NCBI GenBank assembly: GCA_024137785.1
Contig: JAHRHZ010000023.1
Span: 35,651,085-35,715,084 of the forward strand
Length of the DNA: 64,000 bases
DNA from: Ginglymostoma cirratum
Lineage: Eukaryota
Direction of reading: 5' to 3'
Below are positions 1-64,000 of this stretch, piece by piece. Positions within the stretch are counted from its first letter, which is position 1; the number at the start of each line of letters is the position of its first letter. The translations under genes and the position numbers were made by a program. The notes beneath the pieces were generated by a model. The model was not told where the DNA came from, searched no databases, and saw only the letters and a program-made list of their open reading frames with translations.

Positions 1-124
1 ACAATATATTTTGTCAAATACTTCATCAGTGTTAATAGAGAATTCTTTCATAAGTTGCCTCAAACATATAAAATTGTCTTTATTTCAAATTATGCTTGTG
101 CTGTGTTACAATTACTGTGAGGGT

Positions 125-370
125 AAAGGCAGCAGAGAAGGCATTAGTCAAAATATTCCAGAACTCATTGGATTCCAGAGGGTTCCAGTGAATTGGATAA
201 CAGATAATGTGACACTCACGTTCAAGAAGGGAGAGAGACAGAAAGCAGGAAACTACAGGCCTGTTTGTCTCATGTCAATCATTACGAAAATGCTACGGTC
301 TATTATTAAAGAGGAACAAAGCTTAACATAATCAAACAGAGTCAATGTGGTTTTATGAAAGTAAAAAGGA
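125..370 (+). mobile_element. CR1-clade LINE ORF2 (reverse transcriptase) fragment, decayed
   Basis: Translation RVPVNWITDNVTLTFKKGERQKAGNYRPVCLMSIITKMLRSIIKE matches the CR1 RT N-terminal motif (VPxDWxxANVTPxFKKGxxxxxGNYRPVSL). It is followed by a QxGF-like remnant. Confidence 0.85.
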
Positions 371-3300
371 GAGGCTACCTCCAGGCTAACAGAACCTCAA
401 AGGCCAAGTAGGTTGCTTAATTTAAAGTGTTGCAGCCAGGATGGGAGTAATGGACCCTCCAGCGACAGAGTCATAGCTATGGGGGAGTATTGTTCTTGGT
501 GAGGGAGCTCAGTTAGTGATGTGGCAACTCTGAAGGTTGGTACCACCAAAGCCCCAGGAAACTCACTGGAAGACCCCAAGATTTACTGGGAAGTCTTACC
601 ATGTGATGGAGGCCCCTCCCAAATGCTGCTTAAAATCCTGGCAGGAGCTGGAAGTGGTTGATAATTGAGTAAAAATTTGTTTTAATTTGTTATTTAACTC
701 TGGTCTGTAGGCAACATCATTGTTGAAGTTCCTGCAGCGAAGAAAATATTCTGGCAGCAGGAATGTATAGGGTGCCCCTCCAAGAACATTTTGTGGTTAT
801 ATACACTTCCTAGCTCCCTGCCTATTTCTGGTGTATATTTCATCTTTTGGCTAATTTTATGGAGCTCTTTTTGCACTCTTGCAGAATTGTAAGTTCCACT
901 AATTTACCTACTGAGGCAGAAGAAACCCTCTTTTATTTCATTCAGTCTCAAACCTCTTAGGCCTGAAAGAAACATTCAAGGAGAACAGCAATAAACAGGA
1001 ATTCTTTGTAACAGAATGTTCTGATTCTTACAGGTGCTGACTTTTCCTATTTTCTTTCTGATAAATGTTTCACCAAAAAAAACAAAGAAAGCTATGATTC
1101 AGAAAATTGTATCTGGTTGCTTCAAAATCTGTTACATTTAAATAGTATTTTCCCGTGATCTCCATAACTGCAAAATTGGAACCAAATGAAATATTTAGTC
1201 TGCATTTGTTGGAAGTCAGCTTGGCAGAGCCATTTTTTCTAAGGTGGGTTCCTGATTTTCTGCCTCTGCTCTCAACGTCCAATTTAGTACAGCAGGCCGA
1301 CTCCTTGGCCTGGAGTACTAAGAAGAGATCAGAATAAAAACCCCAAATTGTTGCTACACTAAACTTGCATCTTTTAAATTGCATTTTTACATTACTTTGT
1401 AGCTATTTTGTAGGACAGTGTTACATGAAAACAGAAGGAACCATAATGCCTCACAACTGTGATAATAATTGATGTTTGAAGTTGGAGTTAAGTCTAATAG
1501 TGTCTTATGTCTGATCAGCGATAGGTAATGACTTACGAGAGCTGGCTATCCTTTCCCCAAACAATCCACATTGGCTGATAGTTGGATCTTAGGTCTACAA
1601 TTCCATACGAACATTGCTGTGAATAAATTTGATTAAATGCTCAGTTTGTCACATTCTATATTAAACATGTTGTTCTCAAAGACAGAACTGCTGTTGCTGG
1701 AGAAATAGTTTTCTGTCATTTGACTTTTTTTCACTTAAAGACAAGCTGTACCATACTTGCTTCGAAATACTGTGTGTATTCTCCATTACAGCAGCATTTG
1801 TACCCTCGCCCAGTTAAGTACCCAGGTAATCGTTGGTATAGTTTGTTAACCGTGATAAAGATGACAGTGATTTGTCCACCTTCAAGGTAATTGTTTTTGG
1901 TATGACTTTGCAGAGCAAGTTTTTCAATTTTAGTGGCTATGGCACGTAGGAGGTACAGTGATGCTAATGTTCAGACAATCGTGGTGTCAAGTCATTGGAA
2001 AGTGGCCATTGCTTTCTAAAAAAAATCAATTAAGTGTTTCAGTCAGTGAATTCAAAACACACGTTTGACTTAAAGCATAGTTTGACAACCATGATTACAG
2101 CAGAGAGAAAAGTTACATCTGAATTAACTTGCTGTGGCAAATTTTGGTTCGTGCCCACTGTACGTTAAATAAAATTATATCACACAACGCATTTTTATTG
2201 GAAGACAGGCAGCAAAATAAGGTTTTCATGAAGCAAATGGTGAAGTGATGCAATCAGAGAGCAGACATCGTATATTTATATTTAGCTACAAATTTGCCCC
2301 TTGCCTAAAGTTGTAGTGACATTTGTGTATAAGAAAATGATGAACCCATTAGTCTCATCATTATTTTGAGTGAAAATACTGGTCCAGTCAATCAGAGCTT
2401 GGAAGTTTACAACATATTGGCTCGACCATGCTTGGCCCAACTACATAGGAATGTCAGAATGGATGCTGTTAAGGAAATTAGGTTGAGCTGACAGACTGAT
2501 TAGAAAGAACTCTAGACATCATCTAAAATCTGTGTATCATTCTCAATGACCATTAAGTGTTTCTTGCCCTCAATTTGTGTGCATCTGTTTCCTTCCAAGC
2601 AAGGAATAGAGACTAAACCTAAATTTAGGATACATTTTCTGCCCAAACACTGTATGAAGCCATTTTTAGCTTAATGATTTAGCAGACATAATTATACCAT
2701 TACTTTCCACACAACTGAAGCAACACAAGATGGCGGAATAATTCTACACTTATGGTAATTTTTCCTAGAGGCCAGAACGTATTGATACCATTTACATTTA
2801 AATTAACATTGCTCAAATGAGCTATACTTTCACATTTGCCACTTCAAGCAAAATATATAGCAATCTTATGCTAACCTCCTGCTTTTGTTGTTGTCAATGA
2901 CAAAGCACGATCAAATTTGGCACATTTTAATTATTTTATTATTTGGGTGGTATGTGAATGTTTGCCTTTATGATTATGCTTTAGTTCTGGTGTGTAAAAT
3001 TTTATACTCTTTTAAGTGACTCTTTTGAGAACGGAGTAAATGCATCACTTGCTATCAGCTTTTGTTTGGATTGTAATTGCCCCAAATTGCCAGGAGTTTG
3101 CATTTAAGTCAATCACATCCAGTATTCTGATTGATTGAGGTGTCTACTTGCTGTTACATCAGCCTTGTACCATCCAGTAGGTGTTGTGAGGGATTCGGGC
3201 ATCCATTTGACTCATACAGTATGTCTGGCTTTCAACGTTCAGGCTGTAAACCCTTCTTCACCCTAAGATCCAATTTATAGCAATTTCCAATGTCAATAGC

Positions 3301-4465
3301 CTTGGCCTTTCCAGCATTATTTCAGTTGTTTAAGTGCCTTGTAATTATAGTTGACAGATGATTAAGAGGATCTTTACTTCTTCATTTTATTGGTCGCTCC
3401 CAGGGTTAAATTAACGTCTACTTTTCCGTCGTATCTTAGTAAAATTGTGTGTTGACAATTTTATTTTGTAAATCTGTACAAGTTAGACCTCAGTTACCTC
3501 CTTAGCGGTTCAACAAACTTGTCGATGTTTCTGTACATTTTCCTGCCAATCAACATAATCACTAATCCAGAATCTCAGTGATGCATGTAGTTTATTATTT
3601 TATTTTCCTTTGAAAAGTACCTAATTCCTCATTTTCCTTTCATGTATCTACGTGTGAAATCATCTATTCTCTCAATAGTTCCCACACATTTTCAATAATG
3701 ACGGTGATTTAGAACATTAAGACCCTATAATTTTGGATTGGCTGTCATTTATATTACTTTCCATCGGTCCACTCGCCTCCTTTTGCATTTATAATTGGAA
3801 AGATATATGGATGTTTCTGATATTGAGATGCATATGGGCGTGGGAATCTTCAATTATTCTAAAATAAATTGGGAGCATAACAGTACAAATGAAAAGAAGA
3901 TGAGTAATTCCTGAAATGTATACAACAGAACTTTCTTGATCTATCCATTTTCAGCCCATCAAGGAAGAAAGTCTCTGTCTAGCTGTAGGGAATGAAATTA
4001 GGCAAATGGAAATACTTTCAGTGGGGAATTGTTGGGAAACGGTGATCATAATGTAAGTTTAGAGCCTGTAGACTTCCTTCCCCACATTTAGGAGACAACA
4101 ATAATCTGGAAGCTCCTGGAGAGCTTGTACTGCAACATCCCACTAAACTACCCAAGTGTCTTAAGCAATTGTTCAAGGTGTCAGTACTTTGCTTCATCAT
4201 TATGCCAAATGATGCAGTATCTATATTTGGATTCTTACTATAGATATCACAGGAGATCACGAGACATACAATTGCAGGAAATAGCTGCAATCAGCCAGGA
4301 GGCATCCTTTTATTTCAAATACGATTACTGCAAATTAGAATTATGGCTGCTACCTGAGGAACCATGGATTGTAAGTCCTTGCAATTTATTAAATCCACAG
4401 TTACATAACCAAAGGCCTGCATGATTACATGGCTGCCCCAATAGTGCTCCACAATGCAGCAGACT

Positions 4466-5290
4466 TGATTTGATTTATTATTCTTGTCACATGTACCTAA
4501 GAACGGTGGAAAGTTTTGTTTTGCATGTAGTACAGGCAAATCGTAACATACAAAGATCATTGGGTGATTGAACACAACAAGGATTACGAAGTTACGGCCG
4601 CAAAGAAGGCGTAAAGAATCAAGGCACACATTAGATTTGAAATTTGAGAGGTCCGTTCAGAACTCTAATAACACCGGGGAAGAAGCTGTTCTTGAACCTG
4701 TTGGTATGACAGTCTCAACTTTTGTATCTTGTGCCTGATGGAAGAAGTTGGAAGAGATTATACTTGGGGTGGAATGGGTCTTTGATGATGTTGGCTGCCT
4801 TTCTGCGGCATTGAGAAGTGTAGATGGAGTCAATGGATGAGAGGTTGGCTCCTGTGATGGTCTGGGTTGTGTTCACAACTTTATGTAGTTTCTTACTGTC
4901 CTGGGCACAGCAGTTGCTGTACCAAGTTGTGACGCATCCAGATAGAGTGCTTTCTATGGTACACCTGTAAAAGTTGCTGAGGGTCCTTATGGACATGCTG
5001 GATTTCCTTAGCCTCCTGGGGAAGAAGAGGCGTTGTTGTGCCGTCTTGACCATCGCATCAGTGGTGGGTGGTTCAGAACAGATTGTTGGCGTGATTGTCA
5101 CTCATGCTCTTGACCATCTCCACCTCAGCTCCTTTGATATAGATAGCCATGTTGTACTGTTTGCTTCCTGAAGTCGATGATCAGCTCTTTAGTTTTGCTG
5201 ATGTTGAGGGAGAGATTGTTAAGTTTACACCATGCCACCAAGCGCTCTATCTCTTTCCTGCATTCTGTCTCATCATTGTTTGATATCTGG
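4466..5290 (-). mobile_element. Rex1/Babar-type LINE, 5'-truncated 3' end
   Basis: Minus ORF 4715-5101 reads AQQRLFFPRRLRK...LSNFYRCTIESTLSGCVTTWYSNC...IIKDPFHP...FQLLPSGTRYKS. Upstream NNLSLNISKTKELIIDFRK is a typical RT C-terminus. The tail (TGATTTGATTTATT on +) lies near 4466. Confidence 0.85.
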
Positions 5291-5990
5291 CCTGAATTAC
5301 AGTGCTTTGTTCTAACGTTGCTTTTGCCCCCAAAAAGGTGGTTAATGTGCTTTCCTCATCGCGACAGAGCTGCTGGCTGTGTCTGAGCTGTTGATCGATT
5401 AATGTCATAAGTGTTCCCATTGCATATAATACAATCTATTTCACAACCAAATATGGAATATTATATTATCATTACACTTCTTCAAAGTTAAATTTCAAAA
5501 ATCTAATTTAGTTTATTTCCTCCAACCAAATAGCTCAAACCTGTCAAGAATAATTATGTAAAACATGCAAAGTTACAAGGAGCTAACATTTGTAACACCT
5601 GCTCGCTAATTTCACACAAGATTGGCAGCACAGATGGATTTTAAAAACAATCTGATTAAAGAGATAAAACTCTTTTGTTGGCTTCTTCAGTATTCTTTTC
5701 ATAACCTTTGCTGGCAACAGGAATCATTTTTTGCTCAGCTTACTATTTTGCATTTGTTTGAAATAGTGAGGTCTAGTTGCAAGAAATTCAAATCAAGAGA
5801 TTAAACTGGTTATGGACAAAAGATGTACTTCTCCACATCCCTTTCAAATGTCTATTCAATTTCAATTGAATGTGTATGAGAAGATCCATTGGGGTTTTAT
5901 AGTTCTGATGCTGTAATTCTGCTGAGAAAACCAGGAATCTCCTCTGGTGAAACGAATAGTTTTCAGTCTTTACACCATTTCTCGGGAGGC

Positions 5991-6042
5991 AAGGTCAGAA
6001 ATCACACAACTCCAGTTGATAGTCCAACAAGTTTATTTGACC
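5991..6042 (-). mobile_element. Terminal fragment of PLE-type tail (family C)
   Basis: GGTCAGAAATCACACAACTCCAGTTGATAGTCCAACAAGTTTATTTGA is the reverse complement of the tail at 27082-27133. Confidence 0.6.
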
Positions 6043-6329
6043 TTGTCCATCCCAGATCCACACCAGCACCTCCACATTATGACTATCATCGGGAGGCAAG
6101 GCAGAGATGGTTTTTTTTATTGGTTTCCGCTTGAATCTGGAGATGCATTGAGATACCAGTAGAACTGAGAATACGGTACTTCTAGTTCTGCAATTAGAAA
6201 AACAGTAATAAGCAATTTCAAAAATATATAATTCAGCATTATAGTATTCAATAAATTTAAGATAATTAGAAAGATGAATACCTTAGCCCTAATAATGTTG
6301 TGTAGTCCTAATTTTACAAATCTCCAGAA

Positions 6330-6870
6330 GAATGCAGCACAAAATTAGGTCATTTTACCCACAATTCCTATGCCAGCTCTTCAAAAGGGTTGTTTGATTA
6401 ATCCCAATCCTCACCCATTTCCCAGAGCCAACCATATTTTTCCCCTTCAAATATCTATCCAAATCCCTTTTAGACATTATTACTGAACCTGATTCCACCA
6501 CGCTTTAATGCTGTATATTCCAGAACATTTCAACCTATTGCATTTTTTAAAATCTTTTGATCAATCTGGTTCCTTTTCCAATTTTCTTAACTATGTATCC
6601 TTGATTAATAACCCTTCTGCCACAGGAAACTTTCTCTCTGTGTTTCTCATACAAAACAATGAATTTCAAAACGTTTGCCAAGTCTCCCCTTAACATGGTC
6701 CAAGGACAACAGCCCCAGTTTCTCTAGTCTCTCCACAGAATTGAACTGTATGTGAGTAAAACTCCTTGGAAACTTCTCTCAGATTGTAACATTCATCACA
6801 AAGCCTGGTGCCCAAAACAGGCCAAACAAAAAATTCAGATGGGCCCAACAGTACATTAAAAAGCTTAGCA
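6330..6870 (-). mobile_element. Decayed CR1-type LINE 3' end
   Basis: Reverse-strand CR1 3' ORF2/UTR-like sequence (e.g. TCTATCCAAATCCCTTTT..TTCCACCAC, AACAGCCCCAGTTTCTCTAGTCTCTCCAC), recognised by eye. Confidence 0.55.
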
Positions 6871-7017
6871 TCACTTTCTGATAATGTGTAACTCTGTCTC
6901 CCTCTTCACAAATGCTGCCTTATTTACTGCGCATTTCCACCAATTTTTTTTAATCAGCATGTTTTTTTTTATTTTGTATTACTCTATTTTTAAAAAAAGC
7001 TTTGTAAGGGAACACCA

Positions 7018-7262
7018 GCCCTTGCAAGCTCCCCTCTGAGACACACCGCATCCTGGTGCGGAGCTCCACTGCTGTTTCTTCAGTCTCGCTGGGTCAAATG
7101 GCTGAAACTCCTTGACTAATAGCACTGTGGGTGTCTCTATGCCCCACAGCCTGCAGCAGTTCAAGAAGACAAATCACCAACTCCTTCTCAAGAGCAATTA
7201 GGAATGGGCAACAAATTCTGGCATTGTCAATGATGCCTACAACCCATGAACAAAAAGAAAAT
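7018..7262 (+). mobile_element. 3' end of a CR1/L2-group LINE whose tail is shared with the tRNA SINE family at 62928-63290
   Basis: Ends ...CAGCAGTTCAAGAAG...GCAATTAGGAATGGGCAACAAATTCTGGC...CCCATGAAC plus an A-rich tail. The last ~60 nt match 63228-63290. Confidence 0.65.
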
Positions 7263-8280
7263 CTGATAAACCTTTTAAGTAGCTTTCTCAACCACCTTGC
7301 TGTCATCAACAATGGCCTGGAAAGGTACTCTCCTCATCTTTCTGACCAAAAAGAATTATTTGCATCAGTCCACATTACTCTTGGTTAACTTTGAACAGCC
7401 TGCGCCTGCCCATTTCATCATCCGGTTGTATCCTCTTCAAATGCGTTACCATTTGAAGGCAATGGAAAGAAGGTCTGGAAAGATTGTTGTATAGGCAAAG
7501 CTAATATTATGAGTATGCCCTAATTTTGATAGGTCAACACCAACTCCAACTGAATCGGTAAACACATGATCTTAGTGTCAGACAGAGAGAAATCAAAGAA
7601 ATCAGCGACATTAAAACACACAGGGAGCCGGGTTTTTGTGGTTTTTTTGTTTGAAAAGCAACTTTCTGCTGCCTTCTCAAACCCCACAGCATATTTGTGT
7701 CCCTTTATGCTTGGGTATAAAATACGCTTGGGCCTGTTTTAAAGTTAGAGTCCCCATTGTGAGTGCCGCAAGAAAATTGTATTTCCTCTTGCACACAATT
7801 TTCATTTTCTGATGTGGTTTGTGGAAGCTTCTTTTTGGAGAGTTGTGACCATTGGCGAATGCCTGCTCGAGAAGTGAGAACATTCTGCGTGATGCATGTG
7901 AAAAGGTTTGACACTTTCAATTGTCATTATTATGCTGTTTTGTAATGTAGAAGTATTTTAATGCTGTGATTTATCTTAGTGATCTATTCTGCAAAGTTAA
8001 TTTGATGACGTTAGCTACCATCGTGAAGTGTTAGCTTGTATTTTAGGGCACTTGTTTAATTGAACAAAATGCTATGATGCATTAAGACTGTAAAAAGAGA
8101 AAAAAAGCCCTGCCAGTCTCTACTGCTGTGTTTGGGCTCTGACTTAAATTAGCTGACACCTCTTGTTGCTTATAAAAAAATCCCTGCTTTTGAAATTTGA
8201 AAAATATTTCTACACCTACGCTTCTCTAATCCTTGAGAAGCACCCGATTTTGAAACACAAATGTGAACACATTTTATAGG

Positions 8281-8385
8281 TTCTGGTGAAGTATCACTGG
8301 ACTTGAACTGTTAATTCTGTTTCTCTCCCCACACGTGCTGCCAGAACTGCTGAATTTTGCCAGCAATTTCTGTTTTTGTTTGAGA
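8281..8385 (+). mobile_element. PLE-type tail (family B) with decayed HHR
   Basis: TTCTGGTGAAGTATCACTGGACTTGAACTGTTAATTCTG...TGCTGCCAGAACTGCTGAATTTTGCCAGCAATTTCTGTTTTTG is homologous to 44700-44798. Confidence 0.7.
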
Positions 8386-8520
8386 ATCAATTCTGTTCCT
8401 TCAATGTCAGATAATGTAGTTGGAAGCTCTTGGATGAATGCTTGACTGGGATTCAAAAGATTGAAAAAGTCATCAAGTCAACAGATGATTCATTGTTCAC
8501 AAAGAAATATTAATGTTTAC

Positions 8521-8864
8521 ATAGAATCCCTAATGGGTGGAAGCAGGCCATTTGGCACATCAAGTCCAAACTGACCCTCTGAAGAGCATCCCACCCCCAG
8601 TCTCATCCCCCTACCCTATAACCACACATTTTCCATTGCTAACCTACATAGCCTGCACATCCCTAGTCACTAGGGGCAATTTAGCATGGCCAATCTACCC
8701 AACCTGTAAGTATTTGAACTGTGGGACAAAACTGGAGCACGCAGAGGAAACCTAAACAGACACAGGAAGAATGCGCAAACTCCACACGGACAGTTGCCCG
8801 AGGCTGGAATCAAACTTGCGTCCCTGGCACTGAGAGTCGAACTGCTGCGCCACCATGCTGCCCC
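8521..8864 (-). mobile_element. HE1-like (V-SINE) tRNA-derived SINE
   Basis: Minus strand begins GGGGCAGCATGGTGGCGCAGCAG (tRNA-like head). It has the central TGTGGAGTTTGCGCATTCTTCCTGTGTCTG domain and a CR1-like tail ending GGGATTCTAT. Confidence 0.85.
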
Positions 8865-11800
8865 ATTGATCCAAGAATCGTTGAAACTTTTAAGTGGATT
8901 TAATAAGAGCATGCATGTTTGGTGCAATTTCCTGTTTGTTTACAAACCTAACAGTTACTTAAAGGATTGCATTTTTTCTTCCTTTCTCCTGTATCAAGAA
9001 TGATATTGTGCTCAAATTTTTATATTTGTGATTTATGTTTGTGATTCCAAAATGTTACTAAATTGTTAGAGGTCTTTTTTTCCCCAGTGTTGTGAACTTA
9101 AATCCTCCTGTTATTGCATTGATCCAGTGGGCAACAAATAGTACATGCTTGGTGAACGGCTATGAGGATACATGGAGAGCATGTAGGTGGTGTGGTATGA
9201 GGCATCTGATGGGATATAGGATTGGATTTGAGATGGTGGCATTGAAGGAGTAGTTAGGTGCCACAGGACATCTGCGAGGGCATGGAGAATGGGTGGGGAT
9301 GAAGGGTCATGGGTTGACCTGATGGGATGGCATGTGTGGTTTAGGAGGAGAGAGGAATGAGATTTACAGTGTCTTTAAACAATATTGGGAGCTAAGTTAT
9401 TGTGTTGAATGATCTAGTTGGGCTTTCTAATGGCCTGCCACCTCACACACACACCTCATCATATCTCACGAAAAAACCCCACTGAGATCCCAAACCCTGT
9501 TCGAAAAGAAAAATACCTGTGAAAAGTCACACATGGTTCAGATGTGCATTTTGCAAAATGTAAAAGTGAGATGATTGTGTTTTCTAAAGTGCATAGGACA
9601 ATCTGGCCACCGGGGTATATGTGAACAGCCCAGGAGATAGGCAGTTAGGAGGTGGAAATGGAAGTGTGGAGAATTGGCAAGCTATAACAGACATTAAGAT
9701 GAAAAAACCAGGATACCATCAAGAGACTTCCTTACCAGCATGTTGTTCTAACAGAGGGATGCCAACCCAGACACCAACCAGCCCCATACACCAATGTACT
9801 GTAATTTTCCATCTCTTAGAAATTACCGGGGCACAAAGTTTCAAACTGTGCTGATGCACTGCAATTTATTGTTTTGTATAAAACGCTGAAGATTGACCAC
9901 ACGGCTCAATGAAACCCACATGTCAGATTAAGGAAAACTTTATCACTTAATGTGGTTCTGGATGGAATAATGCATTTACCACTAATACAAATTTACATTT
10001 TTAAAATTAATTCATGGTTTTGTATTGGAAATAGTCATGGATTAATGTAGTACTTAGATTTCTGAAAATCACTACATGTTTGAAACATATTCCTGAGGAA
10101 ACTCATGCAAATATTTAGGTCAGGCTCCTGGAACATCAGACAAGTATAGAATACAAGCACAAAACTAACACAAAGCACCAAAATAGACATGAAAAATGCA
10201 TAAAGAATATATTTTAATGTTACTCGCCTCACTTACAAAATTGCTTATATGGAGGCTGTGGACAATTTTTAAAAACTAATCTAACCTTAATTTAGCCAGA
10301 TAATGACCAAAACAAGCTTAATGAGGAGGAACTTGGCCAGGATGCTAAGTTTAGGCATGCATTTATTTTCAGTGCTGTTGGGAGTCGGTAGGAAACGTGT
10401 TAGCGTAAACCAGGCCAGCATTATTGGAATCATGGGTGGTAAAATAAAATCTGCGTTAATTGAAATTTCTTTAATCAAGAACTATCTGCATTAATTGAGA
10501 GTAAAGCACTGGAAATCTGTGTCTGAATTTCATATAATATAATGATGCAGTTATCACATTCACATAGAATCTGTCGTCCCAAATTCTTTCAGCTTAATAC
10601 AATGTGAAAACTGAAGGTTTCCATTGTGAGGCTGATAGAAAATGCTTTAACTATGTAAAAATGACAATAATTCGAACAAAAGTATTTCATGTCCATGTAT
10701 TTGCAAGCTGCTAAATAGTGAAAATAGCAACAACTGTTTTTATAAAGAAAAGGAAACAACGTAGGAGGAGATCAGCTTGACGCAGCACTGGTTCTTTCTT
10801 CGCAAGCCAGTCAATTAAAATCAATACAACGTTGCACTCTTTCTAATCAAGGGTTACCTATTCTCATTAGGAAACAGCAGAAGAAAAAGTAAATAATAAT
10901 CTGATAAAACGGCATTACATGTACATTAAAGCCAAACCTAAAGAATTGTTCAATATATTCATAAATGTTATTGCATTGATGTGGAGGTACTTGATAACTG
11001 ATGCGAATAATTTAAAGAAATGTTGAGTACCAGGTTATGCTGACTGTTCAGTTCAATAAGTTAATTGACAATAAATCCTAGCTGACTATAAAAAGCAGCA
11101 GACTTGTCATTTTCAAGCTGGTCATGATTTTTCATGATGCAGGACTTTCAATTCAAAGGCATGATTAAAAATAGTGTTATTTCCAACTACCGGTATTTGA
11201 TTTAATTATCTAATCAGCCATAAATCATTCTCTATTGAAAAAGTAATTCAATATAGATGATATTTTTCTGGCAATTTTCTTTCCAGCATTGAGATCTGTA
11301 AGTAACATAGTAATAAATGACTAAATGGCATTTCATTATAATAAGGGACTTGATCGTCATGTGCACAGTTGAGTCAATGATTTATCCAAGTTCAAGAAGT
11401 TCAATGTGCATCCAATAAAACAGGAATGTTCCACATTTAGTGCTTATAAACTTTTACAAATCTGATCAACTGCATAGCAACGCCATTTTCTTAATGAAAT
11501 ATTCAGCTGAGAACCAATAAAAATATTACTTAGTGGGGGCACGTTTATATGTTTTTAAATGGTTGGTAATATTTCACATCACAACTCAATGGAATCCTCC
11601 TTATATTTCTGATGACTTTCAAATATTATGTAGGTATTTTGAGAAAAGTCTGAAGGTTAAAAATAACGATCCCTCCCTGTTTCTCTGTTTATGACTTGTG
11701 GAGGTCAACAAACCAAAAGAATAAAATTTACCAAATAGTGCAAATGAGAAAACCAAATGGACAAAAATCCCATTTTAAAGCATTGATTTTACAAAAAAAA

Positions 11801-14339
11801 AATCAAAAAATCAACATCAATTATACACGACTTAACAGGTAAATTATAGTCAATATTTGCTCTAAATTATATATTGAATATCAGATACAACAGAGATAGA
11901 CCTCATTGGTTTATTACACAGTAAGTATGACATCAACTTCAGCCATAAAGTCTTCCCTTCCAAAATCCGAACATCCTCAGGTAGAATTCTAGTTACTTTT
12001 TATTGAGGATCAAGCCACCAATTCATTGCCATCAACTTTTGTAAACCATCCACGATTCATATGCATTGTCTTCACCACACTTAGAGAAACTCAACTCTAT
12101 TCATGATTTCACCAGAACTCCCTTTATCCAAACACCCAGTAACAACCCTCATTCACGTACCACTAGGTTTTAACAAATCCAACTGACTTGTCTTTAGGTT
12201 CAACCACCAGTGATCCCACTGACCATTTGGTGAAGTTTGTGGAAATCTTGCTGTGAGGCGGGAATTCTGTTGAGAAAATTAATGAGAAGTTCTCCAGTTA
12301 AAGCGTTCCAGATTTCTCAATGGAAAATCCTGAAAATCATTTATTCCCAATCCCTTCATATTCTTTAGTGAACCCTGCGTGCCGATGTCTCTGACTGGTT
12401 CAGCGTTTCCAGCACTTTCTGTTCCAGCTCTAGTGGGACATAACTTTGTTTCTCTCTGGCAATTCTAAAAGAGGAGCAGAGAAAGAGCAGTTACAGTGTG
12501 ATGCTGAAAAGCAGAGTTAACACTTGACTTTCAATAGTTTGCTAATGGACTAGGTGAAGGACAAAATGGAGCCAGTACAAAATTACGTTCTCTACAGAAC
12601 TCGAGTTTCTGAATTGCGCATCCAAGTTTTAGTTGAAGAGGTGGGACCAAGAAGACTGTTCGCTTCTGATTCTTGCTGGATAGGGAGGTGTTGCCAAACA
12701 TATTCAACTTACACATCAGGGCAAATGCAAGAATACTTGGAGAGTATATTTCGTTTCAACATGATACTACTTTGGTGAGTAGTGTCAACTGGCAACCAGT
12801 CAGCAGCATTTTCTCCAGTGGTATAAATTGTAGGGATTGTTTAAAAATGATTGTTCTTACATTTGTGGAAAGGCTTTGGTGACATATCCACCTTTTCAAT
12901 TATATTCAAATTCTGTACTATCAAGCAAACCCATCGGAGACCATCGTCTGTGCTTGACGTGAAACAGAATGAAAATTTTTGCACTTTCAAAATAGCCAGG
13001 GTGGACGAATAGCCTGAACCCGAGGTAGAGTAGTGCTATTAAAATGTCAATGGTATGGAATGAATCCTCTGTAAAACCTGCACTTTTTTTTAGTCAAATA
13101 ATACTTTTTTCATGTTGCATACCCTGCTCGCAACTGACCAGAAGAGTTCGGCTTTACACAACGCCCAACAGCCACTCATCCTTGCACCAATTTTGATAGC
13201 TTCAAAGGCCAGCTCTTAAGAGCTTCTTAATGAACTAAATATGTCCAATTAATGCTGCAGGCAGTTTTGCTGTCCCTTCCTTTCTACTTCTCCATCCACC
13301 CTTGAGGAAATCAGTGAAGATGGGATGGATGGCAGAACATTGTGGCATATGATGGTGGCACCATTTATTTTAGTTGCTAGCCTCCATGCCTACTCTGATT
13401 GGCACATGAAAATCCAACCCATAGTGCCTGAGGGGTGAAGTTTGGTCTGCCACCTATTGCAGCTCATTCTTATATTATGGGCTTTCTCTTCCTTTCTAAT
13501 GATTGCAAAACAAGAGAATTGCCTACCGATAGGCAAGGTTCAGTAAAACCAAAGTTTTTCCCTTGGGGCATGTTTGAGATAAGCAGAGGTGTGGGCAGGA
13601 GGGCAGTCTTCACAGACTCCCAATCTGTGTTAATTCCTAAAGTCAGCAAGATGGACATCAGGGGCTACAAGTGGCAGAGGGAAATCAATTCAAAGATCTT
13701 GAATAGAAACCAAAGTGATTGGCTTCAGATGATCTCAGCTAGCTGAGTGAAGGCTTTGCTTTTACGTAACAAAGGCATGCAGAGGTTCAGCGACAAGGTT
13801 AGAACAGAGCAGATCCAGGGATTCCTCCTGCCCTTGCGGAAATACCATCTGGCCCACAAGGGGTGCAATGTTCTGCAACCTACCCAGAGATTTTGGAACG
13901 GACGACAGGAATCATTTCATTGGGAAGGAAGCAAAAATTCAGTTTCCTGATGATGAGTTTTGCCGTTGAATTCAGAAACTTCCAGCTTCTTTATTTCTTT
14001 TGCATTTATCATCATAGCATGACTATTCAAAAACACCCCAGTCTGCTGGAAGTATATTTACAGATTTAATCCTAACAGGCTAAATGTGTTCACAAAAACT
14101 ATAATGAATACGCACAACATATTCACTTCTTGCCCTAAGTTCCAGTAAGTACAAATCTTTCCAGTAACTTGGGTCCTTCATAACCAAGCCACGTCTTTGC
14201 GCAAACGTTTCCAGTGTAAGGTGGGTAGTATGACTGAGTCAACCAGCTCATGATAAGTCTCAGTCAGATTAGTTCTGGCCTGGCAGCATCAACAACCCTG
14301 TCCAAACAAGACAGTCAAGCCAACTGATGGCGGGACAGC

Positions 14340-14770
14340 TAAGTGAGGGCGCAGTTCAGGGCAGCTGAGGTAGAAAGGAACAGAACAGAACAGAATGGAA
14401 CATAAAGGGTCATTTTCAGGAGCACTAGATGGATGCTGGGAAATGGAGGAAGGAAAATAGGATATGGAGGGAAGTTCCACAATGATAGGGGTAAGAGGGA
14501 CAAGGAAGGATGTGAACTGCATGTCAAGAGTAGGGACACAATAAGATCATTAAGTGCAATGGGAACATAAGCTGAATAAGGAGAAGTGTAAGACTCACAA
14601 TGTGCATGAAATTCTGGATGAGTGTTGGATTGGGTGTAAAACAGGAATATCAAGGGAATTATGTAAAAGCTGATAGTCAAAGGGGAATTGACAGAGGCCA
14701 AAGGAAAGTCGAAAGCCATTTACGATGATGGGGAAACATTTTAGTCTAGAGGAGGAAGACAGACGGTGAG
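14340..14770 (-). mobile_element. Highly decayed LINE 3' ORF remnant (L2/Crack-like?)
   Basis: Purine-rich on +. Minus translation contains SLLPLSLWNFPP, resembling the FFPxxxxLWNxLP C-terminal LINE motif. Confidence 0.3.
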
Positions 14771-15125
14771 TCAAATATCATATAACAAACACCATCTTTC
14801 TGCTTAAGTGGCTTGCAAAAGAAAGACTTACAGAGAATGTGCAGTACAAATGAGACAAATCCCAGACCAATTTTGCACATGTTCATGCACAGCACAAACA
14901 TAATCAACTGGAGATATTGAAATTGAAACTGAAAAATAACATTGTGTGAGCACTCAGCTAAAGGCTGAGCACTGACTGGAAAAACTCAATACAGAATAAA
15001 AGTGAATAAGCACCACAAACTCCAAGCAACAATATCCAGCCACGTTTGATGATTCTTTTAACTCTGAGGAGGACAACTAAGACTCGCTAACATTGGTGAT
15101 AGCTCTGGAGGAGTTTAAAGTTTTT

Positions 15126-15963
15126 GAGAAGATTTGTAGCTTGAGTTGTGGATGGGGTTGTAGACTCGCTCGCCGAGCCGGTGTGTTTGGATGCAGACGT
15201 TTCGTCACCCTGCTCGGTAGTATCATCAGTGCGCCTCCGGTGAAGCGTTGGTGTTCTGTCCAGCTTGTTATTTATAAGCCTCGGTTGCTGGGGTGGTTGG
15301 CATCACTTCTGGTTCTATTTTTCAGTGGTTTGTATATCGGGTCCAGTTCAATGTGTTTTTTGACGGAGTTCCGGTTGGAATGCCACACCTCCAGGAATTC
15401 CCTGTCATGTTGTGTCGTTTGGGTTGTTGGCACAAACCAAAAACCACCCTGCGACAGCTACTGATGAACGTAAAGGATCCCATACCCACAACCAATAAAA
15501 CTAACGTAATATACAAAATACCATGTAAGGACTGTGAGAAACATTACATAGGCTAAACTGGAAGAAAACTGACCATAAGGATACACAAACACCAACTAGC
15601 CACCAAAAGACACAAACAATTTTCACTGGTCTCAATATACATGGACAGAGCAGGACACGAATTCGACTGGGACAACACATCCATAATAGCACAAGCCAAA
15701 CAAAGACATGCCAGGGAATTCCTGGAGGCCTGGTATTCCAATTGGAACTCCATCAACTAACACGTCAACAAACTCCATCAACAAACCACTGGAAAACAGA
15801 ACCAGACGTGATGCCATTCGCCCCAGCAAACCGAGGCATATAAATAACAAGCGGGACAGAACACCAACACTTCACTAGAGGCACAACGACAATGTTACCT
15901 AGCAGAGTGACAAAATGTCTGCAGTCAAACACACCGGCTTGGCGAGCAAGTCTGCACCATCAT
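15126..15963 (+). mobile_element. Penelope-like element (Poseidon-like), 5'-truncated, GIY-YIG remnant with inverted upstream tail copy
   Basis: + strand from ~15410 reads HKPKTTLRQLLMNVKDPIPTTNKTNVIYKIPCKDCEKHYIG*TGRKLTIRIHKH...HEFDWDNTSIIAQAKQRHAREFLEAWYS (stop at 15554-15556). 15126-15409 is a diverged inverted copy of the 3' end (~15705-15963). Confidence 0.9.
15193..15232 (-). ncRNA. Minimal type I hammerhead ribozyme motif (PLE-associated)
   Basis: Minus strand reads GCA-CUGAUGA-UACUACCGAGCAGGGUGAC-GAAAC-GUC-UGC. The core is intact, stem I is GCA/UGC, stem II is imperfect, and a palindromic ACGU replaces stem III. Confidence 0.7.
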
Positions 15964-16427
15964 ATGGGGGAGTAATTTAACATTCTACCATACAGGAACA
16001 GTCGCAAGCCTACCCTTTGGAAAGTTAAAGACAGGGGGTTGAAACCTCATGCAGGCTGTTGATTCCCAGGTTGTAAAGGGCTGTAACGTAGACTCCAATG
16101 AATCAAGATTCAGGATAAGCTAATTGCTGCATGGAAAATAATGTAATAACCAAGGCTACAAAACATGTTGTATGTGGTAGAATGAGGAAGAAAACAGTGT
16201 CACGAAGGATGAATCTTACCAAGTACAGGTAGCTGTAGGGCACGCTTTCAGTCAGCACTTGAGCAGCCTGACAAGGACCCAAATGGTTACTTGAATCAGT
16301 CAAGATCTCAAATGGAAAGCAAGCCTTTCATTTCTTGTGCTTTATTTTCATAGATCCATATTTCTCTGTTAGATATTTGACAAACTCAACCCCGCAGCTG
16401 TATCAGCATCGGTATCATTGAGGAGGA

Positions 16428-16532
16428 GGATGAAAAGAAGGAATGATCAGTGCTAACAGAACGTGAGTCAGGAGGATCAGGATGGAAGAGAAGGAATGAT
16501 CAGTGCCAACAGAACTGGAGACAGGAGGCTCA
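16428..16532 (+). repeat. Tandem duplication of a ~52-bp unit
   Basis: GGATGAAAAGAAGGAATGATCAGTGCTAACAGAACGTGAGTCAGGAGGATCA is followed by GGATGGAAGAGAAGGAATGATCAGTGCCAACAGAACTGGAGACAGGAGGCTCA. Confidence 0.8.
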
Positions 16533-16579
16533 GGAAGCTGCAGCTGTTGATGAGAGGAGCCAGAGTTTGTAAGCTGTGT

Positions 16580-17530
16580 ATTGAGAGATGGTGGCACAGA
16601 GGCATTACTACTCCCTGTGAATGAGTGACAGGCAGTGCTGAAAACATCTTCATGTGACTGGGGAAGCCATCACCTGTGTCTATTGCTGAGTGGCTTGGGA
16701 GAAAGTGCTACAGCTGTGGGGTTGAAGATCACAGGTGGACTGATCTTCACAACCATCAGTTCCTTTCAACCCTCAGCTGCAGACATGTGTCACCTTTCCC
16801 AATAGGCAGCCCTCAAGTGTATTTATGAGTTCACGGTGTTCTGCCCAGAAAAGCATTAGAGATGGTCCAATTCACCATGGAACCAGGGAGTTGAGGTGCT
16901 TGAGCCTTCAGGATTGCAGCTATTCCCAGGTTCCTTCAGGTACAACACTGTACGTTATGTTGTTCTCAGAGCCGAGTGGCATCATCTAGCTGGATTCCTG
17001 AGCAGGTGGGAATTTCTCTTTTCATCTCTCTCTCAATTTGCACTTCATTTGGAGCTCCAGGCAATAATTCCTGTAGTATTCACCTGCTTACTACAGGGCT
17101 GTCACAGAGAACTTACATTCTACACACTTCTCAGGTTGTGTGAATATTTGCCCCTTTCCTCCCTTACATCATCTCCACAGCTGGGTCTTAGGTGACAAGA
17201 GGAATGCCAGAAGATGTGGCTAATGACCCAAGTGCACAGCCTCAGACTGGTACCCAAGAGGACCACAGTGCTGAAAATAAAAATGCTTTACAGCTCTGAT
17301 GAAGAGTCATCTAGGCTCAAAACATTAGCTTGCTGTCTCTTCACAGAAGCTACATGATCCACTGTGATCTCCAGCTTTGTTTTCAGTGCAGATTTCAGCA
17401 TCTGCTGTAGTTTGCTCCTACCAGGACTACAGTGTCGCCCAGGTATCAATGAGGTCTGCCATGGAACAGAAAATTGGTCTTCTGCAAAGACACTTCCATT
17501 GTCTGGACCATTCAAGAAGAACACTCACCT
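16580..17530 (+). mobile_element. PIF/Harbinger (HARBI1-like) DDE transposase remnant, with stops/frameshifts and a PLE insertion
   Basis: Collinear pieces: MSDRQC, VGLKITGGLIFTTISSFQPSAADMCHLSQ*AALKCIYEFT, WVLGDK, WLMTQV, SMRSAMEQKIGLLQRHFHCLDHS. They match Harbinger motifs LKVTxALxFFASGSFQ..D..ISQ, WLLGDxGY..WLMTP and TRxxIExxIGLLKxRFRCLD. Confidence 0.8.
17271..17422 (+). mobile_element. PLE-type tail insertion with HHR-like core (family B-related) inside the Harbinger remnant
   Basis: AGCT-CTGATGA-AGAGTCATCTAGGCTC-AAAAC-ATT-AGCT (GAAAC decayed to AAAAC). TSD AGGACCACAGTG 17259-17270 / AGGACTACAGTG 17423-17434. Confidence 0.75.
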
Positions 17531-18299
17531 CCTCACTATGGACCTCACAGGAACTCAGTTCTTAGCACATTCTTTTCACTCAGCTATTTAACATGTATGT
17601 TTTGTGAGATCCTGAATGTGATCTTATTGTACTACATATAATCTCGGCAATTCTGTACCTGCATTTTCATTGTGCGCATTAGTTGTCTTCTCTTACAGTT
17701 TTCCAAGCTGCTCTTAAGCTTCAAAAAGAGTACTTTGAGTATGAGCTCATAAATTGGTCTGCAAACATGAGAACCACCAGTGACATAGTAATTGCATTCT
17801 GAGGTGTAGCTGTCATTGGCAAAAATGCAATGTTTGATATTGCTTCATCTATTTCCAATTGTGAATTAAATTTTTAACTGTGCAAAGAAGAAATTGAACA
17901 ACACCATTAGACTTGGACTAATGTGGAGAAATATTGCAATTCATCATCCACTCTCACACATATCCTGGAAAGCCTTACCAATAATTGCAGACCTTGTTCT
18001 GTAATGTTCTCTCTAGGAATGTTGAATAAACTTAAGCTAGGGTTAGAGTGTGTGCTACAGCGTGCTTAACATATTGACCAATTGATGAATGATGGGATAC
18101 TTGGTAATGTCTTCAACCATGATAATGTAATTACTTATATGGACTTGATAAAAGATGTGATTTTGAACCAAGGATTTCATGGGATATCAGTAATTCCTCA
18201 TGCTTGGGATATGCACCTGATATGTGCACGATATTTCTTGCAGTTCTTAGCAAAGATTTTGATGTCACTGCTTATTGGAGTCTAATATACCTACTCGAC

Positions 18300-18560
18300 T
18301 ATTCGGAGTCTTTTTGACTAATATATATCCATGTGTGAGTCATTAAGTTGTTGACAGCAAGTCATAGAGATTCAGGTATGATGACCTGCCCTCCTTCAAA
18401 AATGATTCCTCGGGAGATGACAAGCTCATCCCCAAAAGGCCAGTGTGGTGTCACATTTGTTGACATGCTGAATTGAATCAGACCATCCTTCATGGATGGC
18501 TTTCTGTAGTTTCTGTAGTGTTGAAGCTTTTGCTGTTTCCACTTGCAACTATTGACCTTC
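18300..18560 (-). mobile_element. Gypsy/Ty3 LTR-retrotransposon pol fragment (RNase H-integrase linker)
   Basis: PHWPFGDELVISRGIIFEGGQVIIPESL resembles the YWxxRDELSxxDGLxFKGxRVVIPxSLR motif that precedes the integrase zinc finger. Confidence 0.65.
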
Positions 18561-19243
18561 ATCCATTAATTTTGGCATCTTACCCATGCATGTACAGGCA
18601 TCGAGCTGAGAAGAATGTATTTGATGTGAAAATCTAAATCCTCACCCTCCTAGAACTCTCTTGTTTTTAGACCTGCCTCCACACTTAATTTAAAATAAAC
18701 ATTCCATCCATAGGCTCCATCATGACTCATTTAATCCCGAATATTACAATTTATGTTACTTACCTGCGATGTTCTGCTTTCCTTGATTTGACAATTCCAT
18801 GTTTTCCTCATCTTAAGAGAAAAACCTTTTATGGAGCAATATATATGCCCCATTTAAAGTATTTGATCATCGCTGGTTTTATTTAGCCTTGTAGCATTTA
18901 ATCTTTTCCAACTCTCAGCTCTCATTTAAAGGAAATTAATCAAAGAGTGGCAATAACTGATTTGGGTTTCAATTAACTCCACATACTGTAGAATAATCGA
19001 ATTGCTTCAAATGACAAATCCCCCTTCAAATTTTGTTAATTTTGCTCTTTTCCTCGAGCCTTCCATTGACAGTTCAAGCTAAATACTTAGTCACAATGAA
19101 TACTATCCAAACCTTAATAACAAGGTGTGGAGCTGGATGAACACAGCAGGCCAAGCAGCATCATAGGAGCAGGAAAGCTTGACGTTTCAGGCCTAGACCC
19201 TTCATCAGAAATGGGGGAGGGGAAGAGGGTTCTGAAATAAATA

Positions 19244-19820
19244 CATCCAACGAAATGCATCCAACGCATCATCCTCTGACATTTCCGCCATCTGCAATCC
19301 GACCCCACCACCAAAGACATTTTTCCCTCCCCACCCTTGTCTGCTTTTCGGAGGGACCACTCCCTCTGTGACTCCTTTGTCCGCTCCACACTCCCCTCCA
19401 GACCCACCACACCCAGCACTTTTCCCTGCAGGAAGTGCTACACCTGCCCCCACACCTCCTTCCTCACCCCAATCCCACGCCCCAAGAAGACTTTCCACAT
19501 CAAGCAGATGTTCACCTGCACATCTGCCAATGTGGTATACTGCATCCGCTGTACCCGTTGTGGCCTCCTCTACATCGGGGAAACCAAGCGGAGGCTTGGG
19601 GACCGCTTTGCAGAACACCTGCGCTCAGTTCGCAACAGACAACTGCACCTCCCAGTCGCGAACCATTTCAACTCCCCCTCCCATTCCTCAGACGACATGT
19701 CCATCCTGGGCCTCCTGCAATGCCACAGTGATGCCACCCAAAGGCTGCAGGAACAGCAAATCATATTCAGCCTGGGAACCCTGAGCCCAACGGTATCAAC
19801 GTGGATTTCACAAGCTTCAA
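19244..19820 (+). pseudogene. C-terminal linker plus GIY-YIG endonuclease of the PLE ORF (no RT domain; stop and frameshift)
   Basis: ORF track 19337-19963. In-frame TGA near 19277, and a frameshift after LGTL before PNGINVDF. Confidence 0.85.
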
Positions 19821-20147
19821 AATCTCCCCTCCCCCAACCGCATCCCAAAACCAGCCCAGCTCGTCCCTGCCTCCCTAACCTGTTCTTCCTCTCACCTATC
19901 CCCTCCTCCTACCTCAAGCCCCACACCCATCTCCTATCTACTAACCTCATCCCACCCCCTTGACCTGTCTGTCTTCCCTGGACTGACCCATTTCCTCCCT
20001 ACCCCCCCACCTACACTCACCTTTACTGGCTCCATCCCCGCCTCTTCGACTTGTCTGCCTCCTCTCCACCTATCCTCTCCTCTATCCATCTTCTATCCTC
20101 CTCCCCCTCTCTCCCTATTTATTTCAGAACCCTCTTCCCCTCCCCCA

Positions 20148-20181
20148 TTTCTGATGAAGGGTCTAGGCCTGAAACGTCAAG
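20148..20181 (+). ncRNA. Minimal hammerhead ribozyme motif (family A); mirror copy on minus strand at 19178-19211
   Basis: UUU-CUGAUGA(20151-20157)-A-GGGU CUAG GCCU-GAAAC(20171-20175)-GUC(20176-20178)-AAG. Confidence 0.7.
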
Positions 20182-21112
20182 CTTTCCTGCTCCTATGATG
20201 CTGCTTGGCCTGCTGTGTTCATCCAGCTCCACACCTTGTTATCTCAGATTCTCCAGCATCTGCAGTACCCATTATCTCTGACACTATCCAAACCTTGCAG
20301 CATTTTAGGATTCAGATAAAATCTTCGATTCTGTTTCGCTGACAATAATGTATTCAATTCTGTGAATCTCCTCTCACAATTTAAGCCCCTTATTTGCAGG
20401 ATCCTCCATGTTGTTTTTTCTCTGAATCCCTTTCCAAAACAATAGTCTCCCTTTAAAGACTGGTGATCCTATATTGTGCTTAATAGTAAGAAATACTTAG
20501 CATCATAAAGTAGTTTATCCCTTTCTCCATTGAAATACTGAGCTGAGATATATTTATATGGGGAGATGCGAGCTTGAAGCTCAATGCCACCTCAGATACA
20601 GAAAGGAGAATGGAAGGAAGGCTGCCATACATCTCTCCTGGCAGCCATTTTAACATATCAGAGAAAGACTTGGCACACTTAATAGAAAAGGTTAGTGATT
20701 GAAGTGTAATTAGCATGAAACAGAAAGCAGCAGCAAACTATTTAATGGTTAAATAGGTAAGTATTAACACTATTCATATTAAGTGAACCTTTGTGCCAAC
20801 AGAGTTTTCACCATGTAATCCACGAAGAATAATTCCTGAGGACAGTACAGCTGAAATCAAATGTTCCTTAAGATCAAAGTTGTTCAGATCTTCCTGCGTC
20901 CTAGTGAGATCAAGACTCAAACCCTGAAAAACAGCAGAAGATGTAAACACTTTGCCAAAGTACAGTAGGCTACACCAAACAGGAATCATTTCTTTCAGAA
21001 TCATGAAAATGTTGTGATAAAACAAATGGGATCAGGACAGGAAAATACCACGGTTCTCTCTTTCCCACTGGTCAACCCAACATAGCCAACAACTTGACAT
21101 ATCTCTACATGA

Positions 21113-21246
21113 GATAGTAGGAACTGCAGATGCTGGAGAATCTGAGATAACAAGGCGTAGAGCTGGATGAACACAGCAGGCCAAGCAGCATCAGAGGAGC
21201 AGGAAGGCTGACGTTTTGGGCCTAGACCCTCCTTCAGAAAAATGAA
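21113..21246 (-). mobile_element. PLE tail (family A) solo insertion
   Basis: Reverse complement of the 20150-20280 tail (CTGAAGG variant core). TSD CTCTACATGA at 21103-21112 and 21247-21256. Confidence 0.85.
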
Positions 21247-21599
21247 CTCTACATGAACTTGCTACCAAAACTGCTCTGTTAACTGGCAAATGTTTTAGCT
21301 GGTGCCTCCTAACAGTGAGTTTATAATTTGAGTTTGTGGGCTTATTGCTTCCATTTGCAGTTAAAATGTGATAGCCAGTCTGCCCTGGCCTGGGGTGAAT
21401 TTTGTCACTCAATCATGGGCTTTTCACCTCATTAATTATGCACCAAGCAGTTGGGTCCAACTAGCAGCAAGTCACGAGACAATTTAGGTGGAAGTACTCA
21501 CCATGCCAGAGTTTTCTGGCATTCATACTGTTGGTGCCATTTTTAAAGCCCAGCTGCACATCCATATCAGATGCTGCAAATCAGGAGTGTCTCGTTCCA

Positions 21600-23210
21600 C
21601 TGAGGTGCGTGATTCAGAGGGAAGGTAAGTTAGGTCCCCCCCACCATTCCAGGTTATGGATCTGGAGGTGTTGGTGGATAGGCTGGTGCAGAGGACGGCA
21701 GTCCATTTTCCTGCTGACCACCAAAGAAGAGAATGCCACCAGACTCAGCTTGGATAGAACTAGTGGCCTGGGTCAGTGTTGTGCCCTGAGGCAGAATTGA
21801 TTTCTAGCAGAAAGTGCAAAAATGCCATCAAGGGAGACTTCTTTCTGCTTCCTCATGCTCCAAGGGCCAGTGCTCACTTTAACTCTGCCATTGCACCAAG
21901 ATTCATTTATTGTAACTCTCTCTATTGCATGCTTCATGTCCACCAAAGGACTCTCACCTGCCTCATACTCCAAAACTACTGAACATTCCTGCCCTCCGTG
22001 CTACTGACTCACTCAACCTCACCATCTCCTGTTCTTGCATGCACTTCCATCATACTCAATCCCTCCCCTTGTCTCATTGTAAATAGGCTGGCCCATAACC
22101 TAATCAAGAGGTCCCAGGCTGACAGGCTCACTCTTTACAAGGAAGGGATTATAAATTTGGCTGGAAAGGAGCGGGACTGTTGATGTGGGGATAGGGAGTA
22201 ACCAATGGGCAAATAAGCCTGTCAGTTTCATTGTGCTGTGCTGATCTTCCATGACCAGTAGCACTAACTAACCCATAATCTGCACAAGCTTACATCTATC
22301 TTCTCCAGTTAATTCCCCCTTTTCTATTATGGAGCCATTAGTGGCACCCAGTGTATAACTGCAAAGAAGCAGTGTCAAAAATCCTCAGCTCCACCTCCGA
22401 GGATAAAGCCAGTGAACCCTCAGAGGATGTGGCAGCAAAGCCTTCACCTGCCTTCTCCACCAGCTCAAAGAGTGCCTTCACTTCAGTGTGTCCTCAACCT
22501 AGATTAGAGCCAGGAGAACAGTCTAATGAGCCTGTTACTGACATACCTCTGGCATGCAGCAGGTTGAGAAAGAAACACCCGAGGTCTTTAACGCACAGAG
22601 GATCGTGGAGACCAGGCACAGGTAGAAGGTGTTCCCCTGTTCCCTGCCATAAATGACTTTGTTAAAATGTAGGCTTTGGAATGACACATGTTGGGTGGGT
22701 GAGCTGGACGGGCCAGACACTGGAAGTACAGGCTGCATTGCCAGAAGTAAGTCATTAAGCTGGATGGAAGGATCCACAATCAAGGATAGCCTCTCGCTAC
22801 TTTCACTTCTTTGCTGTGTCTGGCATGCAGGCACCTCCATAGACAGGTTGTGAACCACATGGATATCCAGGTCAAACAGTACACTCAATATCTGCCAGAT
22901 ATAGCTACAGGCCTGCTCTCCATCATGTTAACCATGGCATGGCATCTGTATCAAGGCATTACCTCATTCCAGGTGGTCCTCCTGGTCAGGGAGACGAGCT
23001 GTTGCTGGTGGGCACACAAAGGAGCAACACACAGACACACCAGAAGCTTCTTTGCGTACTGCAGAGGCAATGTCCCATCCTCCTCCCACCTCATTGCAAA
23101 GCCTGTAGCAGCACAAGCCAAGGAGGAGAGAGCCTGGAACTGCCCAGGAGTTTCTCAGCAGGTTTGGGGCCTCTAGGCCTGAACACACCAGGAAATAACC
23201 ATCCACCCAT
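21600..23210 (+). mobile_element. PIF/Harbinger Myb/SANT-like accessory gene remnant
   Basis: FQVMDLEVLVDRLVQRTAVHFPADHQRR, AWIELVAWVSV and KCKNAIK (21648-21835) resemble the Harbinger Myb-like domain (FSDxDLEVLLDxVxxRRxVLFP..AWxEVAxxVS..QCRKK). A GC-richer S/P/E low-complexity coding-like block follows at 22350-23200. Confidence 0.6.
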
Positions 23211-23271
23211 CTCATAGCTCATTAGTCTGTGAAGAAAATCTGCACAAGCAGATGATGGAATATGCATTCAC

Positions 23272-23495
23272 TAAAAATCTGGAATTAAGAATCTAATGAT
23301 GACTGTGAATCCATTGATGATTGTTGGAAAAACCCATCTGGTTCACTAATGTCCTTTAGGGAAAGAAATTGCCATCCTTACCTGGTCTGGCTTACATGTG
23401 GCTACAAACCCATAGCAACGTGATTGACTCTTACTGCCCTCTGGGCAACAAATGCTGGCCAAGCAGCCACATCCTCATCCTGTGAATGATTTTTT
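23272..23495 (+). mobile_element. 5'-truncated tRNA-SINE (same family as 62928-63290)
   Basis: AAATCTGGAATTAAGAATCTAATGATGAC...AACCCATCTGGTTCACTAATGTCCTTTAGGGAAAG...CATCCTGTGAATGA. Confidence 0.8.
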
Positions 23496-26400
23496 TAAGA
23501 AGTGCTGCTTCTCACAGGTTCAGCGCAATTGTACAGGATGCTCAACCTTTTGAAGGCAGCATAACAGACAATGCACACTATGAAACATTGCTTACAATGA
23601 TCAAAAGGCCAGAGGAGATATCTCAGGATTCCCCTCAACCTGCTGGCAATCATGAGAGACTTCACTACAGAGCACTTGGATATGATATCCTGAAGAGCGC
23701 CTTAAAGGCGACCAAACCTTAGCCCAATGTGACGTTGACGCATTGTCACATTGATTGCTGCTTTGCCCCTAGTAGTCATGAAGATCAAGTTATGTGCAGA
23801 TACTTTAAAGTGGGATCTCTGGAAGACATCACACACAATCCTGTGGATGATAAGACATTTACACTGCAACACAAAAGGTCAAGGACTGCAAATCTAACAA
23901 CATCCCAAAAAATTACACATGTATTTTGCACAAAGAAGGAGGTGTATGTCAGACTGGCAATAGATTTACAAACAATTAAACAAAGTCCACAGTCTTTTCT
24001 TCAACAAAGCAAGAAGTACCAAAGTTGCCTCTAGTCTCTTGGACTGAATGATATGTTGCTCTGTCACGATCTCTTAGACAGCTGTCCTGATAAATTTCCT
24101 GACTGTCTTCCTCATCTTCATCCTCAGAAGATTGTTATTGATTCCTCCATTGTCACTGCATCCAGGACATATTCCCTTTGTCAGTTGCAGAGACTTAATT
24201 AGTTGAGGCACGATCACTTCAATTGGCACTGGTAGGATATCAAAATCAAAATTTCTCTCTTTTCTCCCAAAGAATAAACAGTAAGTGACTCCAGCAGCTT
24301 AGAAAGAGCTTGCAGCCATTTTGTGAAGTTATCGCTCAGTTGACTTTTGACCTGAAATGACGAGGCTTCAATATTTGTGTCAGTTTGGAGATCATGCTGG
24401 TTCAGCCTGTGACTCGTGGTTTGAGACCCCATTCTTCATGTTCCCTTTTGTCTTGCTGACCCTGTGGCGCCTATGACGTCTCAACATGTTCCCATTTCAG
24501 TTGGGCCCTTTATGAAATAATTAGTGCCCCCACTTTACCCTCAGAACCCATGACTTTGGAAATTTCCATGCCCCTGTTGGTTTTACACCTAACCCTTGGA
24601 TTCTCATTGATCCAAATGCTTTATTGATATGGCCAAACTGTCCTCAAATAGGACAAACTTCTTGAGTGACAGTGACATTGCCCCTTACTGACTATCATAC
24701 TTTTTGAAGCCATTAAGGATTGCTCCCCTTTGACTTTCAGACATGGTCCTTTGCCCGTGGCCCGTGCAGTGTGTTCACTGTTTTTGCTGCTGCCACAGGC
24801 TGTGGATGCAACTTCACCGTAGCACAGTGCTGCACACCACCCACCTGATTGGTGGATTGACAGCTCCATGCTCCCCACCATCACAAGCTGCCTGCCTTTC
24901 CCTCTGCTCTAAAACAACACACCTGTAACTGAATGCTGAGGATATATGTGCAAAGAAAGCAGTGTGACCGACACAAAAATTGGCGGCCTGTAATTCAGTG
25001 CTGAAGTCAGTATGCATTTAGAAAACAAAGTGAAACAGATAGTGACTGGCAGCCTCCAAGCAAGTGCTAAAGTGAGTCAGCACAAAGAATGCATGCTGAG
25101 TACCATATGATGTATATGTCCATGTCAGCACAAAAGGCACCTGCATAGATACGTGAGATGTGTGGTTCTTCCTGTATGCAAAGCAACCTGACAGGAGCAT
25201 ATGTTGATGCGGAGTTGCACAGATGAAGAGTTGAGGAGGATGGTGTATGGAGCATGCAGGGACGTTGCTGTGAGGAGGCTGTGGCATGTTGGCTGGGACA
25301 GGCAGTTGGTGAGTTGCAGCCACTGAATATCTTTCCTGGTTTACCTGTTGGGGACTTACACCATCTACTTTCTCTATAGAAGAGAATTGGAAATGTGATG
25401 GAAATTGGATGAATTGAAGCTTGCACAATACATAAATTTGTGGAAATAAGATAGTCACTGCTCAAGGGTGAGATTGTGAAGATGCCATTTAAATCTTGAG
25501 GGGAATATTGGGAATTTTTTCTCAACAGCAACAACCTGATTTTTCATTTTCACCACATTTTGGCACCGCACTCACCATTACTCTCAGCAGACCAGGCAGG
25601 GGAAATTTCCACCACTTGTTCTTTTCATTTTTTGCATTAACTGTCATAAATGTTTTCTGCTCTCTAATTCGCACCATATTTACTATTCCGTTCCTTTAGA
25701 TGTTGTTTTCTATTGACTCGTATCATTTTCTGGCTTAGCATGTAAATCTAAATCTGCATCTTGGACGAAGAATTGAAGTAAAGCAAAAATAAAATCTACG
25801 ACTCCGTTCTTTTTAATTCGGGTCCTGTCCTCTGTAATTTTGAGCTGTTTCCCGTAGTCACACAAGACTGAAATAGTCATTACATTTTCTTTTTAAATGC
25901 CAGTGGGTACAGTATTATAAATTCAAATACTGCTACAGATATTATTTATTAACAATGTCCCCTGCCGTGTTTTTGCAAGTTGTTATGCAGACAGCATCAG
26001 CAGCCAAACTCCTGCCTCAGATCTTAGAAACATTTCAGCAAAGAAGATTAGAACTATCATAGCTGGTACTGTTTTGAAAAATGCATACAAAAAGTCACCT
26101 AGTCTGATTTCAGAGCAGAAATTTATGCTCATGTACAACGTTTTTTTAAAAAAATTACGGTAGTCTAATTTTCCTGAATGCATTGCCTAGGCAGGTATCA
26201 GCTGAAAAATTATTTGTAAAAATGTGTCTGAATGGCATGGTAAATTAATCTCAAGTTTAGGTTTTCAGGTGGCTGTACCTGACTGTGTCAGGAAAGGGCA
26301 CAGTAATGTAAATTTTGTGCAAATAAGTGTCAAATACATTCACACTCTGAGATTCCCTATCCTGGATTGAGATAAAGTTCAGGGACAAATTGCTCACCCA

Positions 26401-26869
26401 AAACTGACTCTACAGTTTCCAGAGGATAGGTTGATGCTGCCGGGAAGAATTTTTCTGAAAAATAATAAAATAGATCCACAGCTTCATTTAATGTTTTAAG
26501 ATAGTCAATCGCAGTTAATAATGAGAAAGTATATTGAGTACTGTGCCATCTGCACCCACTTACTGTAGGAACATTGTAAGCAGTTTCTAGAGACATATAA
26601 GATTGAACAAAAGGCTAGAACAAACTGTTAATGTTTATTGTCTATAAACTATACACCAAACAATGGTATAACATAGCTTCACTAGTGCTTTCTTGCATTA
26701 GGTCCCCTCATACACATTCTCAATTGTATTGCCAGTGTTGGTATTGCCTCCTGCCTCTGTTTTGCTCACGTACTGTCCACGATTTGAACAAAGGTAATCA
26801 ACACAATTCGCAATGAATTCCAGTAATTTGCTCTTCGTAGGTCATCCTTTCACTTGCTATTCAGCTATT

Positions 26870-27133
26870 GGCACTTTACTCACACCCTCTGACACTTTTA
26901 ATCCCCTGCGAAGACTTGTTATTCAACCTGTTGATACTCCACTCACAGTATTTGTACTTACCTTTTGACATCTTAATTATCTGGAATTATTTTGCCATTA
27001 TCTCTCAGCATATAAATTCTATACCTGTGCGCTTCTCTCCACTTCATTTGATGAAGACGCATGGCTCCAAAAGTTTATGATTTCAAATAAACCTGTTAGA
27101 TTATAGCTTGGTGTCGTGTGATTTCTGACTTTG
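26870..27133 (+). mobile_element. PLE-type 3' tail (family C) with decayed HHR
   Basis: TTGATGA(27048)-AGACGCATGGCTCC-AAAAG-TTT followed by TTTCAAATAAACCTGTTAGATTATAGCTTGGTGTCGTGTGATTTCTGACTTTGT. Confidence 0.6.
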
Positions 27134-29364
27134 TTCTTAAAAGTGCAACAATTCCTTCCACAGTTCTTGGTTTAAAATAGTCCTTTGGCCATTTTAGCCC
27201 ATAGTCCAAGCTAAAGGGAAATGAAAAGATATGACCTTAATACAGTGTACCAGACCCTGTCATAACAGAACATATTCATGGTCCATGATCTTATGGCAAA
27301 ATAGTTAAATAATAATCCAACAAAGACACAGTTGGAGTCATTTAAAAAAAAATGCTAAATAAAGATTTCCTGAATGTGCACCTGACTTCTTCCTGACTTA
27401 TGGCTATAGATTTGGTGGAAAATTGCTTTTATCTTGAAAAATGAGAGTGTTATTTTGTCCGTTCACCAGCAATTGTCTGAGCAAAAGTGCTGTGCAAACC
27501 CCAAATGAAATGTTATTCCACAACTTTTCCACCAGAGTGGGAGATTCTGAGTTTCCTGCCGTTAACTCCCCCATTCTACTTTGACATGTATAATCAAACT
27601 TCATCAAGTCTTTGGTAATGTCTGAGGTAATGACAAGTGATTGACAAAATAAGTGAGAATAATAAAGCAATGAAGGATGGTCCTCTATTAAAATCATCAA
27701 GACTAGGTTTGAATGAAAGTGTTAGAGACAGAGGTTATCTTTCTTCACAGGAAAGCTGGTATCTGCATGTCAGAATGGAAGAGAAATGAAAGTGAAAACA
27801 GAAAGAAATTTGGCAAGGCGCCAAATAGAACAGCTGCTATCACAATAAGAATGTAGTTGTTGACTCTTTTTTTCAATGAAGTATCATTTAGAAGCTGTAA
27901 TAGTGTCTTTACAAAATTTAGCAGCAAAACAAATGGCTCTGAGTGATCAAATCACAATCTGGGATTAGCAATATTTTTACAAGAGACAGCAGAAAAGAGT
28001 CATGACTAAACCAAGTGGTAATACCAGATCTGATAGAAAGCAAAGATTGAAACATGAACTTTCCACAAACTAAAATAAAATCGTTATTACTCTGGCAGAT
28101 TTACAATGATCAGAAGAGTGAAAGAAAAACAATTGGACAAGGGAAAGTACCAAGTCTTCTGAATACACACTTTGCTTTCAATTAAATTCACCTATAAGAA
28201 CTCCATGTCTGTGTGTCTATAATGTCTTTACTATATCCAGCTATTCATATGCTTACAGTTAGCAAGCTGCATACTCAGAATCCAGTTGGTTTGCTGGTAT
28301 ATAACTTGTAACATATTTTACCATTTTAACCAGCAGAGTAAATAAATTCTTAATGACTGATTACTATTTGTCAATTATTATTGACATAATTTAAATGGAA
28401 CAGCAATGAAAAACATCTTAGGTATATACTAATTCAATATCAAGCCATGGATTGTCAAAGAATGTCCACAAAATACCCTAGTTTAAATTGGGACACAGCA
28501 TACCTCCTAACAGAACTTAAAATGTTTAAATGACATTCAGGGTTATGGCTTCTAGACTCAGGTATGTCTGATGGCAGGAAACAAGTCGTTAAAATTCACT
28601 TAGCAATTAGAAATCAGGGTCTCCACAGACATAACATGTCAGGATTTACAACTGAAGATTTAAAACAATCCACAAAAGATGGGGAATCACTTTAAAAGAG
28701 CAACTGAGAGTCAGATTAAACTTTCAAATCCATTGACTAGAATTGACAAAATCCATTGACCACTTCATGAGAAGATACTCTTATGATCCCATCTGATATT
28801 AATACTGGACAAATCAGATAACAGCAGGAAACCATGTTTGATAGATTGGAGTTTTTTTTTTACAGTTGAGCATTATAGCAGTTAGTCACTGAAAAATATT
28901 CACATGAGATTGCAGATGTTATTTAACAGTAGAATATCAGTTTAGTGTAAGGAAGAAGAAGAAAAAAACGAACACTGCCATATAAATTTAAATAATGGTC
29001 TGAAAGATCTTAACATAAACATCAAAATTAAGCTTCAACCTGTTTCCAAACACCGTCCTTTTACAAACAATCAATTCCAGGAAAATTTCACTTCCATTTC
29101 AATTCTCTAACCTATTACTTAACTGGCGTCTCCCAGTTTCTTTTCCTTGGACTGTGAAGACAATTTTATAATTTCTTTCTGAGCCTGCTTGCATTAACCT
29201 TTCAAAATTCTGAACGCTTAAATTTTCTCTGTGCTAACAACGTGAAGACTTTTATACAGCACCTTCAGCTTGCAACTGCACAGGCTGAAAACCATTACTC
29301 CTGAGGTGACTGGTTCCCCGAAACTAAAATCTTTTCTTCTCAACTGAGATCCTTGAACTTTCTT

Positions 29365-29580
29365 TTCTGAAGTAAAAATAAAATTGCTGGAAGAATTCGG
29401 CAGATCTGGCAGCATTTGTGGAGAGAAAGTAAAGTTAATGTTTTGAGTCTACTGACTCCTCATCAGACCCAAACTTTTAACTCTGCTTTCTCTCCACAAA
29501 TGCTGCCAGACCTATTGAGTTCATCAGCAATTTTGGGTTTTGGTTCAGATTTCTAGCATCCACAGTTCTTTGATTTGTTA
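29365..29580. mobile_element. Fold-back (tail-to-tail) PLE mini-element, family B, older
   Basis: Left arm ...TCTGGCAGCATTTGTGGAGAGAAAG..AGTTAA and right arm TTAACTCTGCTTTCTCTCCACAAATGCTGCCAGA... are inverted around TCCTCATCAGACCC. Confidence 0.8.
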
Positions 29581-32013
29581 TAGCCTTGATGTATATACTT
29601 TATGACAACTCAACAGTATAAACAATTTATCCATTAATACAACAGAGGTTTCCCAGGCATTTGACAGCAATCACATATTTTCCTCAAACTAATGCACATA
29701 GGTCACTATCCAAATGATTTTTTGACCTGTTTAAAAAATAAGTTGTCTTCACAGAATATGCCAATATCTATCTGTCTCAAATCTGAAGTTCAAGGGCTAA
29801 AACATAATTATAAATACTATACACCATTCATCACATTGCAGAGAAAAGGATTCATTATATTTCAGATGGGAAGCTAGCAAGCAGAATTATTTGGTTATCT
29901 CATTCAACTTCATGGATGTTTTCCAGAAAGATTTACTAGACAAACCAAATATTTATTGTGTCAAAGTGCCACTGAAGAATTGATGCAAATAGAAAATGAT
30001 CCTAACATATCGAAAAAGCTGATAGGCCCTAAGCACGCACTCAACAGTTGACATAAGTAGAAGAACGCCCGAATATAACAACATATATAAAGGTATGACT
30101 TTCTGCAAGAAACAGAGAAATAAGTAGCTCTCAAACAATTTTGCAAGGCATGTGGCAGAAAAGGCCATTGATAGAGGCAATGTATTAGAACAAAGGCTGA
30201 TTAGGGACCACGCGTCATGCACTGATGCAAACATGCACATACAAGGAAAATTTCAAACCACAATAAAGACTGTCTGGTATCCTGCAAAAGGCATGTACGT
30301 CAAATGATTGACAAACCAGAGTCTGATGTTGTATGCGACAAGATAAAGCATGATGATCATATGTTTCACACTGTTTATCTCATGGGAAGTATCAGTTTTA
30401 TTTATTACTAAATAACACATTGCAGAATGTGTTTATAAAAATACAAACTAACTTTCCTCAAAAAAATTGTGACTGTTTGTTATTGGCTAAGATGGATATA
30501 AGACAAAGATCATTATACTCTCCATGTGATTTTTTAAAACATGTACATACAGACCTGGTAAGCTATGATGAAACTTACGAATGTAAAATTTTCAGCAAAT
30601 AATGATTCACTAAATCCAAGAACAGGATCAATAGTCTAAGCACAATCAATCTGATTAGATTTTGCAGATGTTCTACAACGTAGATAATGCTGGACCAATT
30701 GCACGTATGCCAGTATGCAGTGACTTCATACAAGACATAGAATTAGTCAAACATCAGATACATAACAGAACTATTCTGGAAACACTTTCAGGACTGAATA
30801 TGAGCATTTGTTATTAGTGAAGCTAAAATCTCAGTTCTCTGCTTTAGAAGGAAAGTTGAAAGTTCAAGATAAAATGTTTGAACAGGGCTGAGGGTAAACT
30901 TGAGAACACCATCTCTGAGACTCTGAAGGTATATCTCCACTCAGCTCACAGAGTGAACTATAAGCTCTGAATCATCGGTTCAATGAAAAGATTACTAATT
31001 CACTGAAAATTGTGGCGTAATTCACATTTAAAACAGATCAGGCTCAGGAGGAACAGCTATGGATACATCCGCTTAAGTTTGAAGCAATGCAGTCAGAAAG
31101 ACAGACCTGAAAAAACAGATGGAGATGCATAGTGCACAAAAGAATGAGCTGTGAAGTGCTTATGAGACAGTCTTTCAAAAATTAGTGCTGCAAATGATGC
31201 TCTAGTGAAGGAAAATACAGAAGGAGTACATAAAAGGAAACCAAACAACAACTGAAGCAACATGTGGAAGATGCCAGATCTCCAAAGAAAGGCTGGACAA
31301 TTATTAGTGCAGGTCATAAAAGAGAAAATATACTGGATCAACAGAACACTAAAAATTTGATGGCATTACAAAAAAACAGCATCTGAATATCAGAAGTTTC
31401 AAAACGATCTGCCAGCTCTTGAGGTACAAAACATTAAATACTAAGAAGATTTGAACCACTCAAAATAGGAATGAGAAACGTCAAAAGCTAATCAGGAGTA
31501 AAACTTAACTGTCGTGTAGGAGGATACACAAATTCTGGGACAATAAATACAACCTGTTAAAGAAAAGTTTGACAATACCAATAGAAATGACGGAGAAAAT
31601 CACTAATGATGATTACATTCAGCAACACCTCCAGACAAAATCACCACCATGTGATCTGGATTTATCAGGAAATGCCTACATATTAAAGAGATTCATAGAC
31701 TTGTGTTACAGCAAATAGTTAAACTTTCTCTGGGAAAGAAGTGAGATTTTGTATGTTTACCTTGCCTCTCAGAGAAACCTACTTTAAGGACTCTGAGTGT
31801 TGTGCATATGCAAGTTTGTGACTCTGCCTGACTGTTGGGTTGTTTTAGGTTTGGAAATAGCACACCAAGAAATTAACTGAATTGTGGCAATGCCTTGTTT
31901 ATGACTTGTAATGTGTTTTACTGTTTTCAATTAACTAACCCTTGGAAGTAATCAATCCCTAATGAGCAACTGATTATGTGACCATCATCATAAACTTGAC
32001 AAAATCTTTCTCA

Positions 32014-32635
32014 GACATATTAGGAACTGCAGATGCTGGAGAATCTGAGGTAACAAGGTGTAGAGCTGGATGCACACAGCAGGCCGAGCAGCATCAGAGG
32101 AGCAGGAAAGCTGACGTTTCGGGCCTAGACCCTNNNNNNNNNNNNNNNNNNNNNNNNNNNNNNNNNNNNNNNNNNNNNNNNNNNNNNNNNNNNNNNNNNN
32201 NNNNNNNNNNNNNNNNNNNNNNNNNNNNNNNNNNNNNNNNNNNNNNNNNNNNNNNNNNNNNNNNNNNNNNNNNNNNNNNNNNNNNNNNNNNNNNNNNNNN
32301 NNNNNNNNNNNNNNNNNNNNNNNNNNNNNNNNNNNNNNNNNNNNNNNNNNNNNNNNNNNNNNNNNNNNNNNNNNNNNNNNNNNNNNNNNNNNNNNNNNNN
32401 NNNNNNNNNNNNNNNNNNNNNNNNNNNNNNNNNNNNNNNNNNNNNNNNNNNNNNNNNNNNNNNNNNNNNNNNNNNNNNNNNNNNNNNNNNNNNNNNNNNN
32501 NNNNNNNNNNNNNNNNNNNNNNNNNNNNNNNNNGAATCATTTCTGAAGAAGGGTCTAGGCCCGAAACGTCAGCTTTCCTGCTCCTCTGATGCTGCTTGGC
32601 CTGCCGTGTGCATCCAGCTCTACACCTTGTTATCT
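32014..32635. mobile_element. Fold-back PLE element, family A, centre lost in assembly gap
   Basis: Inverted family A arms on both sides of the N-run. Right arm carries CTGAAGA-A-GGGTCTAGGCCC-GAAAC-GTC. TSD CAAAATCTTTCTCA at 32000-32013 and 32636-32649. Confidence 0.85.
32134..32533. other. Assembly gap (400 N)
   Basis: Run of N. Confidence 1.
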
Positions 32636-32984
32636 CAAAATCTTTCTCACACAGCTTCTCAGTTGATGTTCTTAAAGTGTCAAGCAAGACCTTGCAAGCT
32701 CAAGGAGCTCCTCTTGAGACTCAAAGATATGCTGGTCATTTTGTTTAAAAAAAGATTGCTTCTATTTTTGCTTATTTTTTGTTTTTGATACCTGTAGATC
32801 CAATTTCCAAGGAATCCTGGCAGTTTGTTTGAAGGAATGTACTCGTACATTGTACCAGCACACGGAGTCTGTTAAACCAACACCTAAATGACCCTATTAG
32901 GCACCAGAAATATTTTTCTTCAAATAGACAAAAAATTGGAATTTCCTATGATTTTGAAGAAAAAATAATGGAAAAAGAATGTGC

Positions 32985-33275
32985 AAATTAGGAGCATGAA
33001 TAAGCCTCTTAACCCGGTAAACTTGCTCTGCAATAAAATTTAGTTAGGCTCTTGATTGTCAAGGGGATCAAGGGTTACGGGGAGAAAGCAAGAGAAACTT
33101 ATCAGGCACAATTGAATGGCAGAGCATACTCAATGGGCTGAATGGCCTAATTTCTGCTCCTAAGTCTTATGGTTTTATGGTCTTAAGATCATGGCTGATC
33201 TGATTACTCAACATTCCTGTCTACTCATAATAACCTTTCGCCCCTGTGCTCATCAAAAACCTATCTGTTTCTGCA
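32985..33275. mobile_element. CR1 3' tail (+, ~33045-33185) nested within an older minus-strand CR1 tail
   Basis: GGGGATCAAGGGTTACGGGGAGAAAGCA...AATGGGCTGAATGGCCTAATTTCTGCTCC..TCTTATGGTTTTATGGTCTT splits the minus tail TAGGAGCA..GCC / AAGATCATGGCTGATCTG. Confidence 0.65.
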
Positions 33276-33918
33276 GATAAAGTAACTCTGTTGTAAACCA
33301 AGAAGAGTAATATTGCTTTCATTGTCAGATGCTATAGGATGTCTCAGAATTTTCAATACAATGGCTACTTGGTAGCTGCCTGGGAAGTTTAAACTTCTGA
33401 AGGCCATCACCCTGCACCTGGATACCTCTGAAAAAGTCTCCAAATCTGAGTCAGAACAGAGAATTCAGAAGTTTTTAGCACACTTAGCTGAATCAGAGAG
33501 GTTGGAGGAATTAAAATCTGCCTTAACCCCTGGGGAACTATAAAATTGTATCTCCCTCCAATACACCACTGACCCTCCCAACACCCTTCCAACTCCAGGA
33601 AGACACATCCAATTTGACATGACCTGACCTGACTGCGACCAAACAAACTCCCGACTTAACCTGGTATGCAGCCCCAAAAACCCTGACACTGTTCCGACTC
33701 AAGCTGATTCATTCTTGGCTTTGATACCCAACACAACCATTCCATACCCTGGCACTTCCAGCCTGAGCTAACACCAGTGGACCAACCGTCCCGACCCTCC
33801 GAACCCAATTCTCAATCGATGCCCCAAGTCCCATCAAGATGTGAAAACCTTGACCTACCCATACCATCTTACTTACCTACCTAACACCAAATGCCTCACC
33901 CATCCTATCCCTCACACA

Positions 33919-34190
33919 CATAGAACATAGAACATTACAGCGCAGTACAGGCCCTTCGGCCCTTGATGTTGCGCCGAACTGTGAAACCAATCTGAAGCCC
34001 ATCTAAACTACACTATTCCATTATCATCCATATGTTTATCCAACGACCATTTAATTGCCCTTAAAGTTGGCGAGTCTACAACTGCTGCAGGCAAGGCATT
34101 CCATGCCCTAACTACTCTCTGAGTAAAGAATCTACCTCTGACATCTGTCCTATATCTATCACCCCTCAATTTAAAGCTATGTCCCCTCGT
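33919..34190 (-). mobile_element. CR1 (HER1-like) LINE 3' end, relatively young
   Basis: CATAGAACATAGAACA tail repeat followed by CAGTACAGGCCCTTCGGCCC...GCAGGCAAGGCATTCCATGCCC. Confidence 0.8.
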
Positions 34191-35224
34191 AATAACACCA
34201 CACCAAGTTAGCTGTTACCCTACCTACCTCACCTACCTGCCACCAAGCCTCCTGACCTATCTGCTTCCCTAATCCGTCACCCACTTGCCTGGAAAGGTAA
34301 CCCTTCAGCCATTTATCTGGCAGCATACCCTGCATCCACCTAAATCTATCCTTCTTTCACCCATCTACCTGGCTCTTTAGCATCGACCCAGAGAGTAGGA
34401 TACATCGGGGGCAAACAACTGGAGCCGGGGGCTCTAGGGGACTCCTGTGTTTGTATTAGGAGTAGAGTTACTGTACTTGGGTTGAGGTTGGGACCATTGT
34501 GCTTGGGGCCCCTCATTAGGGGCCTAACGAGGAGCAGTACTGGGGTCCATATCTGTCCCTAGTCCTGCTGTCTTCCATCTTGAATGGAACCCCACCCCCT
34601 TACCAGTCAGTCACCCAACCTCTCAAAAATCCAGTTGCCACCCAACCCCTTAACTTACTTGTGAATCAACCATCCCCTTACCTGGTACCATATCCCTCTG
34701 CCACCCTATCTCTTTGGCACTTATCTCCACACATGATCCCCAAACACACTTATCTTTGCACCATAGCTTCTCAAAGAGGTTTTGGTCTTCAAACCCTGGA
34801 ACGTGTTTGCTGCTGCTGTTAGGAGGGGACATTGTTTGACCCCTGCCGTTGGTTCCACATAATGCCAGATGGTTTCTGATCAGGATTGTTCTCAAAAGGC
34901 CTGAACTGTAAGTACAGGCCCAAAATATTAAACTACAGGGCAAGGATAGAAAGAAAGGAATGAAACGGTAATCTAACTGTGATTACCACTCCCTGGGAGA
35001 CTGGGCCCAATACCTTTTAAACATGATCAGAATGGGACTCTTACAGTCAGACAACTGTCTCCAATGTTTTACAAATGCCCCTGCCACCCACCCCTAGCCC
35101 CCCATGTCCCAATAACCCTCACAGCCCACAATGTCCTACTCCGAGGCCCACTGCACACTGTAACCCGACATCCACTCCCCAGCTCCTTCCCACTCTGGCT
35201 GACAGCCAGCTTTTCAATCCAAAT

Positions 35225-35447
35225 AATAACCGAAAGAACTGCAGATGCTGAAAATCAGAAACAAAAACAGAAGTTGCTGGAAAAGCTCAGCAGATCCCGC
35301 AGCATCTGTGAAGAGAAATGAGAATTGACGTTTTGGGTCCAATGACTCTTCCTCAGAACAGTTCTGTGGACCCAAAACATTAATGCTGATTTCTCTTCAC
35401 AGATGCTGCCAGAGCAGCTGAGCTTTTCCAGCAAGTTCTGTTTTTGT
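35225..35447. mobile_element. Fold-back PLE mini-element, family B
   Basis: Inverted arms around CTCTTCCTCAGAACAGTTCTG. TSD AGCTTTTCAATCCAAAT 35208-35224 / AGCTTTTCACTCCAAAT 35448-35464. Confidence 0.85.
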
Positions 35448-35782
35448 AGCTTTTCACTCCAAATGGTTTTTGGACAGGGAACCCCCTGAAAACACCAAAA
35501 AAATCTTGCTGGTAATCTCAGAAGGACTTGGAGAAAACTCTTATTTCAAGGTTTTCAGTCAGAAAACACTCTGCTTCATCTCATGCCTCAGTGCCTTTAC
35601 CTTCAGACTCAATTATTTCAGACTGCTCCTGGTTAGGTCCCTATCCTCTACCTTCTATAATCCTGATACTACTGTTTATATTCAATCTTGCTTCATTGCC
35701 TGGAAAACCTCCATCTTATTCTTCACCTTTAAGGCCCTGCTAAGAACTCTTCGATTAGGCTTTCCATTCCCTTTTCTTTAGC

Positions 35783-36108
35783 CATTCATGGGACGTAGAT
35801 ATTGCTGCATTGGCCAGCAATTGTTGCCAACCCTATTGTCCAGAGGCTGTCACATTACTGCAGGCCTGGGGTCACATGTAGGCCAGACCAGGTAAGCACG
35901 ACAGATTTCCTTCCTTAAACGGGCAACTCGATGGGCTTTTACAAAAATCAACATCAATTACGCAGTTACCTCTAGGCAAACACTTCATTCTTGATTCTCC
36001 ATTTTAGATTAAAATTTCACCTGTTCGATTTCATGTTCCCAAAGACATTGGCCTAGGGGGTTCTGGAATACTAGCTGAGCAACATTGCCACGACTGACTG
36101 CCTCCGCT
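35783..36108 (-). mobile_element. tRNA-SINE (62928 family), decayed
   Basis: CATTCATGGGA...GTCACATGTAGGCCAGACCAGGTAAG..AGATTTCCTTCCTTAAA is the reverse complement of the family body. Confidence 0.7.
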
Positions 36109-36299
36109 CCTTCTGATCTTTTCATCTGTGTTTCACTGCCAATTTATTTGATGAAAACGTGTGGAAAGTACTTCTGAACATATTTCCATATTAACCATGC
36201 CGTCTAAGTTGTTGATTTTGAAGTGAGGTACTTTATTAAGATTTTGGAAAATGACATGGGTTAATGATGCTCGACTATAGTTCAACAGTAAAGTAGGAA

Positions 36300-38100
36300 G
36301 TGAAAGTTGACTTCAATGAAGCAACTGAGAGCAGCATCAATATGCTTGTGATTACCTTTTATACACTGCGTGGGTTGGTGATATATTGCTCCAGCAGACA
36401 AAATCTAACAAACTGTAAATGGAATTACAAATCTTAAGTTTCCAAGTGTGATCCAATTGCATATGCTGCACCATTTCCAGGTAGTTAACGTCTTATGCTG
36501 CAAACCAGATTTAAAAGTAAGCATTTAAAACAAGAACTACCATAAAGACAGAAGTAAAGATATTCTACTGCTTACTGCCAGGTAGATTAGCAAACACAGT
36601 GTTGTGACCTTTGCAAGCAGTTTTCTTTTAATGGTTTATTATCCACTGTGTTGTAGAGATGTCATGTAAAGTACATGGAAGTGGATTACAGGCATCAAAG
36701 ATGGAGCAAGGAACTTGCAGATGAAAGAACAAGAGTTATGGCTCTCTGAAGCAGATGAAGCAAGAAGATAAGGACCAAAGAAGAAGGAAAATGGAACATG
36801 GCTAACACAATATAATTTTGTGTCCTATTGCAATGTAAAATTGAAGGACCTGAGAGATGTACATCAGTGATAACTGAGACGAAGTAACAGCAAATCAGGA
36901 GCAAAGAAGTGTAAGGGTAATGAGAAAACCTATTGGATTTTGTGGTGTACAAATACTGCAGCAAAAGACAAAATTAAATGAATGTCAACTGATTGGAAAT
37001 AAAGATTGGATGAGGAGTAGCATGAACAATGTGATAAGTATGAATTTTCCAACTAAACAAACTGGTGATTTAACAAAGGTAAAATCAGAATGAATATTAA
37101 GTAGTTCAATGAAAGTTAAGCACTCATTTAAAAAAAATGAGAAAGGGAGAGTGCAGGAACAGATCAGAAAACACTTCAAGATATAGCTGGTGATACAATG
37201 CAAAATATGGTTTGTGTTTACAAATCTGTGTGAAAACAGTTTGCTTGTGTCTAGATGAAAAGCATTATTTTACTGAACTACCAAAAATAATCTCAGCTGC
37301 AGAAGTTACTATTGGACCAAATTATTGAGAATCCAGGTAACTATTGCCATCCAACAAAGAAGCTGAGAATGTGTAAAAGAACTCCAGTTTGAATCAGTGA
37401 AAGCAGCTGAATCAATAACAAAAAGGCCTGCCTGTAAAATGTGTAATGAGTATGGGGAGCATCTGTTTATAAGCTCTGCTAATTTTAAAAAGGCTTTTGA
37501 TGGTGAGCTCTCCAGATAGTAATACGGTTTTATGGATTGCTGGAATAATGGAAACAAATCAAGATTTTTCAGAATTTTAAACTACAAAACAGAGAATGAG
37601 CAAATATAAGATGAACAGTGTAGATAGAGCTAACAGAGACAGGGTCAAATTTTATTCGCCTAATCCATCTAAATCAGCTTGTGCTTTCCATCAATTTCAG
37701 AGAAATGGCTAAGCACACATTCAATATTAATGAGCATGAACTACATGAGGGTAAAATTCACAAAAAAAAAGCTAAGCCTAAGCTAGATGCAATTCCCAGG
37801 TGTTGATGGTTTCCTAAATGGATATTGCACAAGTGATGCACCTAAGAGCTAACCAATGCCATGATGCATATTTTATGTGGCCTCAATGCTGAATGTAAAA
37901 CCATAGAACGGTGAATCAAGTTCTTTACTACTTTATCTTGAGGCAGGCCCGATAACAGTCCTTGAAAAAGAAATGAGGGAGAGCTGACTGATATGATCAG
38001 AAGAACTGTCACTCATCATGCTGTATTCTGCAATACAACAGAGAAATATGGTTGCATTAGCATGTGAAGACTTCCTACTTAAAGTGACCTTCTGCCTGTC
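36300..38100 (+). mobile_element. Ancient RTE-like LINE ORF relic (many stops/frameshifts)
   Basis: Collinear RT motifs: KKMRKG/ESAGTDQ (KxGKAxGxD), MKSIILL..NNLSCRSYYWTKLL (SIIVPLxKKGDxxxCxNYRGIxLL), and KMCNEYGEHLFISSANFKKAFDG ending at 37504 (EKCxEYxxxLxxxFxDFxKAFD). Boundaries are approximate. Confidence 0.6.
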
Positions 38101-38289
38101 TTAATAGTGTGCTGTTCTATTAAGTGCAGCACTTTGGGTCATTAATCAACCATGCAGCATTCTTTTTCATTCCCTTAATATCAACTGCAACAAAATCTAG
38201 ATCCCTTTATCCTTAATGAATTTATGCCTTATCAACAGTAATTTATAAACACTGTTTACATCATTTCTCAGATGTTTCCATAGATTTTC

Positions 38290-38605
38290 AAAAATTCTTT
38301 GAGATGTCAGTGTCACCGGAGGAGCCAGCATTTATAACACAACCTTACTTACCTTTGAATGGAGAGAGCATTCCAGAATGGTGCTGTGGATCAGATTCAT
38401 ATCAGCAGGTTTCCTCTAAGTGACATGGGTGAACCAGATTAGGACATTCAAGAACAGCTTCATGGCCACAATTAGAAAGACAAGCTTGCTGTTACAGCTT
38501 TTTTTAAAAATTGAATTTAAGCTCCACCAGTTGCCATAGAACATGTGTTTCCAGATCGTTGGTCGGGCCACTGGGATACTAGCCCAGTGACATTGCTACT
38601 AAACT
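38290..38605 (-). mobile_element. tRNA-SINE (62928 family), highly decayed
   Basis: GCCAGCATTTAT..., GGGTGAACCAGAT, TTGAATTTAA..CCACCAGTTGCCAT and CTGGGATACTAGCCCAGTGACATT match the reverse complement of the family. Confidence 0.6.
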
Positions 38606-39249
38606 GGCATCTTTAGTTATACATCATATCATATGCAGCAACTAATCCCTCTTGATTTTAACATTTAGATGCTATCTTAAATTCGCCAATGGTATCTTTG
38701 AAGTAACATCTTTCCTGTGAAATAAGGAATGTTTTAATCTTACCCAGTTCAGGGTCTGAGGACATAATTGACCCCTGGCTACTAATTTAAGTGCAACATG
38801 AACAGACACTGTCATGGCTTTCCCTCCAATTAAGGATAGCAGGAAGCTATTTCTGGACACGAAGAGGTCATTTAAAGTATTTTCACTTTTTCGGAGAAGC
38901 AGGAATTTTCCTTTAGATTACAAAGGAAAGATTAGATGCTCTGCTCTTCTGGGTCCTCTCTTTATGCTCACAAGACTGTTACAAAGTCCTCTCTCTACAA
39001 TTCACCTGGTTATTGGTGTTGTGACGGGGCTTCAGGACCCAGGAGAAACCTTGTAATTATGTCATGAAGCTGCGCATCACTGAACCTGTATAGCACAGTG
39101 TAGGTGAAGTTAGAATTCGCTGGAAGACTCACAGGAGCATGTGGACATAAACACATAAAGAAGATAGATTAGCCCTTACCTATTGTAATAGTTAAGTCAG
39201 AGTATACGTCAGATAAGTTATGAACATTTGAAATTTGGCATTCTTGTAT

Positions 39250-39320
39250 TTTTCCTGATGAGTGCAAGACAAGAAAAAACTTCAATGGCATGTCTGTCTT
39301 TTCATCAATATTCAAGTAAT
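39250..39320 (+). mobile_element. Possible additional PLE-type tail with decayed HHR core
   Basis: CCTGATGA-GTGCAAGAC-AAGAAAAAAC-TTC; the GAAA side is degraded. Confidence 0.35.
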
Positions 39321-39484
39321 AATAGCCTCTAGATTGCCAGAGATTGGATGTGCAACCAGGGGTAAGCTTTAGGAATCCTTATAGGTCATTATGCATGGGC
39401 TATGCAGGAATTAGGAAGTCTGATTTTTCAGTGAACAGTTTCCTTGTTCCCTGATGTTGTGATGTTCTAATGATATCTAAAAGT

Positions 39485-39675
39485 GATAAAGTCACCATTG
39501 TCCTGATTGTTCATTAGATAGGGATAACCGGTGTGTTAACATTCAGGTGATGGCGGGGGTTGAGAAGGAGAGTCCTTCATGGTAACCTCAGCTGGTATAG
39601 GAATTGAACTTATCCTGTTCGTGTTATTCTGTACTGAAAGCCAGATATCTGGCCAAATGAGCTAACTGACACCCT
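39485..39675 (-). mobile_element. tRNA-derived SINE (third family)
   Basis: Minus strand GGGTGTCAGTTAGCTCATTTGG (A box) ... AGTTCAATTCC (B box) ... GCTGAGGTTACCATGAAGGACTCTCCTTCTCAACC. Confidence 0.6.
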
Positions 39676-40540
39676 GAATACTTATTAAATGATATACATG
39701 GATTCAGTTTACTTGAAACCTTCTAATGGGTTTATTTATAGCTAAGTTAATACATACAGTACAGAGTAATATCTAGACACAGCCCCTGCCTAAGATGTTA
39801 CCATCCAGGTTTGCTGTTGCATCGGATCATACAACGATATCCAGGTACCTTGCTCACCTGTATGTTAAGTTTCTTAAAGGGATATCAATCTTAAAGTGAT
39901 GACGCATGATCCTATTTTCCCTATACTTAGCTTTTGTATGAGTACATGTATGAGTACAGAGATAATGACTGTAAAATTTACAAGTGCAGCAGTCTAAGAA
40001 TCCATGTACTGTTTCAGTGATTTGACAACTTTTCTAGATATTTTTGTGACTTAACCTTCTGAAAATATTGATTTTACTTTTTATTTCTTTTGATTTACAA
40101 ACATGTTGTCGGTGTGTTGGTTGTTGCCCTGCTGTTCCATCACATCAATGGCTGTATTCTTTGTGTTTACTGAATACATTTGATGTCTTATGTATTTTTG
40201 GTAGCTCTTCCATTTCAGCATTGCTTTGTTGCATGTAGACTAAGTCTTACTGGACATTTTCAATTTCACTGCAACTAACCATGTTCTCATTATGGAGTCT
40301 GTGACTCTGAAATTTTGTTCTTGGGGTAGTTGAGATAGTTCTGCACCTGTCTGCTGGCTATGCATCACCTTCATCCTTCATTGTTTGTCAAGACATTGTC
40401 CTATATCTCTGAGAATTTAGATAGGTCATGCCTTGGCAATACCATTCCCAGTTGCCTTCTGAATATGTCCTGTGCTGGTGATAGTAACCCCATGTCCAGA
40501 GGTGTAGTTTTGAGATGTGGCATAACAACATGAAAATCTT

Positions 40541-40739
40541 ATCAGAGATAATAGGAACTGCAGATGCTGGAGAATCCGAGATAACAAGGTGTAGAGCTGG
40601 ATGAACACAGCAGGCCAAGCAGCATCATAGGAGCAGGAAGGCTGACGTTTCGGGCCTAGGGTGTCAGCCCAAAATGTCAGCCTTCCTGCTCTTATGATGC
40701 TGCTTGGCCTGCTGTGTTCATCCAGCTCTACACCTTGTT
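40541..40739. mobile_element. Fold-back PLE mini-element, family A; both arms truncated inside the HHR
   Basis: Inverted arms meet at GGGCCTAGGGTGTCAGCCC. TSD AACATGAAAATCTT at 40527-40540 and 40740-40753. Confidence 0.9.
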
Positions 40740-40904
40740 AACATGAAAATCTTGTTTTGTTCTTCTCCACTTCACAATAAATGATTTAGTAGTGTGAACT
40801 ATTCACTCAGTGAGAACATTTGATCTGGGGTAATTTGATGGGATGTCACATGGTTCATGGCCTTTTTGGCAGGTTGACTGATAGGTTACACCTTCTCGGA
40901 GGTG

Positions 40905-41316
40905 TAGAATCATAGAATCCCTCCAGTGTGGAAACAGGCCCTTCAGCCCAACAAGTTCACACTGACCCTCGCAGCATCCCACCCAGACCCATCCCCCCAA
41001 TCTACACATCCCCGAACACTATGGCCTATTTAGCATGACCAATCCACCTAGCCTGCACATCTTTGGACTGTGGGAGGAAACCTACGCAGATACAGGGAGA
41101 ATGTGCAAACTCCACACAGCCTGAGGCTGGAATTGAACCTGGCTCTCTAGTGCTGTGAGGCTGCAGTGCTAACCACTGTGTTACCGTGCTGCCCACAAAG
41201 GAAACTCACACAGGCACAACATGCAGACTCCAGAAAGTCACCCCAGGCTGGAATTGAACCCAGATCCTTGGTACTGTGAGACAGCTGTGCTAACCACTGT
41301 GCCACCATGTCACCCC
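40905..41316 (-). mobile_element. HE1-like V-SINE (40905-41195) plus an adjacent second 5' head fragment (~41198-41316)
   Basis: TAGAATCATAGAATCCC tail, GGGAGAATGTGCAAACTCCACACA V-domain, and two GGAATTGAACC...GTGCTAACCACTGTG tRNA-like heads. Confidence 0.85.
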
Positions 41317-43499
41317 ATTAATATACTGTTACCTTTGAAACATCCTATGGTTGAACAGTCCAGATTGATTGGTGTAAATTCAAAACTGACTCAACGCAAG
41401 TATATTTGGCCTTTTCTGCTGCCATGAGCATCTAGATAATCTTGTGGATAGTCTCAAAATTGAGATCTACACACTCTAGTTGTGCTGTCACTGCTGTTCT
41501 GTTTCTACCTACACTGTACAATGTTTGTGGTTTCCTTGCTGCATTGCCATAGCTGCATTGCACTGCTCATGTGCCAATGCAATGATGAGCCATTACATGC
41601 AGTTAATCAGGCAATTGTTGGTTGTACCATTGAGATCCAATAATCATTGGACATGTTCAAAATTCAAATTGGTTGTGTATTTGAACTTCCTTCTGTGTTA
41701 ATTTTAGTATCGATTTGGCATCTAGTAGTTTTCTTTGGGCAGATTATTTTGATGGTGGCCAATCTTCTGGTTGCCTGACTTTGCCTGCCCAATTTGTGAT
41801 ATTCACGATGTGGAAAGCTTACTTGTCCTCTGGTTGGAAGTTGTTCCACTGTAGGTCTTGACTAGGGTCGATCTTGTTGTGCACTCTATGTATCAGCCTA
41901 CATTTACACAGTTCTCTTATACACCTCTTCTTGCTGTTGCCATACCTCCGCCTCAATCTTCGAATAGTTGCATCCTGTTGTAGCCTTTGGCCAGGACAAT
42001 AGAGTCAGTTTTCTTGCATAGGCAGGCACAATGTACTTTTACATTGCATTTGCTTTCTGTTGACTCTGACTTATTTCCAAAAATAGCCTGGTCTTTTCTC
42101 CTTTGTTTGAACTTAGTACATTCTTTCTTTGATCAACACTGGGCTCCTGGTGGCCTTTAAATCTTTAAATAGCCTTCAGATAGCATAGTTTGCAATCATC
42201 AGACTGCCAGCATTGACCTGGCCAAATCAGAAGTACTCATAGTTTATAAATAAAATTTGTTTCCTTCTGTGTCCGTACTGTGGGAACTTCTGGATCGCTG
42301 TTATATATTGTTTGCTGGTTCTTACTTTCTTCCACTTCTTTACTTTAAAGAAAATAATCACCTCTGTATACTATGTGGTATGGTGTCCTTACTAAATGTA
42401 ACTCAAATGTGGTATGTGAGTTCTGTTTAAATGAAGGTCACTGGTTGATTTATTAACTAATACAGTACAGTGTAATCTTTAGACACAGGCTTCGCATATT
42501 GGGCTACCTTGCACAGTGGCCGCTGGTCATGTAGTGATACCCAGCTACTGAGTCAACTGCATGTTGACCCACTGAAAGTGATAATTCAACACCTGGGACC
42601 TTCTGAAAAAGTCTCCAACTGCCTGTTAGTGATGAGAACCTGGGACAGTTTCAACTAACTTACCTGTTTAGTTACCCAGGCAATGTTAGATTGAAATATC
42701 CAAATCTAATTCCTGGTTATCTACCAAACTGAACTCCTGACTGTCCCTTCATACCCTCAACCAACTACTCTGAATTCCTCCTGACCTTTCAACTCCACCC
42801 TTTTTGCCATTTCCCCATTTGATACCTCCCTAGTCCCTGACTTCCACCCAACTCCCTGAAACCCAACTCCCTCTGGCCCCCTGAGCTCCCGATTGACTTT
42901 ATGCTCCTTCTTACTTCAACCTGATAATCCACCTAACACAGTTTCAACATAACACTTGTGCCATTCTACCCACTGCAGGTAGTCTACCTAGCCTCTTACT
43001 CAGTGTCCACTTCTGCTTCCACATATCACCTTGCCACCCACCACACTACCAACCTACCATTTTAACTACCTGCCACTGTACCCACCAACCACCAGCATCC
43101 CATCCAGATGTCAGCCTAAGCAGTGGCTTCCAAACCCACCAGCACCTATGCATCTGCCACCCTTCCCTCTGAACCACTTTCCTCACCCAACCACCCATCA
43201 TTCACTCCTCCACACTCATTCACTAACACACTGAAAAGCTGTTGAAATGTTTGAATGTACTCTTGTCAGAATATGGCAACTAGAGGTGCAAAAAGATGGC
43301 ATGATTTGTATCTCCCCACCTCCTTCCCCTGACAATGATCCAGCACTATGTGGGATCTCTTGAATGGATGACTGCGTTATATTTCTAAAGATGTTTTCAT
43401 CAGAACTCTTGGCAAGAAATGTCAATTTCCATCACTGCACGTATAAATAGATGTGGAGCGACAGCCTGACATTGATTGCACCAAATGGAAGGTTCAGGT

Positions 43500-44230
43500 C
43501 AAAAGTTGTAAGGAACTCTATGCAATTGGAATCAGTGAGATACAGCCAAGGAAGAAGTGAAACTAGACCTAAAGATTTGGAAACAATAGACGGAGGAAGG
43601 AGTGGGATGGACTAGAAGGAGTAGACAAACTTATTAGAAATAAAATAATGGTGATAGAAAAATGTGACACAACCATCAAAAGACAGAAATAGGATCCATT
43701 TGAATAGAAATGAAAGATAATAAAGGATTAACCACTGTAATATGGCCAGTCAACTAATCTTGTGTAAGGGGATGGAGAAAGAGATATGCAAACAATTTTA
43801 AATTAGTTCAAAAAATCAGAGAATAATAAGCATAGGAGGCTTCACTATTCTGAAAATAATTGGCAAAAAGAGGTAGATAAAGTGAGTAAATTTAACAAAG
43901 TTCCTGTACTGTGTCTATGATTCTGTTCTAACCCAATCTGTTAACAGCCAGTGAGGGTGGAATCATTAGTTTATCTGGTGAAAGTGGAACTCACCTAAAG
44001 CATATAAGTAGTAGAGTATTTTGGAAATAGTGATCATAATACAATATCAGTTTGGATCAGATTTGAGAGGGCCAAAAAGACCAGTGTGATAAATTGGAGA
44101 GGTGCCAAATTTAAGGAGCTAAAGGTAGAAGTTTAGAAACAAAACTGACAATAATTTTAATAAAAAATGTACAGCAGGAATGGTAAACGTTTTAAATATA
44201 ATTTCGTTCAAGGTTCCTGGAAAAGACTTC
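43500..44230 (+). mobile_element. Decayed CR1 endonuclease region
   Basis: A-rich relic with CR1 APE-domain traces (e.g. TTTGGAAATAGTGATCATAAT = xGNSDHN). Confidence 0.5.
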
Positions 44231-44500
44231 TAAAATAAAGCAACATACCTAAATATTAATGAAATATAATGGATGAATGAAAAGCATAAGAAAACACAAG
44301 AATGAAAAATTTACAAAGTTTAAAACAAAACGTTAAAAAAGGAATAGCATTATAACTTATGCAGGTCTTCATGTGATGATCAATGAACGAGAAACTATTC
44401 ATCCTGGGTGGCTGCAGGACATGTATTTTAACCAACATGATTCATGACTAAATTGTCTAGTTTGGTATGGAATAGACAAAATCAACAGATACAGACAATA

Positions 44501-44634
44501 AAAGCCAAAAGAACAGTGGATGCTGTAAATCAGAAACAAAAACAGAAATTGATGTAAAAACTCAGAGGTCTGGCAGCATCTGTGGAGACAAATCAGAGTT
44601 AACGTTACATGTCCAGTGACCCTTCCTCAGAAGT
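44501..44634 (-). mobile_element. PLE tail (family B)
   Basis: Minus strand CTGAGGAAGGGTCACTGGACATGTAACGTTAACTCTG... flanked by AGACAATA at 44493-44500 and 44635-44642. Confidence 0.8.
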
Positions 44635-44665
44635 AGACAATACCAGAATATGCCCTCTTAAACTT

Positions 44666-44798
44666 AATAAAAATCTAAAGAACGAAAAGAACTTCCTCAA
44701 TTCCGAAGAAGGGTCACTGGACCCGAAACATTAACTCTGATTTCTCTCCGCAGATGCTGCCAGGTCTGCTGAGATTTTCCAGCAATTTCTGTTTTTGC
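44666..44798 (+). mobile_element. PLE tail (family B) with short inverted terminal stub
   Basis: CCGAAGA-A-GGGTCACTGGACCC-GAAAC-ATT. TSD TGCCCTCTTAAACTT 44651-44665 / TGCCTTCTTAAACTT 44799-44813. Confidence 0.8.
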
Positions 44799-45253
44799 TG
44801 CCTTCTTAAACTTTATGTCCTGACTGAACTCCACAACACAGACCCCTTATATCAAAGCAGATATTACACAAAGGTATCATGTCAATACCAAGATCTGGAT
44901 ATTGACAATATTTGGAGCTGGTTGTCATAAGAAGATGTGACTGTCCAGCATTCTCCGAACCTACACCTACTACCACATAAACTGTGACACTAGTTACTCT
45001 CTTGTCAGCAGCAGAGTGAAAGTGTGCTTCTTGCCAACTTCCAGAGGTCTTACCAATCCATACAAGTCCCTCCATGCATCCATATCCCTTTAACAAGAAA
45101 TAATACAAAATTCCAGCACTTCACACTTTATTGCTAGATGTCCACTAAATGTTTAGTATGAAACAGCAATGCCTTGTTTCGACAAAGCTTGCAAGGCACT
45201 AATCTCAGTCATCTATGATGCAGCAGATGCACCATTTCATAAGGTGAAATTTG

Positions 45254-46075
45254 TGTTACAAAGCAGCAGTGTAGCCTCCTCTGATAACTAAAACCAAAAC
45301 TCCCAGAGAGGCTTACCTCACCCTATAATCTGTTAAAAGCAGTGTGAACAGTGGTATAACCGGCCTGTCACCTCCAATCTGTTATAAAGGAGTGGTTAAA
45401 TGAAACAAACGCCTGACACTCACACTATAATCAACAAGTAACGAATTATTTATCTGTCTCAAAAAGTGAACAAATTAACTGAACTATTAACAAACTGAAT
45501 AATTCCCCTCCTAACTATTAACTATTCCCGAATAAAACAAAATTATAATGGTATACTATTCTAATAAATATATGTCCCACTTACCTAAACCAAAACAAAA
45601 AAAAACTTAGTCTCTCAAAATTACAGGCTACATCTTCCAGAATGTTCTGTGCCTTCTGTCAGGAATGTTCTCTCTGTGAAGCCTTCTGTCTGGAATATTA
45701 ACTAAGAGTGCCATGGTACCTTTATTAATTAAATGATGCTTTCTCTAAGAACAGAGAAGGCTGATCTCTTATCAGATGGCAGTTTCTCTCCCGATTTTCC
45801 AAATGCCCTCATCTTTTATACCCTTGATAGCATATCAATTTCTTACAGTATGGTTGGCCCTGGTTTAAATTAATTGGCAAAATTCAAATACGTTGTCTTG
45901 AAAAAAATACTGCTTTGCCAGCTAACAGTACAGCCTTTTGATACAACTGTTATAATTCACATGCTCGGTCCACCTGCAAAATCACAAGTTGCTTAAAGAC
46001 GAATTTTTTTTCTCTCCAAGCCTAGAAAAAGCACATCATGTTTTAAAGGGACCACAGACTGCTTTCCCCTTATCA
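45254..46075. mobile_element. Possible solo LTR
   Basis: Block begins TGTTACA and ends TTATCA, with reverse-strand AATAAA/TATA-like motifs. No clean TSD. Confidence 0.35.
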
Positions 46076-47989
46076 TTTTATGAACACCGATATTTTACAA
46101 ACACCAAATTCTAATGTCCTGCCTTCCAAGTCACAAGTACTCTACTCAAATTTGCAACACGCGCCACAAAGAGACCTTAGAACCCACTCAGCTGAAATGA
46201 TATCTGCACTGATGCAAAACAAAGTCTATGTAATGCACAACAAAAACCCAACAGGTAAAACATTAAATTTATCCTACATACATTTGTAAAAGGTAGAAAG
46301 ATACCGTATAAATAAACAATAGATCAAATTATGTCAAGAAATTCAAATTACTCGTGGCAATTGCTTAGGAAAAAAAGACATAGATTGTAAAGCTTTTCTA
46401 TACAGTTCACGGGAGACCCTGGCTCCTAGGGGAAGCAGGTAGTTCAGAATTGTTAGAAAATATGTTACCACATTGAGAGCTATTTATTGGAGTTATTAAT
46501 GTCCTCCATTAATAACACCCATATTAACTGAAACAATTTCTTTAAATATCAAAATATTTGGATGGAATGAATCTATCAAGTTGACTCCAATAATAAAGTA
46601 TACTGACCATTTGCTTTTCTTTTGTTTCTGAGGTTTAATGGGAAAATATGCCCTGCAAGTGGCAGGATCTTATTGTACAGGGTTATACAGATAAAGTTAG
46701 ATGAGACAGAATGGAGGAGGCGTGAGTGGCATATAAATGCAAGCATAGATTGATTTGGCTGAATGACCTGCTGCCATGTTGCATTTTCTGTATAATTCTA
46801 CGTAATCTATTTGTTACACTTTTAGGTCTAAATTTCATGTTTTCATTTGCCATGTCAAGAAGACCTTATTACTGTATACATCAAAAATATCATTAGGCCT
46901 AGACGAAAATGTGTGTTTTCTTTGTTTCCCTTCACTTCCACATCATTTATTAATATCCATTCCTGCTGCATTGGATTTGTCTTGATAAAAGTACCATTAT
47001 TGTTGACACTGGATATGGCATGTTGAAAATGTAGGTCTCCTTTGCTCAATGTCTATTATGACTCACCCCTTTCATTCCCCATTATCCTGAAAACCAAAAG
47101 GTTTCTGTCACCCACCGAGATCTGGAATTGCTAGTGTTCTGTCATGTTGACAAAGGTGACCCCTGTAATCTGACAGGAAGGGTTGTGGCAGTGCATGGTG
47201 CTTTACCTTTGTATTCCAGTTTAATAGACTGAGGAAAAATTACATGCTTGAGTTTTCATATTACTTCATTTCAGGTTAAATATCCCTTGCCCAGTAGTCA
47301 CTTCATCATCATGTTCCTGTGTGGTGACCCAAGCTGAACTGAGCATCTAAGAATGTTCTGTTTATTTGCTGTATAATAATCTATTCAATCACCTCTTGGT
47401 CACTGCATTCCCATCATACCCTGTTATAATGTTTATGTGCCATTCTCCATAGCTTATCTAAAAGAGAATATTATGGTGGTGCTGATCCATGACTCCCTGA
47501 TCCATCATTTGCTGAGATTAAAGCACAGGAGGCCATCAGCAGTGGCTGTTGGGTAATGGCTCCCCTGGCAGACATTAGATAGTGGATGCATGGGAGAAGT
47601 GAGTGGCATCTGTGCAAGCACATTCAGCAAAACAGCTAATTCCATTAATTGTGCTTCATGGTTCATTTCTTCTGATTACATTTTTAAATCAGTGCTTCAT
47701 TGTTTTCCCTCATTTGCCAAATGAAAATTGCTATGATTGGTTCTTCTCATTTTCTTTCTATGTTTTCTAAATAAAGCAAGAAGGTTTGAAATGTTGGTCA
47801 GGAAAGCTGTATTTCAAAGTGTTGCAGTGTGTGGCTATTATTTAAGCCCATTCCATCACTGTCTATAGACAATTCACGATACAATGCTGGTTGGAAAATG
47901 CTGTACTTTTTGGCCATCTGTCTTATTAGAAAAAAGGTGGCATGTTAAAACAATTAGAATAAGAAAAGAAACACAGCCTGGATGGTAAG

Positions 47990-48330
47990 AATTTATAAGT
48001 TGTATGAGACATGGGGCTTTGGTTTGTAGATACACAGGTCATTAAAGGAGATCTCAGGAAAGATAAGACTAACAAAGGTAAAAGGACTTCTTGGTTTTGA
48101 ATTGAGACAGTATAGAACCGAAAACTAAAACATTACATTGAGCTCTAAAATCTTGTTTGGACTTACTTTGGATTATTGTGTGCACTTTATCATACCATTT
48201 TAGGAAAGACGTAAAAGTATTGGAAGGCTGGATTCACTGCAGTGTAACCAACAATGGAGGTTGACAGTAATGAAAAGAAATTTATCCACTGCAACTAAAA
48301 TGGTTAAAGAGTATTATGATTGAGGTATTG
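47990..48330 (+). mobile_element. Decayed CR1 ORF2 C-terminal fragment
   Basis: TTGGATTATTGTGTGCACTTT..CCATTTTAGGAAAGACGTAAAAGTATTGGAAGG resembles LEYCVQFWxPxxxKDVxxLE. Confidence 0.55.
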
Positions 48331-48903
48331 TGGTTGGGAGTCTTCAGATTTGCTTTAGAATTTAGGACCTATTTCTTCAATTCTCAAGCTTCACATTTTG
48401 GTGAACCGATAAAAAGAAAACTTAAAAATCTTGTTTCGTATGGGGATGAATTTCTGTTGTAGAGTGTCCACTAGTTTGCAGTAAGATGTAGAATTTTGTT
48501 AATAATTCTGAAGCCAACCAGCTTATTTAAAGAGCTCAACTGATCATTTGAGATAGCTATTTTAACATCTAAACAGCAATATTAGATCAACTAAACTAAT
48601 TAGAACAGCTAGCCGATTGTAATGTTAGGGGTAGGCTCCTTATACAGGGTGACCTGTGACTACTCCTGCAACCAGCAAGGCCAGGATTTTTCTGGATCCA
48701 GTCGCTGGTCTGCCACTGAACGTCCATTTCCAGGTAATTAAACTGCTCTTGCCGCTCGCTGGAAACTGGAAAATAATGAGATTATTCTATTGACCTCCTT
48801 TAATTGGGATGGAGTTAGGGAACTGGCACTCCGAGTGGGAGCTTTTTCAAGCTCGCATCTACCATTGACCCTGCTCTCAATGACAACTGATAATCCAGGG
48901 CGA

Positions 48904-49023
48904 AAGACAGTAAGAACTGCAGATGCTGGAGTCAGAGACAGTGTGGAGCTGGAGGAACACAGCAGGTCAGGCAGCATCAGAAGAACAGGAAAGTTGATGT
49001 TTCGGTTCGGGACCCTTCTTCAA
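48904..49023 (-). mobile_element. PLE tail (family A variant)
   Basis: Minus strand TTGAAGAAGGGTCCCGAACCGAAACATC...TGCTGTGTTCCTCCAGCTCCACAC...CTCCAGCATCTGCAG. Confidence 0.8.
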
Positions 49024-49924
49024 GGTGCAATGAGGTTCAAGTTATCAAATTAGAACTCGGAATTTTGTGATTTCAGCAGTTCTGCCTAGAGTGCAGCATT
49101 TCATTCTTTGTAACCTCATTTAACATTCAGTTAAAAGCTCCTATGGCATTTTAAATTTTTATAGAAATCCAGTAGAATACAAATATGCTAAAACAAACCA
49201 ATATCCAAATAAAGCTATTTATTTTAAATGATCACACTACTGCATCAATATGGACAGCATTATTGATGCTCCCATTCTTTACTGCTCACTAGTCAGGTTT
49301 TCTAAAGCTCCAGTTATAATTTTGTATCCTTATTCTGCAGGGGATTGTTTCGATTTGAGGATTTTTACTGTAACTGCATTTGTGTGATAAGGGATTTTTA
49401 ACACTCGGGCATCTTCTGCTACATAACTTCATTTTGCATGTACTTACCAGATTTCATTTCTGGGTCAAAAAGAAGGCAGATTGATTGGGGAGAGCGTTCG
49501 AAAAAATGCTTCCTTCCTCAGATTGGTGACCTGTGGCAACATTGAAAGGGACAATCTCTGTGTCACAGTGTCCTGAGCTGTAGTGAATCCTATTAATGTT
49601 CCATGCTGCAGAAAATCCAGGACACATGTGCAAACCTGTGCAGTATTGCTCAAAGTCTAGTCTTTCATTTTATCACTTTGAAAAATATGTACTGCGCATG
49701 CTTAAGCATGAAGATTAAATCTCAACAAGTCTATTTTAATATTTTATCTCTTTGCGAGTCCAAACAGACCGTGTTGGATTTGGTTAGCTGCCTTGTCACT
49801 GTAGGTGTTTGCTCCTCACTCAAATAAAAGCAGCTTAAGAATTTTACACTAAAAATCCATTGGCTTAGAAATTGGATCATGTTGTTCTTGTTTCTCTTGT
49901 GCAAAACAGGTGCCATAGGATATA

Positions 49925-50076
49925 AACCCTTCATCAGAAAATGTTTTTCTGATGAAGGGTCTAGGCCCGAAACGTCAAGCTTCCCTGCTCCTATGATGCT
50001 GCTTGACCTGCTGTGTTCATCCAGCCCCACGCCTTGTTATCTCAGATTCTCCAGCATCTGCAGTACCTTTTAGCTC
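49925..50076 (+). mobile_element. PLE mini-element (family A) with intact HHR core and 16-bp inverted stub
   Basis: ACCCTTCATCAGAAAA (49926-49941) is inverted against 49945-49960. CTGATGA 49949-49955, GAAAC 49969-49973, GTC 49974-49976. TSD TGCCATAGGATATA at 49911-49924 and 50077-50090. Confidence 0.9.
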
Positions 50077-53000
50077 TGCCATAGGATATAGTAGGTGGAT
50101 CGCAAGTATGAACCCATTCCTTGCTGTAACTTTGCTACACAAGGATAGGGTGTAGACATCCAGTGACAGGCAAAGATGTTTAGTTAACGTCTACTATTTA
50201 TGCTATTTGTAGGTCTTTTCTCCAAAATCATTCTTCCAAGGATTTTGCTGGATGTGCCATTATCTTACCCAGTTAATCCAGGAAAGCTAGCTAAAGGGTT
50301 CATTCTCTCCATACCAGTTCTTGGTTGATTTTTGCTGTTATACTCCGGTTAAGTGACAGAAATTTTTATTGTTCAATGAATTTTGATTTCCAGGAATAGC
50401 AATGTGATTGTGCATGATTGCTTTGGTCCACTTTGCAAACAGTTTATTCCAGTTACAGCTAGCTTGCTAGACTGATCCTTGGGGTTGGGAAACAAGAGCA
50501 ATCTATGAAGCAGGCAATAGAGAGGAGGAGAAGCTGGGGAGAGACCGAGGAGACACTGTACCAAGAGCTGCTCACTTTAGACCATAGGACACAGCTGAAC
50601 ACATCCTATTTTGGTCAGCAGTAGGCCAAAAGAACATTAAAGAGTTTTGCCTTTAAAATTAATCAGGTCTCCATGAAAGTCTGTGGTGGGAATTTAGATG
50701 ATTATCACGACCTTCAATCAAGAAGTTAAAATCCACCCTTTAGAATCCATAGTTCAGGGTAAAATTTCTGAGCACTTTGACAGATTCATCGACAACCAGC
50801 TATACAGATTGTGTGAGACCTCAAGAAATTACCTGCTTTATATTTTTTTTAATGCATTATTTATTCAGCATTCTGTGTATAATATGTCATTGGTTGCAAA
50901 CACACCTTCTGTTAGTGTTTTTTGCGAAAAGTCAATCCACCCCTTAGGGACTAGTCTCCTCAGGGAAAGGAAATACTTTGCTCTGGATTGGTCATGTTAT
51001 TCTTCTATTTTACCACTTCAACATACATGCAGTGTCCCCTGTTTTGTATTTTGTTTTAAACTAACATGATACATGATACATCAGAAACCCTTCCCAACCT
51101 GCATTCTCTGGGTTCAGTGCAAAATATTAGTTAAAGGCAAGTTGTATTTCACATCGTTAATACTAAGTTTGAGAACAAGAACTTGAAGATTGCATAAATT
51201 GTAATAAAATTGTGTATGGTTCCATAAACTACTTCATCTTTCAGAAATTGTTAATTGTAAAAATCCACCTTTATGTTATGAAGAAGTGAGGAATTATGCG
51301 TCAAAGCTTTATTAATGTACATTTGAGGGTGAATGGGTATTACTAGAACTGGAGAAGCAGTGGGCTCACTCCTAAATTTGATCCTGATGATTTGTACTTA
51401 GGTATAGGGAACACACTGTCAAAACTTGGGGAAAACATTAATTTACGAGCTTCCAAAATATTTAAGAGGACAGGGAAAGAATTCAGGATTATAGATACAA
51501 TTTAATGGAATGAACAAGAGAGTTGGCAACTGCAATTAAATGTGAATAAATTTGAATCTTTGCTGAAAAGAGACGTTTTTCTGAAGCCCTCTCTCTTGCA
51601 CTCACCAGGACAAATGCAAAAATGCTAAGTTTCAAATGATCACCATTTATATTATAGAAGAAAAGGCTGCTCATTAGTTGGTAATTTGACTCTAATTGAC
51701 TGAGACATTGCCATGAATAAACCAACAGAGATCTAAGTCTCCTCAAACTCCCAGCTAATTCAAAAAAGGTGCAATGCTGAATATATTCTATTTGATTGTA
51801 GAGAACTGGTCCCTCTGTATGGATATATGCCGCATCTGTGTAAATGAGCCATGTTCTGACTCAACCGATCATCTTAAATTAGTTGTAAGTGAAGCTATTA
51901 GCTACTCACAGTTGTTCAGCAAGTGCTATCTAATTGTGGAATCACATCTGACAGCTAATGGTTTGGTTCTGATTCTGCAAGCACAGGGTCATTGAGTACT
52001 GTCTGTAATACGAACAATAGAAGAACCATGCCAGTGTATTTGATCAACAAATCATTGGAAAGCATGGTCTATGTACCTACCATTGCACTTGCCCTGAAAT
52101 TCATAAACAATGTTACTCAATAGTGTAGTAGGCAAAATGCCATTTTGGATTTTTGGCAGCTTTGTGTTACTGGGAAATATCACTGATTTAGGTACTATGT
52201 TGCAGTGGTGCAAAGCAAGTTGCTTAGCATGTTGTTCAAATTTTTGAGATACTTTGTTTTTTCAGCATAATTCGACGAAGGGTGGACAATTTTCTGGCCC
52301 AGAACTGGTGTCATTTGGCCCATTTGTGAGTTTGTATGGTATACAGTGCATAGTGGTCTGATCAGGCTAGCCATTTCCCCACAGAATGGCTTTGACATAT
52401 GTCACATCTCTAAGATGAGCAAATAGTTAAGGCCCTATTTAAAAATTGCTAGTAAGGCCAATTTTATAGAACATAGGAAGTAGGTTTATAACAGACTCCT
52501 GACATAGAGCAGCCCAAAACGTTCCCTTTTCTTGATATGTTTAGTTGTGAAATCTGCAAATGGGTTCTCTACTGACCCCTGCTCCAAAGTTAAAAAGTCT
52601 AAGAATGAGTATTTTTCACCATCTTAGAAAAATATTGAACAGGTGTTGAAACTAAAGGATAAAGACAGTGTCAACTCCACACTGGAACCTGCTTTTCGAT
52701 AAAATGAATGAAATCCCCGTTTTTGCTGTCCTTTTGTAATCTTAAGCAAAGAATATCATTGCAACATTTGTAAAATTTTGTAAATCATTGGTAAACTATG
52801 TCCCTTGTCACTTTACATTTCAGTGAATGAATAAATGGTAACATTCTGTGCGCTGCAGTCTTAAGAACTAAAATGACATTTAGGAAAAACATCCTAGATG
52901 ACATTCTTCTAGGTGGAGATCTCGAGGCAGGAGGTGAAGTTAATTAGGTAAGTTGGTGCCGTAGCAGAATTCCATCCCATTCCCAATCTTTCTTCAATTA

Positions 53001-56000
53001 AGTCCTCGACAGGAAGGCAAAGGCTGGACCTTTCTGGTCCTGCCATCGCTGAGCTGCATAAATAGTCAGTTAATGACAAGAAAATGTTGGCCTACCTGAC
53101 AGATCAACCAGCGCAGGCAAGTAGTTAGTTTGTTGAGAAGGGGGTCAGCAATCTGTGCAAGATTAAAGGATTAGACCTATAACAAGAGAGTTGCTAAGAT
53201 CCACATCTTTCCCATCACTTTAGATCGCCCTAGTCACTTCTTCCCACTTCCCTAAACCAGAAACCTTCACTCAATTCCCTTTCCTGTCAACAGCCATCCA
53301 TCCTATGTATACACAAGTTGGAGGTTGTACAGGAGCAGCCATGGCCTCTAATGAGGTGTTATTGAGTTCTGGAGCTGCTGACCTCTGTTAGCTGGTAGCA
53401 TCAGTTGTTGGACTTGTTAGCTCCAGCAGAAAGCCCATCGGCAGCCAATGAACTACCTGATAGCTGGAAGGTCAGGCAGACTTCCTCACCTCACATTGCC
53501 CTCCTGTACACTCCTGCCAACAGGAAGATCCCATTAGATATTCAGATAATCAGACAAGAACAAATAATGCGAAGCTAAACAATGAGATCCTAGGACAGGT
53601 GACTAAAGGATTGGTCAATAAACTAGGTGCTGTCTTAAAGGAATATGTCAGAGTTGGGATGATATCAACAGACTGAAAGAAGTTTGGGAAGCCTGTGTCT
53701 AGGCCAGAAACTCAATCTCCCAGCAACTGACACTGTAGTGAAACTTAATTCTTTGTTTGCCACATTAATAATCAAATGTTGCAAATAAGCAAGAATTAGT
53801 TTTACAGTTCCATATGTTTTCAAATGTTGATCATATTAGTATTTTTGCCTACATTGAAGGAAAAGAGGCAGGCACAAAACATAAATGTGTGTTATTAATG
53901 CACTGCAATCTGCGTTTTTTTAAAACTAACTTTGTGAATTTTTCATACAAGAGTCCCATTGATGGGATAACAACTTTTAAAACAGTTTTGTTTGAAGGGG
54001 TAGGTTACCTGGATATTTAATATATTTTAAATCATAAATGGAAAAGAAAATTACATCAAGTTTCTTTTCAAAGAACCATTTGAATGATTCCTCAGTGTGT
54101 TTATAATCAAACCTTTTACTCATGCATTATGTCAATATTGCATTTCAGTGCAAGTTCACATAGATTTGGAATTCTACAGCATGTTTTGATATTAGACAAC
54201 ATCATCCATTAATCTTGCCCTCTTTTGGGTACATCTTCCACGAACATTCAAGAAAACTTGGCCAGGATTAAATTTTTGAATGACCAAGCATAGGGACAGG
54301 CATGTTCAGTGATGACCTAATCTCCATTCCCATAAATGAGAAAGGTTGTCATTTTAAGCACCAATCTATTTTATCATGAGCTGACCAGGTAAGCATCTTG
54401 GTGAATCATAGGCACTGGTGTTGAAGTCCTGCTTCATCAAAAAACCACAGGTATCAGGATTATTGCCGGAAATCATTGCTGGAAGCCTGGTCTTCAGAGG
54501 ATCTAACAGTGAGAGGATCAGTTTTTTTGTTTGGGTATTGCGGGATTAGTGTTGTTGGGAGAGGAGGGACCAGAGTAGGGGAGACAAAAGCAAGGTGATG
54601 GCTTTCAGCAGCTGCACCCCCACCCCCTTCACCCATCTTTGCTCCAGATTGCTACCAACTTAGGACAAATTAAACCTCCTCCCATATCAATGTGGCAGCC
54701 AGTAAACCAGCTACGGAATAAGGACCTTACTTTCAGGCACATCGAGAAAGCCCCAAAGGATTTTCTCACCCAGCATTTAGCTGCTGAATTGTTGAGAAGG
54801 GGCCAAGTAGAAAATCTCTAGAAGTAATTTGCCCAGTTATTTGTCCTTCACAAAACCTTCTCCACCACCTCGTCGGAGGGGAAATTTGCGCTCTTGGAAT
54901 TTGTGGCAGTACCAAATACAAAATGAATATTGCTTTGTGTCCATTGTCAAGATTGAAACATAATTAAAACAGGTTTGTAATATATATGTGACGAACCAGT
55001 GATGCTGCTAAAAGTCATCAGTGATGTTTCGTGCTGCAACTTAATGTATCAAAAAGGCAAAAGCATTCATTTATAACACTGTTCATTTATAATATATCAA
55101 AGAAAAAGAATTAACCACAAGACCGCCAAAAGCTATGAAAACTTAACTCAAGTATGACCTTTTTTGTAGGTTATGCTAAAGCTTAAATGTTAGGAACTTG
55201 TTCTTTATTTAGGTTGGGTTGTTGTGTCTCACTTATTAAAATGCCTGTTTTTGGTTGACGGAGTTACTATTTTCTAATTAACAGTAAATCAATGCAAAAA
55301 TTATCAGGACTCATAAATAGTACATAATATTTTTAGAGACAATTTTCCTCATGGATACCGAGGACAATATAAATGAATAAAATCTTACACTACGGGGTAG
55401 GAATGAACAGCCTATGCATTTACCATAACTTTTGTGGTCCTTTTCCCTTGGCAGTGTATATTACAAAGGATTGCCGTAATATGTCTGCACATTGAAAATT
55501 TATGCTAATGATTATTAGCATATGTAAATAGCAACACCAATTACAGCACGGCCACAAAAAGTGGAATGGGATTTCTGCGGCCTGGATGCTAAGGATCATT
55601 ATTCGCATTGCACTAACACAGATGTTAATAAGAGGAAGAATATAATTCTGCCCAGCATCTTCTTGAATTGGTTTTCTTTAACCGTGTAAATCTATAAACT
55701 AAACAAATAGGCATTCATTATTTCTCAGTACTTGGTAGGCATCTTTTACACATCCTTTCCCTGATGATAATTGATAATTGTGCACAGCACCATTTTCAAT
55801 TTATTATGTAAAGTCATGTTGTTAATTTTGCACTCACCATCCAGCACTCAGAGGGATTGCAGTCATCGAGTGAGTACTTGAACTCTTTGAATAGGTTTGA
55901 ATAGATTTAATGATCAGAATTAAAAATTCTTCCTCTCTAGCAATTAACCAGAATATATTAATAACACCAATGCATTCTTACAAGCCATCAACCAATTAAA

Positions 56001-57499
56001 AGTCTCTCATCAGCTACTTCTATGAGTGATTATATTTTGCTTTTTCAGAGAGACTATCTAAAGATAACAAGCTAATTTCAATGTGCATTTCAAATCTAAT
56101 TTCTTGATATTTCATTCCCTCTGTGGTTAATGACTAAGATAGATCAAAAGAGATAGGAAAATGCTCATGACTTTTCATAATTTTATCAGTGAGAGCAGCA
56201 CTACAATTGCAGAAAGTTTGTCAGATTAGCTTTCTGAATTGGCAGATGAGAGCACTGAAAAACTGTAATTTATTTTCTTGGTTTCTTTAAATTTGAGAAA
56301 AGAGTACGACCAGTTGCCTTATTGAGTGAATATTCAATTCAGAATGACAGATGTCTGAGTCACCAATGGCATTGATGAATTTTTAAACATTGGTCAAACA
56401 CAAAGCTACTTAAATATGAAGAAAAAATCCAGGAAATACAGTTATTGACTAATGTACAGTGTAAAGAGAAACATGCATACAGGATTGGAATCTAATAACA
56501 GTCACAACTTGAACTCAGATGTACAATTGAGTGGGCTAAGAATGTGGCAAATATTTCAAATCTTGGCATGTGATTTAGCCTGAACAGGACAGGCATCAGT
56601 AACTGCTGTAGTTTTCGAGTGACACTGGGGACAAAGAACATTAAGGATCCAAACAAACCCAATGATTTTTTTTATTACACAAGTGTGTATACATGGAACT
56701 CAGTTCCAAAAAAGACTTGCATCTCCAACTTTAGTTGTTTCACATATTGAAACATTCTTACAACCTTGTGGGGTACTCAACCTTCCTAATTATCAAATTA
56801 CTGCAAATGTTGCACATTGCACAAGGATCATGCCTCCTTACATTTTGAAACAGTTCTCCACTCTATCTCTTCACTGTTTTTTTTTATAATGTTCAAAGCA
56901 TTTTTGCCCTATATGTGTCAAAGATCGCAACAATCATTTTTCTAATAACATCAAACATTTTCCTGCTTTACACATATCATTTTGGTCCGGTCTTCATTTC
57001 TCAATTTAAGTCGGCCTCAGTTTGAGTTAGGTATATCTCAACACCTTTTGGTGCCTGCGAACGTGGAGTACCTTTCTATTTGGCTGGCTATTAACTTCTA
57101 TTTCTGTATTTTTTCTAGCAGTAACACAATGACGGTCAAAAGGAAGATACATCTGAGGCCAAAGGAATGATTCCATGGTGTCATAATGATTCCATTATTT
57201 CTGAGCTGCATAGTTTAAAAGAACCCCACTAGTTTCTTGTGGGTTATTTCCCCATTGTTCTGACACCTGGTTAAAGTACAAATGTATGGAATGAGAGAAG
57301 ACATAAGCAGATTAGTTCTGGTGTGGATGATTTGTCAATGTAACACTGGCCAGCAACTAGCTGTTGTAGAGATCATGTCCTTTGATTTTGTGCTTTTTAA
57401 AACTGTGCATTGAAGTAATAAAGAGCTTGTTTTATAACCAATGATTTAAAATATTGCTGCATCTTTTGAAAAACAAATCACCTGACGCTTACGGCACGC

Positions 57500-58295
57500 A
57501 TTGTTGAAATAATTGCTTGAACAAGTTATAATTGAAGTTGCTAATCACCTGGAGCAGAAGGGTTCTGTGCACAGATGTAGCTGGGTAACAACAGGAAGTT
57601 AATTGGTCGATGGACTAGTGACCGGTTACTGATGATACCTTTAGCCTGCCAATAACGATGTCACTCATTCTTAGGTTTGGGGCTGGGGACAAGATAGAGA
57701 AGTATTTTGATCTCCATCTGGACAGAAGTTGTCTCTCTGTTCTGCGCAGCAAAACCCATTTTAAACCCAGAGAAAATCAGCTCATTGTTTTTTTCAGTGG
57801 TGTTGTGAGTGGTGACTTTGATAAGTCAAAGACCTTTTATAAGTGAATCAGCTACCTTGTGTCTCTTGCAAACCAGTGGAAGCACTTGGAAAAGGCCACT
57901 TGCTGACCAGTATAAGACCCTAAGACTCATTGTAGCTATCTGTGAATAGGAACCATTGATCTGTCTTCCAGATTTCCAACATTCATAATCTCTTAGTATG
58001 TATATGTGCATGTTTGCATGTGTATAGGGAGTTTATAGTGGGATTAGAGTTTTAGTTTGTTGTGTTATTTGCTGACAGTTTATAACTGCTTATCTGTAAC
58101 AGGAGTCTAATTACTTGTAATAAATAGTAATTCTTGTTATGTACAGAAACTTGGTCTATGCTTTCTATAAGCCTGGGTCTGAAAATCAGGTAAATTGGGA
58201 ACTTTGTGTACTTGTTTTCAAATCTTTTAACTTTTGAAATGACTGTGGGAATGGAGGGGTTTGATTTCCAATGTGCTGCCCAGTGAGGTGTGACT
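57500..58295 (+). mobile_element. Possible solo LTR (3' part recognisable)
   Basis: AATAAA at ~58119 followed by a U5-like segment ending ...CCCAGTGAGGTGTGAC. The 5' boundary is uncertain. Confidence 0.35.
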
Positions 58296-58361
58296 TTATG
58301 ATAGAAGTGCTTAAAAGAAGAATTGCTTGCTTGATCCAAAACATGCGATATCATAAGTTGA

Positions 58362-58643
58362 GAGATAGCAGGAACTGCAGACGCTGGGGAATCCGAGATA
58401 GCAAGGTGTGGAGCTGGATGAACACAGCAGGCCAAGCAGCATCATAGGAGCAGGAAAGCTTGCGGTTTGGGCCTAAACCCTTCATCAGAAAATCACCGGA
58501 CCCGAAACGTTAACTCTGTTTTCTCCTCCACAGATGCTGCCAGACCTTTCTGAAGAAGGGTCTAAGCCTGAAACGTCAGCCTTCCTGCTGCTATGCTGCT
58601 GCTTGGCCTGCTGTGTTCATCCAGCCTCACACCTTGCTATCTC
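58362..58643. mobile_element. Fold-back PLE mini-element, family A arms enclosing a family B fragment
   Basis: Inverted family A arms. Loop 58493-58547 TCACCGGACCCGAAACGTTAACTCTGTTTTCTCCTCCACAGATGCTGCCAGACC is family B. TSD ATATCATAAGTTGA 58348-58361 / ATATTATAAGTTGA 58644-58657. Confidence 0.9.
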
Positions 58644-58714
58644 ATATTATAAGTTGATACCTCTTCACATTCTGCCAATGGAATTTACCATCTCCTACTG
58701 CTTTTGAGTGACAA

Positions 58715-58835
58715 GACAGTCAAAGATTATGAGGGGCAGACTGGAAATGCAGCACAACCAGATCAGCTATGATCTTGATGAATGAAAGCTAGCTTGATGG
58801 ACCGAATGGCCTACCCCTGCTCCAATTTGTTATGA
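58715..58835 (+). mobile_element. CR1 3' tail
   Basis: GATCAGCTATGATCTTGATGAATG...GATGGACCGAATGGCCTACCCCTGCTCC..TTATG. Confidence 0.65.
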
Positions 58836-59540
58836 AGTTATAAAGACCAAGGTCTTGAGATGGACAAGACATGATTTTATTCTTGGTAGTTGTGAAACCA
58901 GGTGATTAAGAGAACTTATTCTCTTATACACTTATGTCCCATTTTACCTTCATCCCATTCTTATTGTCTTCATATTCATGTTATATTTATGTACATGATT
59001 ATCATCCCCATGAATAACATTGAACAGCACAACACATAGTTTCCAATTCTGCTGATGTAACTGACTTTATTTTATAGACAAACCCATCCTTACACTGCAA
59101 AATTATGTTGAGAAGAAATTTTTGTTGGCGGCCCCGAATAATTCCCTATCTTAAAGAATGTTATTTATTACAAAGTTGACCTCCCTGTCACCTTGTTTTG
59201 ATTTATACCATCTTCAAGGATTTGTTGCACTCTTGGGTTTTGTCAAGAAGTTTGTTTTAATGAACGTTCTAATGAGTTAACGCAACACTGGAGCGGAGTT
59301 TGGCATGTCAAACTTCGATAATTAGATTGCACTGGTCAGTTTGAAATCAGCAGAAATGAATATATAATTCTCTAAAAGAATTCTGCATCTTGCATTGAAA
59401 TAAAAATGGTGCTTGGGGAATTTAAAACTCATATGTAAAAGCAATTGCTGTCATAACTGGCATTTCCTCACAGATCAGACTTGCAGTCAAGTTATCACGA
59501 AATGGATAGGACAGGGTTTCCCAGATATTTAAAAAAGACT

Positions 59541-59668
59541 TTCTGAAAAAGGGTCCCAACCCGAAACGTCAGCTTTCCTTCTTTTCTGATGCTGCCTGGC
59601 CTGCTGCGTTCCTCCAGCTCCACACTGTTATCTCAGACTCCAGCATCGGTAGTTTGTACTATCTCTAA
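59541..59668 (+). mobile_element. PLE tail (family A variant)
   Basis: CTGAAAA-A-GGGTCCCAACCC-GAAAC-GTC-AGCTTTCC...CTCCAGCATC (core G8 mutated). Confidence 0.8.
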
Positions 59669-62211
59669 GTATTGAACCTTTGTCTTTTCTAGTTTCTAAT
59701 AAATAAACACATGACAGTTTGTGTACTTAATTGCAATCATTAAGTTGCACAAGGGTATTCATTTTTCAGTTGTGAACGACAATTCAAAGATGCATTTTAT
59801 TGTCCATTTAGAGTTAGAATATGAGCCTTCTCTTTGAGTGACTACAGTTCTTAGCTTGATGATGCTGCCGTGGCGGTGTTGGACTGGAAATTTCAGAATG
59901 CTGAGTCAGTGACAATCAAGAAATGGCAGTACAGAACCAAGTTAGGACAAGATGTGAATTGTAATGAAAGTTGTATATGTTGTTCCTGTGATGTCGTTCC
60001 CTTTCCCTTCCTCTCACTACAGACTATGAGTTGGAGAGATACTGTAAATTTAAGCTTACTATGTTGTTGCAGCATTCTGTGAACAGTGCACACTACAGCC
60101 CTAAATGAAGGGTGTGGATGTGGAATCCAATGGAAGGGGTACCAAGTGAAATACTGGGGCCTGAACTGTGCTCAATTTCTAAAATACTGGTGTATCTACA
60201 CTTGCCCAATTACTTAAGAGTCCTGATTTCTGTCTGTAGGTGATGGCGAGGATGCGAGATGTCAAGAATTGAGTACCTGCTGGTGAATATCCAGCTCCTG
60301 TATTGGTAAATATCTATATCGTTAATTTAGGTGATCCAGTTCAATGAGCCATATTCCAGTGAGCTATGCGTCTACATGCAGAGTATTTATGAGTAAGGCA
60401 AACTATACCTTGTTACCTCAAATTGTCCACCTCAGATCTGTGGGCTAGTTGTTATCCTAATCAGGAGAAATTTCAAATTATTGAAGGAACATCATGAGCT
60501 TTACTAGCTATCAACTGTGCCCTGAAATAAAATGTACTCCCACATAAGAGGTTCCAAACCAGCAAAATTCTCTCAGGATAGAATGTATTTGCAGGTATAT
60601 AAAGGCAGAAAGAATTTATGTAAGTCAACCTATCTCAGCAAATAGAAGCGTAGTTTGAGAATTCTTAGATATGTTCACCTATGTATAGGTTCTTGTGGGC
60701 CTAAGTATGAGTCCACAACTGTAAAGAAGGAGAATACAATTTTGAACTCTATTCTGTTTTATTTTTAATAAGGTGGCTGATGTGTTTTCATGTGTTGGTT
60801 TTTTAAGGAGATCTTTTGAAGACTTCTGTAGCTGTTAGAAAATAAGTTGCAATAGTGTTTTGTCGAATCTTATAGAAACAAAGGAATAATAATAGCTCCT
60901 TGTTGTGTTATGTCTCCTTTTAGTATATCAGGATACCTTCAAGACACATGCTCATATATTATCACCATATCATAGAACATAGCCATGAAGGTATAAAGAT
61001 CTCAGGCTTAACCTAAACGTGGGTCACTTGAAGTATGGCAAATTGATGAAAGTATGATACAGTTTGCAAAAAATAGCCTAATGTCAGGTCAGACAATAAA
61101 GTGCCTGTTCATATAATATTTGTACATTCCAGTGAGTTATTTCTTTCTATTCCATGGTACACACATCAGAGTTTCTTAACTTATAAAGGATGTGATAATC
61201 ATTGCCGTATCAGGCAAAGTGAACTGCTTGAGGAAAATGCAAGTCATTCCTTCTCTCGGAGGTTTGGTTTAGAGTAAGCAAACTCACAGGTATAAGATTT
61301 GAAATAGCAGTACCACCAACTGCCATTTCCCTCTGCCTGCAAAACTCATCTGAAAACAACGTACTGGCAATTTCACATTGCTTACATTCCACTTTAAATT
61401 TTAACTCTTTAATTGTTAGAATAATTTGTGATTTTGTTTACAAAAGAAGCATTGATCTAAATAGTGACACCTCAGAGGAAAGCTGCATTTACAAAGGCAA
61501 TGACTTTCTGGAATGTATTCAGTGTGGAATCATACAATTTAGAACTGAGAGCAGAGAGGCCCAGGCAAGATTGATGTGTATTGAATCTGAATTAGTTAAC
61601 AATCTGAGTCCAAGGAAACATCTCGTGAACAGTGAGCATAATATGATTGAATTTGATGTTAGGTTTGAGATGGAGGACTGAAAGCCAAGTTTTTGAATTC
61701 ACACATGGCAAATATTATAGTGAGGAAGAATAAATCGATCGCATAACACAAAAATGTTGCTGTGTGCAGACAAGCCTTTTTGGTGTAATGTAAAATATTC
61801 CTAAATGGTTAAAGCTCCACTTGTTTGCTGAACAATCATGGCCAACAAACAAGATGACAACCAGCATCAAGATAAAAGAAATGGGTTTATGCGGCAAGGA
61901 GAAATGTAAATCCAGTCAATTGGGAGAGATATTAAACCAACAAAAAATATAAAAAATTAAATTAATGGGCCAAAAATACAAATATTAATTAAACTTTGCA
62001 AGCGATGTCAAAGATCACTTTTTTAAAAAATTCATATGCTATGAGAAATAGGGGAATTATGAGTCCCTTAAAGATACTTCCAATTTTATAATGGATAGTA
62101 AGGAAATTGGTAGAATTCTTAAACTAATAGAAGTAGAATACACATATTAGTCATACATGCGAACCTAAAAAGTAAGTGCAAGTTTAGCGAAAAATAATAT
62201 TTTGTTAAAAA

Positions 62212-62552
62212 AGTAAGGTGCTATTGCAGGACTGTTAGTCCAGAGATCCAGGTAATGTTCTGGGAACTTGGGTTCAAATCCCACCTTGGCAGATGGTGGA
62301 ATTTGAACTCAATATAAAAAATCCGGAATTAAGAATGTAATGATGACCATGAAACCATTGTCGATTGTCAGGAAAAACCCATCTGGTTCACTAACTCCTT
62401 TTAGGGAAGGAAGCTGCCATCCTTACCTAGTCTGGTCTACATGTGACTCCAGACCCACAGCAATCTGGTTGACTCTTGACTATCTCTGGGATAGGCAATA
62501 AATTCTAGCTTAGCCAGCAATGTCGTCATCTTATGAATGACTCAACAAAAAA
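62212..62552 (+). mobile_element. tRNA-derived SINE (62928 family)
   Basis: GGTTCAAATCC B box, with body and tail matching 62928-63290. Confidence 0.85.
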
Positions 62553-62927
62553 GGTGAGCTCAGTTAATAATCATATGCAAATGCATGAAATCGAGTAGTT
62601 ACCACCAGTTGGTCAGACTCTGAACTCACTGTTTAAATCCCAAGTGAAGAATCAAGGTTTTCTTTCCTCAATGTCAAGAATCTGATATTTACATTTTTCC
62701 ATATTGTATTTGTATGTATTTTCCACATAACTCAATGGTACAGGAAATTCTGCCCTATATTATCGAGAATTTAGAAGAATACAAGTTGTTAAAGGATATT
62801 GGAATGATTTGGGAAGCTGGAGTTGCCACAGAAAATTATCTATGATCTAATTACATGTGAATTGAAAAGCTGACTCCCTATGTTCATATGTCAAAGCTGA
62901 CACTTTTTGAGTTTCTTTCCTATCCAT

Positions 62928-63290
62928 GGGGGAGGCAATGGCCCAGTGGTATGATTGCTGGACTGTTAATCCAGAGACCCAGGAAATATTCCAGGGACTG
63001 GGGTTCAAATCCCACAACAACAGCAGCTGGTGGAATTTGAGTTCAATTTTTTAAAAAGTCTGGAATTAACAATCTAATGATGACCATGAATGCATTGTCA
63101 ATTGTTGCAAAAACCCATCTGGTTCACTACTGTTCTTTAGGGAAGGAAACTGCCATCCTTACCTGGTCTAGCCTACATGGGACTCCAGACCCACAGCAAT
63201 GTGGTTGACTCTTAACTGCCCTCTGAGCAATTAGGGATGGGCAATAAATGCTGCCTAGCCAGTGATGCCCTCATCCTGTGAATGAATAAA
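62928..63290 (+). mobile_element. Full-length tRNA-derived SINE with LINE-derived tail
   Basis: A box TGGCCCAGTGG (62939-62949), B box GGTTCAAATCC (63002-63012), and 3' end GAATGAATAAA shared with the LINE end at 7195-7260. Confidence 0.85.
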
Positions 63291-63419
63291 GGATCTCCTC
63301 TCATATTCTCTCCAAGTATACCTCCTGCTCTCTGAACAAAATTAGCCCCAAACTCTTAAGCAGACAGTTTCTCTTGCTGTTGCCCAAGTAATTTGAAGTC
63401 TTTAGCAATATAGACTACT

Positions 63420-64000
63420 AAAAAAAAGTAGAGATGGCAGAGTGTCTTGCTTTAATCCTCCTTTATGTGGGGGATATGCCAGAGGATTGAAAAATGTTAG
63501 GTATGTGATAGTCCTGGCAACTACAAGCTAATTAATTTAGTATTAGTGATGAGAAAGGTGTTGTAATATTTAATCAAAGAACAAAATCAACAAGAGACTA
63601 GGAAAGGTTTAAGTTAATTAAGGACAATAGAATGGATTTATAAACTACAAATTTTGCTTGATGAATCCAGTTGATTGTTTTGATGAAGTATCAGAAAACA
63701 TTGAGGGAAGTATGGTGGAATTTTCTTTCAATATCAGGGATCTGATATTTAGATTTCACCAGCATTGCAAAAAGTGGTTGGTAATGTCTGCATGAACTTT
63801 AGAAAGCTTTTGACATAATATCATGTAAAAGGCTGGCAAAATTGAGGCTTATGGAATAGGATGATCAGTGTTCAGCTGAATAAAAGAAGTTGTCTGAAGA
63901 GCAGAAAGTAGCATGCTGTGATGATTGTTTCCTGGATTGGAAGGCGGTAGATAGTGGTGTTCCCCAAGGTTCAGTTATAGGGCCATGGCCTTTCAGTGAT
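63420..64000 (+). mobile_element. Decayed CR1 RT fragment, runs off window end
   Basis: PGNYKLINL, MNFRKLLT (xDFxKAFD) and DWKAVDSGVPQGSVIGP motifs in order. Confidence 0.8.

Follow-up and report, generated by a model that had tools for sequence, protein, structure and literature searches.

The window, i.e. the whole stretch of DNA analysed (64,000 nt of Ginglymostoma cirratum contig JAHRHZ010000023.1, positions 35,651,085 to 35,715,084 of the forward strand; coordinates below are those of the window), carries insertions of three families of Penelope-like elements (PLEs), designated A, B and C. A 5'-truncated, Neptune-type element of family A occupies 19259..20283 of the plus strand and comprises a Cys linker, a GIY-YIG domain (19280-19963; PF01541, 25.3 bits, above the cut-off), the 3' region, a hammerhead and a tail. 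It is accompanied by an inverted, tail-less arm on the minus strand (19117..19243; -35 to +91 in positions counted from the hammerhead core), which is 100% identical to the right arm, and is flanked by an exact 14-bp target site duplication (TSD; left copy 19102..19115, plus strand, right copy 20283-20296). On the plus strand of this element are found: an initiator-like YYANWYY (20145..20151), the A of which, at 20147 (core -4), is where short arms stop genome-wide and would be the start of a capped RNA; a minimal hammerhead (20151..20178; descriptor taken from PMC4209133) with CUGAUGA, an extra A, a 4-bp helix II, GAAA, a palindromic ACGU and GUC, predicted to cut after 20178; and a one-sided tail of ~38 nt (20245..20283), between the 3' end modes at 20243-46 and 20278-82.

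The initial annotation had described six coding-free units built from inverted copies of a PLE 3' tail, at 29365, 32014, 35225, 40541, 49925 and 58362, and all six are borne out as inverted pairs, with E values of 1e-6 to 1e-57 for five of them in a self-BLAST of the window. Their arms are unequal, as had been claimed, the tail being on one and the other ending ~35-40 nt short, and they fall into two families. Four units have the tail of the element at 19116 and belong to family A: head-to-head A2 pairs at 32011..32643, interrupted by a gap of 400 N and with its TSD copies starting from 32000 and 32636, and at 40542..40740 (tail arm left; exact 14-bp TSD); a full tail arm from core -3 with an inverted stub of ~17 nt at 49923..50081 (exact 14-bp TSD); and, at 58361..58648, a three-part insertion consisting of an A3-type tail arm preceded by G-ATTTT, a 55-nt family B fragment and an A2-type tail-less arm (14-bp TSD, one mismatch). 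Family B accounts for the head-to-head pairs at 29366..29581, which is old and has no recognizable TSD, and 35223..35447 (17-bp TSD, one mismatch), and for a pair with a 68-bp spacer at 44498..44797 that had been missed; its parents lie elsewhere in the genome, where their GIY-YIG motif was read by eye, and none is in the window. Overall, the TSDs around 19116, 32014, 35225, 40541, 49925 and 58362 are 14-18 bp long and differ by 0-1 mismatch, and none was found when looked for at 29365, 44498 and 15126.

Solo arms number six rather than the approximately ten reported initially. Those of family A lie at 21111..21242 (minus strand; core -3 to +127, the length of a putative run-off product, with a 10-bp direct repeat), 48905..49022 (minus strand, old) and 59540..59666 (plus strand, old, from core -3), and those of family B at 8281..8381 (plus strand), 6904-6951 and 17295-17359. 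Of the two GIY-YIG-bearing parents proposed, only that at 19116 stands. The element at 15126..15960 shares its tail with no unit and forms the separate family C. Its inverted arms have 80% identity, and it possesses a hammerhead core of its own on the minus strand (15229-15199); a GIY-YIG motif could be made out by eye, interrupted by a stop codon and without a Pfam match. No tRNA genes were found in the window.

Families A and B are probably Neptune-type PLEs, which for family A agrees with the layout of the ORF, linker and ends and with sequence motifs. Family A has a single ORF with an RT followed by the C-terminal GIY-YIG; the RT motifs AMGTRMGP and RYIDD lie upstream of, and in frame with, the GIY-YIG domain, and the Cys-rich linker CNRRKCYTC precedes the latter, a Cys-rich linker between RT and endonuclease being a criterion for EN+ PLEs (PMC3846280). 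The RVT_1 match of the RT is weak (E 0.012, below the cut-off), and a PDB search with a piece of it gave no match. A partial tandem pseudo-LTR (pLTR) with a unit of ~3.6 kb occurs at one locus, along with an inverted copy and a 30-40 bp tail; both a tail of 35-40 bp on one side and an inverted copy have already been published as features of PLEs. The units are thus retro-insertions, as had been suspected, on the basis of their TSDs and continuity with RT- and GIY-YIG-encoding parents. A MITE or other TIR transposon is ruled out by the asymmetric ends, continuous lengths, TSDs of ~14-17 bp and continuity with the RT/GIY-YIG ORF, and a non-LTR retrozyme by the head-to-head, not head-to-tail tandem, arrangement of the six units.

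Since 16 of 20 random stretches of the genome were all N, pairs were collected beside search matches, and the sample is therefore non-random. In 1.01 Mb, 54 of 72 pairs have the coding-free minimal form; arm lengths are continuous from <100 bp to ~3 kb, which is near full length. Exactly one tail is present in 72 of 96 pairs, and the 3' ends of family arms fall into two modes, which bound the tail. Both modes, and the family itself, are also present in four sequence runs, which are contigs and uninformative on RNA starts. A TSD score of at least 10 was obtained for 38 of 49 young A pairs and for 0 of 100 mismatched controls.

It had been suggested that the units might be a self-propagating, non-autonomous family of ribozyme-bearing hairpin RNAs, in which case junctions should be shared among loci. 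A palindromic joint, TCAGAAATTTCTGA, does recur, in 14 of 20 loci that had been selected because GAA precedes the A and, by rough extrapolation, at a few hundred loci, and two B junction types were each seen twice. However, the 88 gap-free pairs contain 86 junction types, the recurrent joint occurs with A1-, A2- and A3-type signatures and so spans several subfamilies, and the repeated B junctions are not alike in their type of sequence or in the polarity of the tail. Moreover, freeing the hammerhead core would cost 11.5-18.8 kcal/mol in the four hairpins with a readable core versus 3.1 in a solo arm, so that a hairpin family is largely refuted and retains a minimal probability.

The hammerhead itself has the CUGAnGA/GAAA/UH core, helix II and the palindromic half of helix III. 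In 24 distinct rows, some of them selected because their cores were intact, helix II is 100% paired, with changes on one side only; helix I, for which 4-5 bp would be expected, is paired in 83% of cells, with 4 bp formed in family B and 2-3 bp in family A and with covariation no greater than in shuffles. A search of Rfam gave no hammerhead match, only sub-threshold scores for miRNA-like hairpins. The claim that the arms carry hammerheads holds for some of them: most short arms have lost the intact minimal core, which is found in 13 of 51 in family A and 11 of 58 in family B. That 5' ends might cluster where the ribozyme cuts was considered and rejected: seven ends in the sample fall at +28/+29, only ~4 of them unambiguous, and genome-wide there is no excess at the predicted cut (230 ends at +28 versus 643 at the +33 control), with the reservation that the control covers more subfamilies and a small excess at +28 may exist. 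The ribozyme may be a passenger that stays uncut in the template RNA and would lie buried if a hairpin were transcribed.

How one arm relates to the other is informative on the way the pairs arise. Arms of a pair belong to the same subfamily in 55 of 59 cases, share private variants at 0.77% per site versus 0.18% in same-subfamily shuffles, and have correlated lengths (rho 0.40). These features, like the identical arms at 19116, could reflect a single cDNA that folds back and copies its own start as the second arm. Against such self-priming, neither arm is nested in the other in 28 of 65 pairs, where each has sequence that the other lacks, the tail-less arm of 28 of 65 reaching beyond the tail arm at the 5' side by at least 10 nt; furthermore, subfamily-discordant arms lie inside one TSD at locus L081 and at 58362, the latter a three-part insertion. 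Copying of arm from arm, one part of the fold-back/second-strand priming proposed at the outset, is therefore most improbable, and second-strand or two-ended priming is the part that stands; the sharing of variants and subfamily is as compatible with a single template, or with later conversion, as with two RNAs.

The 5' ends are not those of plain random truncation, although the reading of the units as one-off truncated insertions otherwise holds. In both families they pile up at the initiator-like A that precedes the hammerhead core by 4 nt (core -4/-5). In family A the hazard of ending is 0.050/nt at -8..0 (34/76) versus 0.002/nt at -20..-9 (1/42). YYANWYY is the initiator consensus, and the boundary A matches it in both families, a fit weakened by the 5-6 further occurrences of the consensus within 300 nt upstream. 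Many arms end within +1..+60, short of the boundary, which counts against run-off from an RNA end, as do tandem copies that reach far upstream of -4, so that some RNAs or jumps start earlier.

The base preceding the boundary suggests how the RNA may begin. Genome-wide, the ratio of G to T before A(-4) is 1416:358 in family A and 660:343 in family B, versus 47:78 at an internal control (Fisher odds ratios 6.6 and 3.2, respectively), the T count of the control being inflated by internal deletions and the ratio becoming ~36:44 after their removal by eye. Before C(-5), G is present in 1176 of 3021 cases (39%) versus 27% expected from composition. The commonest non-templated-looking base before A(-4) is A (1761), which counts against a cap; this excess was attributed, by eye and with the help of 20 fetched loci, to palindromic joints and A runs. 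In 40 G loci also read by eye, the G was clearly untemplated in ~8 and equal to a base of the partner arm, stub or TSD in ~15. On balance, the extra G likely marks the capped start of the element RNA, as judged from sequence, an untemplated 5' G having been read as a mark of the cap in L1 (PMC9341517). A splice acceptor behind the B boundary (CAG|TT) was also considered, a PLE intron of D. virilis ending at helix I (PMC4209133), and rejected: varied bases precede the G, and an AG is lacking at this point in family A.

The boundary might instead be a hot spot of RT stopping or joining, set by the T run before the hammerhead and by microhomology to AT-rich targets rather than by an RNA end. Many boundary arms indeed have extra T's, or a T or G common to the TSD or partner arm, and the hazard is already climbing in +1..+10. 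However, a longer T-rich stretch ~30 nt upstream has no 5' end peak in family A, the boundary has the same position in A and B despite different upstream sequences, and microhomology to the templated C predicts no excess of G; a hot spot is, on these grounds, unlikely.

Which RNA is copied is a separate matter. Two-ended integration would be the same if a 135-nt monomer carrying the initiator were transcribed on its own, in the manner of a SINE, and copied in trans by the PLE protein. In subfamily A2 boundary stubs outnumber long copies (23 versus 9, with 2 versus 22 in A1), family B has 58 short versus 13 long core-bearing arms, an internal promoter is reported for D. virilis Penelope (PMC2377424), and internal initiation of RT, as described in passages of PMC11167929, would shed read-through flanks. 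Nevertheless, long copies exist in each subfamily called, and age-related loss of long inverted pairs could yield the same skew. Pieces starting at the boundary run on into the ORF's beginning at L211, L212 and L103, so that at least some templates are the mRNA of the element itself; at L211, a G, the sequence from -4, the tail, the ORF start and another stub follow one another within one TSD. Among 10 distinct loci in which an ORF-start fragment ends and family A sequence follows, 8 join at core -4 to -8, 6 of these having been preselected for boundary patterns and the 2 unselected ones joining there too. All in all, a SINE-like monomer is a minor contender.

The units are probably one-off insertions of the two Neptune-type PLEs, in which each cut strand primes reverse transcription on the initiation signal present near the 5' end of the RNA, and RT then runs off the putatively capped terminus. 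GIY-YIG would cut both strands ~14-16 nt apart, and each 3'-OH would prime at an internal RT start site, of which there are two, one at the tail end and one tail-less, as in the anole element in vitro. If transcription begins with the initiator A that immediately precedes the hammerhead, the same start signal lies near the 5' end of the RNA, and priming there would give cDNAs of ~97 or 135 nt. RT may then copy the cap as an extra G, stutter on the U run or jump to another RNA, and the two cDNA ends would be joined by blunt or microhomology repair. A more far-reaching version, which we consider conceivable but hold at somewhat below even chances, is that PLE RNA is capped exactly at the 5' strand of helix I, that a dimeric RT-GIY-YIG primes both strands on the terminal signals of uncut RNA, and that the resulting strong-stop-like cDNA either becomes a stub by integration or moves on to another RNA, tandem and inverted pLTRs then arising by LTR-like strand transfer. 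If that were true, the stubs of this genome, tens to hundreds of thousands in number, would record the PLE cycle in the manner of a fossil CAGE map.

PLEs are the closest retroelement relatives of telomerase RT, and the run-off reading, if right, shows how these poorly understood elements copy themselves. The origin of their tandem and inverted ends and the role of the hammerhead are stated as open in passages of PMC8557442 and PMC11167929. At the single-base level, the stubs predict an RNA start at core -4/-5, a G produced by copying of the cap, cDNAs of ~97 and 135 nt, a single tail in each insertion, a stagger of 14-16 nt and an uncut ribozyme. From a practical viewpoint, hairpin stubs can pass for MITEs or miRNA precursors and break assemblies at hairpin centres.

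As in the EN+ PLE insertions described in parts of PMC8557442 and PMC3846280, the units have a head-to-head inverted copy, a one-sided tail (30-40 bp there), a TSD, partial tandems and solo pLTRs; unlike in those, the coding-free minimal form dominates, and 5' ends pile up at a fixed point, which the passages concerned do not describe. TSDs are 14-17 bp versus 8-10 in Adineta. For the Anolis Poseidon element PAc, sections of PMC11167929 report that both strands are cut and extended in vitro, that two internal RT start sites bound the tail and that uncut RNA is the main template, all features taken here as shared, and leave later steps open. PAc belongs to the Poseidon clade and its ORF begins within the hammerhead, whereas the present elements are of Neptune type with an ORF ~40 nt past the tail. 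The hammerheads resemble the minimal ones of metazoan PLEs in their core, the extra base before G10.1 and the palindromic 15.2-16.2, and differ in the weak helix I of family A; that source (PMC4209133), in the parts consulted, already records thousands of single hammerheads and opposite-strand pairs 100-700 bp apart, loosely attributed to truncated PLEs, with ends unmapped. Non-LTR retrozymes, as far as outlined in bioRxiv 10.64898/2026.07.22.740005, are likewise PLE-derived and non-coding with a type I hammerhead, but are head-to-tail tandems with two intact ribozymes per strand, whereas the present units are head-to-head with at most one. No description of PLE stubs with a fixed boundary or extra G was found in the main texts of the open literature searched; with respect to that literature, the fixed 5' boundary, the extra G and the ORF-start fragments joined to stubs would be the new features.

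In L1 twin priming, priming on the second strand leads to inversion, and the strong-stop DNA of LTR elements is a short run-off cDNA from the terminal repeat at the RNA 5' end. The proposed insertions would resemble L1 in inversion by second-strand priming and in an untemplated G for the copied cap (PMC9341517, in part, for the G), and strong-stop DNA in being short run-off cDNAs from a 5' terminal repeat. They would differ in that the primed segments of L1 are successive parts of the RNA, whereas here both arms begin at the same terminal signal, and in that here, unlike in the LTR strong-stop and L1 cases, the run-off product itself would be integrated.

Inverted head-to-head pairs of Penelope-like element (PLE) 3' ends, all coding-free, are found by self-BLAST and in the sequence of the window at every one of the six places where the initial annotation had put them, and they fall into two families: family A at 32014, 40541, 49925 and 58362, with a tail (the one-sided 3' end of about 35-40 nt) common to the element at 19116, and family B at 29365 and 35225, as well as at 44498, where a further pair had not been listed. 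A second proposed parent, at 15126, could not be sustained, self-BLAST of the window matching this element to itself alone; solo tails do occur, with six found rather than about ten. TSD-like direct repeats (14-18 bp, 0-1 mismatch) surround the 19116 element and all but one of the six units, the exception being 29365, where no flanking direct repeat was found. Gaps of 400 N stand at hairpin centres in the window (32134-32533) and at sampled loci elsewhere in the genome (L195, L200, L043, L129 and L133); since at L195 and L200 the identical palindromic joint lies on each flank, the gap was likely introduced by the assembly, and the actual units would be shorter. The window also holds an abundant repeat of ~310 bp (8520-8836 and 40898-41305), with many copies in the sample and SINE-like by eye, a different dispersed repeat (23247-23489, 35772-35953 and 62223-63285; at least four copies, 70-80% identity), and an ORF on the minus strand (4715-5101) matching Pfam ALKBH8_N (E 2e-8), which we take to be a probable LINE RT C-terminal remnant.

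The family A parent at 19116 carries a GIY-YIG domain above the Pfam cut-off, and longer copies outside the window combine RT motifs, a Cys-rich linker and GIY-YIG in a single broken frame; judged by sequence, this linker, given as a mark of Neptune-like elements in the available part of PMC3846280, would assign family A to that group. In a partial tandem whose unit measures ~3.6 kb the tail runs on into the ORF start, and family B tails occur on long copies too, in which a GIY-YIG motif was recognised by eye. The motif at 20151-20178 matches the minimal hammerhead description in the accessible text of PMC4209133, where opposite-strand minimal hammerheads 100-700 bp apart are already noted; pairing is complete in helix II, and helix I is weak in family A.

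In the 4.36 Gb genome, where the window occupies G000:C23:35651085-35715084, arm hits were pooled from 120 fetched 10-kb stretches (1.01 Mb excluding N), 30 further loci and the window; the sample is non-random, since 16 of the first 20 stretches, chosen blind, were all N and the other 100 adjoin search hits or the window. The arm hits, 399 in all, formed 99 head-to-head pairs, of which 96 were kept after removal of one that duplicated the window and of two artefacts, with exactly one tail in 72, two in 5, none in 2 and 17 ambiguous. TSD scores of at least 10 were obtained for 52/96 pairs overall and for 38 of the 49 young A pairs, versus 0/100 mismatched controls. Among the 72 pairs in the 10-kb stretches, both arms are short in 54 and at least one is long, reaching ~3 kb, in 18; the density of ~70 pairs per Mb derives from a non-random sample, and the genome total is uncertain.

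A self-propagating hairpin family, one of the origins suggested initially, is contradicted by the junctions, which are almost all unique (86 keys among 88 gap-free pairs); the two repeated keys, both in family B, are distinguished by sequence type or by the polarity of the tail. A recurrent palindromic joint, each arm ending at -3 relative to the minimal hammerhead core, is present at 14 of 20 loci chosen for that joint and occurs with signatures of subfamilies A1, A2 and A3, as expected if two arms halt independently at one boundary. The energy needed to free the core is 11.5-18.8 kcal/mol in four hairpins with a readable core versus 3.1 in a solo arm, and an intact core survives in a smaller share of short arms (A 13/51, B 11/58) than of long A arms (26/50). 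On these grounds an amplifying ribozyme hairpin is unlikely. Tested as MITEs, as retrozymes and as an amplifying family, the units were rejected as each, and the family reading is refuted.

Fold-back copying of one arm from the other, also suggested initially, is excluded in 28/65 one-tail pairs, where the 5' end of the tail-less arm lies 10 nt or more beyond that of the tail arm, which prevents either arm from being a copy of its partner. Discordant arms lie within an exact 14-bp TSD at the sampled locus L081, and A3, B and A2 pieces are joined within one TSD at 58362 in the window. Full independence of the arms is counted against by a shared subfamily in 55/59 classifiable pairs (29% expected at random), by the correlation of arm lengths within a pair (rho 0.40) and by private variants shared between arms (0.77% versus 0.18% in shuffles); a single RNA or a single source element probably serves both nicks in many cases, or else conversion has since acted on the arms. 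At L091:9425-9701 a family B tail arm lies head-to-head with a family A tail arm, each from the boundary, and no TSD was found for this pair.

As to the boundary itself, 34/76 family A arms at risk end at core -8 to 0 (0.050 per nt) versus 1/42 at -20 to -9; in family B, core-bearing arms are short in 58 cases and long in 13, the hazard table being biased by too short a reference. Families A and B alike have their boundary at the A of a YYANWYY motif, a consensus presumed here to be initiator-like, with 5-6 matches to it per 300 nt upstream; in family B, helix I begins with this A. Across the genome, exact counts of the base preceding A(-4), two non-C bases being required before it, gave for family A G 1416, T 358, A 1761 and templated C 3021, the A class consisting largely of palindromic joints and A runs. 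G:T is 47:78 at the internal control, +43 (about 36:44 once internal deletions are removed by eye), G precedes C(-5) in 1176/3021, and G:T before the family B boundary A is 660:343, ~38 of the first 100 T rows resembling mutated long copies. At 40 fetched G loci, with flanks all different, the G was by eye clearly untemplated in ~8 and shared with the partner, a stub (short boundary arm) or the TSD in ~15, the rest being ambiguous. An untemplated 5' G has been taken as a copied cap in L1 (PMC9341517, in part), and an internal promoter with initiator is described for D. virilis Penelope (PMC2377424, in part). The 10-kb stretches hold 2 boundary stubs against 22 long arms in subfamily A1 and 23 against 9 in A2, a difference that could stem from long inverted pairs being lost with age or from a non-autonomous phase. 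At L174 (G000:C4:14731034-14731659) the spacer contains a short unit that recurs two to three times where the cDNA ends, and 1-3 additional T's are carried by many of the boundary arms; together these suggest telomerase-like stuttering.

Locus L211 is a single TSD-flanked insertion composed of an inverted tail-less arm, a G, sequence from -4 through the tail, 323 nt of ORF start and a second stub. Family A sequence follows the end of an ORF-start fragment at 10 distinct loci; the join lies at -4 to -8 in 8 of them and further upstream in 2. Six of those 8 were chosen for boundary patterns, and the two unchosen loci join there too. On the simplest reading, RT would run off the RNA 5' end and then jump to another RNA, which would show the RNA starting at -4 to be the element's own message. 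The stubs of L211 and L217, independent insertions, are joined at the same ORF position, +323, possibly a preferred jump site.

The units are a real feature of a known class, and their pair architecture is already known: an inverted copy and a one-sided tail are published PLE features (PMC8557442, in part). In a search of the openly accessible literature, covering main texts, no paper was found to describe a fixed boundary, an added G or jumps after run-off for PLEs; this putative mechanistic trace of boundary, G and jumps, as read from the sequence, is specific and testable. An excess of 5' ends at the predicted ribozyme cut, hinted at in the sample by arm ends at +28/+29, was not borne out genome-wide (230 versus 643 at a broader control). 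For an anole element in vitro, the available part of PMC11167929 describes cutting and extension of both strands, with RT starting at the two tail boundaries, and uncut RNA as the main template, with which the genome-wide counts at the cut agree.
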